A DNA stretch of 64,000 nt. Source: Chloroflexota bacterium. GTDB taxonomy: Bacteria; Chloroflexota; Anaerolineae; Anaerolineales; Villigracilaceae. The position numbers were made by a program, and so were the translations under genes. The stretch lies in contig JABRVZ010000003.1 in NCBI GenBank assembly GCA_039961775.1, positions 83,272 to 147,271 on the forward strand, in the 5' to 3' direction. Positions within the stretch are counted from its first letter, which is position 1. Each line of letters starts with the position of its first letter. The notes below the pieces were generated by a model. The model had not been told where the DNA came from, ran no database searches, and was given only the letters and a program-made list of their open reading frames with translations. This document shows positions 1 through 64,000 of the stretch, piece after piece.

Positions 1-1017
1 AAATGCCATACTCCTTTCGACTGGAAGGATGTGCATTTCGATCATAGCCAGACGGGATTCAAACTGGTTGGGGCGCATCAGGGAGCCGCCTGTACCTCCT
101 GTCACGCCGGCGGCAGGTTCAAGGGGACGCCTTCCAATTGTTTTGCCTGCCACTCCTCGGACGACAAACACAATGGTCAATTTGGAACGGACTGCGGCGC
201 TTGTCACAATCCGGTCTCCTGGAAAGATGTGAATTTCGACCACAGCCGCACGGGCTTCCCGCTTTCCGGCGCGCATAGCGGAGTGAAATGTACCGCCTGC
301 CATTCGAACGGCGTTTACAAGGGGACGCCGCAGGAGTGCGTCGCCTGTCACGCCGCTGACGATGCCCACAACGGGCAGTTTGGCACGGTCTGTTCGGCTT
401 GCCACAACACGAGTAGTTGGAAGAACGCCACCTTTGACCACAACCGCACGGGCTTCCCGCTCGTTGGCTCGCATTCGGGCGTGAAGTGTCAAAAATGTCA
501 TTCCAACGGCGTGTTCAAAGGGACGCCCTCGAATTGTTACGCCTGTCATGCTGGCAACGACAAACACAACGGTCAATTCGGCACCGACTGCGGTTCGTGT
601 CACAAACCAACCCGCTGGTCGGACGTAAATTTCAATCACAACAGCACCGGCTTTCCTCTTTCCGGCAAGCATGCCGGTGTACAATGCAAGGCATGTCATT
701 CCAACGGATATTCAGGAACGCCTTCCAATTGTTACGCCTGCCACGCCTCGGACGACAAGCATAACGGTCAATTCGGCACGGATTGCGCCTCCTGCCATAC
801 GCCCGACGGCTGGGGCAAGGCGAATTTCAATCACGACAAGACCGGTTTTCCCCTCGTGGGTAAACATGCCAAAGTTGATTGTAAAAAATGTCATCAAAAC
901 GGCTATCAGGGAACGCCAAATCAATGCGTTGCCTGCCACAAGGACAAACACAACGGCAAAAATGGCACCGACTGCGCGGCTTGTCATACCCCTGAGGGAT
1001 GGGGTAAAAAGCCGTAA
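1..1017 (+). CDS. Multiheme cytochrome c built from tandem ~66-aa triheme repeats (5'-truncated by window edge)
   Basis: Frame is open from base 1 (KCHTPFDW...). 15 complete CxxCH motifs in five near-identical units FxH..TGFPLxGxH..CxxCH..GTP..CxxCH..DxHNGQFGTDCxxCH..W, plus a partial motif at the edge. Confidence 0.95.
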   Translation, partial: KCHTPFDWKDVHFDHSQTGFKLVGAHQGAACTSCHAGGRFKGTPSNCFACHSSDDKHNGQFGTDCGACHNPVSWKDVNFDHSRTGFPLSGAHSGVKCTACHSNGVYKGTPQECVACHAADDAHNGQFGTVCSACHNTSSWKNATFDHNRTGFPLVGSHSGVKCQKCHSNGVFKGTPSNCYACHAGNDKHNGQFGTDCGSCHKPTRWSDVNFNHNSTGFPLSGKHAGVQCKACHSNGYSGTPSNCYACHASDDKHNGQFGTDCASCHTPDGWGKANFNHDKTGFPLVGKHAKVDCKKCHQNGYQGTPNQCVACHKDKHNGKNGTDCAACHTPEGWGKKP

Positions 1018-1047
1018 ACTTCATCGAAATTCATTTTGGGAGGGAAC

Positions 1048-2505
1048 ATGCGAACTGCCAATCGTTTAGGCTGCCTCTCAGGGGTGGGAATGGTCGCCGC
1101 GATCATTACCGCCCTGGTCATTGCGGGGTACGCCTATGCCCGGGGCGGCGTGTTGTACAACCCCGGCCCGTTGAACGCCCAAAGCGGAGAGATGCTCGGC
1201 GGCGTCACTTCACACGCCGAGACGGGCGGAAACTGCAAAGCCTGTCACACTGCGCCGTGGGAGGCGGCAAAGATGGAGGACCGCTGTGTGGCTTGTCATG
1301 GGGAGATTGCCATGCAGATGAAGGACGTGGCGACCCTGCACGGTTCACTGCTGACGGGTCAGCCGGACCTGCGCTGCCGCTTTTGTCACCCCGAACATCG
1401 CGGACCTGACGCCAGCCTGACGGAGTTGAACGGCATTTCCTTCCCGCATGAGGCGGTGGGATTTTCCTTAAAAGGGCACCAGTTCAAGGTCACGCGTGAA
1501 GCGTTTGTGTGTTCCGATTGTCACGCCGACGACATCTCCCGCTTCGATCCGCAGACCTGCGATACCTGCCATCGTCAAATGGATCTAGGGTTCATGACGG
1601 GGCATGTGCTGTCGTTCGGTTCGGCGTGTCTGAATTGTCACGATGGGGTGGATAGCCTCGTGACGGGTTTCAATCACAACAACTTTGCCTTCAAATTGAC
1701 GGGGAAGCATGGCGGCGTGACGTGCGTGAAGTGTCACGTGGATGCCCGTACGCTGGCAGATTTTGCCGCCGCGCCTCAGGATTGTTACACCTGCCATTAC
1801 GCTGACGAGCCGCACGAGGGGCGCTTTGGCAGAGATTGCGCCCTCTGCCATTCGACGGATGGCTGGACGCCTGCCAAATTCGACCACAACCTGGCGGCGT
1901 TCAAACTCGAAGGGAAACATGCGGATGTGCGCTGTGAGCAGTGCCACTTGAACAATGTGTACAAAGGCACGCCCAGCGATTGCTACTCCTGCCACCGTCA
2001 GGATGACGAGCATAACGGTCAATTTGGCACGGACTGCGCCGCCTGTCACAACCCGTCCAGTTGGGAGAACGCCACCTTCGACCACAGCCGCAGCAACTTC
2101 CCGTTGACCGGCGCGCACGTGAACGTGGCGTGTGAGCGCTGTCATAGCGGCGGGCAGTTCAAGGGGTTGTCCACAGCATGCGTTGCCTGTCATGCCGAGC
2201 CTGCTTTTCACGCCGGCATGTTCGGTACAGACTGCGCTGCCTGTCACAGCACATCCGCATGGGCGCCGGCGCAGTTCAACGGACCACATACCTTCCCCTT
2301 GAATCACGGCGGCGGGGCAACCTGCGCTACCTGTCACCCGAGCAACTTCTCGACTTACACCTGCTATGGATGTCATGAGCACAACGAAACCAAGATCCGT
2401 TCGAAGCATCTTGAGGAGGGCATTTCCAATTTCCAGGATTGTGTGAGGTGCCATCCCAGCGGGCAGGAGCACGAAGGCGGCGAAGGCGGCGGAGGGGATG
2501 ATTAG
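1048..2505 (+). CDS. Membrane-anchored or exported multiheme cytochrome c (18 CxxCH)
   Basis: ATG at 1048 after a GGGAGG SD. N-terminal hydrophobic helix. 18 CxxCH counted. Same triheme repeat as the upstream gene. Confidence 0.93.
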   Translation: MRTANRLGCLSGVGMVAAIITALVIAGYAYARGGVLYNPGPLNAQSGEMLGGVTSHAETGGNCKACHTAPWEAAKMEDRCVACHGEIAMQMKDVATLHGSLLTGQPDLRCRFCHPEHRGPDASLTELNGISFPHEAVGFSLKGHQFKVTREAFVCSDCHADDISRFDPQTCDTCHRQMDLGFMTGHVLSFGSACLNCHDGVDSLVTGFNHNNFAFKLTGKHGGVTCVKCHVDARTLADFAAAPQDCYTCHYADEPHEGRFGRDCALCHSTDGWTPAKFDHNLAAFKLEGKHADVRCEQCHLNNVYKGTPSDCYSCHRQDDEHNGQFGTDCAACHNPSSWENATFDHSRSNFPLTGAHVNVACERCHSGGQFKGLSTACVACHAEPAFHAGMFGTDCAACHSTSAWAPAQFNGPHTFPLNHGGGATCATCHPSNFSTYTCYGCHEHNETKIRSKHLEEGISNFQDCVRCHPSGQEHEGGEGGGGDD

Positions 2506-2511
2506 ATAGAG

Positions 2512-2550
2512 AAGCGCTCCCCGTTGTTTTGCGAGGAGCGCTTTTTGTTT
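2512..2550. terminator. Probable bidirectional intrinsic terminator
   Basis: AAGCGCTCC (2512-2520) / GGAGCGCTT (2535-2543) stem followed by a T-rich tract, between convergent genes. Confidence 0.75.
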
Positions 2551-3472
2551 ATGGCTTTCCGCCTCCACCCGAGCCGTTGCCGTTTCCTCCATTATCGCCC
2601 GGGGCAGGGTTGGGAGATGGGCTTGGGCTGGGATTTCCCGATTCGTCCGGCGCAGGGCTTGGTTCATTGGGACCCGCTTCGGGTTGACCGTTTTGCTGAC
2701 CGCCTCCATTCTGGGCGGGCGGTGTGACTTCCTCCTGCCCAACCTGGAAGCCGTTCTGCGCCTGCTCGCGGAACATCTCGCGGTTTTGCAATCCCTCGTC
2801 CACCACTTCCAAACGCTGTTGAAGCATCGTTTGAGTCTGGTTCATGATTTGCATCTGTTGTTGTGCGGCGGGGAGCGCCTGCTCCTGTTGTGTGCGGACT
2901 TGCAACTGGTTTGTTTCCTGCAACTGCAATTGGAGTCGTTCGCGGATTTGCAACAGGGCGCGTTCCATGGCAGGGTCATCCATTTGAGCGCACAGTTGCA
3001 GCGCCTGGCGGATGTGTTGCTCGAGGCGCAGTCTCACCTGATCGGGAACCGGCTGACCATTTTCCACCAATTGGCTCATCTCCTGAATGCGGATTTGCGC
3101 CAGTTCCATCAGACGCTCGACCTTTGCTTGCGGGTCGTACTGCATCTGCAGACCAACGTCTTCGCTCCAGGTCTTGACGGCGTACAACGGTTCTCCCGGC
3201 AAGTCGTCCTGCGCCGCGCCGACAACTGTCGCGCCGCCGCCGAACAACACGCCTGCAATGAGAAGGATGGAGAGTAACACGTTCATGGCATATTGCTCCT
3301 TTCTGAATTTGAAACTCCACCCTTTCTGACGTGGGAGCAAAGCCGCAGATACTGCCTGGCTCAAAAATTGGGCGCGTCCGCGTGATGCCATGTGCGGGTT
3401 ACGGGGCGGCACATCCCGAATCTCTTCCAGCCGTTGTTGCACATATTGTTCTGCTTCCTGCTGGTCTTTCAT
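2549..3472 (-). CDS. DUF5667-like membrane anti-sigma factor candidate
   Basis: One TM helix, then LPGEPLYAVKTWSE..L motif typical of DUF5667. Gln-rich helical region and Pro/Gly low-complexity tail. ATGA overlap with the sigma gene. Confidence 0.7.
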   Translation of the reverse strand: MKDQQEAEQYVQQRLEEIRDVPPRNPHMASRGRAQFLSQAVSAALLPRQKGWSFKFRKEQYAMNVLLSILLIAGVLFGGGATVVGAAQDDLPGEPLYAVKTWSEDVGLQMQYDPQAKVERLMELAQIRIQEMSQLVENGQPVPDQVRLRLEQHIRQALQLCAQMDDPAMERALLQIRERLQLQLQETNQLQVRTQQEQALPAAQQQMQIMNQTQTMLQQRLEVVDEGLQNREMFREQAQNGFQVGQEEVTPPAQNGGGQQNGQPEAGPNEPSPAPDESGNPSPSPSPNPAPGDNGGNGNGSGGGGKP

Positions 3473-4014
3473 GTCAACTCTTTTCTCAGTAACCTGTACA
3501 AACTTCTCAAGGCGCGGTGTTGAATGGATTTGACCGCGCCGACGGGCTTTCTCAACGCCCTGGCAATCTCTTCATTGCTCCACGCCTCCAAATACTTGAG
3601 TGCGATGACCTGTTGCTGATCGGGCGTCAGGCGTCGGATCGCCTCGCGAACTTCCCGTTTGCGGATACGTTCTTCCGCTTCCTCCTCAGGGAGATTTGCC
3701 TCGCTTCGAAGATCATCGTCCAACGCTGACGTGTTTTCCTGCCGTCGGTACGAATCCACGATCAGGTTGTGGGCAATGCGGTAGAGAAACGCCTGAAGAT
3801 TCTCCTGTGGACCGCGCCGTTCCTGCAAGGATTTGAGAAAACGGGCAAAGGTTTCAGCCACGCAATCCTCTGCCAGCGCCTCGTCGCCGAGCAGGCGCAT
3901 GGCATAGCGATAAATCCCCGGGCTGTAGGTATCGTAAATTTCTGCCAGGGCTTGGGTTTCCAACCATGAGGCGCGCTGCAGGAGGCTTTGTTCATCAGAC
4001 ACTGTTTTGCTCAT
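3469..4014 (-). CDS. ECF-family RNA polymerase sigma factor
   Basis: 181 aa. Region 2 (AEDCVAETF..FL; FLYRIAHNLIVD) and region 4 (LTPDQQQVIALKY..SNEEIARAL..PVGAVKS). Confidence 0.93.
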   Translation of the reverse strand: MSKTVSDEQSLLQRASWLETQALAEIYDTYSPGIYRYAMRLLGDEALAEDCVAETFARFLKSLQERRGPQENLQAFLYRIAHNLIVDSYRRQENTSALDDDLRSEANLPEEEAEERIRKREVREAIRRLTPDQQQVIALKYLEAWSNEEIARALRKPVGAVKSIQHRALRSLYRLLRKELT

Positions 4015-4180
4015 CTTTTTTGACGCAAAACAAGCCTATCAGATACTGCCTGATCGCAGGTGAAGAAATTTTGAAGGCGGGGGGATTGAGGATAAAAATC
4101 AGGGGAGGAACATGCCGTTTGGCAGAATCAAGCCCACGTCCAGGGGAAGACGCGGGCTGATTTTCCGAGACGGGGCGTGG

Positions 4181-5464
4181 TTAGTCGGTTGTGCCGGCCA
4201 GGGCGGCGGTCGTCTTGTGGTTGGTCTCGATGTTCATGATGGCAGGGACAAAGAATGCCGCCAGTGTCATCAGGATGCAGACCGTCCCGCCAAGGATGTA
4301 CCAGAAGCGGATGCCCAGCGCGTCGGCGACGGGACCCGCAATCAGCAGGCTGAGCGGCATCATGGCGGTGGCGCCAGCCCCCAGCAGGGAGAAGACGCGC
4401 CCCTGCACATCCGAATCAACGGTGGATTGCATGATTGCCATCAGGGGACCGTTAGCGAAGACTTGCGCAAAGCCCAGCAGAAATTGCGCGGCAAGCAGGA
4501 AGTAGAACATGTCCGCAGGGATGAGACCCGTGAGGATAACGCCCACGCCGATGCCGATGATGCCGCTGAAGGAGGTGACGATGCGGCGTTTGAACCCGCC
4601 CCAAACCCCAAGCAGCAGTCCGCCGGCGATCACGCCGACACCGAACAGCGATTCGGTCCAGCCCAATTCTGCCGCGCCTCCGTTGAAGACCTTTGTTACG
4701 ACCAGCGGGAGCAGGGACGAGGCAGGCACAATCATGAAGTTGAGCAGCATGGCGAGAATGATGAGACCGAGCAGCCCCTTCCAGCGGACAACGTAAGTGA
4801 ACCCCTCCCGCAGGTCATGCAGGTAGGACGTCCTGGCAATTTCGCCGCTGGCTTGCAAGGCATGACGCGCCGGCTGGGGGATGGGGATGAAGAACAAAGG
4901 CACGATGGCAAGGAGCGCCGTGCCTACGTCAATCAACAGGACGTTTTGCGTGGAGAGGAGTTCGATGAGCAGAGCGCCGAGCGGAGGGGCGAAGATGTTG
5001 AGCAAGCCTTGCAGGGTTTGGTTGGCGCCGGCGACGCGCGCAAGATGCTTGTCTGGCACCATGAGGGAGGTGGAGGCGGTCATGGCGGGACCGTGAAACG
5101 CTCCGCCCAACGAACGGACCGCCATCAATGCAAAGACATGCCAGGGTTGTATGTGTCCTGCGGCGAACAGGGAAAACAGGACGAGTGTGGCAAGCGCAAT
5201 GGACGTATCCGCAGCGATCATGATGACCCGGCGGTTCCAGCGATCAACCAGCGCGCCCACGAACGGACCGAGGACAATTTGCGGCAGCAACGCCACCAGC
5301 GAGGCGGTCGCCAGCACGGTTGCGGAGCCGGTTTCGCGGGTCAGCCACCAGACAAGGGCAAACTGCACGAGCGCCGAGCCGAACAACGAGATGGCTTGAC
5401 CGGTCCAGATGGTGAAAAAGCGGGCAGCCCAGTTTTCGGGGAGGGGTTGAGATGGATTTTGCAT
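4181..5464 (-). CDS. MFS transporter, DHA3/MefA-like efflux family
   Basis: About 12 hydrophobic segments. N-terminus FFTIWTGQAISLFGS resembles MefA. Motif A GALVDRWNRR. Confidence 0.88.
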   Translation of the reverse strand: MQNPSQPLPENWAARFFTIWTGQAISLFGSALVQFALVWWLTRETGSATVLATASLVALLPQIVLGPFVGALVDRWNRRVIMIAADTSIALATLVLFSLFAAGHIQPWHVFALMAVRSLGGAFHGPAMTASTSLMVPDKHLARVAGANQTLQGLLNIFAPPLGALLIELLSTQNVLLIDVGTALLAIVPLFFIPIPQPARHALQASGEIARTSYLHDLREGFTYVVRWKGLLGLIILAMLLNFMIVPASSLLPLVVTKVFNGGAAELGWTESLFGVGVIAGGLLLGVWGGFKRRIVTSFSGIIGIGVGVILTGLIPADMFYFLLAAQFLLGFAQVFANGPLMAIMQSTVDSDVQGRVFSLLGAGATAMMPLSLLIAGPVADALGIRFWYILGGTVCILMTLAAFFVPAIMNIETNHKTTAALAGTTD

Positions 5465-5528
5465 CGCTCCTCAATAATTTTAATTTATTTTGAAATAATT
5501 TTAACTCAAAAAGATTTATTTTTTATTT

Positions 5529-5556
5529 ATTATAAATATAAAATTCAATATGTCAA
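5529..5556 (-). promoter_or_regulatory. Consensus sigma70 promoter of the MFS gene
   Basis: Minus-strand TTGACA (5556-5551) - 16 nt - TATAAT (5534-5529) inside a very AT-rich intergenic tract. Confidence 0.7.
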
Positions 5557-5709
5557 CGGTCAGTTTTGTGAAATTTATGCTCAATTCGAAAAACTGAGGC
5601 GGTTTGCGCGTGGTAATCTCCTTTGCGCCATCTTTTATTTCTTTGATAGGGTTATACTTTGGAAAAACGCAATCTGACGTCAAGTTCTACCGTTGCCGAA
5701 AGGATTCCC

Positions 5710-7341
5710 ATGCCCCAACCTGCTTTCACTTCCCGCCGTTCGCCCGTTTACAGCCGCCGCGGCATCGTTGCCACGTCTCAGCCGCTCGCCACTGCCGCCG
5801 GACTCGAAATCCTTGCAAAAGGCGGCAACGCCGCCGACGCTGCCGTCGCGGCAGGCGCCGCCCTCAACGTGACCGAACCCACCTCCACGGGGATTGGCGG
5901 GGACATGTTCGCCCTCTACTATTCTGCGGATACGGGAAAGGTGACCGCCCTCAACGGATCGGGACGCGCTCCCGCCGCCCTGACGCTTGATCGGCTAAAG
6001 AACGAAGGACTCCTCGCTGAGACCTTGCCTCCGTTCCATGCCCATACCGTCACGGTCCCTGGCGCGTGCGCAGGCTGGTGCGACCTGATCGCCAGGCACG
6101 GCTCGCTCCCGCTGACAGAAATCCTTGTGCCCGCCATCCGCCTCGCGGAGGAGGGCTTTCCCGTCGCGCCGCTCACGGCTCACTTTTGGGCGCGCGGCGC
6201 GGAGCGGCAACTCAAGTCCGCGCCGAACGGACATGAACTCACCCTCAACGGACGCGCGCCAAAGGCGGGCGAGCTCTTCCGCAACCCAGGCTTGGCGCGC
6301 ACGTTCAAAGCCGTGGCGGAGGGAGGAGCGTCGGCGTTTTATCAAGGCGCGATTGCAGAGGCAATTGTCGGCGTAGTCAAAGAAGCGGGTGGATGTCTGA
6401 CGATGGACGACCTCGCGTCGCATGTGTCCACGTGGGAGGAGCCGATCTCCGTCACATATCGCGGACTGCGCGTGTACGAATGTCCGCCCAACGGACAGGG
6501 CATCACGGCGCTCATCGCTTTGAATATCCTCGAAGGCTTCGACCTTGCTTCGCTCGAAGCGTTATCCGCCGAAAAGATGCACCTGATGATCGAAGCCCTG
6601 CGGCTGGCGTTTGCGGATGCGCGCTGGTACGTCGCCGACCCGAAGTTTTCGAACGTGCCTGTGAAAGAGTTGTTGTCCAAGGAGTATGCCGCCGAACGCC
6701 GCAAATTGCTCGACCCGCAGCGCGCGACGGTTGACCAGAAACGCGGCGCGCCTGTGGCATCGTCGAACACCGTGTACCTGAGCGTTGTGGATCAATGGGG
6801 CAACGCCTGCTCGTTCATCAACAGCAACTATATGGGTTTTGGCACGGGCATCGTTCCCAAAGGTTGGGGCTTCACCCTGCAAAACCGCGGACACAACTTC
6901 AGCCTCGACCCGAATCACCCCAACTGCCTCGCGCCTCGCAAACGACCGTATCACACCATTATTCCCGCTATGGTGACGCGTGAAGCAGATGAATCACTCT
7001 ACGCCTCCTACGGCGTGATGGGCGGATTCATGCAGCCGCAGGGACATGTGCAGGTACTCTCCGCCCTGCACGACGCGGGTCTCGACCCGCAATCTGCCCT
7101 CGACCTGCCGCGCTTCTGTATCGACGTGGACGAAGCGGGCGGGCGTGTCGCCATCGAGGAAGGCATGCCAAAAACAACACTGGATGCCCTGCGTGAGATG
7201 GGACATCCAGTGTACGAGGTAAGCGGATATGAACGGGCGTTGTTTGGACGCGGTCAAGTCATCCTGCGCGATCCAGAGACGGGTGTGCTGTGCGGCGGGA
7301 GCGATCCGCGCGCGGACGGGTATGCGGGCGTTCTGGCGTGA
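5710..7341 (+). CDS. ggt: Gamma-glutamyltransferase family Ntn hydrolase
   Basis: GGNAADAAVA, EPTSTGIGGDMF, catalytic Thr in SNTVYLSVVD, KRPYHTIIP, GVMGGFMQPQGH, C-terminal SDPRADG. Start at ATG 5710 after AAAGGA. Confidence 0.92.
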   Translation: MPQPAFTSRRSPVYSRRGIVATSQPLATAAGLEILAKGGNAADAAVAAGAALNVTEPTSTGIGGDMFALYYSADTGKVTALNGSGRAPAALTLDRLKNEGLLAETLPPFHAHTVTVPGACAGWCDLIARHGSLPLTEILVPAIRLAEEGFPVAPLTAHFWARGAERQLKSAPNGHELTLNGRAPKAGELFRNPGLARTFKAVAEGGASAFYQGAIAEAIVGVVKEAGGCLTMDDLASHVSTWEEPISVTYRGLRVYECPPNGQGITALIALNILEGFDLASLEALSAEKMHLMIEALRLAFADARWYVADPKFSNVPVKELLSKEYAAERRKLLDPQRATVDQKRGAPVASSNTVYLSVVDQWGNACSFINSNYMGFGTGIVPKGWGFTLQNRGHNFSLDPNHPNCLAPRKRPYHTIIPAMVTREADESLYASYGVMGGFMQPQGHVQVLSALHDAGLDPQSALDLPRFCIDVDEAGGRVAIEEGMPKTTLDALREMGHPVYEVSGYERALFGRGQVILRDPETGVLCGGSDPRADGYAGVLA

Positions 7342-7367
7342 GCGGAGTTGGCTATTGCAAATAATGA

Positions 7368-7745
7368 CTAGTATTTCTTTTCAACATACTTCACGCCATC
7401 GCGGTCTTTGAAATGTTCGTCCTGTGTCCAAAGAACGGCGTCATGGGTGCGGGCGGCGGCAAGGATGAAACTATCCGCCATAGGCAGTCTCAGGTCTGCG
7501 GAGAGTTTTGCGGCGCTCAGCGCCAGCGATTCGTCAATTTCAATGACTTTTCCCTGCTTCATGTCGCTGACGCGGACTTGTGCCTCGGCGATTCCGTTTT
7601 GCTGGAGAATTTTCTTGAATACCTCGTAAATGCAAATGACAGGCACGAGCAGGTTCTTTGTATCTTCGATGGCAGGGGCGAAAAAATCGGCGTTACTCCC
7701 ATCCGCAAAATATTCCAGCCAGCCCGATGAGTCGACGATGTTCAT
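7368..7745 (-). CDS. vapC: PIN-domain toxin (VapC family)
   Basis: IVDSSGW, YEV, LPMADS, LWTQD acidic PIN quartet. ATGA overlap with the antitoxin. Confidence 0.9.
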   Translation of the reverse strand: MNIVDSSGWLEYFADGSNADFFAPAIEDTKNLLVPVICIYEVFKKILQQNGIAEAQVRVSDMKQGKVIEIDESLALSAAKLSADLRLPMADSFILAAARTHDAVLWTQDEHFKDRDGVKYVEKKY

Positions 7746-7951
7746 ACGCGATCCTCTTCGTCGCGCTCGATTCTCGTGTCAATGCCCTTCAAAGATCCGC
7801 GCGCCTGTTTGATGGGGCGGACGGGGATAAAGACCACCATGTTATCGTAAGCGATGACGTGCATTTTTTGTCCAGGCTTGACGCCCATTTGCTCGCGCAC
7901 TTTTAAAGGGATGACAACCTGATATTTGGGGGAAACAGTTACAGCATCCAT
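7742..7951 (-). CDS. vapB: AbrB/MazE/SpoVT-family antitoxin
   Basis: 69 aa. VSPKYQVVIPLKVREQMGVKPGQ swapped-hairpin motif. AGGAG SD. Confidence 0.88.
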   Translation of the reverse strand: MDAVTVSPKYQVVIPLKVREQMGVKPGQKMHVIAYDNMVVFIPVRPIKQARGSLKGIDTRIERDEEDRV

Positions 7952-7973
7952 ACGAATCTCCTATCGAACCAAA

Positions 7974-7994
7974 AATCGTATAACGATTATATCA
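7974..7994 (-). promoter_or_regulatory. Extended -10 promoter with overlapping palindromic operator for vapBC
   Basis: Minus-strand TG-A-TATAAT (7994-7986). AATCGT-ata-ACGATT inverted repeat at 7974-7988. Confidence 0.7.
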
Positions 7995-8075
7995 CCGCTT
8001 ATTTGAAAACTGTTGCTGGTTTTGTAAGGTTCGACGCCAACTTTTGGCGAAACTACAGTAAGATTACCCGAATTT

Positions 8076-8157
8076 GGGATAAGCTTTTTGAACCGTCCCG
8101 AAGGCTTTGTGCAGGCAACTTCAAGGGGTGGAACCCAGCCTTCGGGACGCTTATCCC
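8076..8157. repeat. Nested inverted repeat (REP-like or 3' hairpin)
   Basis: Perfect 13-bp IR CGTCCCGAAGGCT (8094-8106) / AGCCTTCGGGACG (8137-8149) inside GGGATAAG / CTTATCCC. Confidence 0.65.
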
Positions 8158-8166
8158 GAACTGACG

Positions 8167-10881
8167 TTAAGATTCCATTTCTCCAAACCAGCCCTTGCGC
8201 TCCATCCACTTGACCAGTTCCAGCACGGGGGAGATGGTCAGCGAGAGGGCGAAGATGATTACCCAGTCCACGAGGGGCAGGCTGAACGTGCTGAATGGTT
8301 CGTGCAGAGCGGGAACGTACACAATCAACAGCAGGAGCGCGGCTTCCCAGAGAATCGCCGTGTTCAGCCACTTGTTCTCGAACGGACGGTTGAAGATGGA
8401 GTGGCGGTCCGAGCGGAAGTTGTATGCCTTGAAGAACTGCACCAGCACCAGCGAGACGAAGGTCATGGTCATCGCTTCCTCCAGACTACGTCCCGAGTTC
8501 AACGCCCAGACGAATAAACCGAGATTGATGAGCGTGGACCACAGTCCGCCCGCGACCATCAGCGAAACCACAGGGCGGGTGAAGATGCCCGTGCGCGGGT
8601 TGCGCGGCTTGCGCTTCATCAAATCCTTTTCGGGCGGGTCCACCGAGAGCGCCAGCGCGGGCAGACCGTCGGTGGCGAGGTTGACGTAGAGGATTTGCAC
8701 GGCGGTCAGCGGCAGGGGCAAGCCGAGCAGGGCGGAGCCAGCCATCAGACCGATTTCGCCGATGTTCGAGGAAAGCAGGTACATCAAATATTTCTTGATG
8801 TTGCCGAACACGCCGCGCCCTTCCTCCACCGCCGCAACGATGGAGGCGAAGTTGTCATCGGTCAGGGTCATGGCGGCGGCTTCCTTGGTTACGTCGGTGC
8901 CTGTGATGCCCATCGCAATGCCGATATCCGCTTTTTTGAGGGCAGGGGCATCGTTCACGCCGTCGCCCGTCATGGCGACGATGTGTTCGTTGGCTTGTAA
9001 TGCGGTCACCACGCGCAATTTGTGAGCAGGGGAGACGCGGGCGTACACATCAATCGTTTCCACTTCACGCTTGAACTCTTCATCCGAGATGGCGTCCAGT
9101 TCCGCACCAGTGACCACACGTCCCGTTTTGAGCAAGCCCAGTTCGCGCGCCACCGCCTGAGCCGTGAGGGGATGGTCGCCCGTGATCATCACGGGGCGAA
9201 TCCCCGCCTCTTCGCACACGGCAATTGCCGCTTTTGCTTCGGGGCGCGGCGGGTCAATCATGCCCGTCAGCCCGAGGAAGGTCATGCCCGTTTGAGCAGA
9301 GTCAAGCGTGGCGTCGGGCTTTGAAGCGACGGCGAGCACGCGCAGCGCCTGGCTGGCAAAATCCTTCGCCGCGTCCAGCACTTGTCCGCGGGTCGCGTCG
9401 TCCAGTTTCTTTACGCCCTCTGCGGTGAGGATGAAATCGCAATTTTCCAGAATAATTTCGGGTGCGCCTTTGGTGTAGGCGACGATGCCTTTCTCCGTTT
9501 GATGGAGCGTGGTCATGCGTTTGGATTCGGATGTGAAGGGAATCTCCTGCACGCGCGGACAGATTCGATCCAGCGCTTCTTTCTGGACCCCTGCCTTGGC
9601 GGCGGCAACGACAAGCGCTCCCTCCGTTGGGTCGCCTTTGATGTCCCATCCGCCTCCTGCGCCGTTGCTTCCGTTTTGGATGAGTTTTGCGTCCGAAGCG
9701 AGGACGGCGGCGGTGAGCAGTTGTTTCAGTTCGCCGCTGATTTCGCTGGGCGCGCCGCCATTGGTGGAGAAGTGACCTTCGGGCGCGTATCCCGATCCGC
9801 TCACCGTGAAGACCTGACCCGCGACATAAATTTTGCGCACGGTCATTTCATCCTTGGTCAGTGTGCCTGTTTTGTCGGAGCAGATGACGGAGGTGCTGCC
9901 GAGCGTTTCCACGGCCGGCAGGCGGCGGATGAGCGCATTGCGTTTGACCATTTTCTGCACGCCAATGGCGAGGGAGATGGTCACGACGGCGGGCAATGCT
10001 TCAGGCACGACTGCCACCGCCAGCGCAATGCCGAAGATGAGCATTTCGATGAAGGGCTGTCCGCGCAGGAGCCCGAGCGCGACGATGATGGCAACCACGA
10101 CGAACGCGGCGCGCGCCAGCGTTGCGCCGACCTTGTCGAGGTTTTGCTGAAGGGGGGTTCTGGTGGTTTCGACGGTTTGCAGAAGTTGGGCGATCTTGCC
10201 GAACTCGGTCTGCATGCCCGTCGCCGCGATCAGCGCGCGTCCGCGCCCGTAGGTGACGGCGGTTCCAGCGTAGACCATGTTCCGTCGGTCGCCCACAGGC
10301 AAGGCTTGCCCTGAGCCTGTCGAAGGGTCGGATGGAAGCGGGTCGGTGTGTTTTTCCACAGGGACGGATTCGCCCGTCAGCGCGGCTTCCTCCACCTGCA
10401 GGTTGATCGACTCGATGACGCGCCCGTCGGCAGGGATGCGGTCGCCCGTGTGCAGGATGACCACGTCGCCTGGGACCACATCGCGCGCAGGGATTTTTAT
10501 TTCTTCGCCGCCGCGCAGCACGGTTGCCATCGGCGCCGCCATCTGGCGCAAAGCGTCAATGGCGCGTTCGGCGCGGTACTCCTGCACGAAGCCAAGCACG
10601 ACCGCAAACAGCACAATGACCGCGATCACGATGGACTCGACTCCATGACCCAGGAAGAACGAGATGGTGGTTGCGCCGAGCAGGATGAGAATGAGCACAT
10701 TCTTGAACTGCTCGAGCAGGATTTCCCACGGCGAGATGCGGCGCGCGGCTTGAATCTCGTTCGGTCCATACCTGGCGAGCCGCGCCCGCGCTTCTTCCTG
10801 ACTTAGACCTGATTCTGAACTATTGAGTTCGGCAAACGCCTCGTCCTTGCTTTTGGTGTGCCAGTGATTATTTTGTGTCAT
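8167..10881 (-). CDS. P2A-type cation-transporting P-type ATPase (Ca2+/Mn2+ exporter)
   Basis: TGES, VPEALP (M4), DKTGTLT, GDGVNDAPALKKADIGIAMG, SSNIGE (M5), NLATDGLP (M6). Start placed at MTQNNHW. Confidence 0.95.
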   Translation of the reverse strand: MTQNNHWHTKSKDEAFAELNSSESGLSQEEARARLARYGPNEIQAARRISPWEILLEQFKNVLILILLGATTISFFLGHGVESIVIAVIVLFAVVLGFVQEYRAERAIDALRQMAAPMATVLRGGEEIKIPARDVVPGDVVILHTGDRIPADGRVIESINLQVEEAALTGESVPVEKHTDPLPSDPSTGSGQALPVGDRRNMVYAGTAVTYGRGRALIAATGMQTEFGKIAQLLQTVETTRTPLQQNLDKVGATLARAAFVVVAIIVALGLLRGQPFIEMLIFGIALAVAVVPEALPAVVTISLAIGVQKMVKRNALIRRLPAVETLGSTSVICSDKTGTLTKDEMTVRKIYVAGQVFTVSGSGYAPEGHFSTNGGAPSEISGELKQLLTAAVLASDAKLIQNGSNGAGGGWDIKGDPTEGALVVAAAKAGVQKEALDRICPRVQEIPFTSESKRMTTLHQTEKGIVAYTKGAPEIILENCDFILTAEGVKKLDDATRGQVLDAAKDFASQALRVLAVASKPDATLDSAQTGMTFLGLTGMIDPPRPEAKAAIAVCEEAGIRPVMITGDHPLTAQAVARELGLLKTGRVVTGAELDAISDEEFKREVETIDVYARVSPAHKLRVVTALQANEHIVAMTGDGVNDAPALKKADIGIAMGITGTDVTKEAAAMTLTDDNFASIVAAVEEGRGVFGNIKKYLMYLLSSNIGEIGLMAGSALLGLPLPLTAVQILYVNLATDGLPALALSVDPPEKDLMKRKPRNPRTGIFTRPVVSLMVAGGLWSTLINLGLFVWALNSGRSLEEAMTMTFVSLVLVQFFKAYNFRSDRHSIFNRPFENKWLNTAILWEAALLLLIVYVPALHEPFSTFSLPLVDWVIIFALSLTISPVLELVKWMERKGWFGEMES
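10303..10326. repeat. 24-nt REP-like insertion (encodes PSTGSGQA) inside the ATPase CDS
   Basis: GGCTTGCCCTGAGCCTGTCGAAGG. Removing it restores EKxxDPLPSD-LPVGDRRNM spacing. Confidence 0.55.
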
Positions 10882-11113
10882 GGTTAAGGTTGAACTCCTG
10901 TTGAGTGATGTCTTCTTTTCTGGGCGTGGCGGATTTGAATACGAAATGGTTGAACAGCAAAATAGGACCCGCCACGAGAAGCACCGCCAGCGCCGAAAGA
11001 ACATCCAGCCAGATGGCGAAAAGTTCTTCGAGCCAGAAGAGAGCAGAGGCGCCTCCTGCGCCTGTGGCGAGGGCGGGCTTCCAATACCTTCGCAGGGCAG
11101 ATTTTGTGGGCAT
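10868..11113 (-). CDS. Small (81 aa) hydrophobic protein, first gene under the riboswitch
   Basis: AAAGGAG SD before ATG 11113. Hydrophobic core WLEELFAIWLDVLSALAVLLVAGPILLF. 3' end overlaps the ATPase start by 14 nt. Confidence 0.72.
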   Translation of the reverse strand: MPTKSALRRYWKPALATGAGGASALFWLEELFAIWLDVLSALAVLLVAGPILLFNHFVFKSATPRKEDITQQEFNLNHDTK

Positions 11114-11144
11114 GGGATTGCTCCTTTCTCGTTGTGAGGCGGGG

Positions 11145-11270
11145 AAAAGAAAAAGACCACCGCCTCGAAGGCGATGGTCTTGCGCTTCCATCCCGACAGC
11201 CGGTGGCGTTTGCGCCACGTCTTGACGACTGCCAGACCCGAAACCGGTTCGGGGGCTACTCCCCATCGGA
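11145..11270 (-). ncRNA. yybP-ykoY (Mn2+-sensing) riboswitch with intrinsic terminator
   Basis: Minus strand reads GATGG-GGAGTAGC...CGTCAAGAC...GCAAGA-CCATC with P1 GATGG/CCATC. Terminator GACCATCGCC-TTCG-AGGCGGTGGTC-TTTTTCTTTT shares the 3' strand of P1. Confidence 0.85.
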
Positions 11271-11278
11271 GTAGTTAG

Positions 11279-11307
11279 AGTTTACAGGGGAACTTCACTG
11301 GTGTCAA
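11279..11307 (-). promoter_or_regulatory. sigma70 promoter of the riboswitch leader
   Basis: TTGACA (11307-11302) - 17 nt - TAAACT (11284-11279), just upstream of the aptamer. Confidence 0.8.
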
Positions 11308-11345
11308 TTACAAAATCGCAAGCGGCACAAGCCTATAGACTGGCG

Positions 11346-12473
11346 CTACACATATCCTTCTGCCGACAGGATGCCGCTGAAGGCTCGGTCGGCGTCGGCG
11401 AGGGCTTTCTCCTTCCATTCTGTGGAGGCGGGGTTGAAAAGTTCCTCGAAGCCGTGCCTGGCTTTTGCAAGCAGGGTTTGGTTCTTTGTGCCGTGCCAGT
11501 AGGCGCGGTTTTCGTGAATCATCACACGCGGACTTTGAAACAAACCGTACATCGTATCGCCCAATGTGCCAAATTCGAAGGCAGTGGCAAAGAATTGCTT
11601 TTCGGGGAACTCGTTCTGCCAGAGCGCGTACTCGTAATCCACCATGTCGCCGCGGATGGCGTAGAACTCATCGGCGGTGGCGGCAACCACGAGCGGGTAG
11701 TTGAAGCGCTTTTGGTAATACGCCGAGGAGTTTTTGTCCAGCGCGGAGTTGACCAGGCTCATCTGGTAACGCGGACCGTAGCCGGTGTGCATGTCGAGAT
11801 GCAGGATTTGGTCGTAGGAGCTCATCATCTGTTTGTAGAGTTCCATCAATGCTTGGGTCTCTTCGGGGCGTTTTGTCCCGCCGTAGTACAGACCCTGCGG
11901 ATGGCGGTACTGTCCGAGCAGGAGGGCGTAGCGGAAATTCTTCATGCCCATGCGGGCGATGTGCCAGAATAACTGTATGACGTAGGCAATATTGTCGAAA
12001 AACAGGTTTGTAATCGGCGTGACGGGGTTGAGAAACCTGTCAATTTTGTCGTAGGCGGGGTTGAAGGCTGGGTCGTGGTCGAAGTTGTAAAGGAAGGTGC
12101 GGTTGAGGTCAATGTTGTCGCGGTTGCCGCGGCGGTGATGTTTCATCCCCCATGGGTTGATGGCGTGGACAAGCAAAATACCCGTCGTGCGCGGATCGAG
12201 TTTGGGCAGATACTTTTCGATGAAGCGCTGCATCATCGCCGAGCCGACATAGCCTTCCACACCATGCTCGCCGGTGGTCAGAATGAAAACCTTGCGGTTC
12301 GTTTCGATGGCGTCGGAGTAAATCCAGTCAATGGTCAGGTCTTCGCTGCCGGCGAGGTTATGCTGAAACAGGTTTGCCTTGCGCCACATGGATTGAATAT
12401 CCGCAAGGTTCTTGCGAAATCGCTCGCGCGAGGCTTCGTAGGTTTCCGGGAAAAGAGATTGGATGTCGGGCAT
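11346..12473 (-). CDS. M14-like zinc hydrolase (DUF2817 type)
   Basis: TGEHGVEG, HAINPWG, NRDNIDLNR, LDMHTGYG zinc and substrate motifs. Confidence 0.8.
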   Translation of the reverse strand: MPDIQSLFPETYEASRERFRKNLADIQSMWRKANLFQHNLAGSEDLTIDWIYSDAIETNRKVFILTTGEHGVEGYVGSAMMQRFIEKYLPKLDPRTTGILLVHAINPWGMKHHRRGNRDNIDLNRTFLYNFDHDPAFNPAYDKIDRFLNPVTPITNLFFDNIAYVIQLFWHIARMGMKNFRYALLLGQYRHPQGLYYGGTKRPEETQALMELYKQMMSSYDQILHLDMHTGYGPRYQMSLVNSALDKNSSAYYQKRFNYPLVVAATADEFYAIRGDMVDYEYALWQNEFPEKQFFATAFEFGTLGDTMYGLFQSPRVMIHENRAYWHGTKNQTLLAKARHGFEELFNPASTEWKEKALADADRAFSGILSAEGYV

Positions 12474-12530
12474 GTTTTGACAAGGTATGAAATTTGCGCT
12501 CTCCAGCGCAAAAACGTTCGAGAACGTCAA

Positions 12531-13580
12531 TTACGCTTGATACGGCTGGAGTTGATATTCGGCATATTCCGTCTCGCAGGCGTGCCCGCGTCCGATCCAC
12601 GATTTGAGCGATTCCACCTGAATGATGATGCTGAAGACGGTCTGCGTCTCTGCGCCGTGCTTGCAAATGGAAGCGGGGTAGCCGGCATGGTCTGCCAGCA
12701 GCGCCCGGAAAAGTTCGGGCGTCAGTTTGCCGTAGTTCTGGCGGAGCAGATATTCTGCCCGGTTTTGGCGGATGATCGAGCTGGCGATCACGCTTCGGTC
12801 CCGTTCGAAGCGCCGCATGGACGGAGCAATGTAATGATTGGCATGCGCCATCACATCGTCTTTGATGTAAATCGCTTCCATATCCGTCGCCGAGCCTTCC
12901 ATCGAATAGACCTCCCCGCTTCCGTCGGCGATGACGTTGTTGTAGCTGGATGCGCGAGTGGGGAGCAGGCAGTGACTCATGGCTTCGCTCAGGGTGCGCG
13001 AACCCAAAATGGCGCGGACAACCAGCAGGCGCGGCACTCCGGGACGGACGTCATTGCTGTCGAGCTGGTTGCCGGTCAGGCTGATTTTTGCAGCGTTGTA
13101 TCCCGCGCTGATGGCGATTCCGCCCACTGAAACGCCGAGGTACTCCGGCTCGTCTCCCGCCTGAACTTTGAGCAGGACCAGCATCGCTTCGGTCTTTGGC
13201 AGAAGGTCGTTGGTGTGTGCAATCAGCGTGCTTCCGTCGGCGGTGGCTTTACCGCGCGCCGCCATGTCGGTGCAGCCGTGCCAGGCGAAACTTTCCCAGA
13301 GTTCCTCGCACATGGTGAGAAAGACTTCGTCGAAAGATACGTCCGCGCCTTCGGCGATACCTTCGAGTTCCTCGATGTATTGGGGATAGACTGCGCGGCT
13401 GTGAGCGAGATAAACCCTGCTCTGATTGAGCATCGCCTCCCAGGTGACACCGGGCGGAAGTTCATCCCGCAGACCGGCAAACATGGACTGTATCCTTTCC
13501 TTGCACTGCTCGCCGATTTGCCGTCCGACTTCGCGGTGTGTTCCGCGCGCTTCGATGAGAGGGAGGAGAGAAGATGACAT
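12531..13580 (-). CDS. Peptidase C45 family Ntn hydrolase/acyltransferase
   Basis: GTHREVGRQIG propeptide, autocleavage GCT, AHTND, GYNAAKISL, HANHY. Confidence 0.85.
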   Translation of the reverse strand: MSSSLLPLIEARGTHREVGRQIGEQCKERIQSMFAGLRDELPPGVTWEAMLNQSRVYLAHSRAVYPQYIEELEGIAEGADVSFDEVFLTMCEELWESFAWHGCTDMAARGKATADGSTLIAHTNDLLPKTEAMLVLLKVQAGDEPEYLGVSVGGIAISAGYNAAKISLTGNQLDSNDVRPGVPRLLVVRAILGSRTLSEAMSHCLLPTRASSYNNVIADGSGEVYSMEGSATDMEAIYIKDDVMAHANHYIAPSMRRFERDRSVIASSIIRQNRAEYLLRQNYGKLTPELFRALLADHAGYPASICKHGAETQTVFSIIIQVESLKSWIGRGHACETEYAEYQLQPYQA

Positions 13581-13598
13581 TTTGAAAAAATGTCCCAA

Positions 13599-14798
13599 CT
13601 ACTCGATTTCCACCGCCATCGCCACCGCTTCGCCGCCGCCCAGGCAAAGCGACGCAATGCCGCGCTTCAGCCCGCGATTCTTCAAAGCATGGAGCAGGGT
13701 CACCAGAACGCGCGTGCCGCTTGCTCCCAGCGGATGCCCGATGGCAATCGCGCCGCCGTTGACGTTGACCTTGTCCCAGTCCCAGCCCTGGTCGGAGAGG
13801 GCATACCCGTCTGCCAGCACCTGCGCGGCGAAGGCTTCGTTGAGTTCGATCAAATCCACGTCGGCGAACGTCCAGCCGATTTTCTTCAGCAGTTTGGGCA
13901 TGGCATAGGCGGGCGCGGCAAACAGATATTTCGGCTCGACTGCCGCCTGAGCATAACCCACAATACGCGCCATCGGCTTGAGACCGTGCTTCTCGGCGTA
14001 GGCGCGGGAGGAAATCACCACTGCCGCCGCGCCGTCGCTCATCTGAGACGAGTTGCCTGGACTGACTTTGCCGTCTGCTTTGAAGGCGGGCTTGAGTTTG
14101 GAAAGTGTCTCCAGCGTCGTATCTTTTCGCGGACCTTCATCCTGCGTCACCTCTGTGACGGCTCCTTTGCGTCCCGCAATTTGGACGGGGACGATTTCAG
14201 CGTTAAACCAGCCTTTTTCTTGAGCCTCCACAGCCCGTTCGTGAGAGCGAAGCGCAAACTGATCCATCGCTTCGCGCGTGACCTCGTACTCGTCCGCGAT
14301 GAATTCAGCCGCCATCCCCATCCCCCAATTTTCGAAGGGGTCCCACAGTCCATCGTTGAGCAGAGCATCGGTGAGCGCCTGATTGCCGAACTTCAATTCG
14401 CCCGAACGCCCCGCAACGAGATACGGTGCGCGGCTCATGGACTCGAACCCGCCTGCCACGAATAAATCGGCGTCGCCAGCCCGAATTGCCTGCGCCGATA
14501 GCATGGCGGCTTTCAGCCCCGATCCGCAGACCTTGTTGATGGTGCTGGCGCCAACCGTTGCAGGGACGCCGCCGTGGATGCCCGCCTGACGGGCGGGCGC
14601 CTGTCCCTCGCCTGCCTGCACCACGTTGCCCATGATGACTTCCTCGATCTCTTCGGGATCAATGCCTGCCCGTTCCACTGCGGCTTTGACCGCAATTGCC
14701 CCCAACTGTGTGGCGGGAATACTGCTCAATGCTCCCTGAAACTTGCCGATGGGCGTGCGTACCGCGCTCAGAATGACTGCTTCGTTTTCGTGGCTCAT
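13599..14798 (-). CDS. Acetyl-CoA C-acyltransferase (thiolase)
   Basis: RTPIGKF, NKVCGSG, NEAFAAQ, GHPLGASG, CLGGG. GGAGG SD. Confidence 0.95.
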   Translation of the reverse strand: MSHENEAVILSAVRTPIGKFQGALSSIPATQLGAIAVKAAVERAGIDPEEIEEVIMGNVVQAGEGQAPARQAGIHGGVPATVGASTINKVCGSGLKAAMLSAQAIRAGDADLFVAGGFESMSRAPYLVAGRSGELKFGNQALTDALLNDGLWDPFENWGMGMAAEFIADEYEVTREAMDQFALRSHERAVEAQEKGWFNAEIVPVQIAGRKGAVTEVTQDEGPRKDTTLETLSKLKPAFKADGKVSPGNSSQMSDGAAAVVISSRAYAEKHGLKPMARIVGYAQAAVEPKYLFAAPAYAMPKLLKKIGWTFADVDLIELNEAFAAQVLADGYALSDQGWDWDKVNVNGGAIAIGHPLGASGTRVLVTLLHALKNRGLKRGIASLCLGGGEAVAMAVEIE

Positions 14799-15002
14799 GG
14801 GGTCCTCCATTGTCGTTTTTGTCGATGGGTGCTTTGCAGAATGGCATGATGTCGTTGTTTGTTTCTTAGACATTATAAAGCAAACATCCCCGACCTCGAT
14901 TCGATTTTCAGTAGACGTTATGGGCGTCTTCTGTTGACGTTAGCGAACGCCATTTGCACATAAAAGGGGAGTGGCTAAAAAGATGGGCTAACCAACCTGG
15001 CG

Positions 15003-15056
15003 CCACAGAGCTCACAGAATTCACAGAGTACCAAAAAATCTCCGTGCGCTCTGTGG
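15003..15056. repeat. CACAGAG-type REP-like palindrome
   Basis: CCACAGAG-ctCACAGAattCACAGAG...CTCTGTGG: internal tandem repeat with inverted ends. Confidence 0.6.
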
Positions 15057-15120
15057 TAAATCATAAAAAAAGCCCACAAAATTAGCCACTTTCCATAAAA
15101 GAGCAGTTTCCAGAGGCTTT

Positions 15121-16863
15121 CTAATGTATGATAACGACCATTTGCCAGCCTCTTACTGAGTTGACGCGGAATATTTCGGTGCAGGCGTCCAATTCTTCGC
15201 GCAGGATGACCCTTTCCTGCGCCTGCCCGGTTTCCAGCAGGTGGGCGCGAAATGTGCCGGGCAGTAGTCCGCATGAGAGAGGCGGGGTGTAGAGTTTGCC
15301 GCCTATGCGGACAATCAGGTTGCCGATTGTGAACTCGGTCAATTCGCCGCGTTCGTTGTATAGAAGAACATCATCCGCGCCGGGAAAATTTTGCAGGGCG
15401 GTTTCATACACATGGCGGTGAGTGGTTTTGTGATAGAGAAACACATCTGCGGAACTCACCGCTTGTTTTGCAAGCGCGGCTTTCAGCGGCTGAGATTTCT
15501 CTGCTGTTGGTAACGCCTGCGCTTCGGAACTCAATTCGCCGTTTCGGGCAAGTAAAATCCTGACGCGCTGAGGGGATGTGAAGCGGGAGGCAATGTCATC
15601 CAGATATGTTTCGAGGGTGGTTTGGGAGGGCGCAGAAAAATCAAAGTATTCGGCGGTGTCCAGCAGCCGGGCAATATGCTTTCCCCGCAAAAAGAAGCCT
15701 TCCTGGGGCGTCCAGCGCATGGTTTCGAGCAGGGAAAAGGCAAGGGGCGTTTCGGTGAGGACGCGGGTTTTGAGCAGGGCTTCGGCGTATTCATCCGCGC
15801 TGGCGGAGTCCCAGACGATGCCGCCGCCGGCGCCGTACTCGGCAGTTTGGGCGTCGCGGTCAATCCATGTTGTGCGTATAGCCACATTGAAAGAAGCCTT
15901 TCGCCCGGGCGCAATATGCCCGATGCTGCCGGTGTAAATACCGCGCGGCGTTGTTTCGAGCGCGGCGATGATTTTCATGGTGCTGACCTTCGGCGCGCCG
16001 GTGATGGAGGCGCAGGGGAAGAGCGCCTTGAGGATTTCCGTCGGCGGGGCAGTGGTTTGGGCGGTAACGGTGGAGGTCATTTGCCAAAGGGTGGGATATT
16101 TTTCGACGGCAAACAATTGGGGGACGCGGACGCTTCCGACCCGTGCAATCCGATTGAGGTCGTTGCGGATCATGTCCACGATCATGACGTTTTCAGCGCG
16201 GTTCTTTTCCGATGCTTGCAGCCATTGAGCCTGCTTCCTGTCTTCGAGGGTTGTCCGTCCCCGTTGTGCGGTTCCCTTCATGGGGCGGCAGGTGATGGTC
16301 TCACCATCGAGCGTGAAGAAAATTTCCGGTGAAGCAGAAGCGACAACAAATCTCCCCATGTCGAGGTAGGCGGCGTGATTGTTCTGGGTTTGTGCGAGGT
16401 GGAGGAAGAAATTCCACGGGTCGGTGTTGAAGGCGGCACGCAGGCGCATGGTGTAGTTGACCTGATAGGTGCGTCCGCGGGCGATGTGTTCCTTGATTTG
16501 TGCGATGGCGTGGTTGTAGGTTTGGCGGTCAACGGTTGGGGACCAGGTAAGGGCTGGTTTGGGTGAGGCAGGTTCAGGCAGGGAAACGAGGCGGGGCGGA
16601 GGGTAGAGTCCAAACCAGAGGAGGGGGAAGCCGGTCAGAGGTCTGGTTTGAAGCGCATCGTCGAATGCCGGTGCGGCTTCGTAACTGAGAAAGCCTGCGG
16701 CGTGCCAGTCTTTGCTTTCCACCAGGTCTTGAATCTGGCGCAGGGCGGGCAGCACTTCGCTGAGCGTGTTTGCTTGAATGATTTGATGCGGCTGGGTGAA
16801 GTACAGCCAGCGATTGTTTTCTCTGAGCAGGACTTCATTTTTTTGTGGTTCAATTGGGCGCAT
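15121..16863 (-). CDS. pabB: Aminodeoxychorismate synthase component I fused to class IV aminotransferase/ADC lyase (PabB-PabC)
   Basis: YQVNYT, SPEIFF, PMKGT, KNRAENVMIVDMIRNDL, SITGAPK, RGIYTG, GAGGGIV. C-terminal LLETM, YHKTT, ELTEFTIGN, GLLPGTFR. Confidence 0.9.
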   Translation of the reverse strand: MRPIEPQKNEVLLRENNRWLYFTQPHQIIQANTLSEVLPALRQIQDLVESKDWHAAGFLSYEAAPAFDDALQTRPLTGFPLLWFGLYPPPRLVSLPEPASPKPALTWSPTVDRQTYNHAIAQIKEHIARGRTYQVNYTMRLRAAFNTDPWNFFLHLAQTQNNHAAYLDMGRFVVASASPEIFFTLDGETITCRPMKGTAQRGRTTLEDRKQAQWLQASEKNRAENVMIVDMIRNDLNRIARVGSVRVPQLFAVEKYPTLWQMTSTVTAQTTAPPTEILKALFPCASITGAPKVSTMKIIAALETTPRGIYTGSIGHIAPGRKASFNVAIRTTWIDRDAQTAEYGAGGGIVWDSASADEYAEALLKTRVLTETPLAFSLLETMRWTPQEGFFLRGKHIARLLDTAEYFDFSAPSQTTLETYLDDIASRFTSPQRVRILLARNGELSSEAQALPTAEKSQPLKAALAKQAVSSADVFLYHKTTHRHVYETALQNFPGADDVLLYNERGELTEFTIGNLIVRIGGKLYTPPLSCGLLPGTFRAHLLETGQAQERVILREELDACTEIFRVNSVRGWQMVVIIH

Positions 16864-17230
16864 GTCAAATCGAATTGTATCTCGTTGGCTTCCCGCCTTG
16901 CTGGTCATGTTGGTTATTTTTGTGTTCTCTGCCCAACCCTCGGAGAGTCTGCCGGATTTCAACCGTCTCGACCGTCTTGTCAAAAAGGGCGGTCACATGC
17001 TGGGATATGGCTTGCTGGCGGCGTCGTATTGGCGCGGGTTGGGCTGGGATGGACGGCGCCGCCGGCTTGCCTGGCTGTTTGCCGTGTTGTACGCCGCGAC
17101 GGATGAATTTCATCAGTCTTTTGTGCCGGGGCGCAACGCTTCGCTGTGGGATGTGCTGGTGTTCGATAACGCGGGGGCGCTATTGGGGTTGTGGCTGGCG
17201 GATGTTTATTTCAAACGAAAGCGGCTGTAA
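16862..17230 (+). CDS. VanZ-family membrane protein
   Basis: IFVFSAQP, KKGGHMLGYGLL, LYAATDEFHQSFVPGRNASLWDVLVD-like motif. Confidence 0.85.
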   Translation: MSNRIVSRWLPALLVMLVIFVFSAQPSESLPDFNRLDRLVKKGGHMLGYGLLAASYWRGLGWDGRRRRLAWLFAVLYAATDEFHQSFVPGRNASLWDVLVFDNAGALLGLWLADVYFKRKRL

Positions 17231-17264
17231 CGATTTTTTTCGAGTAATTCACTCACCTTACGCG

Positions 17265-17314
17265 GTGGCGCGAGATTTATCTCGTGGTTTCAGGCGACAT
17301 GAATGTCGCGGCAC
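17265..17314. repeat. REP-like double hairpin between convergent genes
   Basis: CGAGAT-tt-ATCTCG and GCGACAT-ga-ATGTCGC hairpins inside a GTGGCG...CGGCAC outer stem. Confidence 0.55.
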
Positions 17315-17340
17315 GAATGAACTGCGTAACGTCAGTTAGT

Positions 17341-18111
17341 TCATTCAAACTCGATTTCGATCTCTTCGTCTTCTGACCAGTCTTCCAGACGGTCGAGTTC
17401 AATGTCGCCAAACAAGCCTTCCTGATGCGCCTGAATGCGGTAGCGTTTGATGAGTTCGAGCATTGCCAGAAAGGTGACAACAATTTCAAGGCGCGACTTG
17501 CTGTCTTTGATGAGCGCGCTGAAGGCGGTGCGCTGGACGGTTCTCAACGTCTTGGTGATTAACTCGATTTTTTCGCGGATGGTCACACGCGGGGCGGCGA
17601 TGACTGTCCCCAATGGCTTGCGGGCTTTTTCGCGGGCGAAGACTTCCTCCGCCGCGGCGACCAGTTTTTCCAGTGTGATGTTCGAGAGGTCGAGTTTCGG
17701 CTCCACTTTGGGCGGCGGCGCGACGCGCAGGTACGTCCGCAGGTTGGCTTGCTGACGGTCGTACAGCCATTCGCCGATTTCCTTGAAGCGCTTGTAGAGT
17801 TTCAACTGATCTACCAGCGCCTGCCCGGTATCTTCCTCGCCGGCTTCGCGCACGGGCGGTCTGGGAAGCAGGGCTTCGGACTTGATCTGAATCAGTTTTG
17901 CGGCGATGACCAAAAAGGCGGAGATTTCGTCGGCGTTAAGTTGTTCGAGGTTGTTGATGTGCGCCAGGTATTGGTCGGTCACCGAGGCGAGGGAAACGGT
18001 TGTAATATCCAGTTCGGCGCGCTCGATGAGATTGAGCAGCAAGTCGAGCGGTCCCTCGTAAACGGGCGTCTGCACCTTGTAATTCAACTGGCGTCCCAGC
18101 AGATTTTCCAT
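17341..18111 (-). CDS. scpA: Segregation and condensation protein A (kleisin)
   Basis: YEGPLDLLLNLI, LVIAAKLIQIKSEALLP, IVVTFLAMLELIK. Confidence 0.93.
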   Translation of the reverse strand: MENLLGRQLNYKVQTPVYEGPLDLLLNLIERAELDITTVSLASVTDQYLAHINNLEQLNADEISAFLVIAAKLIQIKSEALLPRPPVREAGEEDTGQALVDQLKLYKRFKEIGEWLYDRQQANLRTYLRVAPPPKVEPKLDLSNITLEKLVAAAEEVFAREKARKPLGTVIAAPRVTIREKIELITKTLRTVQRTAFSALIKDSKSRLEIVVTFLAMLELIKRYRIQAHQEGLFGDIELDRLEDWSEDEEIEIEFE

Positions 18112-18120
18112 AGGGCAGGG

Positions 18121-18149
18121 ATTATAACACTGCAAATCTTCGATATAAT
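18121..18149. promoter_or_regulatory. Back-to-back -10 boxes for scpA (minus) and moaC (plus)
   Basis: Minus-strand TG-T-TATAAT (18129-18121). Plus-strand TATAAT (18144-18149) lies 6 nt before the moaC ATG. Confidence 0.6.
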
Positions 18150-18155
18150 CGGCGC

Positions 18156-18635
18156 ATGCCCAACAAACTGACTCATCTCGATGAACACGGACGCGCCCGC
18201 ATGGTGGACGTCGGTCACAAGCCGGATACCGAGCGTACGGCGGTTGCCCGCGGCGAAGTCCACATGAAGCGCGAGACGCTGGAGTTGATTCGCGCAGGAC
18301 AAATCAAGAAAGGCGATGTTTTGACTGTGGCGCAGATTGCCGGCATCGCCGCCTCCAAACGGACCTCGGACCTGATTCCGTTATGTCATCCTCTTCCACT
18401 CTCCAAAGTGGACGTGGACCTTGCGCTGGACGATTCTCTGCCTGGCGTGGTCATTACCGCCACCGCCAAAGTGACCGGCAAAACCGGCGTGGAAATGGAA
18501 GCGCTGACGGCGGTCTCGGTGGCGGCGCTGACGGTGTACGACATGGCAAAAGCCGCCGAAAAAACAATGCGTATTCAAAACATCCGTCTTATCGAAAAGC
18601 ATGGCGGGCAGAGCGGAGATATTGTCAATGAATAA
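18156..18635 (+). CDS. moaC: Cyclic pyranopterin monophosphate synthase
   Basis: [38 protein letters not shown]. Confidence 0.97.
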
Positions 18636-18876
18636 AATTCGATTGCTGTTTTTTGCCACCATCCGCGACCGTGCGGGAACCAAATCGCTGGAACTGGAAA
18701 TCCCCGAAGATATGACCGTGCGGGGGTTGAAGGAGAAACTTGCTGCCGAGTATCCCACCCTTGGCGAGTCCATGAAGAGTGTGTTGATTACCATCAACCG
18801 CGAATATGCCTTCGACGAGGCGGTCATTCCGCCAAACGCCGAAATGGCGCTCTTTCCACCGGTCAGCGGAGGGTAG
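18628..18876 (+). CDS. moaD: Molybdopterin synthase sulfur carrier subunit
   Basis: [10 protein letters not shown]-terminal FPPVSGG. Confidence 0.95.
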
Positions 18877-18884
18877 TTTTTACC

Positions 18885-19352
18885 ATGAACTCTGTAAACT
18901 TTCCGACAATTTTTTCGATTACCGAAGATGAAATTGACCTGAACGACCTGCTGGCGAAAATCACGCTCACGTCCACGGGGGCGGCGGCGATTTTCACCGG
19001 CATGGTGCGCGGCGAGACCAAACGCGGCGATGCACATGAGACGGAATACCTTGAGTATGAAGCGTACATCCCAATGGCGGAAGCGAAGATGAAGCAGGTG
19101 GCGGACGAAATCCGCGCACGGTGGAAAAGCATCGAGGGTATTGCCATCGTCCAGCGGATTGGCAAACTTTACCCAAAGACCCCAACGGTTCTCATCGCCT
19201 GCACGGCGGCGCACCGCGATACGGGAGTCTTCGAGGCGGCGCGCTATGGCATTGACCGCTTGAAAGAAATCGTCCCAATCTGGAAAAAGGAAGTTGGTCC
19301 GAGCGGCGAGGAGTGGGTGGAAGGCGAGTACATTCCGAGGGCGGGGGAGTAG
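18885..19352 (+). CDS. moaE: Molybdopterin synthase catalytic subunit
   Basis: GAAAIFTGMVR, LEYEAY, AAHR, LKEIVPIWKKE. Confidence 0.95.
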   Translation: MNSVNFPTIFSITEDEIDLNDLLAKITLTSTGAAAIFTGMVRGETKRGDAHETEYLEYEAYIPMAEAKMKQVADEIRARWKSIEGIAIVQRIGKLYPKTPTVLIACTAAHRDTGVFEAARYGIDRLKEIVPIWKKEVGPSGEEWVEGEYIPRAGE

Positions 19353-19490
19353 CAACGGCGTCGGGGAGAAAAGGCTTTGAATGCAGAATCAGGCGGCGGC
19401 GCGGAGGGAGGCGCAGCCTGTCGGCGGCGTGACGAGTAGATGAGGTTGGGGTTTTACTAGTGCGTATGTCAATCGAACTGTGAGGTGTGA

Positions 19491-20726
19491 ATGGACAAAA
19501 TTGTCATTACAGGCATGGGGACGGTCAATCCGCTGGGGTTGACGGTGGAAGAGAGCTGGCGGAATGCGGTCAATGGCGTTTCGGGGGTGGGACGGATTAC
19601 GCATTTCGACCCGTCGGCGCTCAACGTGCACATTGCGGCGGAGGTGAAAAATTTTGCGCCCGAAAATTATATGGATGCAAAAGAGGCGCGCCGCCGCGAT
19701 CGTTTTGAACAGTTGGCGATTGCCGCGGCAAAGGATGCCATTGCCAGTTCGGGGCTGGAGATTACTGAGGAAAACTCCGGGCGGATCGGCGTGCTGGTTT
19801 CTTCGGCAATTGGCGGAATCAAGTCGTTGAGCGATGCGGTGATCACCAATTACACCGAGGGTCCGCGCCGCGTCAGCCCGTTTCTCATTCCTATGCTGAT
19901 GCCGAACGGCGCTTCGGGCATGATTGCGATTGATTTTCAAATCAAGGGTCCGTGCTTTTCTGTGGCTTCGGCGTGCGCTTCGGGCGCGGATGGGATTGGC
20001 ACGGCGTTCCTGATGTTGAAGGCAGGGATGATTGACGCCGCTTTGGCTGGCGCCACAGAGGCAACGATTTGCCCGGTGGGAGTGGCGGCGTTCGACCGCG
20101 TGGGGGCGATGTCGCGCCGCAACGATGATTTTTCGATGACGCCCCAGCCTTTCGATAAGAACCGCGATGGGCTGGTGATGGGGGAGGGTGCGGCTGTGCT
20201 GGTGCTGGAGCGCGAGTCGCACGCGCGGAAACGCGGCGCGAACATTCTGGCGGAACTGGCAGGCTATGGCGCGACCGCCGACGCGTTCCACGTCACTGCG
20301 CCGCATGAGACCGGCGCAGGCGGCGCGGCGGCAATGCGCATGGCGCTCGAGTCGGCGGGCGCAAACGACGACGAGTTAGGGTACATCAACGCGCACGGAA
20401 CCGGGACGCCGCTGAACGACCAGTCGGAGACGCGGGCAGTCAAAGCGGCGTTTGGCGAGCGGGCATATCAAATTCCGATTTCGTCCACCAAGTCCATGAC
20501 CGGGCATATGATGGGGGCAACCGGTGCGCTGGAAGCCATCTTCTGCGTACAGGCGGTGCGGGAGGGCGTTCTGCCCCCGACCATCCATTACCAAACGCCC
20601 GATCCCGAATGTGACCTGGACTACATTCCCAATCAGGCGCGCGAGAAGAAGATTACGCTGGCAATCAGCAACGCCTTCGGTTTTGGCGGTCACAATGCCG
20701 TGTTGGCGATACGGAAATATTCGTAG
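19491..20726 (+). CDS. fabF: 3-oxoacyl-ACP synthase II
   Basis: ASACASG (Cys), NAHGTGT and KSMTGH (His pair), SNAFGFGGHN. Confidence 0.95.
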   Translation: MDKIVITGMGTVNPLGLTVEESWRNAVNGVSGVGRITHFDPSALNVHIAAEVKNFAPENYMDAKEARRRDRFEQLAIAAAKDAIASSGLEITEENSGRIGVLVSSAIGGIKSLSDAVITNYTEGPRRVSPFLIPMLMPNGASGMIAIDFQIKGPCFSVASACASGADGIGTAFLMLKAGMIDAALAGATEATICPVGVAAFDRVGAMSRRNDDFSMTPQPFDKNRDGLVMGEGAAVLVLERESHARKRGANILAELAGYGATADAFHVTAPHETGAGGAAAMRMALESAGANDDELGYINAHGTGTPLNDQSETRAVKAAFGERAYQIPISSTKSMTGHMMGATGALEAIFCVQAVREGVLPPTIHYQTPDPECDLDYIPNQAREKKITLAISNAFGFGGHNAVLAIRKYS

Positions 20727-21341
20727 ATGACGGAAGCAATTGTCATTCATTTCATGCGTCATGGGCGTTCGCGGGCGGACGACGAAGGCGTGCATGAGGG
20801 CAGGTACGACAGTCCGCTCACGGATGTGGGACGGGTGCAGGTGAGGGCGCGCGGGGCATTCTGGAAGGAAAAAGGCGTGCAGTTTGACCACATTCTTGCC
20901 AGTACGCTCCTCCGCGCACGAGAATCTGCTCAGATTATTGGCGACCTGTTCGGTTTGCCCGTAGAGGCGGATGACGTTTGGATGGAGATGGACAACCGCC
21001 CGCTGGCGGGAATGCCCATTGAGGAGGCAAAAGTCCGCTATCCGCGCCCCCCATTTCGAGGTCCGTATGAAGCGTTTCACGGCGTTGGCGAAAGCGATTG
21101 GGACCTCCACTGCCGGGCGGTGTCGGCTATCCAAAAACTGGTGCGGCGCGGGGCGGGGCGTTATCTGGTGGTGTCGCATGGCGGCATGTTGAACGCTGTC
21201 CTGCGGTGCATCATGGGCGCCCAGCCGCCCATCAACGGGCATGGCGTCTGGTTTGCATTTGGTGATACGGGATTTGCCCGCTGTGAATACGTTCTCGGCA
21301 AGCATGAATGGACTTTGTTTGAGTTTCACCCCGGCGAGTAA
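20727..21341 (+). CDS. Histidine phosphatase family protein
   Basis: RHG motif, STLLRARESA, VVSHGG. Confidence 0.88.
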   Translation: MTEAIVIHFMRHGRSRADDEGVHEGRYDSPLTDVGRVQVRARGAFWKEKGVQFDHILASTLLRARESAQIIGDLFGLPVEADDVWMEMDNRPLAGMPIEEAKVRYPRPPFRGPYEAFHGVGESDWDLHCRAVSAIQKLVRRGAGRYLVVSHGGMLNAVLRCIMGAQPPINGHGVWFAFGDTGFARCEYVLGKHEWTLFEFHPGE

Positions 21342-21445
21342 AAGCGCTTCATTTTTTCATACCGCTCCGACGTTCAGGAAGCCGTGAATTTCGGACCATG
21401 GCTTTCTCAAAGTCGCCTTTATGACTGCCTGCTCTGGTTTTTTTT

Positions 21446-21500
21446 GCATCGAATTACGCGAATTTCACAAAAATCAGGTCCATTCGCGTCTATTCGATGC
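21446..21500. repeat. CGAAT-type REP-like nested inverted repeat
   Basis: GCATCGAAT / ATTCGATGC (9 bp perfect) enclosing ACGCGAAT / ATTCGCGT. Confidence 0.6.
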
Positions 21501-21547
21501 CGCTTTTGCTGACTTTGAGAAAACCATGAATTTCGGACAAAATCCGC

Positions 21548-21576
21548 TTGTAAAGCCCGAAAATGCGTGCTATAAT
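21548..21576 (+). promoter_or_regulatory. sigma70 promoter of rplS
   Basis: TTGTAA - 17 nt - TATAAT with a TG extension. Confidence 0.75.
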
Positions 21577-21626
21577 CCGCCCGCTCTGAAAACGAAATCA
21601 TGCAAAGGTAAGAAGGAAGAACGACA

Positions 21627-21977
21627 ATGGCAGACATCATCAAGGCTCTCGAAGCCAAGAAAAACGAAAACATCCCCGCAATTCGGTCTGGCGACAGCGT
21701 GAGCGTGCACGTCAAAATCAAAGAAGGCAACCGCGAGCGCATTCAGGAATTCAAAGGCACCGTCATTCGCGCCCGCAAAGGCGGCAACGACGAGTCCATC
21801 ACCGTGCGCCGCGTGGCATCCAACGGCATCGGCGTCGAGCGCACCTTCCTGCTCCGCTCCCCGCGCATTGACAAGATCGTGGTGGAACGTCACGGTCAGG
21901 TTCGCCGCGCGCAGCTCTACTTCATGCGCGAGCGCACGGGCAAATCTGCACGCCTCAAGCAGAAGTTCGACAAATAA
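21627..21977 (+). CDS. rplS: 50S ribosomal protein L19
   Basis: GDSVSVHVKIKEG.RERIQEFKG, GVERTF, VRRAQLYFMR. Confidence 0.97.
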   Translation: MADIIKALEAKKNENIPAIRSGDSVSVHVKIKEGNRERIQEFKGTVIRARKGGNDESITVRRVASNGIGVERTFLLRSPRIDKIVVERHGQVRRAQLYFMRERTGKSARLKQKFDK

Positions 21978-21987
21978 AGAACGCCAG

Positions 21988-22012
21988 GGACGCCCGCACG
22001 GGCGTCCTTTTT
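21988..22012 (+). terminator. Intrinsic terminator of rplS
   Basis: GGACGCCC-gcac-GGGCGTCC followed by TTTTT. Confidence 0.8.
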
Positions 22013-22028
22013 GATTACAATTGGGGGC

Positions 22029-22742
22029 ATGAAACCACTCATCGGAATTACCACCAACCAGTCCACCAACGCCAACGGGCATCCCACTGTCACGCTCATG
22101 CAGGCGTACATTCACGCCATCATGCAGGCGGGCGGGGTGCCGGTTCTCATCCCGTCCATGATTCACGAGGATGGATGGGATGCTCTCTATGCCCGCCTCG
22201 ATGGGATTCTCTTCTCTGGAGGCGGCGACATCGCCATCCAACATTTCGCCGGCGAACCGCATCCCCGCGTCTATGACGTGGACCCTGAGCGGGATGCCAT
22301 CGAACTGAACCTGATCCACGCTTCAGCCGCCGACGGCAAACCCTTCCTCGGCATCTGCCGCGGATGCCAGCTGGTCAACGTTGGTTTGGGCGGGACGCTC
22401 TACACCCATCTCGCCGACCAACTGCCCGGCGCCCTCGACCACGCCTACCCCGGTCACCTGCGGACGACGCTGGTGCATCAGGTCAAAATCGAGGAAGGGA
22501 CGCGTGTGGCGGAAATTTTGGGCGACCCGATCCTCCGCGTCAACAGCCTGCACCACCAGGGATTGAAAGACCTTGCGCCCTCCCTGCGTCCTGCCGCGTA
22601 CGCGCCGGATGGACTGGTCGAAGCCGTGGAACTGCCCGATCACCCCTTTGGCATTGCCGTGCAATGGCATCCCGAATGGCTGACTGATCAGGAGCCTACG
22701 CGGAATCTGTTCCGCAAGTTTGTAGAAGCGGCGGGGAGATAA
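22029..22742 (+). CDS. Peptidase C26 / gamma-glutamyl-GABA hydrolase family (class I glutamine amidotransferase fold)
   Basis: SGGGDI, GICRG nucleophile elbow, VNSLHHQG, VQWHPE. Confidence 0.9.
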   Translation: MKPLIGITTNQSTNANGHPTVTLMQAYIHAIMQAGGVPVLIPSMIHEDGWDALYARLDGILFSGGGDIAIQHFAGEPHPRVYDVDPERDAIELNLIHASAADGKPFLGICRGCQLVNVGLGGTLYTHLADQLPGALDHAYPGHLRTTLVHQVKIEEGTRVAEILGDPILRVNSLHHQGLKDLAPSLRPAAYAPDGLVEAVELPDHPFGIAVQWHPEWLTDQEPTRNLFRKFVEAAGR

Positions 22743-22745
22743 CGA

Positions 22746-23585
22746 TTGGCGGTGACCGCAGACTCTCCCATCGGCATTTTCGACTCCGGCGTAGGCGGGC
22801 TTTCGGTCTTGCGGGCAATCCGGGCGCAGATGCCGGAAGAAGCGGTGTTATATTTCGGTGACCAGGGACACATTCCCTACGGTCCGCGCCCGATGGAGCA
22901 GATACGGACGTTTTCGGAAGCGATTACGAACTTTCTGCTGGCGCGCGGCGCGAAGATTATCGTCGTTGCCTGCAACACCGCCTCGGCGGCGGCGCTGAGG
23001 GATTTGCGCGAAAAGTTCCCCGCTGTGCAGTTTGTCGGCATGGAGCCGGCGGTCAAGCCTGCGGCAGAGACCACGCAAACGGGCAGGGTGGGCGTCCTTG
23101 CCACGCCGGCAACCTTTCAGGGGGCGTTGTACGCTTCGGTGGTGGAGCGGTTTGCGAATGGCGTGGAGTTGTTTCAGGATACCTGCCCCGGATTGGTGCA
23201 GCAAATCGAGCAGGGAGACCTGAACGGCGGCAAGACCCGCAGAATTTTGGAAGACGCACTGCTGCCCATGCTCAAACAGAACATTGACACCGTTGTGCTG
23301 GGATGCACGCACTATCCCTTTGTGATTCCGCTCATTCAGGAGATTGCGGGGGAAAAGGTTCGGGTGATTGACCCAGCCCCGGCGGTGGCGAGACAGGTCA
23401 AACGTCTGTTGGAGGCGGGAGGGTTGAGGAGCGTTTCGCCGTCGCGGGGCGAGGTCAGGTTTTATACGTCAGGCAGTCCCGAGGCGCTCAAGTCCCTTTT
23501 GCCTGCGCTGTTGGGGGAGAGCGGCGTGGTGGAAGGTGTGGCGTGGGCGGATGACGCTTCCATCACAGCGCCCACGCCAGCATGA
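22746..23585 (+). CDS. murI: Glutamate racemase
   Basis: FDSGVGGLSV, ACNTAS, LGCTHYP. Confidence 0.96.
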   Translation: MAVTADSPIGIFDSGVGGLSVLRAIRAQMPEEAVLYFGDQGHIPYGPRPMEQIRTFSEAITNFLLARGAKIIVVACNTASAAALRDLREKFPAVQFVGMEPAVKPAAETTQTGRVGVLATPATFQGALYASVVERFANGVELFQDTCPGLVQQIEQGDLNGGKTRRILEDALLPMLKQNIDTVVLGCTHYPFVIPLIQEIAGEKVRVIDPAPAVARQVKRLLEAGGLRSVSPSRGEVRFYTSGSPEALKSLLPALLGESGVVEGVAWADDASITAPTPA

Positions 23586-23775
23586 AGCCGAAGATGGCGA
23601 CAATCACGCCCAGATGCAGAAACAGGTGAGTCCCTGTGACGATGGTGTAGGGACCGAGGATAAACAACAGAGCGTAATTGAGAACCACCAGCAGAATGCC
23701 GATGAGCGGCAGAAGCCCTTTGCGGTGGGCGAAAAAGGTCGAGGCGCGGTCAACCAGTTTGGAAAGCCATTTCAT
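23563..23775 (-). CDS. Small two-TM hypothetical protein
   Basis: 70 aa, two hydrophobic helices, ATGA overlap with the hflX stop. Confidence 0.7.
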   Translation of the reverse strand: MKWLSKLVDRASTFFAHRKGLLPLIGILLVVLNYALLFILGPYTIVTGTHLFLHLGVIVAIFGFMLAWAL

Positions 23776-25121
23776 ATTTCTTCTTCCTCTTCTGCGTGAT
23801 TTCCTGAAACCTGCCACTCGCTGAATTGCGCCAGGAGCCGTCCGGGGATGCGCCCCTGCATGTAGACTCCGCCGCGTCCGTGTTCGATCAATTCCACCTG
23901 CCCTGCCTCATGGAACAGCGAGATGAGCGCGCCCTGCTGATAGGGGAGTTTGACGCGGATGGGGGTGTACGTTTCGTACAACTCCTCCTGAAGCACGCGC
24001 AGCAAGTCGCGCAGCCCGGTTCCCTCCACGGCGGAAATTGCCACTGCCTTTGGGAAATTTGCCGTCAACTCCTGAGCAGCTTTGGGATCCCGCAGGCGGT
24101 CAATTTTGTTCAGGGCGGTGACAACGGGGATGTGCTGCGCTTCGATTTTGTTCAGCGTTTCCTGCACGGCTTCAAATTGGTTCATGGCGTTCGGGTGGGA
24201 AATATCCACCACATGCAGGAGCAGGTCGGCTTCGGCGATTTCCTCCAGTGTGGCGTGAAAGGATTCGATCAGCGTGGTGGGCAATTTTTGAATGAAGCCG
24301 ACGGTGTCGGTAAAGAGCGCCTGATAGCCGCCGGGCAATTCCACGCGGCGGGTGGTGGGGTCGAGCGTGGCAAAGAGTTGATCCGCCGCGTACACGTCGG
24401 CTTTGGCGATGCGGTTGAGGAGGGTGGATTTGCCGGCGTTGGTATAGCCCACCAGGGCGACGGTGGGGATGCGCGAACGCCGCCGCTGGGCGCGGTAACG
24501 CTGGCGGTGGGCGCGAATCTTCTCCAGTTCCCGTTTGAGGTGAGTGATGCGCTTGCGGATGGCGCGTTTGTCCACTTCCAACTGAGTCTCGCCGGGACCA
24601 CGCAAGCCCACGCCGCCGGTCGAGCCGGCGCGCCCGCCTCCGCCGCCCGCCTGCCGTTCGAGATGCGTCCACTGCCCGGTCAGGCGCGGCAGGTAATATT
24701 CGTATTGGGCAAGTTCCACCTGCAGCATGCCTTCGCTGGTGTGCGCGTGCTGGGCGAAGATGTCGAGAATCAGCGCGGTGCGGTCGAGCACGCGGACATT
24801 TTTGCCGATTGCCAGTTGAAGTTCGCGCTGGTGGCGCGGAGAGAGTTCGTCGTCGAAGATGACCACCTGTGAAAGCGTCTCTTCGACGAGCGCTTTCAAC
24901 TCCTCCACCTTGCCGGGACCGATGTAGGTCTTCACATGCGGGCGGTCGAGTTTTTGGGTCAATTCGCCGACAACCTCCAGCCCGGCGGTATCTGCCAGCA
25001 GGGCAAGTTCGCTGAGGGAATCTTCGAGGGAGAGCAATGTGTTTTGCTGATACAGTTCCACGCCGACCAGGAATGCGCGTTCGCGCGGCGGTTGGGTGGA
25101 TTCGGGGGATTTTTTAGCCAA
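23772..25121 (-). CDS. hflX: GTPase HflX
   Basis: LILDIFAQHA, LRGPGETQLE, GYTNAGKST, LFATLD, DTVGF, NKID. Confidence 0.96.
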   Translation of the reverse strand: MAKKSPESTQPPRERAFLVGVELYQQNTLLSLEDSLSELALLADTAGLEVVGELTQKLDRPHVKTYIGPGKVEELKALVEETLSQVVIFDDELSPRHQRELQLAIGKNVRVLDRTALILDIFAQHAHTSEGMLQVELAQYEYYLPRLTGQWTHLERQAGGGGGRAGSTGGVGLRGPGETQLEVDKRAIRKRITHLKRELEKIRAHRQRYRAQRRRSRIPTVALVGYTNAGKSTLLNRIAKADVYAADQLFATLDPTTRRVELPGGYQALFTDTVGFIQKLPTTLIESFHATLEEIAEADLLLHVVDISHPNAMNQFEAVQETLNKIEAQHIPVVTALNKIDRLRDPKAAQELTANFPKAVAISAVEGTGLRDLLRVLQEELYETYTPIRVKLPYQQGALISLFHEAGQVELIEHGRGGVYMQGRIPGRLLAQFSEWQVSGNHAEEEEEI

Positions 25122-25126
25122 TGTGT

Positions 25127-26362
25127 CTATTCCTTTTTGTCGAGTTCATCGAATAATTTTGCCATTTTCGTTTCGGCGCTCTCGGTGCGGATGGGGATGA
25201 GGATGTGGAAGGTCGAGCCGGGGCATTTTTGCTCGTCGTACCCTTCCGACTCAACCCAAATCGAACCGCCGTGCGCCTCGAGAATGCCACGCGCAATCGG
25301 CAGCCCCAGCCCAACACCGGCGCCTTTGAATTTGGTCTTTCCGCTGGAGTGTAAGTTCAGTCCTCCCAGCTGGTCGAATTTTTCGAAGATTGCCGCCTGG
25401 TCTTCGAGCGAAATGCCAATGCCGTTATCTTTGACCGTCACTTCGATGAAGCCGGGCAGCGTTCTGCCATCCACGATGATTCTGCCGCCGTCGGGCGTGT
25501 ATTTGATGGCGTTCTCGATGATGTTGCGGATCGCCTGCAGGATGCGCGCCGAGTCCACATAAATCCATTGGTCGCTGCCTTCGAAGCGGCGGACTTCCAA
25601 TGTCTGGCGGCGTTTTTGCGCCGTTGCGGCGAAGTCCCGCTCGAGGATTTCGAGAAGCGTATCGAGTTGAATCGGCTGGACGTTCAAACTGAGCAGGTTG
25701 TTGTCAATCATCGAAACGTCCAGCATGTCGTCCACAATCGAGCGCAGGCGCTTGATGCCGCTTTGCATCCCTGCCAGCAGGCTGTCCAGCGGCAAGCCCT
25801 TGCCTTCGCGGAGCATATCTTCCATCATGGAAGCGTAGCCGTCAATCAGGGTGAGGGGCGTCTTGAGTTCGTGCGCCGCCACCGAAATAAACGCGGATTT
25901 GCTGCGATCCACCCGCGCCAATTGCTTTTGTGCCTTTTCCATTTCGCTCGAAATGTACGCCACGCGGGTTTCCATTTCGTAACGCGCCGCCACGCCCAGC
26001 CCATAGGTGAAAATCGGAAACACCGCCGCCAGCAAATCGAGCGCTTGTTGTTTGGTCAGCGTTTCTTTTGCCGCCTGAATGGTCAGCGCCATCATGCGGT
26101 TGAGCAGAAACGTGACCTGATACATGCCCGCCTCGAGGTCGCTTTCCGTAGAAGATTTTGCCCAGTCGAGCAGGACGGAGTCCATCCACGCCGTATCTCC
26201 GCTGTTGACCGTTTGAATCAGCAGGTCGAAGAAACGCTCCAACTGCTCATTGAGACCGGCGCGCATTTCCGCATCCTGCGCCAGTTCCTCTCCAACGAGT
26301 TGAATCCACACAGGGCGAATCTTTGCGAGAATTTTCTGAAGCGGCACGGGTCTTCGCGGCAC
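25127..26362 (-). CDS. Cytoplasmic sensor histidine kinase with unrecognised helical N-terminal domain
   Basis: AHELKTPLT H-box, NIIENAIKY N-box, DNGIGI, GVGLGL. GTG start 6 nt after TG-A-TAAAAT. Confidence 0.88.
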   Translation of the reverse strand: MPRRPVPLQKILAKIRPVWIQLVGEELAQDAEMRAGLNEQLERFFDLLIQTVNSGDTAWMDSVLLDWAKSSTESDLEAGMYQVTFLLNRMMALTIQAAKETLTKQQALDLLAAVFPIFTYGLGVAARYEMETRVAYISSEMEKAQKQLARVDRSKSAFISVAAHELKTPLTLIDGYASMMEDMLREGKGLPLDSLLAGMQSGIKRLRSIVDDMLDVSMIDNNLLSLNVQPIQLDTLLEILERDFAATAQKRRQTLEVRRFEGSDQWIYVDSARILQAIRNIIENAIKYTPDGGRIIVDGRTLPGFIEVTVKDNGIGISLEDQAAIFEKFDQLGGLNLHSSGKTKFKGAGVGLGLPIARGILEAHGGSIWVESEGYDEQKCPGSTFHILIPIRTESAETKMAKLFDELDKKE

Positions 26363-26374
26363 GGATGTATTTTA

Positions 26375-27283
26375 TCAGGGTTGGGCGCTCTGCCTCGTCA
26401 GCCAGGCTTGCAAAGTTCTGCCCACTGCCTGCAAACTCTGCGGCGAGACCTTGTCCGGCGTATCCTGCACGGTATGCCAGTAAGGGTAATCGAAGTCAAT
26501 GAGGTCCACGGCGGGAATGCCCGCCTCCAGGAACGGCGTGTGATCGTCGAGCATAGAAAACTTGTATTCGGGAAGGAACACATCCTCATATCCCAGCGCA
26601 TGCGCCGCCGCCCAAATTTCATCGGTCAGCGCTGGCGTGGAATTGCGCTCCTTGTAAATTTGCAAATCCGCGTCGCCGATCATGTCCACGATTACCACCG
26701 CCTGCGGTTGAACCGGGTTCAGCCGCACAAACTCACGCGAGCCGAGAATCCAATCCCACCCTTCGATTCGCCCGTTGTCTTCCGCATCGAAAAACACCAG
26801 CCAGACGGGAACCGTGTCTTCGGGTAAAACGCGCGCCAGTTCGAGCAAAACCGCCACGCCCGAAGCGCCGTCGTTGGCGCCCGGCACAGGCAGGGAATGG
26901 TTGGCTGGGTTCGGGTCGTGATCGGCAAACAGGCGGCTGTCGTAATGCGCCCCCAAAATGACCTGCGGAGGCGACTCCCCCCGCTTTGCCACGAGATTGA
27001 AGACCGCATGCCCCATCGCCTCGGATTCCTGGACCTCCACCTGCCAGCCCGCCGACTCAAGTTCCTCCCGCATCCATGCCCGGACCTGAGCATGTCCCTC
27101 CGATCCGGGCGTCCGCGCCCCGAAACCGACCTGGGTGACCACATCGGCATAGGCGCGCTGACCGTCGAATTGGGCAGAGTCAGGCTCCGGCTGAGTCTGA
27201 AACGCAAAGATGTACCAGCCGATGGTGACGGCAAGCAGAAGTCCGATGAGCGTCAGATAGAGGGCAATGGAGCGATTTTTCAA
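26375..27283 (-). CDS. M28 family metallopeptidase / glutaminyl-cyclase-like, N-terminally anchored
   Basis: [35 protein letters not shown] start overlaps the trmFO TGA. Confidence 0.85.
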
Positions 27284-28617
27284 GCGTGAACCCCGTCGAG
27301 CAGAGCGCGCAGGTCTGCCAGGGCGCGTTCGGCGTAAGCCCTGCCGCGTTCCCGTTTGTGGACTTTCGCCTCCAGCGGCGGCAGGATGCCAAAATTTGCC
27401 TTCATTGGCTGAAAGTCCTTGAGATCGGCATGCGTGACGTAGTGACACAATGCGCCGAGCATGGTGGTGGGAGGCAGGGTGAGCGGTTCTTCTCCGTGAA
27501 GCAGGCGCGCCGCATTGACGCCCGCCAGCAGACCGGTGGCAATGTTGCCCATGTAGCCTTCCACGCCCGTGATTTGACCGGCGAAGAACAAGTCATCGCG
27601 CTGGCGGAATTGCAGGGTGGGGCGCAGGAGTTTGGGTGAGGCGATGAACGTGTTGCGGTGCATCTGCCCGTAGCGCAGGAACTCGGCGTTTTCCAAGCCC
27701 GGAATCATGCGGAAGACGCGTTTTTGCTCCGGGAATTTCAGGTTGGTCTGGAAGCCCACCATGTTATACAGGCTTCCCGCCAGATTGTCCTGACGCAATT
27801 GCACCACCGCGTACGGACGTTTTCCCGTGCGCGGGTCGCGCAGCCCTACCGGGCGCATGGGACCGAACGCGAGCGAATCCAGCCCGCGTTCTGCGATGAT
27901 TTCCACCGGCAGACAGCCCTCGAAGAATTGCCCCGCCTTCACGCCGCTTTTGATGGCATCCTCGAAGGAGCGCAATTCGATGCGTTCGGCTTGCAGGAGC
28001 GCCTCCACGAAGGCGTAATACTCTTCCTTCGTCATCGGGCAGTTGATGTAATCGCCCTCCTCCTGCTCCCCTGTGCCGTAGCGCGAGGCGCGAAAAGCGA
28101 TGTCCATGTTGATTGAATCGGCGTGGATGACCGGCGCGATGGCGTCGAAGAAAAACAGGTGTTCCTCGCCGCTCAGCGCTGCAATGGACTGTGACAACGC
28201 CGGCGAAGTCAACGGCCCGCTGGCGACGATGGCGGGGGCGCTCGGTATCTCCCGCACCTCCTCGCGGACGATTTCGATTCGGGGATGCGCTTCGATGCGC
28301 TCGGTCACTTTGCGGGCGAACAGTTCGCGGTCCACTGCCAGCGCTCCGCCCGCCGGCAGAGCCGCCTCCCCGGCGCATTCCAACAGCATCGAGCCGAGCA
28401 GACGCGCCTCTTCCTTGAGCAGACCGGAGGCGCGGTCGGGAAGGTTCGAGCCGAGCGAATTCGAGCAGACGAGTTCCGCCAGGTCTGGGGTCTGATGCGC
28501 TCCCGTCGGCACCTGGGGGCGCATCTCGAAGAGGCGCACGTTCAATCCGCGCTGGGCGGCTTGCCAGGCGGCTTCACTTCCAGCCAGCCCGCCGCCGATG
28601 ATGATGAGTTCAGTCAT
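27280..28617 (-). CDS. trmFO: Folate/FAD-dependent tRNA (uracil-5)-methyltransferase
   Basis: [58 protein letters not shown]. Confidence 0.97.
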
Positions 28618-28671
28618 ATTTTGATTCTACCATTTCACCTCTGCGGATTCCCCTGCTGTATAATTGCTTCG

Positions 28672-31293
28672 ATGACCGAAACCGCCGCGATTGAACTCCA
28701 ACTCAAAGAAGCCTGCCAGTTGACCGACGCCGCCTGGTCGGCGCTGGTGGAGCGGGAAGCGGGAAAGTGGCGTGTGGCGGCGCACTATCATCTGGGGAAG
28801 AAATCCCACTCTGCGCTTGTTAAATTCCTTGAAGATACTGAAGTGGACGCCTGGCTTTCCGGCGCGTTGAGCGGAGGAGGCAGCCGTTCTGTTTCTCTGC
28901 CCTCCTCGAGCGCCCTGCGGGTCGAGCGCCTGTATGCCTTCCCGGTGGCGGGGGCTTCTCAGGTGGTCCTGGCGGGGGCGGGATTGCTCAGCCTGCCGGC
29001 GCAGCGCATCTGGCGGCTGGCAGTGAGCGGCATCCGCGCGGAGTCAGCCCATCCTGAGTCGCCCGCTTCCTCGGTGGCGGCGTCTCTCCTGATGCCGGAT
29101 TTGAACTCCGAAAGCCCCTACGACCTGCCGCGCGCCCTTCACCGCGCTCTGGATGCCTTCACCCGCCTCGTTCCCGTACAGGGAGCCTGGTTCGCCATCC
29201 GGCGGGCGGACTCTCTCGAAATCCGCGCCCAGTGGAACGCGCCTGCCCTCGCCGACCTGGTTCTGCAGATTGACGCCCATTCCCTTCTGCGGCGCATGAA
29301 CCGTAACCTCACGCCCGTCGCCGTTCAGCGCGGCGATGCGCTGTGGGCGCAGATTCCGCACAAAGGGCTGAAGGCGGGCGTCAAAGCCTGGATTTGCGTG
29401 CCGCTGGTCATCGGTCAGCGGTTGATCGGCGCTGTTGGCATGTGGCGTTCTTCCAACTTCAAAGCAGAGGAATGGAACCGCCTCGTGGATCTGGCAACCC
29501 AGATTGCACCGGCGCTCGAAACGCTCATCACGTTTGCCGAAATGGCAGGACATTTGCGCCGTCTTGCCATGCTGAACGACTTTGCTCTTACCGTTGCCAC
29601 CGGGCGCAGTCTCGACCAGATTGCGCGGCGTCTGTTTGCCCTGCTTTCCCGCGCTTTCGGCACCGAGTTGATTGTGCTGGATTTGTTCTCCTCCGAAGAC
29701 GTGATTCAGGAATACCGCATGGAAGCCGGAAACCTGGTCTCCATCCTGCGCAGCGCAGAGGGGCATCCCATCTCCCGCCTGCTGACCAGCGACCAGATGA
29801 TGCGGCTGAGCGACATGGGGGCAGAGTCCGCTTTACCGTTATACAACGGCGCACTTTCGGGCATCTACGCGCCGCTGCGCCTGCGCGGTCAACGCATTGG
29901 GGCGCTGAGCGTGGAAAGCCGGTTGAGGAATGCCTTCAGCCCATACGATGAAAGCCTGCTGGTTGTGCTCGCCAGTCATCTCGCCAGCCTGGCAGATTAC
30001 ACGCGCGTCCGTGAGGAGGCGGAGGGCAGGGCGAGGAACCTGGGGGTCATCCATGAGGTCGTTCAGCAGATTGTCGGTCTGACCGACTCCCGCCAGGTGG
30101 CGGAAGCCACTGCCAGCCTGCTGGCGCGGTATTTTTCCTACGAACTCACGACAGTTTTTATTGCCGATGAAAGCGGCAGCCTGACCATCAGCGGCTTTGG
30201 CGGCGTCAGCCCCAATGTGGTGCGGCGGGCGATGAAATCCGTCACCTACCCTGTGCGCGGCGGCATTACCGGCTATGTCTTCGAAAGCGGACGCGGCGTT
30301 CTGGTCAACGATGTGCTGCAAGATGAGCGTTACACGCCCATCAAAGGCTGGCAGGCAGGGTCGGAGATGTGCGTGCCCATCCGCGACGCCTCGAAGGTGC
30401 TGGGCGTCATCAATGTGGAGAGCAGTTCGCGTAATGCCTTCACCCATAACGATTACATTGCCCTCGAGTCGCTGGCGGGCATTCTGGCGGCGGTCATCAC
30501 CAGCGCCAACCAATATCAACGGCTGCAAGAGACCATCTATCAACTGCGCGAAACCGAGATGGAACTCAACGCGCGCATGGAAGCGCAGCGGCTGGCGGAG
30601 AACCGCCTCGTCCAGGCTGCTAAATTGGCGGCGGTGGGCGAGATGGCGGCGGGCATTGCCCATGAATTGAACAACCCCCTCACCTCCGTGACCGGCTTTG
30701 CCGAACTGGTGATGAACGACCTCCCCGACGATTCGCCTCTGCGCGCCGACCTGGACCTGGTCATCCGCGAGGCGCGCCGCGCGCGCGACGTGGTCCGCCG
30801 CCTGCTCGATTTTGCCCGCCAGAGCGAAAGCGCCCGCGCCAATGCCTCGCTGAACAAGGTGGTCGAAGACGTGGTAGCGCTCACGCGACATCTGATTCAC
30901 ACAAACGGGGTAGAATTGCGGCTGCATTTGCAGGAGGATTTACCCTGGGTTTCCATGGACGAAAACCAAATGAAACAAGTCCTGCTCAACCTTGTTCACA
31001 ACGCCCTGCAAGCCATGCCGGGCGGCGGTCAACTGGAGATACGAACCGCCGCTGTCCCCAAAGTGGGACGCGAAGGCGTCATCGTCTCGGTGCGCGACAG
31101 CGGGGTGGGCATTCCTCCGGAGATTCAAACCCGCATCTTCGAACCGTTCTTCACCACCAAAGCCAACCGCGGCGGAACGGGGCTTGGGCTTTCCGTCACT
31201 TACGGCATCGTTTCTGCACACGGCGGCGAAATCGAACTCATCAGCCAGCCCGGCGCCGGCTCCACCTTCACCGTCTGGCTTCCGAAAGGGTAG
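28672..31293 (+). CDS. Multi-GAF sensor histidine kinase
   Basis: Several GAF units (VPLVIG.RLIG; APLRLRG.RIG; VPIRD..KVLG), AHELNNPLT, NLVHNALQA, GGTGLGL. ATG 7 nt after TATAAT. Confidence 0.9.
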   Translation: MTETAAIELQLKEACQLTDAAWSALVEREAGKWRVAAHYHLGKKSHSALVKFLEDTEVDAWLSGALSGGGSRSVSLPSSSALRVERLYAFPVAGASQVVLAGAGLLSLPAQRIWRLAVSGIRAESAHPESPASSVAASLLMPDLNSESPYDLPRALHRALDAFTRLVPVQGAWFAIRRADSLEIRAQWNAPALADLVLQIDAHSLLRRMNRNLTPVAVQRGDALWAQIPHKGLKAGVKAWICVPLVIGQRLIGAVGMWRSSNFKAEEWNRLVDLATQIAPALETLITFAEMAGHLRRLAMLNDFALTVATGRSLDQIARRLFALLSRAFGTELIVLDLFSSEDVIQEYRMEAGNLVSILRSAEGHPISRLLTSDQMMRLSDMGAESALPLYNGALSGIYAPLRLRGQRIGALSVESRLRNAFSPYDESLLVVLASHLASLADYTRVREEAEGRARNLGVIHEVVQQIVGLTDSRQVAEATASLLARYFSYELTTVFIADESGSLTISGFGGVSPNVVRRAMKSVTYPVRGGITGYVFESGRGVLVNDVLQDERYTPIKGWQAGSEMCVPIRDASKVLGVINVESSSRNAFTHNDYIALESLAGILAAVITSANQYQRLQETIYQLRETEMELNARMEAQRLAENRLVQAAKLAAVGEMAAGIAHELNNPLTSVTGFAELVMNDLPDDSPLRADLDLVIREARRARDVVRRLLDFARQSESARANASLNKVVEDVVALTRHLIHTNGVELRLHLQEDLPWVSMDENQMKQVLLNLVHNALQAMPGGGQLEIRTAAVPKVGREGVIVSVRDSGVGIPPEIQTRIFEPFFTTKANRGGTGLGLSVTYGIVSAHGGEIELISQPGAGSTFTVWLPKG

Positions 31294-31303
31294 GGAATTT
31301 GCC

Positions 31304-32890
31304 ATGGAATCCGCTTCTGTCTTTGTCGTTGACGACGAAGCCGGCATTGCCTTGCTGTGCAGCCGCGTCCTGACGCGCGCCGGCTACGAAGTCCAATCCG
31401 AAACCAATCCCCGCGCCGCAGTCGAAATCCTCGGTCAGCGCCGCTTCGACCTGCTCCTCGTGGACATTCGCATGCCCGAAGTGGACGGTTTCGACGTCAT
31501 CTCGCGCGCCAAACGCGCCCAGCCTGATATTGCCGTGCTGGTGATGACCGGCTTCGGCACCGTCGAAACCGCCATCCGCGCTTTGCGCCAGGGAGTGGAT
31601 GGGCTTTTGCTCAAACCATTCGAAAAAGGGGACGAACTGATTGCCGCCGTGGAACAGGCGCTTACCGATAACCGCCGCAAGCGCGAAACCGCCCGCGCGC
31701 AGGCGCTCCGTCCCCTCTTCGACGCCACCGAACGGCTGTTTTCCGAGACCAACTCAGACAAACTGTACCCCCTTATCGTTGACACGGTTTGCGAACATTT
31801 GCAATGTCCCAACGCCGCATTTTACCGGCTGGAGCCGAACGGTTTTTCGCTGGTCTCCAAACGGGGGAACGTCTTGCCGGTAGAGGCGGGCGGCTTTGCG
31901 GCTGACCTTCTGCAAAGGGTGGCGTCAGATGGGAAACCGATCCTCGTCAACGCCACAGGACCGGGGGAGAAAGAGGCGCAGGCGCTTCTTTCGGACCTCA
32001 AACTTGGCGCGGCAATCCTGATTCCAATTTCACGCTCAGACCTGCGCGCCGTCCTGTTTGCCGCAAGAGACGCAGGCGTGGCTCCTTTTCGCGGCACCGA
32101 CCTGGAGCTGTTCCACATCCTTGCCAGCCAGTCGCTGGTGGCGTTGGAAAACGCCCGCCTGTACGCCGACCTGCGCGCCTATGTTCGCAAAGTGGAAGAA
32201 TCCCAGCAGGCGCTCCTGCGTTCGGAAAAGATGGCGGCGGCGGGCAGGCTGACGGCTTCGATTGCGCATGAAGTCAACAACCCTTTGCAGTCTGTGCAGA
32301 ACTGTCTGCACCTTGCCGGGCGCGAAGACCTGCCGGCGGAAAAACGCAAACAATACTTCGAGCTGGCTCGCTCCGAACTCGAACGTCTGATGAAAACCAT
32401 GCACCGTATGCTCGATTTCTACCGCCCCGGCTCGGTCAAAATGGAAAAGGTGGATGTGTTGGAACTGCTGAAGCATGTGCTCAGTCTTACCTCCCAGCAG
32501 TTGGGGCAGCGGCACATCGAGGTCATCGCCGAACTGCCCGAGTCTTTGCCCCCGGTGCTGGCGGTGAGCAGTCAGATTCAACAAATTTTCATCAATCTGA
32601 TTTTGAACGCCTTCGACGTGATGCCCGGCGGAGGCGCGCTCTACATCCGTGCGAAAGAGCTGGAAAACGGCGTGGAGATACAATTCGAAGACACGGGACC
32701 CGGCATACCCGAAGAACTGCGCAACAACATCTTCGAGCCATTCTTCAGCACCAAGGAGGGCGGCACCGGTTTGGGGCTGACGGTGAGTTACAATATCGTC
32801 ACCGCGCACGGCGGCACATTGGACATTGTGAAAGGAAGCGGCGATGGCGCCTGTTTCCGCTTATTCCTGCCCACGGGAGAAATATCATGA
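31304..32890 (+). CDS. REC-GAF-histidine kinase
   Basis: VVDDE...LVDIRMP...KPF receiver, then GAF, AHEVNNPL, NLILNA, GGTGLGL. Confidence 0.9.
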   Translation: MESASVFVVDDEAGIALLCSRVLTRAGYEVQSETNPRAAVEILGQRRFDLLLVDIRMPEVDGFDVISRAKRAQPDIAVLVMTGFGTVETAIRALRQGVDGLLLKPFEKGDELIAAVEQALTDNRRKRETARAQALRPLFDATERLFSETNSDKLYPLIVDTVCEHLQCPNAAFYRLEPNGFSLVSKRGNVLPVEAGGFAADLLQRVASDGKPILVNATGPGEKEAQALLSDLKLGAAILIPISRSDLRAVLFAARDAGVAPFRGTDLELFHILASQSLVALENARLYADLRAYVRKVEESQQALLRSEKMAAAGRLTASIAHEVNNPLQSVQNCLHLAGREDLPAEKRKQYFELARSELERLMKTMHRMLDFYRPGSVKMEKVDVLELLKHVLSLTSQQLGQRHIEVIAELPESLPPVLAVSSQIQQIFINLILNAFDVMPGGGALYIRAKELENGVEIQFEDTGPGIPEELRNNIFEPFFSTKEGGTGLGLTVSYNIVTAHGGTLDIVKGSGDGACFRLFLPTGEIS

Positions 32891-33621
32891 AACCCAACAT
32901 CCTTGTCGTTGACGATGAGCCTGTTGCACGTCAGTCGCTTTCGGACATTTTGCGCCTCGAAGGGTATGCGGTCAGCGCTGTGCCAAATGGACAGGCGGCG
33001 GTCGAATATGTCCGCACACATCCCATTGACTTGATGATCGTGGATTTGCGCATGCCGGGCATGGACGGGCTGGAGGTGGTTCAGGTTGTCAACCAGATTT
33101 CGCCGGAGACTGAGATCATCCTGCTCACCGCCTACGGCACAACCGAATCTGCCATTCAGGCGCTGCGTTTGCGTGTGCACGATTATCTGCTCAAACCCGC
33201 CTCCCCCTCGCAGGTCATCAACAGCATCAAGAAAGGGCTGGCGCGGCGGGATGCACGCCTGAAGGCAAAGGGCGGATCAGTTTCGGCGGATGTGGAAGAA
33301 GCGCCCCTCGAATTTTCCCTCCCCGACGGCACCCGCATCGACCTCTCCCGCCGCCTGATTCAGAAAAAAGACCAGATGATTCATCTGACGCCCGCCGAAG
33401 GGCGGCTCCTGCGCGTCCTCATGGAAAATCCGGGAAGGGTGTACACCCACCGCGAGCTTGTCCTGCTTGTGCAGGGCTACGATACGTCCCAGCGAGAGGC
33501 GCCAGAGATTTTGCGTCCGCTGGTCAGCCGCCTGCGCCACAAACTGGAGGCTTTTCCGTCCCTGTCGCGGGCAATCGTCAGCGTGAGGGGGACGGGCTAC
33601 TTGTACGAAGTGGAAAAGTAG
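32887..33621 (+). CDS. OmpR-family response regulator
   Basis: Receiver (VVDDE, DLRMP, KP) plus winged helix (LTPAEGRLL, VSRLRHKL, VRGTGY). Confidence 0.93.
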   Translation: MKPNILVVDDEPVARQSLSDILRLEGYAVSAVPNGQAAVEYVRTHPIDLMIVDLRMPGMDGLEVVQVVNQISPETEIILLTAYGTTESAIQALRLRVHDYLLKPASPSQVINSIKKGLARRDARLKAKGGSVSADVEEAPLEFSLPDGTRIDLSRRLIQKKDQMIHLTPAEGRLLRVLMENPGRVYTHRELVLLVQGYDTSQREAPEILRPLVSRLRHKLEAFPSLSRAIVSVRGTGYLYEVEK

Positions 33622-33630
33622 CGTAAAGAA

Positions 33631-33659
33631 CAGACCTCCGGCTGGAAGCCGGAGGTCTG
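33631..33659. terminator. Hairpin between convergent genes (probable terminator)
   Basis: CAGACCTCCGGCT / AGCCGGAGGTCTG, 13-bp perfect stem. Confidence 0.7.
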
Positions 33660-33662
33660 GGT

Positions 33663-34604
33663 TTAATGCTTGTAAAAGTCTGTGGGGAATTCGGGCGGTT
33701 GCAGCCAGGAAAGAAGTCCCCTGGCGTAAAGCGGTCGGTTGACCGGCTTCTCGAACCAGACCAGCAACAGGCTGGAACTCAATCCGGCTGTTCCTATCCA
33801 TTGCCAGGAGGTGAGCGTTTCGCCGAGCAAAAGGTGGCTGAACGTGATGGCGACCAAAAGTTCGGCAAGACCGAGCAGGGCAGTTTGCATCCCGCCGATG
33901 TTCTTGACGCCCAAAAACAGCAGGAGCCGCGAGCCAAAGGTGACCGCTGTCAGCCCCAGCACGGGCATCCATTGAGGATCGGCAGGAGGGGGCGGGCTGG
34001 CGATGAAATAGGCAGGAACGACGATGGCGCTCATCGCCAGCAGGGTGTACACGGTCACGGTGGGGGCGGGAACGTCGTACAACACCCGCTGATTGACCGG
34101 TAAATGCAGGGCGTAGAGCGCGGCAGAAATCAGCATAAAAATTACGCCGGTCAGGTTGATACCTCCCGAGTCGACGCGGGTCAGCAGAAGCGCCGAAAAA
34201 CCTGCGATAACGATGCGAATGACGGTCAGGCGGGAGGGCGGTTGTCCGTCCAGTTGCAGCCAGAACGCCACGAACAAGGGGTAAAGGGCATAAAGCATTT
34301 GCGCCACGCTGGCGTTCAATTTACTCAACCCCACATAGTAGAAAATCGAACCAATGCCGTTCAATGCCCCAGCCAGAAGACACCCATACAGCCCCGCCGG
34401 GTAGATATACAAATACTGCCGGCGGAAGATGAGCATAATCAATACAAGCAGCGCCGCCGCTATGCTTGTGCGAAGCGCCACCACCGCATAGGGTGAGAAC
34501 TGTCCCTCTCCCATTGCCGCTTTGCCAAACACGGGAGCCATGCCAATGAGAGCGGCTGAAATCAGCGCGGCGCTGATACCCTGGGAGCGTTTTTTTTTCG
34601 ACAA
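33663..34604 (-). CDS. DMT/EamA-family transporter
   Basis: About 10 TM in two repeats; YYVGLSKLNASVA...YPLFVA; LAELLVAITFSHLLLGE. Confidence 0.88.
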   Translation of the reverse strand: MSKKKRSQGISAALISAALIGMAPVFGKAAMGEGQFSPYAVVALRTSIAAALLVLIMLIFRRQYLYIYPAGLYGCLLAGALNGIGSIFYYVGLSKLNASVAQMLYALYPLFVAFWLQLDGQPPSRLTVIRIVIAGFSALLLTRVDSGGINLTGVIFMLISAALYALHLPVNQRVLYDVPAPTVTVYTLLAMSAIVVPAYFIASPPPPADPQWMPVLGLTAVTFGSRLLLFLGVKNIGGMQTALLGLAELLVAITFSHLLLGETLTSWQWIGTAGLSSSLLLVWFEKPVNRPLYARGLLSWLQPPEFPTDFYKH

Positions 34605-34745
34605 GTTGCACCGGCTTTCAATAGGTGCCGGCAGGCAGTTCGCTGTCCACCGGTTCTGTTAGAAAACGCCCAAAGATTCTCAGAAGGGACCCGACAAAAA
34701 ACACCCTTCCCTTCAAAGCGATGCCTGTCATTCGGAAAGCGTCTG

Positions 34746-36422
34746 TCACTTGATCAAGGCGCGGACTTCTTCGAGAAATTCGTCGTTCAGAAAATCACCC
34801 TTGAGCATCAGGGACTGGATTTGCCCCTGCAGGCGGCTTTTCTCGTCCACAGTCAGTTCCTTGGCGGTGGCGACGATAACGGGGATGTTGGCTGTCTCCG
34901 GCTGACTGCGCAGTATATCCATGACGGTGAAGCCGTCCATTTCGGGCATCATCAAGTCGAGAATGAGAAGATCGGGGCGTTCGCGGTTGACCAGTTCGAT
35001 GGTTTCGCGCCCGTTGACGGCTTCGAAGATTTCAAAATCACCCTGCGACTGCAAAATTCGGCGGATGAGGCGGCGCGCCTCGGCGGTGTCATCTGCCACC
35101 ACCACGCGCGGGAAGCGGTTCGGCGTCACATTGTTGAGGGCGGAGAGCAGCCCCTCTTGCGGGGTCTCCGCTTCTACCTGTTTATGGCGCAGGTCAATAT
35201 CGCGTGTCCAACCTTCGCCGAACAGATATTGCTCGGCGGGCATGGTGTGACCGGTGCAATTCACCACTACTACATCATCCGGCTTGATTATGCCGGCGCG
35301 CACCAGTTTGAAAAGCCCGGCAAAGGCAGTCGCAGAGGCGGGTTCAGCGGAGATGCCCTCCATCTTTGCCAGCACGTGCATCGCGCGAAAGGATTCTTCA
35401 TCCGAAACGCTCTCGAAGACCCCGCCAGTTTCATTGACCTGTTTGCGCAGCATGACGTAGGTGCGCCCAGGGTCGCCGGTTGCCAGCGTTTCGATGCGCG
35501 TTTTGGGCGAGCGCACCGGCTCGGCTTTTTCGAGCCCTTTGCGCCAACTCTCCACCATCGGCGCACAGCCATCCACCTGAATTGGGGCGATGGCAGGGAT
35601 GCGGTCAATCAGCCCCAGCGCCTTCAACTCACGGAAGCCCTTGTACACGCCGAGCGGTCCCAGCCCTCCGCTGATGGATTGCACATACCAGTCGGGCGTG
35701 CGCCATTTCGGACGGTCTTCTGTGGACTCTGGCGGAGCGCCGTTTTGCAGGGTCAACTGTTCGGCAATTTCGAACGCCAGCGTTTTCATTGCCTCCACCG
35801 CTGTGACCGTGCGTGCGCCCATGTCCTGATACAAACCACGCTGGCGGGCAAACTCTGCCGCCATGATTTTCGCCTCATCGTAGGAGCCGGTGATTTTGAC
35901 CACCTGACTGCCATACAGGGCGATCTCGCGCATCTTGACCCCCGGAACGAGGCTGGTGACGAACGCCCAAAGTTTGATCCCCGCCCGAGCCGCATACGCC
36001 GACAGCGAGATAGCGACATTGCCTGTGGAGGCGGCAACCATTTCAGTGATGCCCGCTTCCTTGAGCGCGGCAATCGTCAGCGCCGCCTGCCGGTCCTTGA
36101 AGGAGGAGGTGGGTCCCTGGCGCTCGTCCTTGATGTAGAGATTGTTCAGCCCCAGCATCATTCCCAGATTGACGGCTTTGATGAGCGGCGTGCCGCCCTC
36201 GCCAAGCCGCAGGCTGGGATTGGGGTTGTGAATGGGCAGGAGTTCCTTGTAACGCCACAAATCGAACTCACGGTTTTTCAGTTGTGACGGAAAGGTTTTT
36301 GCCACCTCCGCCATGTCGTATTCGGCTTCGCGCCACTGACTGGAGCAATTGGGGCATTGCATGGAACTGGGCGTGAAGGGAGCGGCATGCCCGCAATCGA
36401 GACAACGAATGACAAATGACAT
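34746..36422 (-). CDS. Threonine-synthase-like PLP enzyme (N-terminal Zn ribbon) fused to a C-terminal receiver domain
   Basis: CLDC...CPNC, LGEGGTPL, SFKDR (PLP Lys), ASTGN, EPASA. C-terminal VVADD...LILDLMMPEMDG...TAK...KG. Confidence 0.88.
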   Translation of the reverse strand: MSFVIRCLDCGHAAPFTPSSMQCPNCSSQWREAEYDMAEVAKTFPSQLKNREFDLWRYKELLPIHNPNPSLRLGEGGTPLIKAVNLGMMLGLNNLYIKDERQGPTSSFKDRQAALTIAALKEAGITEMVAASTGNVAISLSAYAARAGIKLWAFVTSLVPGVKMREIALYGSQVVKITGSYDEAKIMAAEFARQRGLYQDMGARTVTAVEAMKTLAFEIAEQLTLQNGAPPESTEDRPKWRTPDWYVQSISGGLGPLGVYKGFRELKALGLIDRIPAIAPIQVDGCAPMVESWRKGLEKAEPVRSPKTRIETLATGDPGRTYVMLRKQVNETGGVFESVSDEESFRAMHVLAKMEGISAEPASATAFAGLFKLVRAGIIKPDDVVVVNCTGHTMPAEQYLFGEGWTRDIDLRHKQVEAETPQEGLLSALNNVTPNRFPRVVVADDTAEARRLIRRILQSQGDFEIFEAVNGRETIELVNRERPDLLILDLMMPEMDGFTVMDILRSQPETANIPVIVATAKELTVDEKSRLQGQIQSLMLKGDFLNDEFLEEVRALIK

Positions 36423-36497
36423 TTGCTGATTCTTTCTTTTTGCCGCCCCAGAACTATACCAGGCGGCAAACAGTCTTTAGAATATTGTTGGGACGGC

Positions 36498-39400
36498 TTA
36501 ACCGCCAATTCGTTTGAGTGCGTTTTCAATGCTGGCAATCAAATCGTTTTCGGTGAGCGATCCCTTGGCAATGAGCCTTTTGCCGTACTCGGCAAGTTGT
36601 TTGTGCTGTTCGTTGGTGAGCCCGCCGCCGCTGACCACCAGTACCGGTATCTCGCGGAGCGCCGGTTCTTCCATCATTTTTTCGAGAATCATGAAGCCAT
36701 TCATCTCCGGCATGAAGATGTCAAGAATGACGGCGTCTGGCGGATTGGTGTTGAGGATTTCCCAGCCGCGGCGTCCGCCTTCGGCAAGAACTGGTTGATA
36801 TTTGCCGTGTTCGGTCAGGATTTTTTCGATGAGGCGTAAGTCGTTGGGGTCGTCATCAACGACCAGCACGCGGCGGATTTTGTCGTTTTTGTCGAGGCGT
36901 TCCAGCGCATGGACAAGGTCTTCTTCGAGAATGGGTTTGACCAGGTAGTCTGCCGCGCCGAGGGTGAAGCCCTTGTCGGTTTGTTCGACGATGGAACAGA
37001 TGATGATGGGCACGTCTCGCGTGGCAGGATCAGATTTGAGGTCGGTCAGAACCGACCAGCCATCCACGTTGGGCATCATGATGTCGAGGGTCACGGCAAA
37101 GGGGTTGATTTCCTTCACTTGTTCCTTTGCCCTGGCAGGTTCGGTCAGAGCGACGACGTGGTATCCCTGCGGCGTGAGGTAGCGTTCGTAGAGACTGATG
37201 ACCTGCGGGTCGTCGTCAATGGCAAGCACAATTTTTTTGCCCGCCGGAATTTCCCCGGCTGGCTGGCGGAAGAGCGGCATGGTGAACCAGAAGGTGGAGC
37301 CTTTGCCCTCCTCACTTTCGACGCCGATGCGCCCCCCATGGAGTTGAACGAGGTTGGCGCAAATGGAGAGACCCAGTCCCGAGCCGCCCGTCTTGCGGGT
37401 GGCGGAGCCATCCACCTGCGAGAACGCCTTGAATAGTTTTTCCTGACCTTCCGACGATATGCCGGGACCGGTGTCGATCACTTTGATGAGCGCCTCGAAT
37501 TTTCCGTTTGGCGCTTTTTGCACGGAGGTCTCGACGGTGATGAAGCCCTCGTCGGTGAATTTGGCGGCGTTGGAAATCAGGTTGAGCAAAATCTGACGCA
37601 CACGCATCGTGTCGCCGCGGACAGTGGGCATTTCCGGCGGAACCTTTTCGATGAGTTGGATGGGCTTTTCCTTGACAAGTCCTTTCGCCGTGGAGAAGAC
37701 GCTGTGAATCATCTCGGCGAGGTGAACTTCCTCGAAGTTGAGTTCCATCTTGCCGGCTTCGATGCGTGCCAGGTCGAGGATGTCGTTGATGAGTCCGAGC
37801 AGGTGCTGACCCGAATTGTAGATGGCGGTGAGGTCCTGCTGCTGCATGTCGGTGATGGGACCATCTATGCCCTTCAGGATGACGCGCGAGAAGCCGATGA
37901 TGGAGTTCAGCGGGGTGCGCAGTTCGTGGCTCATGTTGGCGAGGAACTGACTCTTGAGTTTGTCCACTTCCTGGAGGTTCTTGATGAGTTCCTGCGATTC
38001 AAGGTACAGGGTGGCGTTGTTGATGGCAACGGCAACCTGGTCTGCCAGAGATTGAAGGATGGAAAGCGCATCGGTGGTGAAGGCGTGCGGCTGGGTAGAT
38101 TGAATGTCAATCACGCCGAGCGCCTTGCCGCTGACCTTGAGCGGAATGGCGACCTCTGATTGCGTGTCGAGCAGGAGCGGGTTGGGCTGGTACAGGCGGT
38201 CGGTGGCGGTGTCGTTGACAATGACGGTGTCACCTTTTTCCGCCGCTTTGCCTACGATGGTTTGCGAGCCGACGGGGACCCTGTATCGTTGGGCTTTCAT
38301 TTTTTCGCCGGCGCCGCCTGTCGCTTCGCGCAGGATGACATGGTAGCCGTCTTCGTCCATCTGATAGATGGCGGCGAAGTAGAAGCCTAGGCGGTCGCTG
38401 ACCAGATTGACGGTCTGTGCGAAGATCGTGTTGAGGTCGAGCGTGGAGGTGACGAGCCGCCCGATTTCGGCGGAAGCGGCAAGGTAGATGTTGCGCCGCT
38501 CCAGGGCTTCTCGGGCTTCCAGGCGTTCCAGCGCGGCGGATGTTTGAGCGGCGATTGCCTCGAGGATTTCTTCGTGCTTTTCTGTGAGGCGTATGGCAGG
38601 GTTATAGGTCTGAACCGCCATGACGCCTCGTACCGCGCCGCGGCTTTTCATCGGCACCCCAAGCCAGTCCACGCTGGGAGCGCCGTCGGAGACAATTTCG
38701 CCGCTGGCTTCGAGGTCGGCAAAGATTTCCGGAGTGACGCGCAGGCGTTTACCGGAACGGATGACATAAGAGGTGAGCCCGCGCCCCAGTTTGCGAGGCG
38801 CCCAGTCGTCGTCGTATTCATCCGCGTGATAAGGGAAGGTAATCTGTTGAATCTCCGGGTCGTAGAGCGCCACGAAGAAGTTTTTGGCTGGCAGAAGTGG
38901 TTGAACGGATTCGTGTACGGTGCGGAGTAATTCTTCTGCTGATTGAGCCGTCAGAGCGCTCTCGGTGATGTGCGTGATGGCGTCCTGGGTGAGTTCGTTG
39001 ATCTTACGGTCGGTGATGTCGTGCGCCACCCAAAAGACCTCGGTTTCGCTCAACTTGGAGACGTTGGCGTCGAACCAGAAGCGGCTGCCTTGAATTTCCA
39101 ACGGATATTCGATGCGCACAATTTCATCGCTATTCAACGCATCGAGGATGGCTTTCATAACCGGTTCGCAAAGGTCCGGCGGCAGGACATCGCGGATGTT
39201 TTTTCCCACCATTTCGTCGGGGGGGCGAACCAGCAGGGAGGGGTTGGTGGGTGCGATGCGGACGTAGGTGCCATCCTTGTCGTACACGATAATGACGTCA
39301 TTCATGGCGGCGAACAACGCCCGCAGTTCTGCCTCGGAGCGCTTGGTCTCCTGGAATAGACGGGCGTTTTCGAGCGCCAGCGTCAGTTGGTCGGTCACCT

Positions 39401-39716
39401 GACGGGCGAGCAGTTGGTCTTCCTCCGTCCAGACACGCTGATTGGTTTCATCAACAACCTGCAGGGTCGCCCAGGTATCGGTGCTCAGTTTGAAATCCAG
39501 CGCCAGGGCGGTTTCCGTGAGGGGTGCCGCTTTGGCGCGGCGAACAATGCCGGGGTGTTTTGCTGCCGGCAGTTCCTTGCCCGATACCGCTGCAGGCGGC
39601 TGGGACGCGCCGGCAGGAGCAACCGCCTGAGGTTCGACGCTCGGTTCTTCGTGCTTGATGTCTTCGAATAGTTTGTCAAGCCGCCTGTCGAGCGGTTTCT
39701 TCTTTGGCATATTCAA
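36498..39716 (-). CDS. Hybrid histidine kinase: basic peptide / half-GAF / PAS / GAF / GAF / HisKA / HATPase / REC / REC
   Basis: ANMSHELRTPLN, NLISNAAKFT, DTGPGI, GGSGLGL. Two receivers (TLDIMMP; ILDIFMP). Start may be at 39710. Confidence 0.93.
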   Translation of the reverse strand: MNMPKKKPLDRRLDKLFEDIKHEEPSVEPQAVAPAGASQPPAAVSGKELPAAKHPGIVRRAKAAPLTETALALDFKLSTDTWATLQVVDETNQRVWTEEDQLLARQVTDQLTLALENARLFQETKRSEAELRALFAAMNDVIIVYDKDGTYVRIAPTNPSLLVRPPDEMVGKNIRDVLPPDLCEPVMKAILDALNSDEIVRIEYPLEIQGSRFWFDANVSKLSETEVFWVAHDITDRKINELTQDAITHITESALTAQSAEELLRTVHESVQPLLPAKNFFVALYDPEIQQITFPYHADEYDDDWAPRKLGRGLTSYVIRSGKRLRVTPEIFADLEASGEIVSDGAPSVDWLGVPMKSRGAVRGVMAVQTYNPAIRLTEKHEEILEAIAAQTSAALERLEAREALERRNIYLAASAEIGRLVTSTLDLNTIFAQTVNLVSDRLGFYFAAIYQMDEDGYHVILREATGGAGEKMKAQRYRVPVGSQTIVGKAAEKGDTVIVNDTATDRLYQPNPLLLDTQSEVAIPLKVSGKALGVIDIQSTQPHAFTTDALSILQSLADQVAVAINNATLYLESQELIKNLQEVDKLKSQFLANMSHELRTPLNSIIGFSRVILKGIDGPITDMQQQDLTAIYNSGQHLLGLINDILDLARIEAGKMELNFEEVHLAEMIHSVFSTAKGLVKEKPIQLIEKVPPEMPTVRGDTMRVRQILLNLISNAAKFTDEGFITVETSVQKAPNGKFEALIKVIDTGPGISSEGQEKLFKAFSQVDGSATRKTGGSGLGLSICANLVQLHGGRIGVESEEGKGSTFWFTMPLFRQPAGEIPAGKKIVLAIDDDPQVISLYERYLTPQGYHVVALTEPARAKEQVKEINPFAVTLDIMMPNVDGWSVLTDLKSDPATRDVPIIICSIVEQTDKGFTLGAADYLVKPILEEDLVHALERLDKNDKIRRVLVVDDDPNDLRLIEKILTEHGKYQPVLAEGGRRGWEILNTNPPDAVILDIFMPEMNGFMILEKMMEEPALREIPVLVVSGGGLTNEQHKQLAEYGKRLIAKGSLTENDLIASIENALKRIGG

Positions 39717-40461
39717 TCAACTCCTGAGCGAGGACACGATATTGCTGCGAGCCGCGGCTGGTGGGTTTGTAGTGAATGATGGGCACGCCGGCGATCGGGC
39801 TTTCCCTGAGTTTGGTGTCAATTTCGATGACGGTGGTAAAAACGCCCTGCCCAAAGGTGGCTTGCAGCTGCTCGAAGATATTGCGGTGTGTGCGGTTGCG
39901 GCGGTCGAGGAGGGTGACCAGAATACGGTAGGCAAGCGCAGGATTGACTTCCTGACGGATGCGGCGGATGGTCCCCATCATGTTGCGCAGCGCGTAGGCG
40001 GAGAAGTATTCTGCCTGGGTGGGGATGATGAGCAGGTTTGCAGCGGCGAGCGCGTTGAGGGTGATCGCTCCGAGGGCGGGCGGGCAGTCGAACAGGATGT
40101 AGTCGTAGGGAAGCGGTTCAGCCGCCAGTGCGTCGCGGAGTGTGGTCAGGTAATGATTTCGCATGGGCAGGAATTGCTCCGCATTTTCGATGCGAAAACT
40201 GGACGGCACCAGGGAAAGGTTACGAATTTCGGTGGCGCGGACGGCGGTTTTAAGGGGCGCGCCTTCAATCAGCACGTTTGCCGAGGTGATGCTTGTCTCG
40301 TCGGTTTCCAAACCAAGGGCGAGCGAAAGGTTCGCCTGCGGGTCGAGGTCCACCAGCAGGACGCGGTAATTCAGTTCGGCAAGCGCCGCGCCCAGCGAAA
40401 GCGTGGAGGTGGTTTTGGCGACGCCTCCCTTTTCGTTCGACATTGCGATTGCGTATGCCAT
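39676..40461 (-). CDS. ParA/Soj-family ATPase (orphan, no adjacent parB)
   Basis: KGGVAKTT deviant Walker A, DLDPQAN, DCPP, LIIPTQAEY. Confidence 0.92.
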   Translation of the reverse strand: MAYAIAMSNEKGGVAKTTSTLSLGAALAELNYRVLLVDLDPQANLSLALGLETDETSITSANVLIEGAPLKTAVRATEIRNLSLVPSSFRIENAEQFLPMRNHYLTTLRDALAAEPLPYDYILFDCPPALGAITLNALAAANLLIIPTQAEYFSAYALRNMMGTIRRIRQEVNPALAYRILVTLLDRRNRTHRNIFEQLQATFGQGVFTTVIEIDTKLRESPIAGVPIIHYKPTSRGSQQYRVLAQELIEYAKEETARQAA

Positions 40462-40462
40462 C

Positions 40463-42976
40463 TTACTTGTCCTTTCCGTCCGAAGCCTTGGGCAGGATTT
40501 CCACACGGGTGGCGCCAAGCGCCTGACGCAGTTCCTGCAGGGCGGTTTCGATCATGGCTTGCGGGTCGTTATGGTTGCGTATCTTGCCGGTGATTTCCGA
40601 GACCAGCCGTTCGCGTTCGGCGCGGCGGGTTGTTTCTTCGAACAGGCGGGCGTTTTCTGCGGAGAGCGCCACGCGTTCCGCCACCGCCTGAATGAGGTCT
40701 TTTTCGTCCTCACCCCATTGGGATGCGGATGCAGATTGGACGACCAGCCTGCCGATGACTTCGCCGCGCAGTTCGATCGGGACGACAATCGAGGTTGTTT
40801 CAGCCTTCTCAGCCTTTTTCTTGTCTGGAAGCGGCATGTCCAACTTGATGGGCTCGGTGAGGGGCACTGCCCCCATGGTATTGTAGCGGTAGCCGAGCAG
40901 TTTTTGGCTGTGCGGCAAACGTTTCCATGCTTCGCGAGTGGACTGGCGCATGAGTGTTTGCAGTTCTTCAAGCGCGCGGTTGGAAGCATCGAACAGACGC
41001 GCATTTTCGATGGCGAGGCTTACCTGTTCGGCGAGCAGACTGAGCGTTTGCACGTCTTCTTCGGTGAAGGCGCCGACTTCCGTGCTTTGCACGTCGAGCG
41101 CGCCGATGACTTTGCCGCCGCTGAAGAGGGGCAGCGCCATTTCGGAGTGGGTGTCGGGGAGGTCGGGGTTGTTGAAGTAGACGGCATCCACCCCGACGTC
41201 GAGGGCGATGCGCGGTTTTCCGCTTCCCGTCACGCTGCCGACGATGCCTTGTTCGCCTACTTTCAGGCGGTGTCGCCTTGCCAGCATTCTCTGACCGCCT
41301 TCGCTGTTAGCCGCGGCAAGTACGGCGTATTCGTTGTTTTCATCGAGCAGGAAGATGCCGACATGGTAAAAGCCGTACTTTTCGCTGATGACCGACGTCA
41401 CGTGCGGGAGGAGTTCCTTGGGGTCGCGGATGGAAGCGATGGATTGGGCGACCTGCGCCATTGCCTCGAATTGTGCCGCGCGGCGGTGAAGTTGGGCGTT
41501 TGCCGCTTCCAGCTCACGTCCGCGTTGTTCGACTTCCCGGGTGCGTTCGGCGACGCGCATTTCGAGCGAGTCGATGGATGTCTTGAGTTCCGCCGCCATG
41601 GCGTTGAGGGTGGAGGCAAGGGTGCCGATTTCGTTTTGCTCGGTGATGGCTGCGCGCGCTTCCAGGTTACCTTTTGCCATTTCTTCGGCGGTACGGGTGA
41701 GCGAAAGCAGAGGGGCTATCAGGCTGTTGCTGAAATTGCGGGTGGCGAGCAGGGTGAGCCCGAAGATGCCCAGAACGACGAAGAGACTGATGCCCAGCGC
41801 ATTGCGGCTTTCGCGTTCGAGTTGTTGGCGGGCTTCCAGCGCTTTGGCGAGCATTTCATTGACCGGTACGATGATTGCCAGGCTGAAGCCCGCGCGTTGT
41901 ACCGGGCGGTAAACGACGAACCTCCTGGTGCCGTTCAGGCTGAGTTCTGTGAAGCCGCTGTTGCCGGCGGTCATTTCGGTGAGTATGGGCGCGAGTTCTC
42001 TGGCGGTGCTTCCCAGGTTGGTGGCAGTGAGTTTGCCTCCCAGCGGTAACATGTTCGGGTTGATGTTCAGATCGGCGTAGCCCGCATTGGGCATGGCAAT
42101 CAGCCGCCCGTCGCGGTCGAGCAGGAATGCGTAGCCGCTCTCTGCCACGCTGATATTACCGACGATTTCCGAGATTTTAGTTAGTTGAATATCCTGCGCA
42201 ACGACGCCAGCCAGTCTGCCTGCCGCATCGTAGACCGGCGCGCTGTTGGTGATGACAATACCGTTGAGCGCGGCGTCCAGATACGGCTCTGACCAGACCG
42301 CCCCTTTGCCAGGATTTGCTTCCGGCGCCGCCGCCGTGTACCAGGGTCTGCCGGTGACGTCGAAATCGGGAGGGACGATGGCGGCAAGGTCTATGTTGGG
42401 GTAATAGAGCGTGTACCCCGAAGAACCGCCAAAGTACACGGCGATGACATCGGGATTGGCTTCAAGGATGGAGGGGGCAATCAAGTCCATGTGGCGGATG
42501 ATGTTCAAATCCGCTTTCATTGAGTCGGAGAGGTCGGCTGCGGCAGGGATAAATACGGAGCCGATTTCTGTGTTGGGGTTATCCCAACTGCCCTTGTCGT
42601 TGCGGGAAAGCGATGTGCCGGCGTCCCAAAATGCGCCGGTTTCGAAAGACTGCCGGTTCAGCAGAAGGTTCTGGTCATATTCTCTCAACGAGAGGATGCC
42701 TGCCTCCAGCGACGCGAAAAAGTTCGATAAAGTTTCTGTCTTTCGGTCGGCTGTAATGGCAAGCAGGGTCTCGGCTTCATTACGTGTGGCGGCGTCGAGA
42801 CGTGAAATCAGGGCGGAGTTGGTCTGCCGCGTGCGGATGAATACGAAGACGCCCATGATGGCAAGCGCCAGAAACACGATGGCAATACTGCCGCGAACCA
42901 GCCTGTTGCGAATGGACGGCTGAGGCGCTGAATAGGATTGCGGAGAACCGCCGGTGGGTTTCACTGCATCTGTCAT
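40463..42976 (-). CDS. TM-dCache-TM-HAMP-GAF receptor with split-GAF tail, no catalytic domain
   Basis: FDVTGRPWY..WSEPY dCache, HAMP EIGTLA, conserved GAF, PIELRGEVIG...ENARL...RERLVSEI tail. ATGA overlap with the upstream gene. Confidence 0.85.
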   Translation of the reverse strand: MTDAVKPTGGSPQSYSAPQPSIRNRLVRGSIAIVFLALAIMGVFVFIRTRQTNSALISRLDAATRNEAETLLAITADRKTETLSNFFASLEAGILSLREYDQNLLLNRQSFETGAFWDAGTSLSRNDKGSWDNPNTEIGSVFIPAAADLSDSMKADLNIIRHMDLIAPSILEANPDVIAVYFGGSSGYTLYYPNIDLAAIVPPDFDVTGRPWYTAAAPEANPGKGAVWSEPYLDAALNGIVITNSAPVYDAAGRLAGVVAQDIQLTKISEIVGNISVAESGYAFLLDRDGRLIAMPNAGYADLNINPNMLPLGGKLTATNLGSTARELAPILTEMTAGNSGFTELSLNGTRRFVVYRPVQRAGFSLAIIVPVNEMLAKALEARQQLERESRNALGISLFVVLGIFGLTLLATRNFSNSLIAPLLSLTRTAEEMAKGNLEARAAITEQNEIGTLASTLNAMAAELKTSIDSLEMRVAERTREVEQRGRELEAANAQLHRRAAQFEAMAQVAQSIASIRDPKELLPHVTSVISEKYGFYHVGIFLLDENNEYAVLAAANSEGGQRMLARRHRLKVGEQGIVGSVTGSGKPRIALDVGVDAVYFNNPDLPDTHSEMALPLFSGGKVIGALDVQSTEVGAFTEEDVQTLSLLAEQVSLAIENARLFDASNRALEELQTLMRQSTREAWKRLPHSQKLLGYRYNTMGAVPLTEPIKLDMPLPDKKKAEKAETTSIVVPIELRGEVIGRLVVQSASASQWGEDEKDLIQAVAERVALSAENARLFEETTRRAERERLVSEITGKIRNHNDPQAMIETALQELRQALGATRVEILPKASDGKDK

Positions 42977-45834
42977 GCGATACTTTCTCCGTCTGAGTCG
43001 CCGAATTGGATGATGACTTCTGAGCCAGGCAGGGCGCGTCCCAGTTCTTCGACGGCGGTCTGCAGCACGTTGCGCATGTTGATGGATGCGCCGATTTTGG
43101 CGGAGACTTCGCCGATCTTTGCCTCTTTGGCGGCGCGGCGCTGTGATTCCAGCAGGAGGCGGGCGTTGTCGAGGGCGAGCGCCAGGCGGTCTGAAACGGC
43201 TTGAGCAAGGTTGATTTCGTCCTGATTCCAGCGGTGGTTGGGCAGAGGGGCTTTGATGTTGAGCACACCGATGGTTTGTCCGCGCAGTTTGACCGGGACG
43301 GCAATGGCTGGCTGGGAGAGGGCGTCTCCGCTGTTCACCACTACCACGCGTCCCTGTTTGAGCGCTTTGCGGATTTCCTCCGACATGACTGGTTTGGTGA
43401 GTCTCTGCCCGCCGGTGGCGGTTTGTTGGTAACCAATCCTTTCTGCCTGGCGGATAAATGCGCTCCATTCCCGACTTTGAATCTGGGCGTACAATGACTC
43501 GGCTTCTTCACGCGCCTGGCGCATTTGCCCAAAGAGACGGGCGTTTTCAATGGCAATGGCAACCTGGTCGGCGAGGATGCTGAGGGTTTGGGCGTCATTT
43601 TCGGTGAAGGCGCCGGGCTTGTCACTTTGTACATCCAGAACGCCGATGGTGTCGCCTCGATAGTTGAGGGGCAGCGCCATTTCGGAGTGGGTGTTGGGGA
43701 GGTCGGGGTTGTTGAAGAAAACGGCATCCGCTCCCACGTCGAGGGCGATGCGGGGTTGTCCGGTCTGGATGACGGTGCCTACCAGTCCTGTGCCGATTTC
43801 CAGGCGGTGCCCGCGGGCGAGCATCTTCTTTCCGCCTTCGCTGTTGGCGGCTTGTAGGATGGCAAAGCGGCGGGTCTCATCCACAAAGAAGATGCCGACA
43901 TGATAGAAGTCGAAGCGTTCGCTGATGAGGCGGGTAACGAGAGGCAGCAACACGTCGAGCCGTTGTTCGCTGGCGATGAGGCGGGAGATTTCGCTAATGG
44001 ATTGAAGGTCGTGCGCGCGCTTTTCACTGACCAGTACGGCGTTTTTCAGGTCCAGCGTTCGTTCGCTTACACGCTGTTCGAGCCCGGCAATCAGGTCGCG
44101 CAGTTGGGATGTCATGTAGTTGAAGGCGACTGCCAGCGCGCCGGTTTCGTCGCCGCTTTCGATGTTTGCCCGGATATTGGTATCGCCTTTGGCGATTTTT
44201 TCTGCCACCTGTTTGAGCTGGGTGATGGGAGCCGCAAGCACCTGGGCAAAGCCAGTTGCCGCCGCCGTTGCTGCCAGTGCAATCAGAATTGCAAACAAGG
44301 TGATGTTGCGCGTTTGAATTTGAATTGGCTGGAGCGCCTCGGTTTGATTTTGGATGGAGACGGCATGCCAGTTGAGATCTGTGATGAGGGTGCTCTTTCC
44401 ATTGAGTTGAACAACATCGGTGACGCGGGCGTGGCTTGCCAGGATGGGAATTTCATCGTGGAAGGTTTCATGGTAGGGTTCGGTGGATTCCAGGAGTTCG
44501 TTGATGTTCAGCGACGCAACGGGTTTTAGTATGGTTTCGTAGGCGCCGTCTTCCTTGAGCCGCAAGGAAATTTCCTGCCCGTTGGGGAGGTAGATGTCGG
44601 TGTGGCCGGTTTGACCGAATAAACCGGATGTCAGGGTGTTGGTGAAGATGGATATATCCAGGGTGGTGCGTAGAACGCCGATAGGCTCTGTATATCCCGG
44701 GGGCTGAATGCGAATTGCCATGATAACGCCAATTGCATTGATGCTTTCGTCGTATTCCGGTTGACCGATGTAGCCGCCTTGCTCGTAGGCAGTGCGCCAC
44801 CATGTTTCGTCTGCCTGATAGTAATCGGATGTGCTGTTCGTGATGGCGATGTTCACTCCCTGGCGGTTGGTGAGGATGATTTCGATGTGCTGGGGAAATT
44901 TTTCCTGGAATTGGCGGAGTTCCTGGCTGAGAGGGGCGTTCAGGATGTCACTCACGAGAGGGTCGGCGTAGTTGCGGGCGGCATTGGCAGAGCGCCATTG
45001 TTGGTCGCGGCGGACGATTTCTTCTTCGCTCAGGGGTTTCTGCGCGCTGGAAGATGAAGCAGTCTGAATGACAAGCGGATTCAACGCCAGCGTTTGAAGG
45101 AGGTCTCTCTCGTGCCCGAGGGTTTGACCGACTTCCAGTGCCTTTGAATTTGCCAGCGTGGAAAGTTGTCCGCTGATGATGCGCACCAACGTGGCGCGCA
45201 GGGTGTTGCTTGTGAGGGCTGCGCCAAGTCCAACCGTACCCAGCACGAGAGCGGCAAAAACGACGATCAATTTGGTGCGCAGGGTGTAATTACGGAATTG
45301 CCGTGCAGTGACATGCCCGAACAACAGAATGACCGTTAGCAATATGCCGGGCAGGAAGAAACGAATGATGGCTGGCGGAGGCAGGCGGAAGGCAGGCGGG
45401 AAGATTTCGACCATCATGGCGGCGATTCCACTGACGGTTCCCCAAATGACCGCCTGGGTGACCTGCCTGGCCGGCAGTGTTTGCCCCGCGATGACAGCGG
45501 TGAGAGCCAGGATGGAGATGCCAATGAGCAGCCCGATGCCTTGGATCAGCGCCACAGCAGCGATGAACGTGATTTGCAAAGCAATCAGGATGAGCCAAAT
45601 GGCAGAGGCGAGACGCCGCCGTCGCAACAGGAAGAGGCTGACAAGCAATGCCAGCGCCAGAAGCCAGATGTCGGCGCTCCAGGCATACAGTTGCCAGTTG
45701 CCCAATTGCAGCCCCAGCGCGAGATAGACGGATGCGGCGAGGATGGAGGCCGGCAAGCCAATCAGGATAATGCGCAGGGCGTTGCGTTCTTCGTTTGTAA
45801 AGTTGGAGTCGAAGCGGAATGGATTACTAATCAT
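42973..45834 (-). CDS. Multi-TM + Cache + HAMP + GAF receptor with split-GAF tail
   Basis: N-terminal hydrophobic helices, SDYYQADETWW Cache-type segment, HAMP DETGALA, conserved GAF and tail. Confidence 0.85.
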   Translation of the reverse strand: MISNPFRFDSNFTNEERNALRIILIGLPASILAASVYLALGLQLGNWQLYAWSADIWLLALALLVSLFLLRRRRLASAIWLILIALQITFIAAVALIQGIGLLIGISILALTAVIAGQTLPARQVTQAVIWGTVSGIAAMMVEIFPPAFRLPPPAIIRFFLPGILLTVILLFGHVTARQFRNYTLRTKLIVVFAALVLGTVGLGAALTSNTLRATLVRIISGQLSTLANSKALEVGQTLGHERDLLQTLALNPLVIQTASSSSAQKPLSEEEIVRRDQQWRSANAARNYADPLVSDILNAPLSQELRQFQEKFPQHIEIILTNRQGVNIAITNSTSDYYQADETWWRTAYEQGGYIGQPEYDESINAIGVIMAIRIQPPGYTEPIGVLRTTLDISIFTNTLTSGLFGQTGHTDIYLPNGQEISLRLKEDGAYETILKPVASLNINELLESTEPYHETFHDEIPILASHARVTDVVQLNGKSTLITDLNWHAVSIQNQTEALQPIQIQTRNITLFAILIALAATAAATGFAQVLAAPITQLKQVAEKIAKGDTNIRANIESGDETGALAVAFNYMTSQLRDLIAGLEQRVSERTLDLKNAVLVSEKRAHDLQSISEISRLIASEQRLDVLLPLVTRLISERFDFYHVGIFFVDETRRFAILQAANSEGGKKMLARGHRLEIGTGLVGTVIQTGQPRIALDVGADAVFFNNPDLPNTHSEMALPLNYRGDTIGVLDVQSDKPGAFTENDAQTLSILADQVAIAIENARLFGQMRQAREEAESLYAQIQSREWSAFIRQAERIGYQQTATGGQRLTKPVMSEEIRKALKQGRVVVVNSGDALSQPAIAVPVKLRGQTIGVLNIKAPLPNHRWNQDEINLAQAVSDRLALALDNARLLLESQRRAAKEAKIGEVSAKIGASINMRNVLQTAVEELGRALPGSEVIIQFGDSDGESIA

Positions 45835-47770
45835 TTTGGCTTCCCATCGTGTCCGCATGGAGTTGTACCAGCACTTCGGAGCCGCCCAGGGCGCGGCTGA
45901 GTTCTTCCACGGCGGTGCGCAGGATGGCGTCAATCTGGGTGGTGGCGGTGATTCTGCTGGAGATGTCGGTGGTGATGCGTTCGAGTTCTGCGCGCCGCTG
46001 GGTGGTTTTGAGCAGCAGCGAAGTTTCGAGCGCCAGTGACAGGCGTTCTGCCACGGCTTCGGCAATGTCCACTTCGTCTTCATCCCATTCGTGTTCGCCG
46101 CGGGTGTGGATGTCGAGCACGCCGATTACCTCGCCGCGCAGGCGAATGGGAACGGCAAGCGTGGCGTTTACGCCGCTTTCCGCCACTGTCTGTTTTTCGG
46201 TCAGCGCTTTGCGGTTATGAGCGTTCATCCACGGACGGGAGAGAGGCGCAACTTCATCGCCGGATGCCTTGAAGCCGATTCTTGCGCTGTCGGCTTGCAG
46301 AATGCGCCAGGCGTCCTGCAGGTAGGCGACGGATGTTCTTTGGGCTTTTTCCAGCAGTTCCTGCATGGATTCGAAGGAGCGGGCATTTTGAATTGCCACG
46401 GCAATCTGGTCGGCAAGGGTGGTCAGCACGCGGACGTCTTCCTGCTGGAAGGCGTTGGGCTGGGTGCTTTGTACATCCAGGACGCCGATGGTTTGTCTGC
46501 CGATGATGAGAGGCAGGGCAATTTCGGAGCGAGTTTCGGGGAGGTCGGGATTGTCGAAGTACACGGCATCCGCTCCCACGTCCAGGGCGATGCGGGGAGC
46601 GCCGAGGGCTGAGACGTAGCCAACGATGCCGGTCTGCCCGACCTTGAGCTTGTGTCCGCGCGCGAGCATTCTCTGTCCGCCGGGGCTGTTGGCGGCGCGC
46701 AGGACGGCGTACTCGTTGTTTTCGTCCAGGAGGAAGATGCCCACATGGTAGTATCCCATCCGCTCGCTGATGGCGGTTGTGATGCGCGGAAGCAGGCTTG
46801 GCAGGCTTTCAAGGGAGGTTGCGGCTTTGACGATTTCTGAAATGATTTCGAGCTGACCAGCGCGTTTTTCGAGCGTTTCAACGGTCTGTTGAATTTCTTC
46901 GTTTTGTACGTTCAGGCTGGCGGCTTGACGCCGAAGTTGCTCCTCGTCTGCCTGCTGAACGGCGAGCAGGTCGTTGAAACTTTCGATGACCTGGTTGAGT
47001 TCACGGATGCCGGTGTGCAGTTCCAGCCGTTTGCCTGCTTCCCGAACGCTGGAGGTGGCTTTCGCCAATTCCAACACGGGATTGGCAATTCGTGTGCCTG
47101 CCAGCCAGCCCAGCGCCGCGGCGCCTGCGGCGGACGCCAGGAACAAAAGCACAAAGGTGCGGAAAAACTCCTGTTGTTGCGCCAGGATGTCCTGTGCCAG
47201 AATATCCACGCCGACGATGCCTTCCAATTGCCCGTCGGAGCGGTAGAACGGAGCATAGGCGGTCAGGTAGGTGCCGAATTCATCGGTGTAGAACTCGGTT
47301 TCGACTGCCGGGGCGCGCAAGGTATCGAAGTTTTCAAGCAGGAACCCGCTTGGGCTTTCATAAACCGAGCCAATTTCAACCGGCTGGTACTCTTCGGGCG
47401 GTGCGCCGGGTTCGTGACCGGCGTCCAGGACGAAGTAGATTTCACCCGCTGTATTTTTGCGCATGGTGTACACGTACAGGATTTCCGGGTCGGTGGCGGC
47501 AATGGCGAAGCCTTTGGCTTGCAGTTCCCGGTAGGCGTCGGTGTCCATGTCGGCAGGGGTTTGCAGTTGCGCATGGAGGTCGCCGTTGATTTGCAGGGCG
47601 GCGTTCGCGGCAATGGCTGTCAGTTTGTGCTGCTTTTCGCGGAGCAGGTTATTGCGCGCTTGCGAGTAGGAAAGCGAAATTGTCAGCGCACTGATGAGCA
47701 CACCGGCAATGGCAAAACCAATGGCAAGACGGAAGCGCAGGCTGGTCAGCCGTTCCATTAAGGCTTTCAT
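45827..47770 (-). CDS. TM-single Cache-like-TM-HAMP-GAF receptor with split-GAF tail
   Basis: YVYTMRK..YFVLD...YTDEFGTYLTAYAP...GVD sensor, conserved GAF and tail. ATGA overlap. Confidence 0.85.
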   Translation of the reverse strand: MKALMERLTSLRFRLAIGFAIAGVLISALTISLSYSQARNNLLREKQHKLTAIAANAALQINGDLHAQLQTPADMDTDAYRELQAKGFAIAATDPEILYVYTMRKNTAGEIYFVLDAGHEPGAPPEEYQPVEIGSVYESPSGFLLENFDTLRAPAVETEFYTDEFGTYLTAYAPFYRSDGQLEGIVGVDILAQDILAQQQEFFRTFVLLFLASAAGAAALGWLAGTRIANPVLELAKATSSVREAGKRLELHTGIRELNQVIESFNDLLAVQQADEEQLRRQAASLNVQNEEIQQTVETLEKRAGQLEIISEIVKAATSLESLPSLLPRITTAISERMGYYHVGIFLLDENNEYAVLRAANSPGGQRMLARGHKLKVGQTGIVGYVSALGAPRIALDVGADAVYFDNPDLPETRSEIALPLIIGRQTIGVLDVQSTQPNAFQQEDVRVLTTLADQIAVAIQNARSFESMQELLEKAQRTSVAYLQDAWRILQADSARIGFKASGDEVAPLSRPWMNAHNRKALTEKQTVAESGVNATLAVPIRLRGEVIGVLDIHTRGEHEWDEDEVDIAEAVAERLSLALETSLLLKTTQRRAELERITTDISSRITATTQIDAILRTAVEELSRALGGSEVLVQLHADTMGSQND

Positions 47771-50700
47771 CCTGCCCTCCTTTCCAGCGCTTCGCTTTGC
47801 AGCTGCACGATGACTTCCGTTTCGGGCAGGGCGCGTTTTAATTCGAGCGCCGCCGCTTTCAACAGTTCCTCCATGTCGCTTTGGGCGCTGATTTTGGCGG
47901 AAATTTCTCCGATGGTGTGCTCCTTGGCGGCGCGTTTCTGGCTTTCGGCAAGCAGACGGGCGTTTTCCATGGCAATGGCGGCGCGTTCGAGGATGGCGTT
48001 GACGATGTCCAGTTCGTCCTGGTCCCATTGACGATTGCCCGGCGCGCGCACATCCACCGAACCGATGACCTCTCCGCGCAATTTGATGGGCATGGACAAC
48101 ACTGCGCCTCCCATCCCCGCCTTGAGTTGTTTCGCCGACTGAAGGATTTCCTGCGCCTCCTTGCTGTTTCGCGCATAGAGCAGGGACGCCTTTGCGCCCG
48201 TATGGCGCACGCCAAGCAATTTCTCTCGTTTGGTGAACTGGCTCCAACCGCTGCGCACGAACTGCCTCGAAAGCGACTGCGATTCTGCCAGCGCCTGTCG
48301 GGTTTCCTCGTTTTGTCTCGCGTTTTGGATGGCGATGCTCACCTGGTCGGCGAGGATGGTGAGGATGGCGATGTCTTCGTCGCCGAAGGCGTTCGGCTGG
48401 GTGCTTTGTACGTCGAGCACACCGATGATCATTTCACCCGCCCGCAGGGGCAGGGCAATTTCGGAGCGGGTTTCGGGGAGGTCGGGGTTGTTGAAGAAAA
48501 CGGCATCCGCCCCCGTGTCCAGAGCGATGCGGGGTTTGCCGGTGCCGGCGGCATAGCCGACCAATCCCTTTGCTCCGACTTTCAGCCTGTGTCCGCGGGC
48601 GAGCATGCGCTGTCCGCCGGGGCTATTGGCGGCGCTCAGCACGGCATATTCTCCGTTGCTGTCGAGCAGGAAGATGCCCACGTGGTAGAAGCCAAACTCG
48701 CGGCTGATTGCAACCGTGATTTGTTTGAGCAGACTCTCGAGCTCGAGGTTGGAACTGATGGTGCGGGCGATGTGCGCGATGGATTGGAACTGCCGGGCGC
48801 GCCGCTCGATGTTGGCGTTGGCTTCGAGCAATTGGGCGGTGCGTTCCTCGACGCTTCTTTCCAGACCTTCGAGCGTGCCGCGCAGACGGGCAGTCATGGC
48901 GTTGAATGCCTGCGCCAGTGTGCCGACTTCGTCTTGCGTGCGGATATCCGCTTGTGCGGCCAGGTTGCCCTCCAGAATTTGGTTGGCGGTTTGGGTGAGA
49001 CTCAAGATGGGCGCGGCAAGCAGTTGACCCAGTCCCAGGCTGACCGCCAACGCTCCTGCCAGCAGGATGATGAGAATGACGACGGCGCTGCGCACGGTGC
49101 CCTGTACCTGGGCGGCGATTTCGTTGCGTGTGGCGGCTACCGGTTGTGTCAATTCATCCACAGGCACGATCAACCCAAGGCTGAAACTGCGGTTTGCCAG
49201 CGGAGCGTAGGCAACAAAGTATTTCACGCCATTGGCGCTGGTGGTGATGAGTCCACTCGCGCCGGCAGTTATCCTGAGGGTAATCTGCCGTAACTCAAAA
49301 GGCAGGTTGCCATCGAAGATGGTTTGCTTGGGCTCTTCATTCATTCCCAACACTTCGGGCTGCAAGCCCAGCAGTTCGTATCCCTGCGGCGGCATGGCAA
49401 TGATGTGACCGTCGCTATCCACCAGGAAGGCGTAGCCGCTGGTCCCCACTTTGATTGCGCCGATTTGTTCGGCAATCTTTGCCAGCTGAAAATCTGCCGT
49501 CATCACGCCGATGAACTCATCTTTGAAATACACCGGTGTGGAGACGGAAACCACCAGCCCTCTGCCGGCCGGGTCCTGGCGGGGGAAGGACCAGCGTGCG
49601 CTTCGATCTCTGTTGAAGAGCGGGGTTGCCACACGGAAGGGCGGCTGTGCCGTGCCGTCATAGTTATGCGGCAGGCTTTCGCCCAGTCGAATGTTGGGGT
49701 AGTGAGTGATAATTCCGCGTTTGTCGGTGAAATAGAGCGCTGTAATTTGCGGGTTGTTTTCCAGCACGAACGGCGCAGAAAAATCCAGATATGCCGTCAC
49801 GTTCAATTCACGGATGACATCCTCTGTCAATTCCACGGTCGAGGGGACAAATACGCTGCTGGGCGAGTAGCGGCTGTTGAAGTATTGTCCGTCGCTGTAG
49901 CGGGTGAGCCGCACGGCGGCATCCCAATAGAACCCATTCCCAAGGGTGTTCTTCTGTTCCTGAAGCAGTTCCAACTGGTGGGCAACACCTTCCACCTGGG
50001 CAACCGCTGTATTGAAGGCGCTGTCTGCCCGGCCGGCTTCGTTGGTGATGGTATTGATGAGTTGTTCTTCCGCCAACTGGTTGGCGAGCCGCTCGATGCT
50101 AACCGAAAAGGTGTTGACAAGCCCGGCGGCGCGATTCAGCGCAAAGATCGAAAGCGCCAGCAGCGAAAGGAAACCAGTGGTAAGAATTCCCGCCACGATT
50201 TTCGTGCGGATATTGCCGCTTAACGCCCGCCGCGCAAAATAGGCGGCAGACCCGGCTGCTGCCAGCATCATGATGACTGCGCCAACAATTGGCGCAAAGA
50301 ACTGCGATTGGATACGAAATGCCGGGTCCCAGATTTCGATGGCGGTTGCAAGCAAAAGAGTGGCGGCTGCCAGAAGGATGACGCGGCTCCGCGAACCCGC
50401 CGGGAAAACCCGCCACACGAATAACGCCGTGAAAACCACCACGCTCGCGCCGGCGACCAGGATGGCTCCCCGAATAACCAGCGTCGCCGCCAGCGGGAAG
50501 GCGACCATGCTGAGCGCGTACGTCAACCATGCGCCCGCCAGGTGACGTCCCCGACGCATCAGCGCCAACGCCAGCAGGTTGCCGAGCACCATCAGGCTCA
50601 AAAACGGAATCATGACGCGGTCTGAAAGGTCCAGCGTTCCGCTTTGCAGACGCACAGTAATGAGATCGAACACCAAAAACGCCGCGCCTGCCAGCGCCAG

Positions 50701-50775
50701 CATGCCCGCCAGCAGTGTGCCGACCTGTTTTTGTTTTTCACTCAACATGCTGTCCGTGTCTCGCATTCCGCTCAT
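47767..50775 (-). CDS. Multi-TM + dCache + HAMP + GAF receptor with split-GAF tail
   Basis: N-terminal helices, dCache (VSVSTPVY..GVMTADF; GYAFLVD..G), HAMP DEVGTLA, conserved GAF and tail. Confidence 0.85.
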   Translation of the reverse strand: MSGMRDTDSMLSEKQKQVGTLLAGMLALAGAAFLVFDLITVRLQSGTLDLSDRVMIPFLSLMVLGNLLALALMRRGRHLAGAWLTYALSMVAFPLAATLVIRGAILVAGASVVVFTALFVWRVFPAGSRSRVILLAAATLLLATAIEIWDPAFRIQSQFFAPIVGAVIMMLAAAGSAAYFARRALSGNIRTKIVAGILTTGFLSLLALSIFALNRAAGLVNTFSVSIERLANQLAEEQLINTITNEAGRADSAFNTAVAQVEGVAHQLELLQEQKNTLGNGFYWDAAVRLTRYSDGQYFNSRYSPSSVFVPSTVELTEDVIRELNVTAYLDFSAPFVLENNPQITALYFTDKRGIITHYPNIRLGESLPHNYDGTAQPPFRVATPLFNRDRSARWSFPRQDPAGRGLVVSVSTPVYFKDEFIGVMTADFQLAKIAEQIGAIKVGTSGYAFLVDSDGHIIAMPPQGYELLGLQPEVLGMNEEPKQTIFDGNLPFELRQITLRITAGASGLITTSANGVKYFVAYAPLANRSFSLGLIVPVDELTQPVAATRNEIAAQVQGTVRSAVVILIILLAGALAVSLGLGQLLAAPILSLTQTANQILEGNLAAQADIRTQDEVGTLAQAFNAMTARLRGTLEGLERSVEERTAQLLEANANIERRARQFQSIAHIARTISSNLELESLLKQITVAISREFGFYHVGIFLLDSNGEYAVLSAANSPGGQRMLARGHRLKVGAKGLVGYAAGTGKPRIALDTGADAVFFNNPDLPETRSEIALPLRAGEMIIGVLDVQSTQPNAFGDEDIAILTILADQVSIAIQNARQNEETRQALAESQSLSRQFVRSGWSQFTKREKLLGVRHTGAKASLLYARNSKEAQEILQSAKQLKAGMGGAVLSMPIKLRGEVIGSVDVRAPGNRQWDQDELDIVNAILERAAIAMENARLLAESQKRAAKEHTIGEISAKISAQSDMEELLKAAALELKRALPETEVIVQLQSEALERRAG

Positions 50776-52517
50776 TGATCAACCTCTTTGTTCTGAAACT
50801 GGATCAGCACCTCTGCGCCGCCCAGCACGCGTCCCAATTCCGCGGCGGTGGTTTGCAGGATGTTTTCCAAATTGAGCGCGCTGCCAATCTTTGCAGACGC
50901 TTCGGAGATGGCTTGTTCCTTGGCGGCGCGGCGGCGGGCATCCTGAAACAGACGCGCGTTTTCCATGGCAAGCGCGGCGCGTTCCGCAACCGCCTCCAGC
51001 AGGCTGATTTCATCCTCCTGCCACGTTTTGGAGGGATCGTTCGCCTCGACGTGCAATACGCCGATGACTTCTCCGCGTAATTTGACCGGTACCGCCACCG
51101 CCGGACGCTTCCCGCCGGGCCCTTCAGCCTGTCTCAACGCCGCCCGGCCTTTTGCCGCCGCCGACGCCACCTCCGGCGCGCGCAATTCCGTCTCCAGGAT
51201 TTCGATGCGCCCGGCGTTGTAACGGAAGCCGGCTTGTTCCGCCAGCGCAATGGTGCGATGCCATTCCGTGCGCGTGAACTCGTTGTACACCTCCTCCATT
51301 TGGGAGAGGGCGGCGCGGGTTTCTGCCAGCAGACGGGTATTTTCGAAGGCAATCGAGACTTGATTGGCGAGGGTGAGCAGTACCTGCAAGTCTTCCTCGC
51401 TGAAAGCGCCCGCCTCAGTGGATTGCACGTCCAGCACGCCGATGACCTCATCGCGCGATTTGAGCGGAAGGGCAGCTTCGGAGCGGGTGTTGGGGAGGTC
51501 GGGGTTGTTGAAGAAAACGGCATCCGCTCCCACGTCCAGGGCGATGCGGGGTTGTCCTGTTTGAGCGGCGTAGCCGACAACGCCGGTTCCCAGTTCCAGC
51601 GCGTGGCCGCGGGCGAGCATGCGCTGTCCGCCTTCGCTGTTTGCGGCTTGCAGTACGGCAAATCTTTTTTCGCTGTCGAGCAGAAAGATGCCGACATGAT
51701 AGAAACCGAACTGTTCGCTGATGAGTCGGGTGACGGCGGGGAAGAGGTCGGTCAGGTCTCGAAATTGAGCGATGGCTTCCGAGAGTTGAGTGATGGTGTG
51801 TAGTTGGGCGGCGCGGCGCTGGGCTTGGCGGTTGGCTTCGGCGAGTTCCGCCGTGCGTTCTGCCACGCGTTGTTCGAGGTTGCCGGTCAGGTCTTCCAGC
51901 TGGCGGTTGATTGTGCGGATTTCTTCGAGCCTGACGGCTTCGGAGCGGTTTCTGAAGTTGTCGAGGAACATCAGTGCGACGCCCAGGGTGGTGAGAATGC
52001 CGGCAATCCCTCCGGCGTTTTCGGGCAGAGGGATGCCGAAAAGCGGAAGCGAAACGAAGGCGCCGATGTTCAGCCCTACCAACAGGAACACCGCCCAGGG
52101 GGAGAGGAAGTTGCTCGCCATGACCAGGCTGAGCGGCACAAAGATGAAAATGTTTGCGGCCACATCAACAGCAGGACCTTGCCGGATGACGTTGATGTAA
52201 CCGCCTGCGGCAAATATCACCGCAAAGAAGAACACGCCCCCCCGGTAGTATTTGGTTTTTGCCAGCAGGTATGCGATTCCCAGCCCAATCAAGGGGGCGC
52301 CAAAGCCGCCGATGCCCTCCGCAAGCCCGTTAGAAAGGCTGCTGGCAATAAAGCCGGTGAAATTCAGGATTTCGATGACCAGAATCAGGGTGATGGCGAG
52401 GCGGGCGTATTGCTGCTCCCGGCTGTCTTGCAGGGAGGGGTGAGGCATGGTGAGCGCCTGCCAAAGGCGACTTAGCCGATTTCCGGTCTGGGGGGCGGGG
52501 TTCAAGGGTTCGTTCAT
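50772..52517 (-). CDS. About 5-TM intramembrane sensor + GAF receptor with split-GAF tail
   Basis: Hydrophobic N-terminal block, LEQRVAERT coiled coil, conserved GAF and tail. Confidence 0.85.
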   Translation of the reverse strand: MNEPLNPAPQTGNRLSRLWQALTMPHPSLQDSREQQYARLAITLILVIEILNFTGFIASSLSNGLAEGIGGFGAPLIGLGIAYLLAKTKYYRGGVFFFAVIFAAGGYINVIRQGPAVDVAANIFIFVPLSLVMASNFLSPWAVFLLVGLNIGAFVSLPLFGIPLPENAGGIAGILTTLGVALMFLDNFRNRSEAVRLEEIRTINRQLEDLTGNLEQRVAERTAELAEANRQAQRRAAQLHTITQLSEAIAQFRDLTDLFPAVTRLISEQFGFYHVGIFLLDSEKRFAVLQAANSEGGQRMLARGHALELGTGVVGYAAQTGQPRIALDVGADAVFFNNPDLPNTRSEAALPLKSRDEVIGVLDVQSTEAGAFSEEDLQVLLTLANQVSIAFENTRLLAETRAALSQMEEVYNEFTRTEWHRTIALAEQAGFRYNAGRIEILETELRAPEVASAAAKGRAALRQAEGPGGKRPAVAVPVKLRGEVIGVLHVEANDPSKTWQEDEISLLEAVAERAALAMENARLFQDARRRAAKEQAISEASAKIGSALNLENILQTTAAELGRVLGGAEVLIQFQNKEVDQ

Positions 52518-52520
52518 GGA

Positions 52521-53906
52521 CTAGGCTTTGCTTTGATCTTCTGGTGCGGTTTGGGCGGCGGAACGCCGGGGGGCGGTGAGTTGGAATGTAATGGTGGTGT
52601 CTTTCAGAAATTGTCCGAGTTCTTCCACCGTATCCCGCAGGATGGAATCCAGTTTGAAGGATGTGCCCAGTTTTGCCGCCAGTTCCGAAAGGAATTTTTC
52701 ACGGGCGGCGCGTCTTTGGGCTTCGTTGAGGAGACGGGCGCCATCCAGCGCCAGGGCAACACGTTCGGCAGTGGATTCGATAATGGCGAGTTCATCTTCG
52801 TTCCAACTTTGAGCTTCGCTCGACGGTTTTATTTTCAGTCGCCCGATGGTCTGTCCGCGTAATTGCACAGGCACAGTGAGCGCATTGTCTTCCATCGTTG
52901 GAGGGGTCGCTTTTTTCAGCGGTTCGGGTTTGATTCCGTCGTAACGGTAGCCTTTTGTGCGGATGGCGTCGGCTACATTTTGCCAAGCCTGGCTGGTGAG
53001 GCGGCTGGAGGCAATTGCTGCTTCGCGCAAGGCACGCTGTGCCTGCTCGAAGGAGCGCGCATTTTGAATGGCGACCGAGATCTGGTTGGCGAGGATGGTG
53101 AAGACTTCGATATCTTCCTGCGAGAAGGCATTGGCTTCAGTGGATTGAATATCCAGAACGCCGATGGTTTCGGGACCGAATTTGAGGGGCAGGGCAACCT
53201 CGGAGTGCGTATCTGGCAGGTCGGGGTTGTTGAAGAAAACGGCGTCTGCTCCCACGTCCAAAGCGATGCGGGCTGTTCCGCGCGCGGCAACGTAGCCTAC
53301 AATGCCCTGTTGACCGACGCGCAGGCGATGACCACGAGCGAGCATACGCTGTCCGCCCTCGCTGTTGGCAGAACGCAGGATGGCGTATTCGCGGTTATCG
53401 TCGAGCAAAAAGATGCCGGTGTGATAAAAACCAAGCGATTGACTGATGAGGCGGGGGAGTTGCGCCAGGAGTTCATCCAGACTGCGAACGTTGATGATGG
53501 TGCGGGTGATTTCGGCGATGGCTTTCAGTTGTTCGGTGCGTTTTTCGGCTTTTTGGTTTGCCGCTGTGAGGTCTCTGGTTTTTTCTTCGACAAGTTCCTG
53601 CAGAGTTTTCTGCATGGCTTTTAGTTCTTTTTCTGTGTGGACCAGCGCATCGTTTGTTTTTTGCAATTTTTCCTGGCGGCGCCCTGCCAGCGCGGCGAAG
53701 AAGCCCAGGAAGAATGGCGCGGTGTCAATCACCCAGAGCAAGGGGTCGGCGGTTTGAATCGAGGCGATGTTCGAGAAGGTGAGAGGAAGACCGGCGTCCA
53801 GCACTCTCACGATGGTCGAGCCGATGGGAAACAATAAGCCAAAGAGCGCGCCGAAGAGGGCGTATCTTTGTGTGACGGTAATGGAGAATGAGCCTTGCTG
53901 CTTCAT
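52521..53906 (-). CDS. 2-TM sensor + GAF receptor with split-GAF tail
   Basis: LLWVIDTAPFFLGFFA two-helix head, coiled coil, conserved GAF and tail. Confidence 0.85.
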   Translation of the reverse strand: MKQQGSFSITVTQRYALFGALFGLLFPIGSTIVRVLDAGLPLTFSNIASIQTADPLLWVIDTAPFFLGFFAALAGRRQEKLQKTNDALVHTEKELKAMQKTLQELVEEKTRDLTAANQKAEKRTEQLKAIAEITRTIINVRSLDELLAQLPRLISQSLGFYHTGIFLLDDNREYAILRSANSEGGQRMLARGHRLRVGQQGIVGYVAARGTARIALDVGADAVFFNNPDLPDTHSEVALPLKFGPETIGVLDIQSTEANAFSQEDIEVFTILANQISVAIQNARSFEQAQRALREAAIASSRLTSQAWQNVADAIRTKGYRYDGIKPEPLKKATPPTMEDNALTVPVQLRGQTIGRLKIKPSSEAQSWNEDELAIIESTAERVALALDGARLLNEAQRRAAREKFLSELAAKLGTSFKLDSILRDTVEELGQFLKDTTITFQLTAPRRSAAQTAPEDQSKA

Positions 53907-53920
53907 ATTGTCGTTTGCGC

Positions 53921-55804
53921 CTATTCTCTTTCGAGTTCGAGGGTCACTTCTGCGGCGTTGCCAAGTCTGCGTCCAAGTTCTTCGACTGCCGATTGCATAA
54001 TGGCGTCCATTTCGCTGATGGCGCTCACTTTGGCGGCAATTTCGCCGATGACCCGCTCGCGGGAGGCGCGGCGCTGTGCAGAATCCACGAGGCGGGCGTT
54101 TTCGAGGGCAAGGGCGGCGCGTTCGGCGGCGGCTTCGAGCAGGGCGCGTTCGTCGTCCGTCCACTTGCGAGTCATGCTTTTGGGACGCACTTTGATAATT
54201 CCGATTACCTGTCCTTTGAGCCGTACAGGGACGAGCATTTCACCGCTGTCCTTTTCCATGCTCAGGCGTCCGGTTTGCGGCAGGGCGGAGGCTTGAGCCT
54301 GACCGTCCTTTTCTTCGAAGGGAATGGTGCGTTGCCCGTCAAACAGATAGCCGGCGGTCTTTGCATACTGCCTGAAACTGTTCCATTCCTGTTTGACGTA
54401 CCGCGCGAAGGTTTGTTCGGACTCTTTCAGCGCTTCGCGGGCTTCGCTGAACAGGCGGGCATTTTCGATGGCGATGGCAACCTGGTCGGCGAGGGTGGCA
54501 AGAACAGCGACATCCTCTTCGGTAAAGGCGTTCGCTTGTGTGCTTTGAACGTCGAGCACGCCGATGACGCGTCCGCCCACAATGAGGGGAAGCGCCATTT
54601 CGGAGCGGGTGCTGGGGAGGTCGGGATTGTTGAAGAAAACGGCATCCGCTCCCACGTCCAGGGCGATGCGGGGTTCGCCGCGCAGTGCGGTGTAGCCAAC
54701 GATGCTTTTCATGTCCAGGCGGAGTTTGTGCTGGCGTTTGAGCATTCTTTGTCCGCCTTCGCTGTTGGCGGCGTGGAGAACGGCAAATTCCCGCGCTTCG
54801 TCCAGGAGGAAGATGCCGACGTGGTAAAAGCCGAACCGCTGGCTGATCAGTCGCGTGATTTCGGGGAGCAGCAGGCTGGTTTCCTGAAGTGAGGCAATGG
54901 CGCGGGCGACGGCAGAAACTGCCTGCAGCCGGGCGGCACGCGCTTCGGATTTTTGTGTGCGTTCCGCCACCTGCGCTTCGAGGTTGTTGACCAGCTCTGC
55001 AAGTTTTTGCGCCATGCGGTTGACGCTGTTCGCCAGGAGGGTGGCTTCCCTCGAATTTTGGGCTTCATTGACGCGCTCATTCAGGGCGCCTTCAGCAATT
55101 TTTTGGACGGTGTGGGTCATTTCTGCCAGTGGGGTTGTTAATTGTTTGCCAAGCAGGTAACCCAGCAGGGCAATGACTGGCAGAGACGCGAGAAAAACCG
55201 CCAGGCTTATGTAGAGGAATCTACGTTCCTTTTCCAGCACCCGGTTTGCCGTGATGTCCACACCCAGCACGCCGACTTTTTCGCCGTTGGAAGCGTAGAT
55301 TGGTGCGTATGCCGAGAGGAAGGAGCCAAATTCGTCGGTGTAGAAATCGGGTTCGATGAGGGGTTGATTGATGGTGTCGAAGTTGTCCGCAAGGAGGGGA
55401 CCCGGTTCCTCGTAGGGTTGACCGAAATCGGCAATGCCCTCATCACCCGGCAGGTTGGCGTCCACCACGAAGTAGATGCCTTGTTCGTTTTTGCGCATGG
55501 TGTACACGTACACGAGGTCCGGATCGGAGGCGCGGATTTTGAGGTTTTGCGCGTTGATTTTGTTGTAGTACTCGTCGTTTCGCGCCGCTACTTTGACGAG
55601 GGTGTCGCCGTCCTGTTGGAGGGCGGCAACGGCGGTGATGCTGACAAGGCGGTTACGCAATTCCTGCCGCAGTTCGGTTCTAAAGTTATTGTAGAGAAAC
55701 AGAATGATGGCGGCGGAAATAAGCGCGCCGCTGATCGTAAAACTGACGGTCAGCAGGGTTTGGAGAGATGGCTGGCGGAAGAATGGTCTTCTCATAACGT
55801 TCAC
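53921..55804 (-). CDS. TM-single Cache-like-TM-HAMP-GAF receptor with split-GAF tail
   Basis: Sensor is paralogous to 45827-47770 (YVYTMRK, YTDEFG..SAYAP). GTGA overlap; alternative ATG at 55795. Confidence 0.85.
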   Translation of the reverse strand: MNVMRRPFFRQPSLQTLLTVSFTISGALISAAIILFLYNNFRTELRQELRNRLVSITAVAALQQDGDTLVKVAARNDEYYNKINAQNLKIRASDPDLVYVYTMRKNEQGIYFVVDANLPGDEGIADFGQPYEEPGPLLADNFDTINQPLIEPDFYTDEFGSFLSAYAPIYASNGEKVGVLGVDITANRVLEKERRFLYISLAVFLASLPVIALLGYLLGKQLTTPLAEMTHTVQKIAEGALNERVNEAQNSREATLLANSVNRMAQKLAELVNNLEAQVAERTQKSEARAARLQAVSAVARAIASLQETSLLLPEITRLISQRFGFYHVGIFLLDEAREFAVLHAANSEGGQRMLKRQHKLRLDMKSIVGYTALRGEPRIALDVGADAVFFNNPDLPSTRSEMALPLIVGGRVIGVLDVQSTQANAFTEEDVAVLATLADQVAIAIENARLFSEAREALKESEQTFARYVKQEWNSFRQYAKTAGYLFDGQRTIPFEEKDGQAQASALPQTGRLSMEKDSGEMLVPVRLKGQVIGIIKVRPKSMTRKWTDDERALLEAAAERAALALENARLVDSAQRRASRERVIGEIAAKVSAISEMDAIMQSAVEELGRRLGNAAEVTLELERE

Positions 55805-57966
55805 TCTGCCTGTTCCGTAAGTTGGATGCTGACTTCCGCATCGCCCAGCGACCTGCCGATTTCTTCGACGGTTGTTCGCAGGATGGCATCGAACTCGGAT
55901 GCAGAACTGATGGCGCTTGTCACTTGCGAGATTGCCTGTTCACGTTCGGCTTTCAAGCGGGCTTCCTCGAAGAGGCGGGCGCTTTCCAATGCGCTTGCAA
56001 GACGTTCCACTGCCAGCGTAATGGTTTTGATGGTGTTGGGATTGTAGTTTTCCCTGAGTTTCAGGGAGACGACGCCGATGGGCTGACCGCGCAGTTTGAT
56101 GGGAACCGCCACTTTTGCCGGCTGTGAGACGCCTTTTTCGCTTCCAGCCTGGACGATGGGGCTGCCGGCGCGAAGGGCTTCTTCTCCCGCTTCGGGCATT
56201 TCCTGGAGGGGTTGAATGCGCACGTTGTCGAAGCGGTAGCCGGCTTTTTCGAGCAAGCCTGTTTCAACGAGCGCCCTCCATTTTTCGCGGGTGGTTTCGC
56301 CGTAGGCGCGCTGGAGTTCTTTGAGGTTTTCTTCCACCTGCTCGAGCAGGCGCGCGCGTTCGATGGCGATGCCGATCTGGTCGGCGATGATTTGGAGAAT
56401 GGCGGTATCTTCTCCACGCTGGAATGCCTGTGGCTGGTTGCTTTGCAGATCGAGAACGCCGATGGTGCGGTTTGCTACTTTAAGGGGAAGCGCCAGCGCG
56501 GAACGGGTGTCGGGGAGAAGCGGAGGCTGATTGTCTGGAGCAGTGGGGAGGTCCGAGGTGGATGCGAGAGTAGGCTCGCCGGTGGATGCGGTTCGCGCAA
56601 TGAAATCGGCGCCGGTGATGGGTAGTTTGTAGCCTTCAGCGATCCTCTGTTTGCCTGTGGGCGAGGAAGCAGAAACGGGAACGGCAAATTCCCGTTTGTT
56701 GTCAAGCAGATAAATGCCGGCATGGCGCACCTGGAAGCGCGCCGAAAGGGATGTGGCTGTCAGTTGAAGGAGACTCTCCAGGTTGGATGTAGCGGCGATG
56801 TCGCGGGCAATTTGGGAAACGAGGTAGAGTTTGTTGGTCTGGTTTTGGAGTTCCTGCGTGCGCTGGGCGACCTGAATTTCGAGATTTTCGGCGTTGGCTT
56901 GTAATTGTTGGCTGGCGGCGCTTAATTTTTCGATTAGCCGGGTATTGTCTGCTATGATGAATATTTGCCGGGCGATGGTGAGGAAGACGGTCAGGGCGGT
57001 TGCAACGAAAAGCCCGTAGGCGGGGATGCCAGGTTCTTTCCCCGAGGTGGCGGCGTAGAGTGAGACGAGGACGCTGGCGATGAGGGCGGTAATGGAAAGG
57101 ACGGCGCTTTGCCAGACCGTGACAGGCTTTACGGCGGAGGGGATGTTGGTGCGGGTGTCGGTTTGGCGCAGGGCGGAAATGCCAATGAAGTAGTAACTGA
57201 CGCTCCACAGGGCGTCCACAGGGCTGCCTGATGTGTAGGTTTCCTGCAAGACTGCTCCGGCATAGATGATGTCGGCAAGGATGTAGGCAGACATTCCGAG
57301 TGCAAGGATGAAAAGAGCCTGGCGGGCGCCGGGGTGGTTTCTTTGCAGGATGAGGCTGATGATGCTGGCAAGCAGGAGCGCATCCATGCCGGGGTAGGCG
57401 CCTGCAACCCATTTTGCCAGCCAGGTTTCGCCGCCTGCCGCGGCGGTGGGGGCAATGATGAAATACCAGAGAATGCCGGTCACGCTGGTCATGGTGATGA
57501 CCAGGTCGAGGTTGTGCGTGCGTTTCAGGGCAGGGTCTTCTTCCAGGGTAGGGATGGAGACAATGCCGGCGAACGCCAGCGGGTAAAATACGAGATAGAA
57601 AATATCTGGAATGTCGGGAAAGCCAACGCCCTTTGTGAGGTCAATGGCTGTGTAAAGAATGTCGCCGATGACCAGGGAGAACAGACTTAGAGCAAGGAAT
57701 CGCCAGGCGCGGCGCGTGCGCAAGTCGAGGTCGGATTGACGCGCTGTGAGTGAGGCGCTGACGGCGGCGAAAAAGCCGAGCGGCAGGTAACCGAGCCCGG
57801 CGATCAGTTCCTCGTAGGCGGGGTCTGTCCATTTGAAAAGAATCCAGGAGGTAAAGACCAGCAGGTATAACCCTGCCGCTGCTGCCCAGGGGAATTTCCA
57901 TCCCTCGAGCCAGGCGGGAATGCGGCGGGTTGCGGCTGGTTGCGTTGTGTTGGTTTGCGTGTCCAT
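55801..57966 (-). CDS. Multi-TM (MASE-like) sensor + GAF receptor with split-GAF tail
   Basis: About 9 hydrophobic helices (RRAWRFLA, PDIPDIFYL, AYPGMD, YILADIIY), divergent GAF, tail. Confidence 0.83.
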   Translation of the reverse strand: MDTQTNTTQPAATRRIPAWLEGWKFPWAAAAGLYLLVFTSWILFKWTDPAYEELIAGLGYLPLGFFAAVSASLTARQSDLDLRTRRAWRFLALSLFSLVIGDILYTAIDLTKGVGFPDIPDIFYLVFYPLAFAGIVSIPTLEEDPALKRTHNLDLVITMTSVTGILWYFIIAPTAAAGGETWLAKWVAGAYPGMDALLLASIISLILQRNHPGARQALFILALGMSAYILADIIYAGAVLQETYTSGSPVDALWSVSYYFIGISALRQTDTRTNIPSAVKPVTVWQSAVLSITALIASVLVSLYAATSGKEPGIPAYGLFVATALTVFLTIARQIFIIADNTRLIEKLSAASQQLQANAENLEIQVAQRTQELQNQTNKLYLVSQIARDIAATSNLESLLQLTATSLSARFQVRHAGIYLLDNKREFAVPVSASSPTGKQRIAEGYKLPITGADFIARTASTGEPTLASTSDLPTAPDNQPPLLPDTRSALALPLKVANRTIGVLDLQSNQPQAFQRGEDTAILQIIADQIGIAIERARLLEQVEENLKELQRAYGETTREKWRALVETGLLEKAGYRFDNVRIQPLQEMPEAGEEALRAGSPIVQAGSEKGVSQPAKVAVPIKLRGQPIGVVSLKLRENYNPNTIKTITLAVERLASALESARLFEEARLKAEREQAISQVTSAISSASEFDAILRTTVEEIGRSLGDAEVSIQLTEQAE

Positions 57967-57970
57967 GCGG

Positions 57971-59623
57971 TTACCTTCTGGAGCGCCTCTTTTCGGGTGT
58001 TTGGGCGGCTATGTCACTGACGAAAACGGACGCTTCCAGCACATCTGGTATTTGACCCAATTCGCGGGCGGCGGTTTGGAGCAAGGCGTCAATGTCCATC
58101 ACCTGGCTGAAGCGCAGGGCAAGTTCGCTTACGGTTTGTTCCTGTTGGGAGCGCTGGGTGGCTTCTTCGATGAGGCGCATGTTGTCGAGTGCAAGTCCGG
58201 TCTGGTATGCCACCTCCTGAACCATTTCTTTGTCGAACTGGTTCCAGGGGGCGTTGTCTTTGCGGGCGATGGAGATGACGCCGATTTTCTGTCCGCGCAG
58301 GGTGATGGGGATTTTCAGGGCGTTGTCTTCGTTTTCCAAAGTTCCCCCTGCGCGGACGCCAAGCGGAGTGTAGGTGTAAGCCACGCCGCCCTGCCGCGCC
58401 CGCTGTTCCCATGCTTGGCGGGTGCGGGCGGCAGTGAGGGCTTCGATCTGCATGAGCGCTGTCTGGGCTTCTTCGAGCAGGCGCATTTTTTCGATGGCGA
58501 CTGCCGCCTGGCTGGCAAGGGTTTCGAGAACGTCGAGGTCGTCTGTGCTGAATGCCATGGGCTGGCTGGACTGAATGTCGAGGACGCCGATGACGCGGTC
58601 ATGAATCATCATGGGAACGGCGGCTTCGGAGCGGGTTTCGGGGAGGTGGGGGTTGTCGAAGAAAACCGGATCCGTTCCGGTGTCCAGGGCGATGCGGGGT
58701 TTCTTCAGGGCGGCAGCGTATCCGACGATTCCTTCCGTGCCGACTTTGAGAGAATGTCCCTTTTCGATCATTCGTTTGCCGCCTTCGGAGGATGCCGAGA
58801 CGAGGATGACTTCGTCGCCGTTTTCGTTCATGAGGAAGATGCCGGCGTGATAAAAGCCGAATTGCTCGGTGATCAGGTTGACGATGAATTTGAGGATGGA
58901 GTCGAGGTCTTGCAGTTCTGCGGTTTGACGGGCGATATAGGATGCGGCGCGGAGTTGCTCGGTTTTTTGCCGGAGGCCGGCGGTGCGCTCTTCGACGCGT
59001 TTTTCCAGTTCGGCGCGCTCGTGCGTGAGGGCGGCAACTGCTTTTTGAAACCGTGAGGCAACGTCTTTGAATTCGGTTTTTAGCAGGTAGATTGCCCAAA
59101 TGGCGGCAGCAGAAATGAAGAAATAGTCTGCCAGGTAAGAGAGCCACTCCGCCGCGCTGGTATCCGGCGAAACTGGCGCAATGAGTGTCAGGTATCCAAA
59201 GGAATTAAGTGCGCCGACGGCGGCGATGCTGAGGATGTTTATTCCAAACATCCAGCGGTCAGCGCCGCGGTCGAAGAGCAGGGCGGCGAAGATGTTTGCC
59301 GTCAGCAGGTAGGCGGTAGCGCCGGACCAGGGACCAATTTGCAGAAGGACAAAGAGCCCCATCAGGTAGAGGCTTGTAATCAGAACGGCGGCTTTTAGTC
59401 TGTAGGGCAGAGGCGTGAAGGCAAGGAGCAACAGCACCGCATAGACCAGCAGGAAGGAGAATATTTCATTGCGGTCGAGGAGGGGGATGTTGGCGGCGAG
59501 AAGGACCAGCCCCAGTCCGGCAATGACGCGCAGTATGGCAGCGAGAAATGTTGCCCGCCAGCGATCGTACTGGAAGGAAGTTTCATCCGGCTGATTGAAG
59601 GACGGAAGTTCAGGCGTGGTCAT
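57971..59623 (-). CDS. About 5-TM sensor + GAF receptor with split-GAF tail
   Basis: Hydrophobic head, LEKRVEERT, GAF with ALDTGTDPVFFDNPHLP, tail. GAGGA SD before ATG 59623. Confidence 0.85.
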   Translation of the reverse strand: MTTPELPSFNQPDETSFQYDRWRATFLAAILRVIAGLGLVLLAANIPLLDRNEIFSFLLVYAVLLLLAFTPLPYRLKAAVLITSLYLMGLFVLLQIGPWSGATAYLLTANIFAALLFDRGADRWMFGINILSIAAVGALNSFGYLTLIAPVSPDTSAAEWLSYLADYFFISAAAIWAIYLLKTEFKDVASRFQKAVAALTHERAELEKRVEERTAGLRQKTEQLRAASYIARQTAELQDLDSILKFIVNLITEQFGFYHAGIFLMNENGDEVILVSASSEGGKRMIEKGHSLKVGTEGIVGYAAALKKPRIALDTGTDPVFFDNPHLPETRSEAAVPMMIHDRVIGVLDIQSSQPMAFSTDDLDVLETLASQAAVAIEKMRLLEEAQTALMQIEALTAARTRQAWEQRARQGGVAYTYTPLGVRAGGTLENEDNALKIPITLRGQKIGVISIARKDNAPWNQFDKEMVQEVAYQTGLALDNMRLIEEATQRSQQEQTVSELALRFSQVMDIDALLQTAARELGQIPDVLEASVFVSDIAAQTPEKRRSRR

Positions 59624-61568
59624 GTTCCTCATCCAGTTTCAGTTCAATAGAGGCGCCGGAGGCATCGAGGCGTTTGCCCAGTTCTTTCACTACGGTTTGC
59701 AGAACGCCTTCCACCGAGCCGGATGCCCAAATTTTGGCGCTGATTTCTGCGAGGGCGCGTTCGCGCAGTGCAATTTGGCGGCTCTCAGAGACGAGACGGG
59801 CATTTTCCAGCGCAATGGCGGCTTGCGCGGCGACAGCGTCCACCAGGCTTCTTTGTTCGGGCGTCCATTCGGCGCGTCCCTCCAAAGTGATTTGCCCAAA
59901 GACCTGATTGCGGAGTTCGATGACGCTTTGCAGGATTTGGCTGGCAGATTCGTTCGGCTCGCCGATTTCGTATTCGAGCGCGTCGTTATAGGACCTGATG
60001 CTTTTCCAGCCTTCGAGGAGGTATTGCTTTTGGATAGCGCGCAGTTCTTGAATGCTTTGCTGCGCTTCCTGGAAGAGACGGGCATTTTCTAACGCGGCGG
60101 CAATCTGGCTGGCGACGGTTTGCAGGGTTTCGATGGTTTCTGCGTCGAAATCAGCGGTTCTGGTGGAATGGATGTTCAATGCGCCGAGCACACGGTCGCC
60201 GATCATGAGCGGCAGGGCAACTTCAGAACGGGTGTAAGGCAGGAGCGGGTTTTCGAGGCGCGGTTTTTCTTCCGCTGTATTTTGTACGATGCGCGCCGTT
60301 TTTTCGCGGATGCATCCCGCCACCATGCTTCTTCCTGAGATTTCCAGGCGGTGACGGTTTTGCTTGAGGACGTTGCCCGCCTGCCCGGTGGCTTCGCGCA
60401 GTTCCGCCCATTTTTCGCTGGGGTCGAGGAGGTAGATGGCAGTGTAATAGTAGCCGAAGCGGTCGGTAATCAGGCTGGCGACTTTGTTGAGCAGCTGGTC
60501 AATATCCAGGAGGGAGGAAGCCACTTTGCCCACCTCGATGGTTGCGGTGAGCTGTTTGGTGCGGTCTTTGACTTGTTGCTCCAGCGTGGATTGTAATGTT
60601 TCGAGGCGGGAAATCATGCGGTTGAATTGGATCGCCACTGCGGCGAGTTCGTCGGTGGCAGTGACAGGAACGCGCTGCCGCAGGTCACCCTGTTCGATTG
60701 TTTGGAGGACGTCGGTCAATTCCTTGATAGGGTCTGAAACGGAACGAGTAGCTATGTAGGAAAATGCGCCGCCCAGCACAAGCATAAGAGCGCTGAGCAG
60801 GAGCGACTGAATTTGCAGGTCGCGGAGGATTTGAAGTGGCTGCGTGTCGGTGTAGAGGGCGCGGAGGGTCTGACGGAATTCAACAGGGGCGATGACTGCC
60901 AGCCCGATGACGATGAGCCCGATGATGAGAACGCGGAATTTGAAGCCCAACAAAGTGCCGCTTTGTTCCTGCAATTGGGTCTCGTAGTCTCTGGGTAGCA
61001 GAATCAACCTGGCGGGGGTGGTGAGGCGTTCGACTATCAAAACAGTGAAGATGGTCCAGCCGATAATGGAGGCTAGCCCGCCAAGGAAGAAATAGATGAT
61101 AAATGAGGTGGATGTTGATGTTGGCTGGAGGAGGGAGACGAGCGCATCCTCCCGTATCAGTGCCATGATTTTCAGGATGGGCGGCGGTAGAAGGATGACA
61201 ATCAGGTGGACCACGAGGGCAATTGCGCCATAGAGAGATGCAAAGTTGGTTGCCTGTTTCCAGGCAAGGCGTTCCTGGGTTTCATCTGCGGGCAGTGCGT
61301 TTTGTTGACGCCATTGATTCAATCGTTCTCTAGCGTCGGGAGTCAATTCCCAGAGGATGGCGAAGATGACGCCTTCACTGATGAGTAATAGAACAGGCAG
61401 CAGCCATGTCAATAGTCCGCGCAATTCTTCGTCCGGCGCGGCAGTCAGGAAGATGACCGCCAGCCCCGGGATGGTCCCCGCCAAGCCGATGACCTGGCTG
61501 GTGAAGATGGCGAGGAGAAGATACCATCCGCCTGTCCGCTTCAGTACGAGTTCGTTAAACCGTTTCAT
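59610..61568 (-). CDS. Multi-TM + HAMP + GAF receptor with split-GAF tail
   Basis: Hydrophobic head, HAMP DELAAVA, GAF (NPLLPYTRSE), tail. ATGA overlap. Confidence 0.85.
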   Translation of the reverse strand: MKRFNELVLKRTGGWYLLLAIFTSQVIGLAGTIPGLAVIFLTAAPDEELRGLLTWLLPVLLLISEGVIFAILWELTPDARERLNQWRQQNALPADETQERLAWKQATNFASLYGAIALVVHLIVILLPPPILKIMALIREDALVSLLQPTSTSTSFIIYFFLGGLASIIGWTIFTVLIVERLTTPARLILLPRDYETQLQEQSGTLLGFKFRVLIIGLIVIGLAVIAPVEFRQTLRALYTDTQPLQILRDLQIQSLLLSALMLVLGGAFSYIATRSVSDPIKELTDVLQTIEQGDLRQRVPVTATDELAAVAIQFNRMISRLETLQSTLEQQVKDRTKQLTATIEVGKVASSLLDIDQLLNKVASLITDRFGYYYTAIYLLDPSEKWAELREATGQAGNVLKQNRHRLEISGRSMVAGCIREKTARIVQNTAEEKPRLENPLLPYTRSEVALPLMIGDRVLGALNIHSTRTADFDAETIETLQTVASQIAAALENARLFQEAQQSIQELRAIQKQYLLEGWKSIRSYNDALEYEIGEPNESASQILQSVIELRNQVFGQITLEGRAEWTPEQRSLVDAVAAQAAIALENARLVSESRQIALRERALAEISAKIWASGSVEGVLQTVVKELGKRLDASGASIELKLDEEHDHA

Positions 61569-63673
61569 TGCCTGTCCTGGGTTTCTTCATCGGCGATACC
61601 AAGCCTGGCGTGTATCCGGCTGGCACCGGTCACGCGGGTCAATTCGCTGACGGTGGTGGTAAGGATGGTCTGGATGTCGGTGGTGCGGCGGATTTTGTCG
61701 GTGATCTCAAAGAGCGTTCGTTCGCGCTCCGCCTGGGCGCGGATTTGTTCGAGAAGCCTGGCGTTGGCGATGACTGCCGCCAAACTACCGCCAAGCGTGC
61801 CAAGCAGTTCTTCGTCTGTTTCGGTATAGGCGTTGAGTTGTTCGCTTTCCACGTTGAGAACGCCGAGCAGTTCTCCGCGGTAGATCATGGGAACGGCAAG
61901 TTCGGAGCGGGTGTTGACGCTGCCCTCGACGTAGCGCGCATCTTCCTGGACGTTGTTGATGCGCAGGGTGCGGCGGTGAGCCGCCGCCCAGCCGGTAACC
62001 CCGCTGCCGATAGGGATTTTGACTTCATAAATGTCAGGCGCGTATCCGACTGCGGCTTTCACTTCGAGATATTTTTTCTCGCGGTCTGCCAGCAGAATGG
62101 TCACGCGGTCGCCGCCGAGGGTTACCTGCAGTCCGCTGACGGCGGATTCGAGCGCCTCCTCCAATGTGGTGCCGGAGGCGGCAGATGTGGTGATGTGGTG
62201 CAAAAGCCGGTGCTGCGCCAGGTGTTCCTGGGTTTCGGCGAAAAGTTCGGTGTTGACCACGGCGGTGCCGAGTTGGTCTGCGAGGATTTGCAGCGTGCGC
62301 AGGTTGTCTTCCGCGAAGGCGTAGGGAGTTTTGCTTTGAACATCCAGCACGCCGACCACGCGGTCGCCCACGCGCAAAGGAAGCGCCGCTTCGGCGCGCG
62401 TATCCGGGAGGAGGGGATTGGGGTAATACGTGGCGTCGCGGCTTGTGTCGTTGACGATCAACGCTTCGCCTTTGCCTGCCACAAAGCCGACGATGGATTT
62501 CGACCCGATTCCCAATTTGAAGCCGGAGCGTTTCAGTTGTGCGCCGGCGTCGCCGGTGGCTTCGCGGATGACCACATATTCTCCGCTGGCGTCTTTGAGG
62601 AAGACGCTGGCGTGGTAGAAGTTGAAGCGGGAGCGGATCAGGTTGACCGCTTTTTCCAGCAGTTCGTCCAGGTGCAGGGAGCTGCTGATGTCGCGGGCAA
62701 TTTCTGCCGCTGTCTCGAATTGAAGCGCGGTTCGTTTGCTTTCTTCCAGTACGCGAACGTTGTAAATCACGCCGGCAACCTGATTGGCAACTGAGATGAG
62801 GAAGTTCAGGTCGTTTTCGTTGAAACTGTGTTCGTTTTCCAGGTCTTGAACGATGAGCGCTCCGATTGCTTCACCCTGCGCCAGAAGCGGAACTCCCATC
62901 CATGAACGGGCTGGTTTTCCGGCGATCTTGGCGCCCATGGCGAGGGCGCGGTTCATGGTATCGTCCACCAGCATGAGGGGTTCGCGGGTGCGAATCAGGA
63001 TGGAGGTAAGCCCCTCGCCGAGCGGGAACGCTTCAATGGTGGAAATTTTTCCATCCTCGAATAGAAACGGAACGCTGATGGAGTCGGTCTTCTTTTCATA
63101 TAACGCAATGACGAAACCGTATTCGCCGAGGACGTTGCGAACGTGCTCATAGATGATCGAGTAGAAACTTTGCAGGTCGCTCACACTTGCGGCGCTGGCG
63201 GCGAGAGCGTTCAGCGCTCTCATTTCCGCAGCGCGGCGGTCACTGACCGGTTCGGTGGGTGAAATTTTGGTTGTGATGGAGTTTGCGGTCAGGCGAATGG
63301 TGCGGTTGAAGGCGGTGACGACTTCGTCGTCGAGGATTTGTCCTTCTCTGGCGCCAATTAAAACAACGCCGCGCAGTTGACCGTCTTGCAGGATGGGTAC
63401 ATACGCGGCTTTTTCGCATCCCAGTTGTTTGGGGTAGGCGAGCAGCGGCGGCGGAATGGTGGACTGCCCTTTCAGGTTCACGGTAACGGGTCCGTCTTTG
63501 AGATACCCTTCCATCACATCCCGCAAAAGTTCCACGCCGCGCGGAATGGTGGCTTGCACATCCTGGCTCTGCGGGTCTGAGAACTGGGTGAGTTGCAGAT
63601 GGTTGCCCGCTGCGGTAAAGAAGGCGGTGACAAAAAAGTTGCTGACGTTCTCGTTGGGGATTCGAGTAGCCAT
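61565..63673 (-). CDS. Soluble four-GAF protein ending in the N-half GAF stub, no catalytic domain
   Basis: Four GAF-like units, no TM helix. C-terminal AERERTLFEITDKIRRTTDIQTIL..VSELTR..GASRI. Confidence 0.85.
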   Translation of the reverse strand: MATRIPNENVSNFFVTAFFTAAGNHLQLTQFSDPQSQDVQATIPRGVELLRDVMEGYLKDGPVTVNLKGQSTIPPPLLAYPKQLGCEKAAYVPILQDGQLRGVVLIGAREGQILDDEVVTAFNRTIRLTANSITTKISPTEPVSDRRAAEMRALNALAASAASVSDLQSFYSIIYEHVRNVLGEYGFVIALYEKKTDSISVPFLFEDGKISTIEAFPLGEGLTSILIRTREPLMLVDDTMNRALAMGAKIAGKPARSWMGVPLLAQGEAIGALIVQDLENEHSFNENDLNFLISVANQVAGVIYNVRVLEESKRTALQFETAAEIARDISSSLHLDELLEKAVNLIRSRFNFYHASVFLKDASGEYVVIREATGDAGAQLKRSGFKLGIGSKSIVGFVAGKGEALIVNDTSRDATYYPNPLLPDTRAEAALPLRVGDRVVGVLDVQSKTPYAFAEDNLRTLQILADQLGTAVVNTELFAETQEHLAQHRLLHHITTSAASGTTLEEALESAVSGLQVTLGGDRVTILLADREKKYLEVKAAVGYAPDIYEVKIPIGSGVTGWAAAHRRTLRINNVQEDARYVEGSVNTRSELAVPMIYRGELLGVLNVESEQLNAYTETDEELLGTLGGSLAAVIANARLLEQIRAQAERERTLFEITDKIRRTTDIQTILTTTVSELTRVTGASRIHARLGIADEETQDRQ

Positions 63674-63688
63674 CTTAGCGAGGGAAGA

Positions 63689-64000
63689 TTAGTTGTATTC
63701 CCAAACGGGTTCGCCCGCCAAAATGCGGCGAATCTGGTCGGGGAAACGATCGGGATCGAGCGGTTTGCCAAGAAACCCGTCGAAGCCGGAAGCGCGGGCT
63801 TTTTCCATTTGATCCAGGCTGGCTTCGGCAGTGACCGCGATGATCGGGATGTTCTTCAGTCTTTCCGACGCCCTAATCTTTTTCAGCGCGCCGTACCCAT
63901 CCTCGTAGGGCAGGCGAATGTCCATCAGGATCAAATCGAGGCGTTGGAGCGTATCGGCATATTCCACCACTTCGTAGCCGGAAGTCTTCCATTCACAGTG
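63689..64000 (-). CDS. Single-domain CheY/DivK-like response regulator (5'-truncated by window edge)
   Basis: Frame is open to the window end; LILMDIRLP, IIAVTA, GFDGFLGKP. Confidence 0.9.
   Translation of the reverse strand, partial: HCEWKTSGYEVVEYADTLQRLDLILMDIRLPYEDGYGALKKIRASERLKNIPIIAVTAEASLDQMEKARASGFDGFLGKPLDPDRFPDQIRRILAGEPVWEYN

Follow-up and report, generated by a model that had tools for sequence, protein, structure and literature searches.

A threonine synthase-like PLP enzyme with a C-terminal receiver domain, a putative enzymatic response regulator in Chloroflexota

The outputs of two-component systems are nearly always transcription factors or a few second-messenger or chemotaxis enzymes. 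What is a receiver (REC) domain doing at the end of a protein that public databases label "threonine synthase", encoded directly downstream of a sensor kinase? We addressed this question in a 64,000-nucleotide stretch of DNA from an Anaerolineales bacterium (Chloroflexota), referred to here as the window, whose relevant features are collected in Table 1. The first-pass annotation had proposed an open reading frame at 34746-36422 that joins a zinc ribbon and a fold-type II pyridoxal phosphate (PLP) core to an intact receiver. The frame was borne out on the minus strand, with an ATG start, and Pfam matches and conserved residues agree with all three domains; a plus-strand reading of the same interval was rejected for its many stops. 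The account that we favor, as probable though well short of certain, is that of an enzymatic response regulator, in which a putatively competent enzyme of the threonine synthase (ThrC) lineage carries a C-terminal receiver and acts on a non-canonical substrate.

Table 1. Features of the fused gene and its surroundings, with positions numbered along the window.
Feature	Position	Strand	Description	Basis
Terminator-like hairpin	33631..33659	minus	13-bp stem, 9 GC pairs; closes operon after EamA	Terminator scan
EamA-family (drug/metabolite transporter) membrane protein	33663..34604	minus	Two repeats; downstream of enzyme	Pfam EamA
ThrC-like PLP enzyme + C-terminal receiver	34746..36422	minus	558 aa plus stop, ATG start	ORF and translation
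Receiver	34749..35117	minus	Residues 436-558; 'TAKELTxxE...KG' subtype	Pfam Response_reg
Asp489 codon	34956..34958	minus	In LILDLMMP; predicted phospho-acceptor	Codon read directly
Inter-domain linker	35118..35243	minus	Residues 394-435 (~40 residues); PxEGLLxAL helix directly before REC	
Fold-type II PLP domain	35253..36209	minus	Residues 72-390	Pfam PALP, Foldseek
Remodelled substrate loop	35781..35825	minus	D200-MGARTVTAVEAMK-T214, replacing NSxNPxRxEGxKT	Alignments
Lys109 codon	36096..36098	minus	In SFKDR; predicted PLP Schiff-base lysine	Codon read directly
Four-Cys zinc ribbon, N-terminal	36345..36404	minus	Residues 7-26, CLDC...CPNC	
Kinase-enzyme spacer	36423..36497	minus	75 bp, no terminator-like site	Terminator scan
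Hybrid histidine kinase	36498..39716	minus	PAS-GAF-GAF-HisKA-HATPase-REC-REC, no Hpt; upstream of fused gene	Pfam
ParA/MinD-like ATPase	39676..40518	minus	Upstream of kinase	Pfam AAA_31/CbiA
Run of output-less sensor proteins	40463..63673	minus	GAF / HAMP-GAF / dCache-HAMP-GAF	Pfam

The enzymatic part of the protein has the anatomy of a threonine synthase. Its Pfam PALP match has an E-value of 4e-63, and both sequence searching and Foldseek returned threonine synthases as the closest solved structures, with TM-scores of 0.79-0.80 (target-normalized) against those of B. subtilis, Aquifex, Thermus, and M. tuberculosis. Conservation was assessed over 44 fused homologues spanning 46-100% identity. 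In all 44, the predicted Schiff-base lysine, which aligns to K61 of Thermus ThrC, is invariant, as are the zinc-ribbon cysteines C7, C10, C23, and C26; an identical type of ribbon also occurs in unfused Zn-ribbon ThrC-like proteins. The motifs S132-T-G-N135, S251-G-G-x-G-P-x-G258, E360-P-A, and G391-H-T393 show little or no variation. The linker that follows is predicted to be disordered (AlphaFold pLDDT <50 at residues 393-428) and holds the conserved residues W405, D408, P421, G424, L425, A428, and L429 (alignment A1). No confident inter-domain contact was found in the AlphaFold model, which has a mean pLDDT of 75, a pTM of 0.67, and a low-confidence linker.

The receiver likewise has the parts expected of a phosphorylatable domain. 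Response_reg matches residues 440-540 at E 1e-18 (68 bits, where the Pfam gathering score is 30.2), CheY-like structures are matched at E 1e-19, and AlphaFold predicts a beta-alpha repeat pattern over residues 439-557. D489 is invariant in 44/44 fused homologues, and the full set of D/E444 (D444 in the window), D445, D489, T/S519, and K541 (in LMLKG) is kept in 43-44 of them. The residue after K541 is Gly and not the usual Pro. An N-terminal receiver is typical of response regulators, without being a strict requirement. Here the receiver follows the enzyme domain, an atypical layout that we counted against reading the protein as an enzymatic response regulator. The first-pass annotation had also likened the receiver's tail to that of the second receiver of the adjacent kinase. 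The likeness is real (32.5% identity, 76 bits) and is the second-best receiver match genome-wide, surpassed only by the terminal receiver of a different HK-REC-REC kinase, encoded on contig C20 (39.5%). Because this better match sits in the C20 kinase, the common 'LTxxE...KG' tail is a trait of the receiver subtype and not a special bond between enzyme and kinase.

A second matter is whether the enzyme makes threonine. The substrate loop was said to have lost the phosphate-binding residues of threonine synthases, and alignment bears this out: the stretch that is NS(V/I)NP(Y/H)R(I/L)EGQKT in the ThrCs of Aquifex and Thermus and in the canonical enzyme of this genome is DMGARTVTAVEAMKT in the fused protein, with a family consensus of D-[MR]-G-A-[RK]-x-x-x-x-x-E-x-M-K-T. 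Canonical representatives, like the ThrC of this genome (L001), contain the N-S-x-N-P-x-R motif. Residues T88, N154, S155, R160, and N188 of the Thermus enzyme, which we take from the 1V7C work to form the phosphate site for O-phosphohomoserine, align with V136, G202, A203, A208, and G253. With a pocket that has departed from the O-phosphohomoserine site, the enzyme probably does not carry out housekeeping threonine synthesis; it would more likely catalyze beta/gamma-elimination or replacement, with a related amino acid as substrate. Since basic residues are conserved in the loop (R/K204, R/K209, or both, and often R201), an anionic leaving group may still bind, and a phosphorylated substrate, even O-phosphohomoserine, may be compatible with these residues.

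These basic residues, which could bind phosphate, are among the points in favor of the protein being a true threonine synthase after all, as an isozyme under signal control whose activity on O-phosphohomoserine is tuned by phosphorylation of the receiver and whose EamA neighbor is an RhtA-type threonine/homoserine exporter. Threonine synthases account for all the nearest solved structures and best-scoring family models, the catalytic lysine and PLP motifs are intact, the database annotation is the same, and the EamA protein weakly matches TIGR00950 (carboxylate/amino acid/amine transporter); some members of the EamA family export amino acids. We nevertheless consider this alternative unlikely. 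All five of the phosphate-contacting positions are substituted, and the protein scores below the family cut-off of every curated NCBIfam ThrC model, including the best-scoring one, PRK08197 (250.8 against 303), TIGR00260 (148.7 against 167.1), and four more. In phylogeny, fused proteins are separated by a branch with 98% SH-aLRT support from all canonical and PRK08197-type ThrCs. Nor is the fused gene the genome's only threonine synthase: a canonical ThrC (L001; 311 bits, TIGR00260) is accompanied by two further ThrC-like genes, the PRK08197 member being L002, and additional ThrC genes are present in 26/26 sampled genomes of the family. The NCBIfam comparison also covered cysteate synthase (TIGR03844), an identity that was rejected at 105 bits against 324.9; the cysteate synthase structure 9K3C in the PDB is matched by sequence at only E 2e-9.

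The fusion was found in 23/23 sampled genomes of the source family and, more scattered, in other lineages across several Chloroflexota classes, including cultured Herpetosiphon; we regard it as a conserved Chloroflexota family. The clade has some variety. A cluster of 12 REC-less proteins of ~420 aa (P0130) is nested inside it, and the receiver of one lineage (P0126) is degenerate. More distant fused clusters are P0123-P0128, and a search of representatives returned unfused sister proteins (P0135, P0137, P0151, and others). One relative, P0203, carries a C-terminal LeuA allosteric domain.

A link of the fused enzyme with its neighboring kinase finds strong support in gene order. The gene directly upstream on the same strand encodes a GAF histidine kinase in all 74 non-edge Anaerolineales loci and in 16/16 loci from diverse Chloroflexota, including Herpetosiphon and a second paralogue. 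The synteny counts are not independent because the 79 Anaerolineales loci come from related genomes. The median spacer is ~21 bp over the 74 related loci. In the window, the two genes had been described as lacking a U-tract terminator between them, and a scan of the minus strand found no terminator-like site in the 75 bp from the kinase stop (36498) to the ATG (36422); a hairpin in the gap is followed by A-rich sequence with no T-run. Direct phosphotransfer from kinase to enzyme is plausible because the kinases of the Herpetosiphon and paralogue-2 loci have no receiver of their own. Against a simple transfer we count the architecture of the window kinase, a predicted hybrid that carries two receivers and lacks an Hpt. 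No Hpt for a local phosphorelay was found in the operon, and the genome's single Hpt is encoded on contig C131, next to other receivers. The best reading of the locus remains that the fused protein is the cognate response regulator of the upstream GAF kinase, with a PLP enzyme as its putative output.

The rest of the neighborhood suggests what might flow into and out of this system. Directly downstream on the same strand, an EamA transporter gene is present in 75/76 non-edge loci of the window's orthologue group and also in families f2, f3, f4, and f13. It is absent from Herpetosiphon, f7, f9, and paralogue-2 loci, so export would not be shared by the whole family. Upstream of the kinase, the ParA/MinD-like ATPase is the second gene in 52/62 non-edge loci, and the output-less GAF sensor proteins, similar ones of which occur upstream in relatives' loci, are the presumed input layer. 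The adjoining convergent operon encodes an OmpR-type regulator together with kinases of its own (Pfam), so that, given also the two receivers of the hybrid kinase, the fused protein may not be the system's sole output. Because the fused gene always follows a sensor kinase and usually precedes a small-molecule exporter, the signaling system probably controls an enzyme directly and not a gene regulator. We infer that the co-transcribed GAF kinase phosphorylates Asp489, which would alter dimerization or docking of the receiver. The conserved linker may pass this change on to the PLP domain, altering its dimer state or its open/closed motion and so switching catalysis, and in the window's orthologue group, the EamA protein of the same operon probably exports the product. 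Taken further, the kinase, the fused enzyme, and the transporter might together make and export, under signal control, a diffusible molecule derived from an amino acid. We hold this extension to be tentative and rather doubtful; in it, the compound would be autoinducer-like or allelopathic, made by filamentous Chloroflexota, and the sensor array would decide when it is made.

A different possibility is that the PLP domain is not an enzyme but a ligand sensor, like the aminotransferase-like domain of MocR/GabR. An amino acid bound as an external aldimine might then modulate the phosphorylation state of the protein's own receiver, which would be a phosphate sink or a relay branch from the hybrid kinase. 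The C-terminal position of the receiver and its closeness to the terminal receivers of HK-REC-REC kinases would suit such a role, as would a hybrid kinase without Hpt and the extra stand-alone receiver of the paralogue-2 loci. GabR also establishes that a retained PLP lysine is in itself no proof of catalysis. We think this improbable: the entire active-site framework, beyond the lysine, is invariant over the 46-100% identity range, the protein has no effector domain, DNA-binding or otherwise, that could relay a sensed signal, and a transporter gene in the same operon suits a product better than a sensor. It is very improbable that the fusion is neutral in function, with a neighboring stand-alone receiver gene having become joined to a constitutive PLP enzyme without coupling between the two domains, for although the long, disordered linker and the REC-less and degenerate lineages noted above speak for it, the fusion persists with an intact receiver active site in all 23 sampled family genomes and several Chloroflexota classes, the linker holds conserved motifs, and the kinase neighbor is always retained.

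The enzymatic response regulator that we favor resembles several known systems in part. With bacterial ThrC (Thermus thermophilus 1UIM/1V7C, Aquifex aeolicus 2ZSJ, and B. subtilis 6CGQ), it shares the fold-type II PLP domain, the SFKDR Schiff-base lysine, and the S-T-G-N loop, at ~30% identity and a Foldseek TM-score of ~0.8 (target-normalized). It differs in its added N-terminal zinc ribbon and C-terminal receiver, in a PLP-phosphate loop of SGGxGPxG instead of GNAGN, and in the replaced phosphate-site residues and sub-threshold family scores described above. The Zn-ribbon ThrC-like proteins of the PRK08197 type and cysteate synthase (TIGR03844; CapA2 9K3C) have the ribbon and the length of the catalytic part in common with it, but PRK08197-type proteins retain a P-Y-R-x-E-G-K-K loop and fall outside its clade. 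Plant ThrC, which is activated by S-adenosylmethionine (2C2B), and IlvA, which has a C-terminal regulatory domain (1TDJ), were both among the Foldseek matches and likewise append a regulatory part to a ThrC/IlvA-type core; in the window protein, that part is a putatively phosphorylatable receiver tied to a kinase and not a small-molecule-binding domain.

On the signaling side, the methylesterase CheB, the diguanylate cyclases PleD/WspR, and the phosphodiesterase RpfG also fuse an intact receiver to an enzyme encoded beside its kinase, and the proposed logic is the same, with phosphorylation governing catalysis and not transcription. In contrast to these proteins, the putative output here is a PLP-dependent amino-acid enzyme, and the receiver is C-terminal and of the 'LTxxE...KG' subtype otherwise terminal in hybrid kinases. 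In Vibrio and Legionella, the CqsA/CqsS and LqsA/LqsS/LqsR systems encode a PLP-dependent autoinducer synthase beside a sensor kinase and receiver (PMC3376566). There, too, small-molecule production is linked to two-component signaling, a likeness that we draw only as an analogy; CqsA and LqsA are of fold-type I and have no receiver fusion.

We searched the literature for receivers fused to ThrC, for response regulators with PLP outputs, and on Herpetosiphon, and found no paper describing the fusion or a PLP-dependent amino-acid enzyme as the output of a response regulator. Enzymatic response regulators are already known, and a PLP-dependent amino-acid enzyme as output would be a new variant. 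The family is widespread in Anaerolineales, a group that is common in wastewater, groundwater, and sediment metagenomes. The "threonine synthase" label is probably a mis-annotation, which would distort metabolic reconstructions. The occurrence of the fusion in cultured Herpetosiphon makes the family experimentally approachable, and the enzyme is a candidate for the output of the upstream GAF array, which is unusual in its many sensors. If the synthase and exporter reading were true, the family would represent a new PLP-based chemistry of cell-to-cell signaling, with a synthase switched directly by phosphorylation. If a receiver does directly gate a PLP amino-acid enzyme here, cells could couple what they sense in their environment to metabolism, or to a metabolite that they secrete, rapidly and at the post-translational level.

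Positions 34746..36422 of the minus strand hold a single long open reading frame with an ATG start, translating to 558 aa; the plus-strand reading was rejected, its translation being full of stops. Pfam places a PLP-dependent fold-II domain (PALP) at residues 72-390 (E 4e-63) and a Response_reg domain at residues 440-540 (68 bits; gathering score, 30.2), and a four-Cys ribbon (C7, C10, C23, and C26) lies at the N-terminus. The first-pass annotation's domain reading, a Zn ribbon, PLP fold-II core, and intact receiver, is borne out. Among solved structures, residues 56-394 are closest in sequence to threonine synthases from Aquifex, Thermus, Mycobacterium, and Bacillus, and residues 439-557 to CheY-like receivers. 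Both folds are present in an AlphaFold model made from 33 homologues (mean pLDDT 75, pTM 0.67; linker 393-428 low-confidence), and a Foldseek search of the PDB with this model ranked threonine synthases first (TM ~0.8, normalised to target), followed by cysteate synthase CapA2, serine dehydratases, TrpB, and IlvA.

Across 44 non-identical fused homologues (46-100% identity), the four cysteines are invariant or nearly so, as are K109, which aligns with Schiff-base K61 of Thermus ThrC, and the motifs S132-T-G-N135, S251-G-G-x-G-P-x-G258, E360-P-A, and G391-H-T393, a pattern consistent with a functional PLP enzyme kept by purifying selection. Even so, the protein misses all curated NCBIfam threonine synthase cut-offs (e.g., PRK08197, 250.8 vs 303; TIGR00260, 148.7 vs 167.1) and falls far short on the cysteate synthase model (105 vs 324.9). 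Thermus ThrC residues T88, N154, S155, R160, and N188, which we take from the 1V7C work to contact the substrate or product phosphate, align with V136, G202, A203, A208, and G253. The loop N-S-x-N-P-x-R-x-E-G-Q-K-T is kept in the genome's own canonical ThrC and in canonical representatives, whereas the fused family reads D-[MR]-G-A-[RK]-x-x-x-x-x-E-x-M-K-T, so the loop replacement first proposed for this one protein is a family trait, and it is reasonable to infer a different substrate from it. Charge persists there, with R/K204 typical of the window's group, R/K209 of the Herpetosiphon and second-paralogue group, and R201 present in many members; because these basic residues are retained, the protein may still bind an anionic leaving group. 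The SGGxGPxG loop recalls the glycine-rich loop of dehydratases, which we treat as a lead only, and cyanobacterial ThrC paralogues with deaminase activity (PMC12172450) indicate that the ThrC fold can change reaction type.

Three more ThrC-like genes occur in the window's genome (an Anaerolineales assembly of 4.07 Mb, 98.8% complete): L001, a short canonical ThrC that scores 311 bits on TIGR00260; L002, a Zn-ribbon ThrC of the PRK08197 type (595 bits); and L003, barely above the TIGR00260 cut-off at 171 bits. All 26 genomes sampled from the window's family likewise have one or more unfused ThrC homologues in addition to the fused gene. The latter is therefore not the sole ThrC, and the earlier concern that it might be the genome's only threonine synthase falls away. 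High-scoring canonical short ThrC (280 bits or more) is absent from nine of these 26 genomes, which have only PRK08197/L003-type homologues; the identity of the housekeeping paralogue may therefore vary inside the family. In the window's genome, the third ThrC-like gene (L003 type, 422 aa) divergently adjoins another GAF histidine kinase (1064 aa; contig C90:39905-44580), either by chance or perhaps as another pairing of a kinase with a ThrC-like gene. Housekeeping threonine synthesis by the fused protein is unlikely because its pocket is remodelled. A genuine but regulated threonine synthase with a paired threonine exporter would suit the top-ranked structures and the downstream transporter; against the altered phosphate contacts and missed cut-offs, we consider it unlikely.

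Genes and intervals of the fused gene's neighbourhood in the window
Feature	Position or length	Strand	Remark
About ten consecutive output-less GAF, HAMP-GAF, and dCache-HAMP-GAF proteins	40463-63673	-	no recognisable output domain
ParA/MinD-like ATPase	39676-40518	-	between sensor run and kinase
Hybrid kinase, PAS-GAF-GAF-HisKA-HATPase-REC-REC	36498-39716	-	upstream of fused gene
Kinase-to-fused-gene gap	75 bp	-	no terminator-like site
Fused-gene-to-EamA gap	141 bp	-	
EamA-family transporter	33663-34604	-	downstream of fused gene
Strong terminator-like hairpin	33659-33631	-	after EamA

The lack of a terminator-like site between kinase and fused gene agrees with the first-pass annotation, which had seen no terminator there. 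A convergent operon (28285-33621, plus strand) encoding a GAF kinase, a REC-kinase, and an OmpR-type regulator ends beside the EamA gene. It is syntenic in four relatives (L008, L039, L053, and L054) and may have a functional connection with the minus-strand genes.

The neighbours were compared across 79 named loci from Anaerolineales (71-99% identity). With loci cut by a contig end set aside, the hybrid kinase is the upstream neighbour in 74/74, EamA the same-strand downstream neighbour in 75/76, and ParA the second gene upstream in 52/62, counts that are not independent because the genomes are relatives. Median gaps are ~21 bp (kinase to fused gene) and ~60 bp. A diversity set of 16 loci covered families f2, f3, f4, f7, f8, and f13 outside the window's own, the REC-REC form, Herpetosiphon, and the second paralogue; a GAF histidine kinase lies directly upstream in all 16, and EamA is kept in f2, f3, f4, and f13. 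Proteins similar to the window's GAF-sensor run or ParA precede the kinase in relatives. At loci of two other Chloroflexota families (L044:3558-6144 and L043:4288-5091), SAM-methyltransferase genes (Pfam Methyltransf_19; three in tandem at one locus) stand between GAF sensors and kinase, in ParA's place.

In the Herpetosiphon and second-paralogue loci, the kinase lacks its own receiver and a small stand-alone receiver follows the fused gene; at three of these loci, a ThrC of the PRK08197 type comes next. The second-paralogue order (L049:5000-5380, L050:10924-12552, and L051:7603-9170) is GAF-kinase without REC, PALP-REC, stand-alone REC of ~126-140 aa, and PRK08197-type ThrC (575 bits), co-locating a second ThrC-family enzyme with the fused one. 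Such an order speaks for phosphotransfer straight from kinase to REC in these systems. No Hpt was found near the window's system, whose kinase has two receivers; the single Hpt of this genome lies beside other receivers on a different contig.

The receiver residues D/E444, D445, D489, T/S519, and K541 are kept in 43-44 of the 44 fused homologues. One fused lineage (P0126) has a degenerate receiver, with the conserved Lys lost and the acidic pair altered, and a nested lineage of ~420 aa (P0130, 12 members) has none. The tail resemblance to REC2 of the adjacent kinase noted earlier is real, but the tail, 'T-A-K-E-L-T-x-x-E-K-x-R-L ... K-G', is a subtype trait. Within this genome, the receiver's best match is the terminal REC of another HK-REC-REC kinase on contig C20 (39.5%), with REC2 of the adjacent kinase second (32.5%). 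A PLP-based ligand sensor whose receiver is a sink or relay branch would accommodate a hybrid kinase that lacks an Hpt; given residues that fit a working enzyme, we find it quite improbable. Fusion without coupling of the domains, although in keeping with the degenerate and receiver-less lineages, is very improbable beside so conserved a receiver and upstream kinase.

PALP + REC proteins fill more than 120 database clusters (86-98% identity), nearly all from Anaerolineales metagenome bins and named solely 'pyridoxal-phosphate dependent enzyme' or 'threonine synthase'; P0273 appears as 'threonine synthase [Herpetosiphon giganteus]', and the databases searched gave generic names only. When 1.84 billion representatives were searched exhaustively, no more than a few clusters at 50% identity had the full fusion (P0123-P0128), two of them bearing two receivers. 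Scores over 401 Chloroflexota genomes are bimodal (full-length fused at least 505 bits, unfused ThrC-like at most 227 bits). Every genome sampled from the window's family (23/23) carries the fused gene. Two sister families have it in one genome each, and it also occurs in several further families of the class and in two outside it, one being Herpetosiphon; a second fused paralogue (46-47% identity) occurs in ~9 genomes. A 74%-identical copy lies on L128 (DYLS01000027.1), a contig labelled as a 'Blastopirellula marina' MAG; mis-binning or mislabelling of an Anaerolineales contig is a more probable explanation than presence in a planctomycete. In a maximum-likelihood tree of PLP domains, all fused proteins fall on one side of a branch with 98% SH-aLRT, together with a few fragments and P0130, a cluster that truly lacks the receiver; the remaining ThrC-like groups, this genome's three paralogues among them, fall opposite. 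Because the tree search was quick and some branches are long, we rate one origin for the fusion as likely but short of proof. Elsewhere, representative searches found the Zn-ribbon ThrC-like superfamily fused to a LeuA allosteric, PadR DNA-binding, or inositol-monophosphatase domain (P0203, P0206, and P0264), and this core seems to have repeatedly taken up regulatory or partner modules.

Enzymatic outputs are familiar among response regulators (CheB, PleD, and RpfG), and allosteric control is known among fold-II PLP enzymes (plant ThrC and IlvA); literature searches turned up no PLP enzyme described as the output of a receiver. On the sequence evidence, we think it probable, with moderate confidence, that the fused protein serves as a response regulator with an enzymatic output: via Asp489, the neighbouring kinase would control a non-housekeeping PLP enzyme of the ThrC lineage, whose product, in the window's orthologue group, would leave the cell through EamA.

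Follow-up and report, generated by a model that had tools for sequence, protein, structure and literature searches.

Chemosensory arrays, which are assembled from MCP receptors, CheW and the kinase CheA, combine many receptors having varied heads (dCache, HAMP and membrane bundles) and a conserved cytoplasmic end with one kinase, CheY-like single-domain receivers and a ParA-type ATPase. In Pseudomonas, RetS, LadS and PA1611 are kinase-like proteins with HisKA and HATPase domains whose genes are scattered in the genome, and they reportedly act on GacS by direct protein contact and not by phosphotransfer. In Rhodobacter sphaeroides, the ParA-like PpfA positions cytoplasmic chemosensory clusters through TlpT, which bears an activating N-terminal segment (PMC4085708). 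In Streptomyces coelicolor, the GAF accessory protein CvnF8 binds and stimulates the sensorless histidine kinase CvnA8, and the Cvn accessory proteins occur only where the kinase has no sensory domain of its own (PMC13343842).

Here, we describe a locus of an uncultured Anaerolineales bacterium that seems to represent a novel route by which many signals converge on a single kinase. Its 31-kb operon architecture is apparently undescribed; the initial annotation knew of no description, and we likewise found none in the searchable literature. The locus lies in the window (the whole stretch of 64,000 nucleotides that was analysed) and extends slightly beyond it. It comprises 17 tightly packed minus-strand genes (~64541 down to 33631) for two CheY-like receivers, 11 paralogous sensors, a ParA of the Soj type, a soluble hybrid histidine kinase, ThrC-REC (a ThrC-like PLP enzyme with a fused receiver) and an EamA transporter, as follows.

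33631..33659, minus strand: terminator-like hairpin directly after the EamA stop (13-bp stem, 9 G-C pairs, T-rich tail)
33663..34604, minus strand: EamA/DMT-family transporter, last gene of the unit (Pfam EamA, 97 bits)
34746..36422, minus strand: ThrC-REC, with N-terminal Cys4 ribbon, threonine-synthase-like PLP core and C-terminal receiver
36498..39710, minus strand: soluble hybrid histidine kinase, likely start ATG 39710, overlapping the ParA 3' end
39303..39509, minus strand: orphan C-terminal GAF quarter at the kinase N-terminus, a beta hairpin and a long helix ending ENARLFQE
39663..39710, minus strand: N-terminal basic peptide of the kinase, MPKKKPLDRRLDKLFE
39676..40461, minus strand: Soj-like ParA ATPase with deviant Walker A KGGVAKTT (Pfam AAA_31, 161 bits; CbiA)
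40463..42976, minus strand: R1, dCache_1, HAMP, GAF, mini-GAF, tail; 837 aa
42973..45834, minus strand: R2, multi-TM, weak dCache-like region, HAMP, GAF, mini-GAF, tail; 953 aa
45827..47770, minus strand: R3, periplasmic head (putative PDC-like), GAF, mini-GAF, tail; 647 aa
47767..50775, minus strand: R4, multi-TM, dCache_1, HAMP, GAF, mini-GAF, tail; 1002 aa
50772..52517, minus strand: R5, helical membrane bundle, signalling helix, GAF, mini-GAF, tail; 581 aa
52521..53906, minus strand: R6, small membrane head, GAF, mini-GAF, tail; 461 aa
53921..55804, minus strand: R7, periplasmic head, HAMP, GAF, mini-GAF, tail; 627 aa
55801..57966, minus strand: R8, large membrane bundle, GAF, mini-GAF, tail; 721 aa
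57971..59632, minus strand: R9, MASE11 membrane domain, GAF, mini-GAF, tail; 553 aa
59610..61568, minus strand: R10, membrane head, HAMP, GAF, short mini-GAF, tail; 652 aa
61565..63673, minus strand: R11, soluble multi-GAF protein with three Pfam GAF stretches and a tail as in R1-R10; 702 aa
63689-64132, minus strand: REC2, single-domain CheY-like receiver (the window ends at 64000)
64125-64541, minus strand: REC1, CheY-like receiver, beyond the window
64626-64698: tRNA-Gly, past REC1

Compared with the chemosensory arrays, the cluster has no MCP signalling domain, CheA, CheW, CheR or CheB, and it employs a HisKA-type hybrid kinase, a truncated-GAF receptor end and a PLP enzyme as output rather than a motor. 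The parallel with such arrays drawn in the initial annotation holds in logic only. Its statement that CheA and CheW are missing was borne out by Pfam for all genes from 28285 to 64541, and MCPsignal was found in none of the 11 sensors (E<=0.01). As with RetS, LadS and PA1611, several sensors would converge on one kinase by the contact proposed below, but the sensors here carry neither HisKA nor HATPase and are all encoded in one operon. CvnF8 resembles them as an output-less GAF protein that serves as input for a kinase of the same operon. This likeness is a functional analogy only: here up to ~20 membrane-bound sensors accompany each kinase, and the truncated-GAF tail, the ParA and the downstream pathway are different. 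No roadblock or GTPase genes were detected in the cluster by Pfam.

ORF junctions and Pfam content agreed with the annotation of 11 consecutive minus-strand sensor genes (40463-63673), which overlap by 4-23 nt or are separated by gaps of 3-15 nt. The hairpin after EamA, the sole strong terminator-like hairpin within the scanned region 33300-40600, is likely the end of the transcription unit, and on sequence grounds it fits, together with the gene packing, a single transcript. An operon of ~29 kb had been claimed; the single packed unit stands, but it measures ~31 kb and 17 genes, because it reaches through the overlooked EamA exporter to the hairpin at 33631-33659 and includes REC1 beyond the window. 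When the DNA was read upstream of 64000, as had been suggested, the rest of REC2, then REC1 and tRNA-Gly were found, and the flank credited with one CheY-like regulator in fact holds two receiver genes. ParA, the hybrid kinase and the PLP-REC enzyme on the other flank were all recovered by their Pfam domains.

The sensors combine varied input heads with a common cytoplasmic module. R1 (88.7 bits) and R4 (62.3 bits) passed the Pfam threshold for dCache_1, HAMP was found in R1, R2, R4, R7 and R10, and helical membrane bundles form the heads of R5, R6 and R8; R11 is soluble, and the other ten are membrane proteins. The heads originally proposed were retained for these dCache, bundle and soluble proteins. 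In contrast, the dCache_1 match of R2 is sub-threshold (~19 bits vs a cut-off of 45), and a Cache-like head is unproven for R3 and R7, since their PDC/Cache hints are only faint (E 0.05 and 0.18). In each sensor, Pfam recognised a single full-length GAF and, C-terminal to it, part of another. No HisKA, HATPase, GGDEF, EAL, cyclase, PP2C or MCPsignal domain was detected in the 11 proteins with Pfam (E<=0.01), and an NCBIfam search of the sensors gave nothing further, in line with the earlier view that they have no output domain. The first GAF (GAF1), which carries an NNPDLPxTRSE motif, is 31-61% identical across the eleven paralogues and ~60% within R1-R7, with heads that are unrelated.

A tail of ~55 residues is common to the C-terminal ends of all 11 sensors. 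It corresponds to the first third of a GAF domain and ends right after strand 1: it aligns to columns 2-56 of 178 in the sensors' GAF1 profile (hhalign; 89% probability, E 2e-6), and so covers the pre-helix, helix 1 and strand 1. The tail is an incomplete GAF fold; in every sensor, GAF1 and the mini-GAF are whole. That the tails might prove to be a known catalytic domain had been considered; judged by the hhalign comparison, the tail is a partial, noncatalytic GAF and not such a domain. The tail HMM matches just the 11 sensor ORFs across the 4.07-Mb genome, and a junction model also matches GAF-GAF junctions of giant multi-GAF proteins. In the AF2 model of R5 (pLDDT 85), a GAF and a five-stranded mini-GAF are followed by two helices, and the terminal strand of the tail is unstructured and unpaired in the monomer, yet its residues are nearly invariant. 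Using this model, Foldseek returned only tandem-GAF regulatory modules, with PDE2A, PDE5 and CyaB2 as the best matches and phytochrome GAF-PHY also among them.

The kinase is composed, in order, of the basic peptide, a linker, the orphan half-GAF, PAS, GAF, GAF, HisKA (75.7 bits, SHELRTPLN H-box), HATPase_c (102 bits) and two REC domains. REC domains also occur in ThrC-REC, REC1 and REC2, the acidic pocket and phospho-Asp are present, and no HPt domain was detected in the cluster by Pfam. The orphan piece matches Pfam GAF positions 100-133 of 133 (E 0.012). AF2 modelled the kinase N-terminus as a short helix, a disordered linker and a confident hairpin and helix (strands 68-74 and 80-86, helix 96-136, pLDDT 75-94), which make up an incomplete GAF. 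The peptide MPKKKPLDRRLDKLFE resembles the N-terminus of the genome's own ParB, MPKRTGLGKGLDALI; it is kept in orthologous kinases, where a hypervariable linker follows, and it heads whichever gene comes after ParA. The peptide is a plausible candidate for the partner of ParA. The true start of ParA is ~40461 and not 40518. Among solved structures, it is closest to a ParA family protein (8ray) and to Thermus thermophilus Soj (1wcv), and a paralogous chromosomal soj lies on contig C43. Like ParABS and Soj-Spo0J systems, the cluster combines a Soj paralogue bearing a deviant Walker A with a downstream candidate partner that starts with a ParB-like basic peptide; it differs in having no ParB, ParB HTH domain or parS, and in its presumed cargo, the kinase.

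Threonine synthases (Aquifex 2ZSJ and Thermus 1UIM) share with ThrC-REC the PLP fold type II core and the SFKDR lysine motif. ThrC-REC (Pfam PALP 214 bits, Response_reg 68 bits) has a fused C-terminal receiver and falls under every NCBIfam ThrC cut-off (250.8 vs 303 for NF006050 and 148.7 vs 167.1 for TIGR00260), and it is 30-38% identical to bacterial threonine synthases. The ThrC NSxNPxR stretch, which we take to bind the substrate phosphate, is replaced by D-M-G-A-R-T-V-T-A. All 8 orthologues and paralogues compared share the SFKDRQ PLP lysine motif and the receiver Asp without variation. Two ordinary thrC-like genes are located elsewhere in the genome. The adjacent EamA protein contains two EamA repeats (two Pfam stretches).

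Co-conservation of the gene set, which the initial annotation had left to be checked, proved strong across an order. The order REC, REC, n tailed sensors, ParA, kinase, ThrC-REC, EamA was found in 80 species-level Anaerolineales loci and recurs in five other families of Anaerolineales. Of 41 related genomes, 38 have tail arrays; members of the genus each carry 7-20 copies, and ThrC-REC orthologues adjoin the arrays. Nearly all of the 80 species loci for which enough flank was available have EamA as the next gene after ThrC-REC, as do 5 of 7 systems from other genomes; the remaining two are second systems and lack it. Of 60 informative loci, 55 have all three of ParA, the N-terminal peptide and the orphan half-GAF. 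Two loci without ParA (L069 and L082) have no tailed sensors and a sensor fused to the kinase, which, set against the other loci, parallels the rule that Cvn accessory proteins accompany sensorless kinases. In some relatives (G033b and G027b), tailed sensors are present together with a kinase that has no orphan half-GAF, and ParA is absent; hairpin complementation is thus not a universal contact. Fused receptor-type kinases (GAF, mini-GAF, GAF) without the orphan half-GAF were found alongside tailed sensors in G027 and G033.

Taken together, the locus is probably one conserved Anaerolineales signalling unit, a two-component system in which many sensors serve one kinase. From the domain content, tail homology, conservation and co-occurrence described above, we infer the protein contacts, the phosphotransfer routes and the reaction catalysed that are proposed here. 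The heads would act on a transmission module that all sensors share (signalling helix, GAF, mini-GAF and tail), and since the sensors have no enzymatic output, they most likely bind and modulate the single soluble hybrid histidine kinase. Docking would most likely occur between the sensor tail (first helices and GAF strand 1) and the orphan hairpin and last helix of the kinase, and in relatives with a fused-sensor kinase, the tail may pair with the corresponding complete GAF instead. The kinase would in turn phosphorylate both CheY-like proteins as well as the receiver of ThrC-REC, which may switch the making or breakdown of an amino-acid-like compound that the EamA transporter would carry across the membrane. 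The Soj-like ParA may distribute or position the kinase along the cell through the ParB-like peptide. In its most specific form, this proposal is tentative: sensor and kinase could be the halves of one split GAF, with the sensor helix and strand 1 beside the kinase hairpin and last helix in an intermolecular GAF-like core, the kinase could be the cargo of ParA by means of a ParB-mimicking peptide, and the output could be direct phospho-control of an enzyme that makes a small molecule, together with its exporter. If the split GAF is true, up to ~20 receptors would compete for or share one kinase, and receptor-kinase coupling would follow a principle distinct from MCP-CheW-CheA. Against this explanation, ten of the eleven sensors are in the membrane, whereas a Soj-like ParA is expected on the nucleoid. 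The conservation of GAF1 despite unrelated heads could also mean a shared ligand and not pure signal transmission.

The sensors may reach the kinase otherwise, by forming mixed dimers or oligomers with it or with each other through the GAF and signalling-helix interface, the tail being a dimerisation or stability element only. This possibility, which we regard as unlikely, is favoured by the fused kinases of G027 and G033 that coexist with tailed sensors and by the Foldseek matches, as the tandem GAFs of PDE2A, PDE5 and CyaB2 and phytochrome GAF-PHY dimerise in parallel through helices. However, the kinase of the genus has no sensor-type GAF1 or mini-GAF, just the orphan hairpin and helix (55 of 60 loci), and a conserved terminal strand that is left unpaired in the monomer model also speaks against it. 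Somewhat less probable again is that no signal passes from the sensors to the kinase, and that the sensors are only co-transcribed with the two-component genes, either as GAF binders of a common small molecule, possibly the product of the ThrC-like enzyme, or as regulators of ParA, the transporter or the enzyme. The unusual conservation of GAF1 and its motif and the adjacency of enzyme and exporter would suit such a role, but tailed sensors are absent exactly where the kinase has its own fused sensor, and systems without ParA still have tails. Moreover, none of the 62 tail-terminated proteins among the top 150 library representatives contains a kinase core, and tail-like junctions inside fused kinases continue into a full GAF. 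This exclusivity and the fused-sensor loci both fit the split of one ancestral sensor-kinase.

Since the sensors resemble sensor kinases cut inside a GAF domain, the eleven genes might also be read as decaying remnants which lost their catalytic ends and have no present function. This reading is close to refuted: all 11 frames are intact, translationally coupled and terminated at the same point, the tail residues are nearly invariant, and the R1 orthologue pair has a dN/dS of ~0.17 (with dS near saturation). Besides the tail arrays in 38 of 41 related genomes, full-length orthologues are found in >100 protein clusters (57-83% identity for R5).

A conserved convergent two-component operon, absent from the initial annotation, adjoins the unit.

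Head-to-tail packing on the minus strand is seen throughout the cluster, which belongs to a genome of 4.07 Mb in 169 contigs (window: C3:83272-147271) and comprises the following features, together with a convergent operon past its 3' end (window positions).

64125-64541, minus strand: REC1, CheY-like receiver, just beyond the window edge
63689-64132, minus strand: REC2, CheY-like receiver
63673 down to 40463, minus strand: R11 to R1, eleven paralogous sensors
39676-40461, minus strand: ParA, Soj-like ATPase
36498-39710, minus strand: soluble hybrid histidine kinase
34746-36422, minus strand: ThrC-REC, threonine-synthase-like PLP enzyme with C-terminal receiver
33663-34604, minus strand: EamA transporter
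28285-33621, plus strand: three-gene operon encoding a multi-GAF histidine kinase (1002 aa), a REC-GAF-histidine kinase (632 aa) and an OmpR-type regulator (244 aa)

From the receiver and sensor genes through ParA to the kinase, neighbouring genes either overlap by 4-35 nt or are separated by 1-15 nt, and wider gaps occur downstream, ahead of ThrC-REC (75 nt) and EamA (141 nt). In the scanned 33300-40600 stretch, a single strong terminator-like hairpin was found at 33631-33659, directly 3' of the EamA stop. Reading upstream of base 64000, as the initial annotation had proposed, showed that REC2 runs to 64132 and is preceded by REC1 and then, ~85 nt farther upstream and outside the window, by a tRNA-Gly(CCC) gene (64626-64698, minus strand), which has a terminator of its own and a promoter that matches TTGACA-17-TATAAT perfectly. 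Because the junctions are tight, a terminator-like hairpin follows EamA and the tRNA gene is a separate unit, the cluster is predicted to be one transcription unit of ~31 kb with 17 genes. The operon had initially been described as ~29 kb long with a CheY-like regulator on one side; the unit now extends to ~31 kb with two receiver genes and EamA at its end. With the terminated tRNA unit so close, the promoter of the cluster would lie within the short gap, or transcription reads through. The convergent operon may serve the sensor-kinase system as a transcriptional branch; about 52-54 of the 80 species loci retain it at this place on the opposite strand.

All eleven sensors can be aligned over their last ~370 residues, and this common module consists, in order, of a signalling helix, GAF1, a connecting helix, a reduced GAF (mini-GAF) and a ~55-residue tail; Pfam accordingly gave one full GAF and then a second, partial GAF match in each. 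Varied heads on this module, as claimed earlier, were confirmed: R1 and R4 carry dCache_1 and HAMP, and R11 is soluble with three GAF stretches; the Cache heads proposed for R3 and R7 were dropped as sub-threshold hints. By Pfam, R2 also carries a sub-threshold dCache with HAMP, R7 and R10 carry HAMP and R9 MASE11, and no named head domain was found in R3, R5, R6 and R8. Pfam detected no kinase, cyclase, GGDEF, EAL, PP2C or MCP signalling domain in R1-R11 and NCBIfam nothing further, in agreement with the view that all 11 receptors are without output domains. GAF1 identity is ~60% among R1-R7 and 31-61% over all eleven. Recent gene conversion among the paralogues was rejected, since GAF-core DNA identity is 74-79% over 300-430 nt and exact matches (~20-30 nt) are confined to the NNPDLP codons of GAF1 (41126-58702); the paralogues are old, and each has its own orthologues.

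The tail, with the consensus RRAxKExxIxEIsAKIxxxxdxdxILqTaVeELgRaLgxxEVxIQL, is, by profile comparison, the start of a further GAF that is cut just past the first strand, because it aligns to the 178-column GAF1 profile of the sensors themselves at columns 2-56 (hhalign, 89% probability, E 2e-6), a region made up of helix 1, strand 1 and the helix before them. In the whole genome, a tail-only HMM matched the eleven sensor ORFs only, and a model of the mini-GAF end plus tail also matched every GAF-GAF junction in two giant proteins of the same genome, encoded at C14:31843-37242 (minus strand, ~1800 residues) and C92:38389-45816 (minus strand, 2476 residues), with 8 and 12 or so tandem GAF repeats, respectively. 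The AF2 model of R5 (61 sequences, mean pLDDT 85) places a helical membrane bundle, a long helix, GAF1, another long helix, a five-stranded mini-GAF and helices 501-546 and 550-565 in order, with the terminal strand modelled as unstructured; its residues E560, L561, L565, G566, E569 and I572 are nevertheless invariant or nearly so over orthologues and paralogues.

Two other explanations of the tail were considered. A hidden catalytic or otherwise known output domain, which had been named as the finding that would overturn the proposal, found no match in Pfam or NCBIfam, although isolated tails are too short for Pfam; AF2 and Foldseek gave GAF modules only, with no catalytic fold among the matches; R5 best matched regulatory tandem-GAF segments (PDE2A, PDE5, CyaB2) and phytochrome GAF-PHY. 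Truncation by assembly error or pseudogene formation was ruled out by the same end point in 11/11 genes and in 38/41 genomes and by purifying selection, for which R1 and its counterpart in locus L010 (70% identity), the single clear orthologue pair compared, gave dN/dS ~0.17 with dS near saturation.

The kinase has the Pfam order PAS-GAF-GAF-HisKA-HATPase-REC-REC, and across orthologues its N-terminus has three parts: first a basic peptide, conserved as M-[PS]-K-K-x(1-4)-K-R-L-[DNE]-x-L-F; then a linker, rich in Pro and Ala and hypervariable, of 40-160 residues; and last a conserved stretch ending ...WATLQV.DE....W..DEQLLVKQVTDQLSLALENARLFQE. AF2 gave a short helix (7-14), disorder from ~15 to 60, a hairpin (68-74, 80-86) and a helix (96-136) ahead of PAS, with pLDDT 75-94 for the hairpin and long helix. 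This hairpin-helix piece matches positions 100-133 of 133 in Pfam GAF (E 0.012), and thus, by the two alignments, the sensors stop after the opening elements of a GAF, and the kinase starts with the closing ones.

The basic peptide follows ParA. ParA has a KGGVAKTT motif and Soj as its nearest structures, and a canonical soj-parB pair lies elsewhere in the genome, on contig C43. ParA ATPases are known to be activated by the N-terminal peptide of a ParB-type partner. The N-terminus is MPKRTGLGKGLDALIPAG in the C43 ParB and MPKKKPLDRRLDKLFEDI in the window kinase. In other families, a peptide of the same kind heads whichever gene comes after ParA, namely the kinase in systems G039, G025 and G033a and a receptor-like protein in G027a (MSNNDNSYQKRLESLFSG, then a Pro-rich linker), and it is absent from the ParA-less systems G033b, G027b and L082. 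Of the 60 species loci that reach far enough upstream, 55 combine ParA, peptide and N-terminal half-GAF, the others being two split ORFs, one variant peptide and two loci without ParA, L069 and L082, which also have neither half-GAF nor tailed sensors. L069 retains a peptide-like RRLEAIF with no ParA within 10 kb, and its kinase N-terminus is similar to the soluble R11. These two minimal systems consist of REC, REC, a sensor-fused kinase, ThrC-REC and EamA (L069:6143-9958; L082:6560-10657).

When the co-occurrence of tail, ParA, kinase and PLP-REC was checked as suggested initially, the set was found to recur across the order. The tail model matched 38/41 related genomes (within the genus, 7-20 matches per genome, grouped on one contig), and full-length ThrC-REC orthologues adjoin the tail arrays. 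Same-genus loci have the order REC1, REC2, n tailed sensors, ParA, kinase, ThrC-REC, EamA, which is also found with variations in five other families, with 2 to about 14 or more sensors per locus. Scanning GTDB species representatives gave 581 ThrC-REC relatives, of which the best 80 (68-92% identity) were analysed; nearly all come from MAGs of Anaerolineales or Chloroflexota, Ca. Villigracilis among them, and nearly all loci with enough flank have the kinase directly upstream of ThrC-REC, EamA directly downstream, and ParA with 1-4 tails within 10 kb. Full-length R5 orthologues (57-83% identity, >100 clusters, from Anaerolineales or Chloroflexota MAGs) carry no label beyond 'GAF domain-containing protein'. 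When 1.84 billion library representatives were scanned, the tail model matched a large family of 6,859 clusters at E<=1e-10, a count that takes in ordinary GAF-GAF junctions; of the 150 best matches, 62 have the tail as their end, <=25 residues from the C-terminus, none of them (0/62) with a kinase core, and 20 have a kinase core with the motif internal.

Taken from gene content and domain order, the cluster is probably a two-component system in which many sensors feed one kinase. Here, kinase-less and mostly membrane-bound receptors would dock on the single soluble kinase via the truncated domain, ParA, of the DNA-partition and nucleoid type, would handle the kinase, and the response would be direct phospho-switching of the PLP enzyme and export of its product, not transcription or motility. 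Docking of the sensor tail onto the kinase as a split GAF is a more tentative proposal than the many-sensors-to-one-kinase reading, because relatives with fused kinases have tails and no orphan hairpin. In the fused receptor-type kinase of G027a, the tail-equivalent segment runs on into a complete third GAF whose end corresponds to the orphan piece of the window kinase, and an ancestral sensor-kinase split inside a GAF would therefore fit.

Every part belongs to a known domain type, and the design follows two-component logic; a categorically new coupling principle is possible. CvnF8-CvnA8 is an experimentally supported precedent for a GAF accessory protein that drives a kinase without a sensor of its own (PMC13343842), and PpfA-TlpT is one for a ParA-type ATPase with signalling proteins (PMC4085708). 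In agreement with the initial annotation, the searched literature yielded no description of the architecture, whether for the cluster, the ThrC-receiver fusion and the tail or for Anaerolineae GAF and ParA systems and MASE11. If the reading is true, a whole order of abundant, mostly uncultured, filamentous bacteria of sludge, sediment and groundwater has a new signalling design in which dozens of kinase-less receptors feed one soluble kinase, protein-fragment complementation becomes a natural wiring principle with a testable case, and ParA-type positioning of signalling proteins gains a second example besides chemoreceptor clusters. It would also point to an amino-acid-like metabolite, possibly acting between cells.

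ThrC-REC is a PALP and REC fusion that falls below every ThrC equivalog cut-off (Pfam, NCBIfam) and retains the Cys4 ribbon, the PLP lysine motif and all receiver residues. The NSVNPYR stretch of Aquifex ThrC, which we take to hold the phosphate of phosphohomoserine, is replaced by D-M-G-A-R-T-V-T-A, and the source genome has two further ordinary thrC-like genes. EamA/DMT family members in E. coli export threonine, homoserine, O-acetylserine or cysteine. The most economical reading would be that phosphorylation gates the making, or the removal, of an amino-acid-like compound and that this is coupled to its transport.

The set of sensors changes far more rapidly than does the output enzyme. In a comparison with window 40463-45834, L010 and L011 share 92% identity in ThrC-REC, yet the ParA-adjacent sensor is only 70% identical in L010 and has a different head in L011. 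Several relatives have a second ThrC-REC paralogue (46-49% identity) that is absent from the source genome, at the following positions.

G016:C1:1738952-1740553
G002:C49:10190-11794
G010:C206:10846-12447
L006:2806-4485
L007:16126-17814

This paralogue often adjoins an ordinary thrC; a small tailed-sensor set and a kinase of its own accompany it in G027 and G033. Two contigs with the Anaerolineales-type cluster (L040 and L058, with 74% identity in ThrC-REC) have been placed, probably by binning error, in MAGs that bear the names Blastopirellula marina and Lewinellaceae.

Follow-up and report, generated by a model that had tools for sequence, protein, structure and literature searches.

With few exceptions, two-component pathways have a transcription factor or a second-messenger enzyme as their output. 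In PhyR and CheV, the effector comes first and the receiver last, and phosphorylation of the receiver acts on the N-terminal partner domain. Rarer fusions of receivers to metabolic enzymes have reportedly been catalogued by Galperin, and the autoinducer synthases CqsA and LqsA are said to be PLP-dependent enzymes whose genes lie inside the two-component cqs/lqs cluster. Receivers on metabolic enzymes form a recognised class, in which the enzyme activity is put under environmental control (PMC5847659), and in fold-type-I basic amino-acid decarboxylases such as Rv2531c of M. tuberculosis a receiver-fold domain moves between oligomeric states (PMC12329521). Our literature searches for a fusion of a threonine synthase (ThrC)-like PLP protein to a receiver found nothing specific. 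Here, we analysed a 64,000-nucleotide stretch of a Chloroflexota genome (the window), in which the end of a two-component pathway appears to be a vitamin-B6 enzyme of amino-acid chemistry with an attached transporter, an arrangement fixed throughout one family of the Anaerolineales.

The fusion gene starts with an ATG at 36422 on the minus strand and encodes a protein, P0001, with the following parts:

34746..36422, minus strand: fusion of zinc ribbon, ThrC-like PLP domain and receiver (P0001), 558 aa; open reading frame and translation, Pfam PALP and Response_reg
36345..36404, minus strand: N-terminal Cys4 zinc ribbon (C7, C10, C23, C26)
35253..36209, minus strand: fold-type-II PLP domain, residues 72-390 (PF00291)
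35781..35825, minus strand: remodelled substrate-site loop, residues 200-214 (D-M-G-A-R-T-V-T-A-V-E-A-M-K-T), in place of ThrC N-S-x-N-P-x-R-x-E-G-Q-K-T
35112..35222, minus strand: interdomain linker, residues 401-437, with AlphaFold2 pLDDT below 50 at 401-418
34749..35111, minus strand: C-terminal receiver, residues 438-558 (PF00072), key residues kept in 100 of 101 relatives

Residues 72-390 matched PALP (PF00291) at 213.9 bits against a cut-off of 35 (4e-63) and residues 440-540 matched PF00072 at 68 bits against a gathering score of 30.2 (1e-18); by these E-values and by conservation in more than 100 species, the domain features of P0001 are far beyond chance. Alignments to the ThrC models PRK08197 and PRK05638 begin at residue 5, and the four ribbon cysteines are invariant in 101 fused relatives, as is the Cys4 ribbon across 45 diverse ThrC-like proteins. 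The Schiff-base lysine K109 (36096-36098) aligns with K61 of Thermus ThrC and is kept in the P0001 clade together with the S132-T133-G134-N135 loop, the G252-G253-x-G255-P256 loop and T/S390. Full-length orthologues are 86-98% identical to P0001; across the 101 fused proteins, at 45-89% identity, the catalytic lysine and the whole cofactor site are invariant, with K109, Q112, S132, G134, N135, E210, M212, T214 and the glycine loop unchanged throughout. The sequence-only reading had listed a zinc ribbon and a PLP fold-II core among the features of this gene, and all that it listed are present; the only correction concerns the strand, the gene running on the minus strand.

For the substrate-site loop, HMMER alignments to the ThrC structures 1uim and 2zsj agreed with MAFFT alignments that took in the genome's own canonical ThrC, setting ThrC N-S-x-N-P-x-R against G202-A203-R204-T205-V206-T207-A208, before E210-A-M-K-T214, and thereby bearing out the earlier observation that DMGARTVTA-VEAMKT replaces the phosphohomoserine phosphate motif. 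In Thermus ThrC the ligands for the phosphate of O-phosphohomoserine are reportedly, from the 1v7c work, T88, N154, S155, R160 and N188. All five are replaced in P0001, by V136, G202, A203, A208 and L254, and over the 101 relatives these positions hold V/A/I, G, I/A/V/L/S, A/S/T/G/N and M/L/I, a clade-wide pattern that makes the contrast between canonical and remodelled sites clear in the alignments. The neighbouring K/R204, found in 92 of the 101 relatives, could still bind an anionic group.

The curated family models gave a consistent picture, with P0001 scoring 250.8 against a cut-off of 303 for PRK08197, 195.9 against 421 for PRK05638, 148.7 against 167.1 for TIGR00260, and 105 bits against 324.9 for the cysteate-synthase model TIGR03844, and with identities of 21-24% to the Swiss-Prot cysteate synthases. 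With none of the five ligands kept and no ThrC or cysteate-synthase cut-off reached, O-phosphohomoserine is very unlikely to be the substrate, in agreement with the earlier suggestion that the substrate probably differs, and the loss of the five ligands makes a non-phosphorylated amino acid the most likely one. A profile search of the host genome located its canonical ThrC on contig C128, at 310.8 bits, as well as two ThrC-like genes over cut-off on contigs C34 and C90, which keep the P-x-R/E-G-x-K-T signature; P0001 is thus not the genome's only threonine synthase, and the sequence-only reading, which would have been refuted if it were the only one, withstands this check. Two assignments of P0001 are very improbable: threonine synthase, on the missed cut-offs, the replaced phosphate ligands and the canonical ThrC elsewhere, and cysteate synthase, on the TIGR03844 score and the same lost ligands. 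An ESM Atlas feature search matched only clusters named 'threonine synthase', and the names of sequence clusters carried no useful information.

The receiver carries a predicted phospho-acceptor, D489 (34956-34958, within LILDLMMP), along with D444, D445, T519 and K541-G542, the lysine being followed by glycine where proline is usual. D489 and T/S519 are present in 101 of 101 relatives, D445 and K541 in 100 each, and all five key residues are conserved in 100, so that the domain, earlier described as an intact-looking REC, looks functional. In the AlphaFold2 model, beta1-beta4 are confident, and residues 520-558 (alpha4-beta5-alpha5) have pLDDT values of 53-67 with beta5 modelled as a helix. 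The domain is 33% identical to the second receiver of the neighbouring kinase over 120 gapless residues, tail included, and can be aligned with the first over 87 residues only; in the receiver tree, the fused receivers are the sister clade of the kinase's last receiver (support 100/95), consistent with the tail resemblance to REC2 that had been noticed before. A receiver-bearing clade without an adjoining kinase (P0127, L021) has also lost the acidic pair and the lysine, and is the sole such subclade.

The genes around the fusion are as follows:

36498..39716, minus strand: cytoplasmic hybrid histidine kinase (P0002), upstream; Pfam PAS, two GAF, HisKA, HATPase, REC1 and REC2
39676..40518, minus strand: ParA/MinD-like P-loop ATPase, directly upstream of the kinase; Pfam AAA_31, CbiA and ParA
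33663..34604, minus strand: EamA-type (DMT superfamily) membrane transporter (P0003), downstream; PF00892 1e-27, TIGR00950 below cut-off
33631..33659, minus strand: strong GC hairpin of 13 pairs just 3' of the EamA stop; terminator-like scan, consensus match only
28285..33621, plus strand: divergent two-component set of a GAF kinase, a REC-GAF kinase and an OmpR-type DNA-binding regulator (Pfam)

In P0002 the motif residues are H597 in HisKA, D878 in REC1 and D999 in REC2, and Pfam detected no HPt domain in the protein. Of 65 loci, 57 have a kinase gene immediately before the fusion gene on the same strand; counting either side, 71 of 75 have a kinase gene as its direct neighbour, and in 45 of 58 one of the next two genes downstream encodes an EamA protein. 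This gene order, together with the sister relationship of the receivers, supports a tie between the receiver of P0001 and the neighbouring kinase. The 75-nt gap between the two genes (36423-36497) holds no hairpin-plus-U-tract terminator on the minus strand, as had been read from the sequence, and the GC hairpin within it, which has an A-rich run behind it, is not significant (z = -1.66); the hairpin at 33631..33659 is likely to be the end of a kinase, PLP-receiver and EamA transcription unit. The 3' end of the ATPase gene overlaps the kinase start, in the same position in query-type loci, across which the OmpR-type regulator set beside EamA is likewise co-conserved. Rfam and tRNA scans of the window gave no matches.

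Every one of the 24 genomes sampled from the window's family (Villigracilaceae) had the fusion, as did 39 of 401 sampled Chloroflexota genomes, and a pattern scan of species genomes found at least 596 relatives, fused and receiver-less. In a tree built without characterised ThrC or cysteate-synthase sequences, its leaves being classed by NCBIfam scores and motifs, the fused proteins formed a single clade (SH-aLRT 98) that arises from within receiver-less proteins sharing the remodelled site. The fusion has a single origin, and because the receiver-less relatives have the same site, the remodelling is older than the fusion and no consequence of it. Receiver-less relatives adjoin ATP-grasp, methyltransferase, decarboxylase, glycosyltransferase and radical-SAM genes, in clusters that are small and biosynthetic in character, looking like those of working enzymes; the cyanobacterial members have housekeeping genes as neighbours, which gave no hint of function. 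DNA matches to the locus came from hot-spring, microbial-mat and sludge metagenomes, and no RNA data set turned up for the gene or the operon.

Taking these observations together, we propose, with a probability of about 0.5, that P0001 is an atypical response regulator whose effector is a ThrC-derived PLP enzyme that uses a non-phosphorylated amino acid and is controlled by the kinase. In the mechanism that we envisage, where we infer the phosphotransfer, the control of catalysis, the chemistry and the transported compound, P0002 would autophosphorylate on H597, from where the phosphoryl group would pass to D489 in the receiver of P0001, the paralogous REC2 of P0002 probably competing for it, and the T519/K541 switch would shift the receiver against the PLP domain, or change protein pairing, turning the enzyme up or down. 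The enzyme would still bind PLP and the alpha-carboxylate of an amino acid; with the ThrC phosphate pocket gone, it would therefore make no threonine from O-phosphohomoserine and would most likely catalyse an elimination from, or a replacement on, an amino acid that is not phosphorylated, and the EamA-type permease would move the substrate or product across the membrane. The earlier reading had the output of the system as a phospho-regulated metabolic enzyme and not a transcription factor; we infer the first part to hold, and the second part reaches too far, given the OmpR-type regulator co-conserved alongside, through which a transcriptional branch remains open. Because the network has many other receivers and kinases, the fused receiver could also be a sink or connector and not a switch of catalysis.

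The PLP-binding residues on which our proposal leans are also kept in non-catalytic PLP sensors, which weakens the case for an enzyme, and the PLP domain might be a ligand sensor, in which an amino acid bound through PLP alters how the receiver accepts or holds phosphate; P0001 would then serve a branched phosphorelay as input, sink or connector, with the OmpR regulator or another partner as the actual output. Receivers and kinases that would suit such a role abound at the locus (the two kinase receivers, a downstream REC-kinase in 32 of 58 loci, single receivers and the OmpR set), the paralogy with the terminal receiver of the kinase would put the fused receiver in the position of a relay receiver, and the distal substrate pocket has few conserved polar residues. 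We nonetheless consider a sensor unlikely, as sensor domains are already plentiful in the kinase and in the dCache/HAMP/GAF proteins encoded upstream, many loci have no DNA-binding regulator nearby, and in many the PLP gene and EamA are the sole non-signalling genes of the operon; the biosynthetic-type clusters of receiver-less relatives with the same site, and a catalytic lysine and cofactor site held invariant down to 45% identity, likewise speak for catalysis.

Threonine metabolism enters two further explanations. Since ThrC is a dimeric enzyme, and threonine and homoserine are exported in E. coli by RhtA, which like EamA is a DMT-superfamily transporter, P0001 could be a regulatory paralogue that pairs with a PRK08197-type ThrC in a phosphorylation-dependent mixed dimer, placing threonine/homoserine flux and export under two-component control. 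In some relatives the genes after a second fused paralogue encode a single receiver and a ThrC of PRK08197 type (577-580 bits against a cut-off of 303), a ThrC of this type follows EamA in two further loci, and an orthologous one is present on contig C34 of the window's genome. This linkage is seen in about 8 of ~106 loci and is absent from the window, whose genome lacks the second fused paralogue that shows it and has its PRK08197-type gene on another contig among unrelated neighbours; a purely regulatory subunit would, moreover, need no intact cofactor and carboxylate site, and we hold a mixed dimer to be improbable. A genuine ThrC, cysteate synthase or other phospho-ester-using relative gated by phosphorylation would explain why the best family and structure matches of P0001 are to ThrC and why JGI annotates its orthologues as threonine synthase, and K/R204 might give the pocket one positive charge. 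Set against the failure at every curated cut-off, the clade-wide replacement of the ligands by V, G, A, A and L/M, and the canonical ThrC and two signature-keeping ThrC-like genes already in the genome, such an enzyme is the most remote of the explanations considered here.

If our proposal of a kinase-controlled PLP enzyme is right, a metabolic reaction would be switched directly, independently of transcription, and the remodelled proteins, which public pipelines label 'threonine synthase' or just 'PLP-dependent enzyme', would define an uncharacterised clade of ThrC-derived enzymes. In practice, this would yield a corrected annotation and a tractable in vitro system made up of two soluble proteins, the kinase and the enzyme, and one Asp. 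We further speculate, as a tentative and rather doubtful extension that fits the conserved pairing with an exporter-type permease, that kinase, PLP-receiver and EamA form a phosphorelay-gated factory and exporter of an amino-acid-derived small molecule, for example a signal between cells of filamentous Chloroflexota or a metabolite that protects them. Such a system would be a counterpart of the PLP-dependent autoinducer synthases in which the synthase itself is the response regulator.

Compared with known systems, P0001 is closest to ThrC, both the zinc-ribbon enzymes of the archaeal or PRK08197 type (M. jannaschii ThrC Q58860) and the short ThrCs of solved structure (2zsj, 1uim and 2d1f), ThrC being the best PDB match by both sequence and fold (27-32% identity, target-normalised TM-score 0.85-0.89), with which it shares the Cys4 ribbon, the fold-type-II core, the S-F-K-D-R lysine, the S-T-G-N carboxylate loop, the glycine-rich cofactor-phosphate loop and the T/S at the pyridine nitrogen; it departs from them in a Gln after K-D-R, in E-A-M-K-T for E-G-Q-K-T and in its C-terminal receiver. 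Cysteate synthase (TIGR03844; CapA2 structure 9k3c) is likewise ThrC-derived, with a zinc ribbon and a changed substrate, and shows that the ThrC scaffold can be retargeted, but its substrate is a phospho-ester, whereas P0001 has lost the phosphate ligands. The Rv2531c-type decarboxylases also join a PLP enzyme and a receiver-fold domain in a single chain; they are, however, of PLP fold type I with the receiver-like domain N-terminal, and we know of no phospho-acceptor paired with a kinase in that domain, in contrast to the fold-type-II P0001 with its full phospho-acceptor set and conserved adjacent kinase. CqsA and LqsA resemble P0001 in the placement of a PLP enzyme gene within a two-component cluster, and may by analogy serve as a model for a product that acts as a signal, but they are fold-type-I enzymes, not ThrC-like, and have no fused receiver. 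The effector-first, receiver-last order of P0001 is that of PhyR and CheV, whose effectors are instead protein-binding modules (sigma-like and CheW-like) without sequence kinship to P0001 beyond the receiver fold. Finally, P0001 resembles the enzymatic response regulators CheB, PleD and RpfG in having a receiver with an intact phospho-acceptor set fused to an enzyme and a histidine kinase gene adjacent, but differs from them in a receiver that is C-terminal (438-558), after the PLP domain, rather than N-terminal, in the PLP enzyme as output, in K-G for K-P, and in a receiver subfamily that is that of the partner kinase's own terminal receiver.

In Pfam searches, the fusion protein combined a fold-type-II PLP domain (PALP, residues 72-390, 213.9 bits) with a C-terminal receiver (Response_reg, residues 440-540, 68 bits), preceded by zinc-ribbon cysteines at its N-terminus (C7-x2-C10 ... 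C23-x2-C26), and the reading best supported by sequence is that of a putative response regulator with a PLP enzyme as its output. An AlphaFold2 model built with 45 relatives as input reached a mean pLDDT of 86.7 and a pTM of 0.84, with a confident ribbon and PLP core and low confidence for the linker (401-418) and the final 40 receiver residues. The closest solved and reviewed structures were threonine synthases, followed by cysteate synthases, and orthologues are publicly named "threonine synthase" or "pyridoxal-phosphate dependent enzyme".

Features around the fusion gene, in minus-strand reading order, with the plus-strand set last
40463-50775, minus strand: four dCache/HAMP/GAF proteins, consecutive large ORFs of ~800-1000 aa
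39676-40518, minus strand: ParA/MinD-like ATPase, between the dCache/HAMP/GAF genes and the hybrid kinase
36498-39716, minus strand: hybrid kinase with PAS, two GAF, HisKA (H597), HATPase, REC1 (D878) and REC2 (D999)
34746-36422, minus strand: fusion gene, single ORF with ATG at 36422, 558 aa
33663-34604, minus strand: EamA-type permease, 3' of the fusion gene
33659-33631, minus strand: GC hairpin of 13 pairs, 3' of the EamA gene
28285-33621, plus strand: GAF kinase, REC-GAF kinase and OmpR-type regulator, divergent from the EamA gene

Identity as a threonine synthase (ThrC) is very unlikely, with all curated ThrC equivalogs scoring the fusion protein below their cut-offs (PRK08197, 250.8 versus 303; TIGR00260, 148.7 versus 167.1); the cysteate synthase model scored 105 versus 324.9. 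HMMER alignment to Thermus ThrC (1uim) revealed that the cofactor lysine (K61, here K109), the S-T-G-N loop, the glycine-rich loop and the Thr at the pyridine nitrogen are retained. Residues T88, N154, S155, R160 and N188 of the Thermus enzyme, which we take to be the substrate-phosphate ligands, are replaced by V136, G202, A203, A208 and L254, respectively, and MAFFT alignment with the genome's own canonical ThrC gave the identical register. These replacements and the sub-threshold scores uphold the proposal of the sequence-only reading that the substrate probably differs from that of ThrC. The window's genome (4.07 Mb, 98.8% complete) encodes a canonical ThrC (contig C128, 310.8 bits) along with two other zinc-ribbon ThrC-like genes on contigs C34 and C90, both retaining the P-x-R/E-G-x-K signature, and therefore the possibility raised earlier that the fusion protein is the genome's only threonine synthase fails. 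The genome thus holds four ThrC-family paralogues (the canonical short ThrC, two zinc-ribbon types and the receiver fusion) and ten PALP-domain genes in total; the two zinc-ribbon types differ in their site motifs, the C90 type reading N-P-F-T-A-E-G-K-K-T.

A set of 101 fused proteins sharing 45-89% identity with the query showed no variation at the four Cys or at K109, Q112, S132, G134, N135, G202, E210, M212, T214, G253, G255 and P256; position 200 was D or E in all 101, K/R204 occurred in 92, and position 254 was M, L or I throughout. Within the receiver, D489 and T/S519 were present in 101/101 proteins, D445 and K541 each in 100 and G542 in 99, bearing out its earlier description as intact-looking. 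At five loci (L018, L020, L049, L050 and L137), a pair of receivers follows the PLP domain, giving proteins of 708-715 aa; next come one or two genes for single receivers and often a GNAT acetyltransferase in place of EamA.

In the window's family, 24/24 genomes carried the full-length fusion, and 39 of 401 sampled phylum genomes did so overall, with abundant orthologues (86-98% identity) in Anaerolineales metagenome bins; a second fused paralogue (~47% identity) was found in nine of the 401 genomes, the window's genome being without one. Scanning species-level genomes with patterns built on motifs specific to the remodelled clade recovered at least 596 relatives; among the best 80 of these, 75 were fused, all 75 from Chloroflexota, and the receiver-less members comprised two cyanobacteria and a Limisphaerales bin. 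Two more of these 80 (L097, ~150 nt from its contig end, and L130) had ORFs lacking a receiver by our probes. In a stop-to-stop ORF map of L130, the PLP domain stands alone and the next ORF joins a receiver to EamA, a layout that may reflect a frameshift, an assembly error or a real rearrangement.

In a maximum-likelihood tree built from the PLP domain (95 rows, quick search), every true receiver fusion fell into a single clade (SH-aLRT 98), with one receiver-less cyanobacterial member nested inside. This clade in turn lay in a larger one (98) of receiver-less proteins in which the remodelled loop is already present, so the substrate change preceded the receiver, which was acquired a single time. 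Receiver-less cyanobacterial proteins (L059 from Pseudanabaena, L108 from Halothece, L022 and P0131) lay inside the Chloroflexota clade that is otherwise receiver-fused, where their sister is a single Anaerolineae-class sequence, and this nesting suggests that they lost the receiver, perhaps following transfer between phyla; their neighbours were housekeeping genes, and no functional hint was found among them. Other zinc-ribbon ThrC-like branches carried a C-terminal LeuA allosteric/dimerisation domain or PadR DNA-binding domain, and an N-terminal inositol-monophosphatase domain also occurred (added-domain proteins P0204, P0207 and P0265), the scaffold seeming prone to accept regulatory add-ons.

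Probes from the window were used to map related loci, first 26 and then 80. A same-strand kinase lay directly upstream of the fusion gene in 57/65 fused loci with enough sequence and adjoined it on either side in 71/75, EamA lay within two genes downstream in 45/58, and a REC-kinase followed immediately in 32/58; in some loci EamA was replaced by a GNAT acetyltransferase and single receivers. Orthologous loci repeated the order dCache/HAMP/GAF, ParA, kinase, and no kinase or other output domain was recognisable in the window's four dCache/HAMP/GAF ORFs. The sole subclade without a kinase neighbour (P0127/P0279, locus L021) had also changed the receiver's acidic pair to H-S and its Lys to Ser, a joint loss expected if kinase and receiver cooperate. 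At L021 the fusion gene precedes ornithine carbamoyltransferase and class-III aminotransferase genes, which at L026 lie a few kb off. In the window, the kinase and fusion genes are separated by 75 nt (36423-36497) that contain a GC hairpin (GCCGCC ... GGCGGC) with T's on its 5' side and A's on its 3' side on the coding strand; it was not significant against shuffles (z = -1.66) and is not a terminator in the genes' reading direction, in agreement with the earlier report of no U-tract terminator there. Rfam and tRNA scans of the window gave no matches.

The fused receiver aligned ungapped with REC2 of the kinase over 120 residues (33% identity), including the L-T...K-G tail whose resemblance had been pointed out from sequence, versus an alignment limited to the first 87 residues for REC1. 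A careful-search tree of 111 receiver domains from these loci placed the receivers of the fusion proteins together with the last receivers of the kinases on one side of a branch (support 100/95), and inner kinase, REC-kinase N-terminal, single and OmpR receivers on the other; finer branching is unreliable because the alignment is short (126 columns). The fused receiver and the terminal receiver of its partner kinase were probably derived one from the other, in either direction.

From these parts, their conservation and their linkage, we infer that the hybrid kinase would phosphorylate D489 of the fused receiver, whose switch would alter catalysis in the ThrC-like domain, with EamA possibly carrying substrate or product. 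With its phosphate pocket gone, the enzyme would probably act on a non-phosphorylated amino acid, but K/R204, present in most of the fused proteins, could accommodate a different anionic group. In the claim that the output is an enzyme "rather than a transcription factor", the second half proved too strong, because the GAF kinase, REC-GAF kinase and OmpR-type regulator are co-conserved with the module in query-type loci and may form a transcriptional branch of the same network.

Alternatively, the PLP domain could act as a non-turnover PLP sensor or the receiver as a phosphate sink. Against a non-enzymatic role, the receiver-less relatives neighbour a PylC-like ATP-grasp ligase and methyltransferase, an epimerase, methyltransferase and Orn/DAP-type decarboxylase, glycosyltransferases, or a radical-SAM/SPASM enzyme with TauE and alcohol dehydrogenase, a genomic setting that is that of working biosynthetic enzymes. 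The protein could also be a regulatory partner of PRK08197-type ThrC: in the second paralogue group, the place of EamA is taken by a single receiver plus a genuine ThrC of this type (577-580 bits; L053-L056, L049 and L050), and at L083 and L113 such a ThrC follows EamA. This recurrent linkage may point to a connection with threonine or homoserine metabolism. A true phospho-ester enzyme is poorly supported.

The regulated PLP enzyme proposed here is widespread and strongly conserved, belongs with an enzyme clade that is uncharacterised, and is testable using soluble proteins. Fusions of receivers to ordinary metabolic enzymes form a recognised class, usually of narrow range (PMC5847659), and some fold-type-I PLP decarboxylases have a receiver-like domain (PMC12329521). 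In our literature search, no fold-type-II or ThrC-like PLP enzyme with a complete receiver and a paired kinase was found to have been described; whereas those decarboxylases pair fold type I with a receiver-like domain, the fusion protein joins fold type II to a complete receiver and has a paired kinase.

Follow-up and report, generated by a model that had tools for sequence, protein, structure and literature searches.

Does a two-component pathway in Chloroflexota end in a metabolic enzyme rather than in a gene, and if so, on what does the enzyme act? The question is raised by P0001, a protein encoded in the 64,000-nucleotide stretch of DNA analysed here (the window), which joins a domain resembling threonine synthase (ThrC), of the pyridoxal phosphate (PLP)-dependent fold-type-II class, to a C-terminal receiver (REC) domain, and whose gene lies next to that of a large histidine kinase. 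Outputs of response regulators are almost always DNA binding, c-di-GMP turnover or chemotaxis enzymes. In the literature searched, coverage of which was incomplete, we came across no fusion of a receiver with a ThrC-like domain, or indeed with any PALP domain.

Domain architecture of P0001

The features of the locus are listed in Table 1. The P0001 reading frame opened with ATG, and Pfam recognised PALP (residues 72-390, 213.9 bits) and Response_reg (residues 440-540, 68 bits against a PF00072 gathering score of 30.2) in its translation, and no DNA-binding domain. At the N-terminus, the cysteine pattern C7-x2-C10 and C23-x2-C26, for which metal binding is predicted, was invariant in all of the 102 aligned fusion homologues (102/102), and strands 3-7 and 31-35 were paired in the AlphaFold2 model with pLDDT of about 88. 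The model as a whole, built on a shallow alignment of 34 rows, had a mean pLDDT of 81.9. Linker residues 393-421 fell below 50 and were disordered in it, and the arrangement of the domains relative to one another carried no confidence, so that the model supports no structural mechanism. The zinc ribbon, the PLP fold-II core and the intact-looking receiver, which had originally been recognised from the letters alone, were all confirmed.

Table 1. Coordinates of the features in the window
Feature	Position	Strand	Basis
Hairpin resembling a terminator (13 pairs, 9 of them GC) immediately past the EamA stop; probable end of the operon	33631..33659	-	Terminator scan
EamA/DMT-family transporter gene downstream of the fusion	33663..34604	-	Pfam EamA, 97 bits
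Receiver-fused ThrC-like gene (P0001), predicted PLP enzyme, 558 aa; zinc ribbon / PLP domain / REC	34746..36422	-	ORF and translation, Pfam
Receiver domain, residues 437-558; predicted phospho-acceptor Asp489 at 34956-34958	34749..35114	-	Pfam, PDB matches
Inter-domain linker, residues 393-436	35115..35246	-	AF2 pLDDT, low identity
Fold-type-II PLP domain, residues 72-390; Schiff-base Lys109 at 36096-36098	35253..36209	-	Pfam PALP, PDB, Foldseek
Remodelled substrate loop, residues 200-214 (DMGARTVTAVEAMKT)	35781..35825	-	Alignments to ThrC
N-terminal zinc ribbon, residues 1-35 (C7, C10, C23, C26)	36318..36422	-	Cys conservation, AF2
Kinase-fusion spacer, 75 nt, without intrinsic terminator	36423..36497	-	Sequence, terminator scan
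Hybrid histidine kinase, PAS-GAF-GAF-HisKA-HATPase-REC-REC; likely phosphodonor	36498..39716	-	Pfam, synteny
ParA/MinD-like ATPase gene upstream of the kinase	39676..40518	-	Pfam AAA_31/CbiA
Eleven tandem sensor-GAF genes (dCache/HAMP/MASE11 + GAF), co-directional with the kinase	40463..63673	-	Pfam

Relation to threonine synthase

The best sequence matches of P0001 in the PDB were the ThrC entries 2ZSJ and 1UIM (E 5e-44 to 8e-42). Similarly, Foldseek aligned P0001 with ThrC at TM 0.85 and 31% identity; this fold search returned no structural relative closer than ThrC, and the cysteate synthase CapA2 came only 12th. Against the curated NCBIfam models the protein nevertheless scored below every ThrC cut-off, six models in all: 250.8 bits against 303 for PRK08197, its best model match, 148.7 against 167.1 for TIGR00260, and likewise below the cut-off for four further ThrC models. 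The cysteate synthase model TIGR03844 gave 105 bits against a cut-off of 324.9.

The same genome, 98.8% complete, carries a canonical thrC (310.8 bits) on contig C128, directly followed by a homoserine-kinase-like gene that was called thrB by eye rather than by a family search. It holds two more ThrC-like paralogues with a zinc ribbon, one of which is a bona fide PRK08197 member (595 bits). P0001 could thus not be the only threonine synthase of its genome. Among the 31 genomes of the window's family, a canonical copy above 280 bits was present in 21; the ten without one are draft MAGs that hold other ThrC-like paralogues. The fusion gene adjoined neither hom nor thrB at any of the loci examined. 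By every test available here, P0001 is not the housekeeping ThrC. JGI pipelines label its homologues 'threonine synthase', a probable misnomer that could mislead attempts to reconstruct the metabolism of these uncultured organisms.

The substrate site is rebuilt

P0001 shares with ThrC (EC 4.2.3.1; Aquifex 2ZSJ, T. thermophilus 1UIM/1V7C) the fold-type-II core, the lysine of SFKDR, the S-T-G-N loop and a T/S-G-H motif near the cofactor. The PLP lysine K109, which lies in SFKDRQ and corresponds to K61 of T. thermophilus ThrC (numbering taken from the alignment), was invariant across the 102 fusion homologues, and S132, T133, G134 and N135 of the S-T-G-N loop were invariant or nearly so. The substrate side differs from that of ThrC. 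Residues 200-214 occupy the place of the ThrC segment N-S-x-N-P-x-R-x-E-G-Q-K-T, and alignment to solved ThrC structures bore out the earlier reading of DMGARTVTA-VEAMKT where threonine synthases have NSxNPxR...EGQKT, with 'vNSvNPyRiEGQKT' replaced by 'dmGArtvtAvEAMKT'. In addition, the Asn loop 'STGNT' of ThrC reads 'STGNV' in P0001, and the Gly loop 'GNAGN' reads 'SGGLGP'.

In T. thermophilus ThrC, the side chains known to bind the phosphate of O-phosphohomoserine are T88, N154, S155, R160 and N188. P0001 lacks equivalents of all five: when mapped from the PDB alignment, they were replaced by V136 (T88), G202 (N154), A203 (S155), A208 (R160) and Gly252/253 (N188), all of them small or apolar residues, and the pattern was fixed across the 102 homologues. 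The loop of the fusion family followed D-x-G-x-[RK]-x-[IV]-x-x-x-E-[AS]-M-K-T, with G202, M212 and K213 invariant, and its Gly loop S-G-G-x-G-P-x-G. In 101 of the 102 homologues, position 204 or 209 was still occupied by Arg or Lys. Thus, the loop is remodelled rather than emptied, and the pocket may still bind an anionic group. A substrate other than that of ThrC had been suspected from the loop; the loss of all five phosphate ligands, the scores below the ThrC and cysteate synthase cut-offs and the thrC-thrB pair elsewhere in the genome speak for it, and a substrate different from O-phosphohomoserine is, at the level of sequence, well supported.

The receiver domain

CheY-like structures in the PDB matched the receiver of P0001 with E 1e-19, and all the residues of receiver phospho-chemistry were present, namely D444/D445, D489 (in LILDLMMP), T519 and K541. 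Across the 102 aligned fusions, D/E444, D445, D489, T/S519, A520 and K541 were conserved; the receiver of P0127, a separate outlier outside this set, was degenerate. The AlphaFold2 model predicted beta1 to beta4, and in its alpha4-beta5-alpha5 region, where pLDDT was 46-55 on the 34-row alignment, it drew a helix and no beta5.

The tail of this receiver had been noted to resemble that of the second receiver (REC2) of the adjacent kinase. The resemblance itself stood: the two domains were 31% identical over 124 aa (75.9 bits, as compared to 48.1 bits for REC1), they have the tail LT..E...L....KG in common, and both end beta5 in K-G, which was kept in 100 of the 102 fusions. A special kinship did not, since REC2 ranked only seventh among matches to the P0001 receiver in a genome-wide comparison. 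A specific origin of the P0001 receiver from REC2 was rejected, and the likeness appears to be a feature of the receiver subtype.

Distribution and origin of the fusion

We searched 401 genomes of the phylum for the fusion. It was found at full length (residues 1-558) in all 23 genomes sampled from the family to which the window belongs and, here and there, in other families; several genomes of the sample had a second fusion paralogue at 45-47% identity. Two paralogous clades, A (that of the window) and B, run across Anaerolineae. Full-length orthologues ranged from 44 to 100% identity, with alignments covering residues 1 to 558. In species-representative genomes, relatives were encoded by at least 593 stretches, of which the 80 best loci were without exception from Chloroflexota (Anaerolineales, Villigracilaceae, Bellilinea, Longilinea and Promineifilaceae MAGs). 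The architecture is common to thousands of database proteins, which are named only 'pyridoxal-phosphate dependent enzyme' or, by pipelines, 'threonine synthase'.

Mean identity to P0001 over the 102 fusions was 68% for the PLP domain, 59% for the receiver, 44% for the ribbon and lowest, 43%, for the linker, and conservation of the PLP domain extended past the residues that bind the cofactor. The four cysteines, K109, the Asn loop, G202, E210, M212, K213, the Gly loop, C286, D445, D489, A520 and K541 were invariant or nearly so. The fusion is thus an old, conserved and selected family rather than an isolated case, and within Anaerolineae it is fixed throughout one family.

A phylogeny against ThrC and related enzymes, the comparison proposed at the outset, placed the fusions in a separate clade. 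In this tree (94 PLP domains, quick IQ-TREE run with a short search, midpoint root for drawing only), all the fusions and one stand-alone sequence formed one clade (SH-aLRT 97), which lay within a group of stand-alone zinc-ribbon proteins where the rebuilt loop was already present. Canonical ThrC and the other ThrC-like paralogues of the genome made up the other half. Since the fusion clade lies inside stand-alone proteins with the same loop, the change of the pocket is older than the fusion, and the fusion itself probably arose once, long ago. The stand-alone relatives adjoined radical-SAM, methyltransferase and epimerase genes; their contexts were mixed (housekeeping, radical-SAM/TauE/Fe-ADH, methyltransferase/epimerase), and no pathway common to them was found around them.

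The genes around the fusion

A large GAF-HisKA-HATPase kinase gene lay directly upstream of the fusion in essentially all the relatives that were examined, the most distant of them 44% identical, and across loci the gap had a median of 28 nt. In the window the two genes are separated by a longer spacer, in which a GC hairpin is followed by A-rich sequence rather than by a U-tract. The absence of a U-tract terminator, claimed earlier, was verified by a scan of this spacer on the minus strand, from the kinase stop (36498) to the P0001 start (36422). In clade B, and in some of clade A, the kinase ends at HATPase_c and has no receiver (non-hybrid), and cognate pairs are typically arranged in this way, with the receiver protein encoded after a plain kinase. 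Among the closer relatives of the window the kinase bears one or two receivers, which appear to have been acquired there. No Hpt domain was present in the kinase or its neighbours, and the single Hpt of the genome lies on contig C131. A phosphorelay through an Hpt within the locus was therefore rejected, and with a two-receiver hybrid kinase and no local Hpt the phosphate route is ambiguous in this genome.

Further upstream, the ParA/MinD-like ATPase gene occupied the same position in loci L008, L027-L029, L043 and L044, and HAMP/dCache-GAF genes preceded the kinase in relatives too. In the eleven sensor-GAF genes of the window Pfam recognised no output domain. Two stand-alone receiver genes head the locus, one straddling the end of the window and one just past it. 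As a lead only, the RPWY motif of amino-acid sensors occurred in one of the upstream dCache proteins and was absent from the other.

Downstream, an EamA gene followed the fusion in 53 of 77 clade A loci, a count made on short flanks. The median gap between the two in clade A was 28 nt, and some pairs lay 1-2 bases apart or overlapped by 1-2 nt. In the window, the terminator scan detected nothing terminator-like either in the kinase-fusion spacer or between the fusion and EamA. Downstream of the clade B fusions lay either a GNAT acetyltransferase gene together with one or two stand-alone receivers, or the orthologue of the PRK08197-type ThrC-like gene that the genome of the window carries.

What the fusion may do

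The reading that we favour, with modest confidence, makes P0001 a response regulator with a ThrC-derived PLP enzyme for its output; the enzyme would act on a different amino-acid-like substrate and be gated by the upstream kinase, and EamA would move substrate or product. An enzyme output regulated directly by phosphorylation, as the original prediction had it, is compatible with the adjacent kinase and with the intact receiver, and thus fits the evidence. On this reading the catalytic domain would no longer bind the phosphate of O-phosphohomoserine and would turn over another amino-acid-like compound, while a flexible linker would tether it to the receiver. The upstream GAF histidine kinase would phosphorylate Asp489, and the phosphorylated receiver would in turn make the PLP domain, normally a dimer, more or less active, either through a change in its dimerisation or by freeing or blocking the active site. 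The EamA transporter, putatively co-transcribed, would carry substrate or product across the membrane.

Against this reading counts the C-terminal position of the receiver, a layout typical of sensors and hybrid kinases and not of classical response regulators. The PLP domain could instead be a sensor of an amino-acid ligand, bound as an external aldimine, which tunes the gain or loss of phosphate by the receiver. P0001 would then drain or divert phosphate from the kinase under the control of a metabolite. The PLP-binding sensor domains of MocR and GabR also keep the PLP lysine, so that its retention alone is no proof of catalysis, and the order of input followed by receiver, the locus without an Hpt and a conserved pocket to which no reaction can be assigned would all suit a sensor. 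So would the additional receivers that could compete for phosphate, two in the kinase, two stand-alone at the head of the locus and those following clade B fusions. We nevertheless consider a sensor unlikely, if a serious contender. Stand-alone members of the clade with the same loop sit in biosynthetic-looking clusters, which suggests that they are enzymes. The tight, sometimes overlapping coupling to a transporter and the accompanying GNAT or second ThrC-like gene fit metabolism, and the PLP domain is the most conserved part of the protein, beyond its cofactor-binding residues.

That P0001 is an enzyme after all, but a genuine threonine synthase serving as a conditional isozyme merely modulated by its receiver, is very improbable. 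Its best sequence and fold matches are to ThrC, pipelines give its homologues that name, and ten of the 31 family genomes (the draft MAGs with other ThrC-like paralogues) lack a canonical copy above 280 bits. On the other side, it falls below every curated ThrC cut-off, the five phosphate-binding side chains have become V, G, A, A and G throughout the family, and the reaction specificity of ThrC needs free phosphate, as established for the T. thermophilus enzyme. Moreover, its own genome already holds thrC-thrB and two further ThrC-like genes, and in the loci examined the fusion keeps no company with hom or thrB. An artefact of assembly or gene calling, or a decaying gene, is practically out of the question: the same open frame recurs in over 100 independent assemblies, closed genomes included, free of internal stops and with catalytic residues invariant, and full-length orthologues across the sampled and the species-representative genomes refute it.

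If P0001 is the phosphorylation-gated enzyme that we favour, the pathway probably switches a metabolic enzyme directly and not a gene, and the direct gating of a PLP amino-acid enzyme by a receiver would bring primary or specialised metabolism under two-component control at the post-translational level. The rebuilt pocket would mark an uncharacterised reaction in the ThrC superfamily, which was earlier the source of cysteate synthase. Such Chloroflexota are abundant in sludge, sediments and groundwater.

A wider and speculative reading, which we think doubtful, makes the fusion the end point of a co-directional signalling machine of about 31 kb and 17 genes: two stand-alone receivers, the eleven transmembrane sensor-GAF proteins, the ParA/MinD-like ATPase, the soluble GAF kinase, the PLP-enzyme receiver and EamA. 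Many environmental inputs would together control, through phosphorylation, how much of a non-proteinogenic amino-acid-like compound is made and exported. If this were so, the compound would be secreted in response to signals and might serve these filamentous bacteria as a cue between cells, and its synthesis would be a new reaction type within the ThrC superfamily.

Comparison with known systems

Response regulators with enzymatic outputs are already known; what is new here is a predicted PLP amino-acid enzyme in the place of the output, fixed across a bacterial family. CheB methylesterase, the diguanylate cyclases PleD and WspR, and the HD-GYP protein RpfG likewise join an intact receiver to a catalytic domain, with the kinase encoded nearby, and in them phosphorylation gates enzyme activity, as would be expected of P0001 too. 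In contrast to these, the receiver of P0001 is C-terminal and not N-terminal, and its output is predicted to be a PLP-dependent, amino-acid-metabolising domain that catalyses a reaction of small molecules, where the known outputs act on second messengers or modify receptors.

As compared to ThrC, P0001 has an N-terminal zinc ribbon and a C-terminal receiver in addition, and its gene is not linked to thrB. The PRK08197 enzymes and cysteate synthase (TIGR03844; CapA2, PDB 9K3C) also combine a four-Cys ribbon with a ThrC-like core, and CapA2 is a fold match of P0001; P0001, however, falls below both cut-offs and into a separate, well-supported half of the tree, and those relatives have no receiver. 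Moreover, the substrate of cysteate synthase is phosphorylated, and P0001 has lost the phosphate site. In MocR and GabR a PLP-binding domain with a conserved lysine is employed in signalling, the precedent on which the sensor reading draws. Theirs is of fold-type I and attached to a winged helix, with neither a receiver nor a kinase partner, whereas that of P0001 is of fold-type II (PALP).

Regulatory regions on a core of the ThrC/IlvA type are known from plant ThrC, which is activated by S-adenosylmethionine (PDB 2C2B), and from IlvA with its C-terminal regulatory domain; control of P0001 would be by covalent phosphorylation through a two-component kinase and not by metabolite binding. Separately, the ThrC-like protein P0204 was found to carry a C-terminal LeuA_dimer domain, a precedent for a regulatory C-terminal domain on a ThrC-like core.

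Sensor-GAF array and its neighbours

Near the receiver-bearing ThrC-like fusion lies an array of sensor genes. According to Pfam, its products are membrane sensors in which GAF is joined to dCache, HAMP or MASE11, and the domain search found no kinase, cyclase or DNA-binding output domain in any of the eleven proteins. Kin of these genes also lie upstream of the kinase gene in the loci of relatives.

Features of the fusion locus and related genes
Feature	Position	Strand	Basis or content
Second two-component set, convergent	28285-33621	+	GAF kinase, REC-GAF kinase, OmpR-type regulator
Similar module in soluble kinase P0002, residues 60-138	about 39303-39539	-	sequence
ParA/MinD-like ATPase gene	39676-40518	-	Pfam AAA_31/CbiA
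Sensor-GAF array, eleven tandem co-directional genes	40463-63673	-	Pfam domains
Repeated modules, C-termini of sensor-GAF proteins	in 40463-50775	-	sequence
Two stand-alone receiver genes	about 63731-64000 and beyond (L130:3-404 and 397-813)	-	
ThrC-like gene, contig C34	L002:1297-2466	-	PRK08197, 595 bits
ThrC-like gene, contig C90	L003:1327-2595	+	

The final ~180 residues of the sensor-GAF proteins contain repeated 'VPIxLRGEVIG...W..DE..L..AVAER.ALA.ENARL' modules, which look like half-GAF units, and the soluble kinase P0002 begins with a similar module. One possibility is that such modules serve for docking or represent a shared fold.

An R-P-W-Y motif, typical of dCache_1 sensors that bind amino acids, is present at residue ~374 of the dCache protein encoded at 40463-43468 (-), although this protein has Phe in place of the upstream Tyr of those sensors. 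Inspection of the sequence of the other dCache protein (47767-50775) revealed no such motif. The longest ORF at 40463-43468 opens in an Arg/Pro-rich stretch (the first ~160 codons), about 500 nt of which it shares with the upstream gene; translation probably begins close to the Met at residue ~165.

The ParA/MinD-like ATPase gene sits between the array and the kinase gene, and is kept at the same place in relatives of clade A, the fusion clade of the window's own protein. Some ParA-like proteins position chemoreceptor arrays, and this gene is reminiscent of them.

The two stand-alone receiver genes form the head of the co-directional block, and one of their products is the third-best match within the genome to the REC of the fusion. 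Upstream of them are housekeeping genes (polyprenyl synthase, HAD hydrolase, an FMN-dependent dehydrogenase-family gene and succinyl-CoA ligase). At the opposite border, synteny between the EamA transporter end of the fusion locus and the second two-component set is conserved across the family.

Other ThrC-like genes and fusion variants

The source genome carries four ThrC-like genes. The C34 copy, by its sequence a solid member of PRK08197 (a zinc-ribbon ThrC-like model), adjoins a GHMP kinase gene that looks galactokinase-like by eye. In related genomes, orthologues of the C34 gene directly follow fusions of clade B, the second paralogous clade. Variants of the fusion were also found: P0125 and P0126 (708-715 aa) have two receivers, and the receiver of P0127 is degenerate, without the Asp/Lys set. 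In P0204, a LeuA allosteric domain is fused to a separate, unrelated ThrC-like protein.
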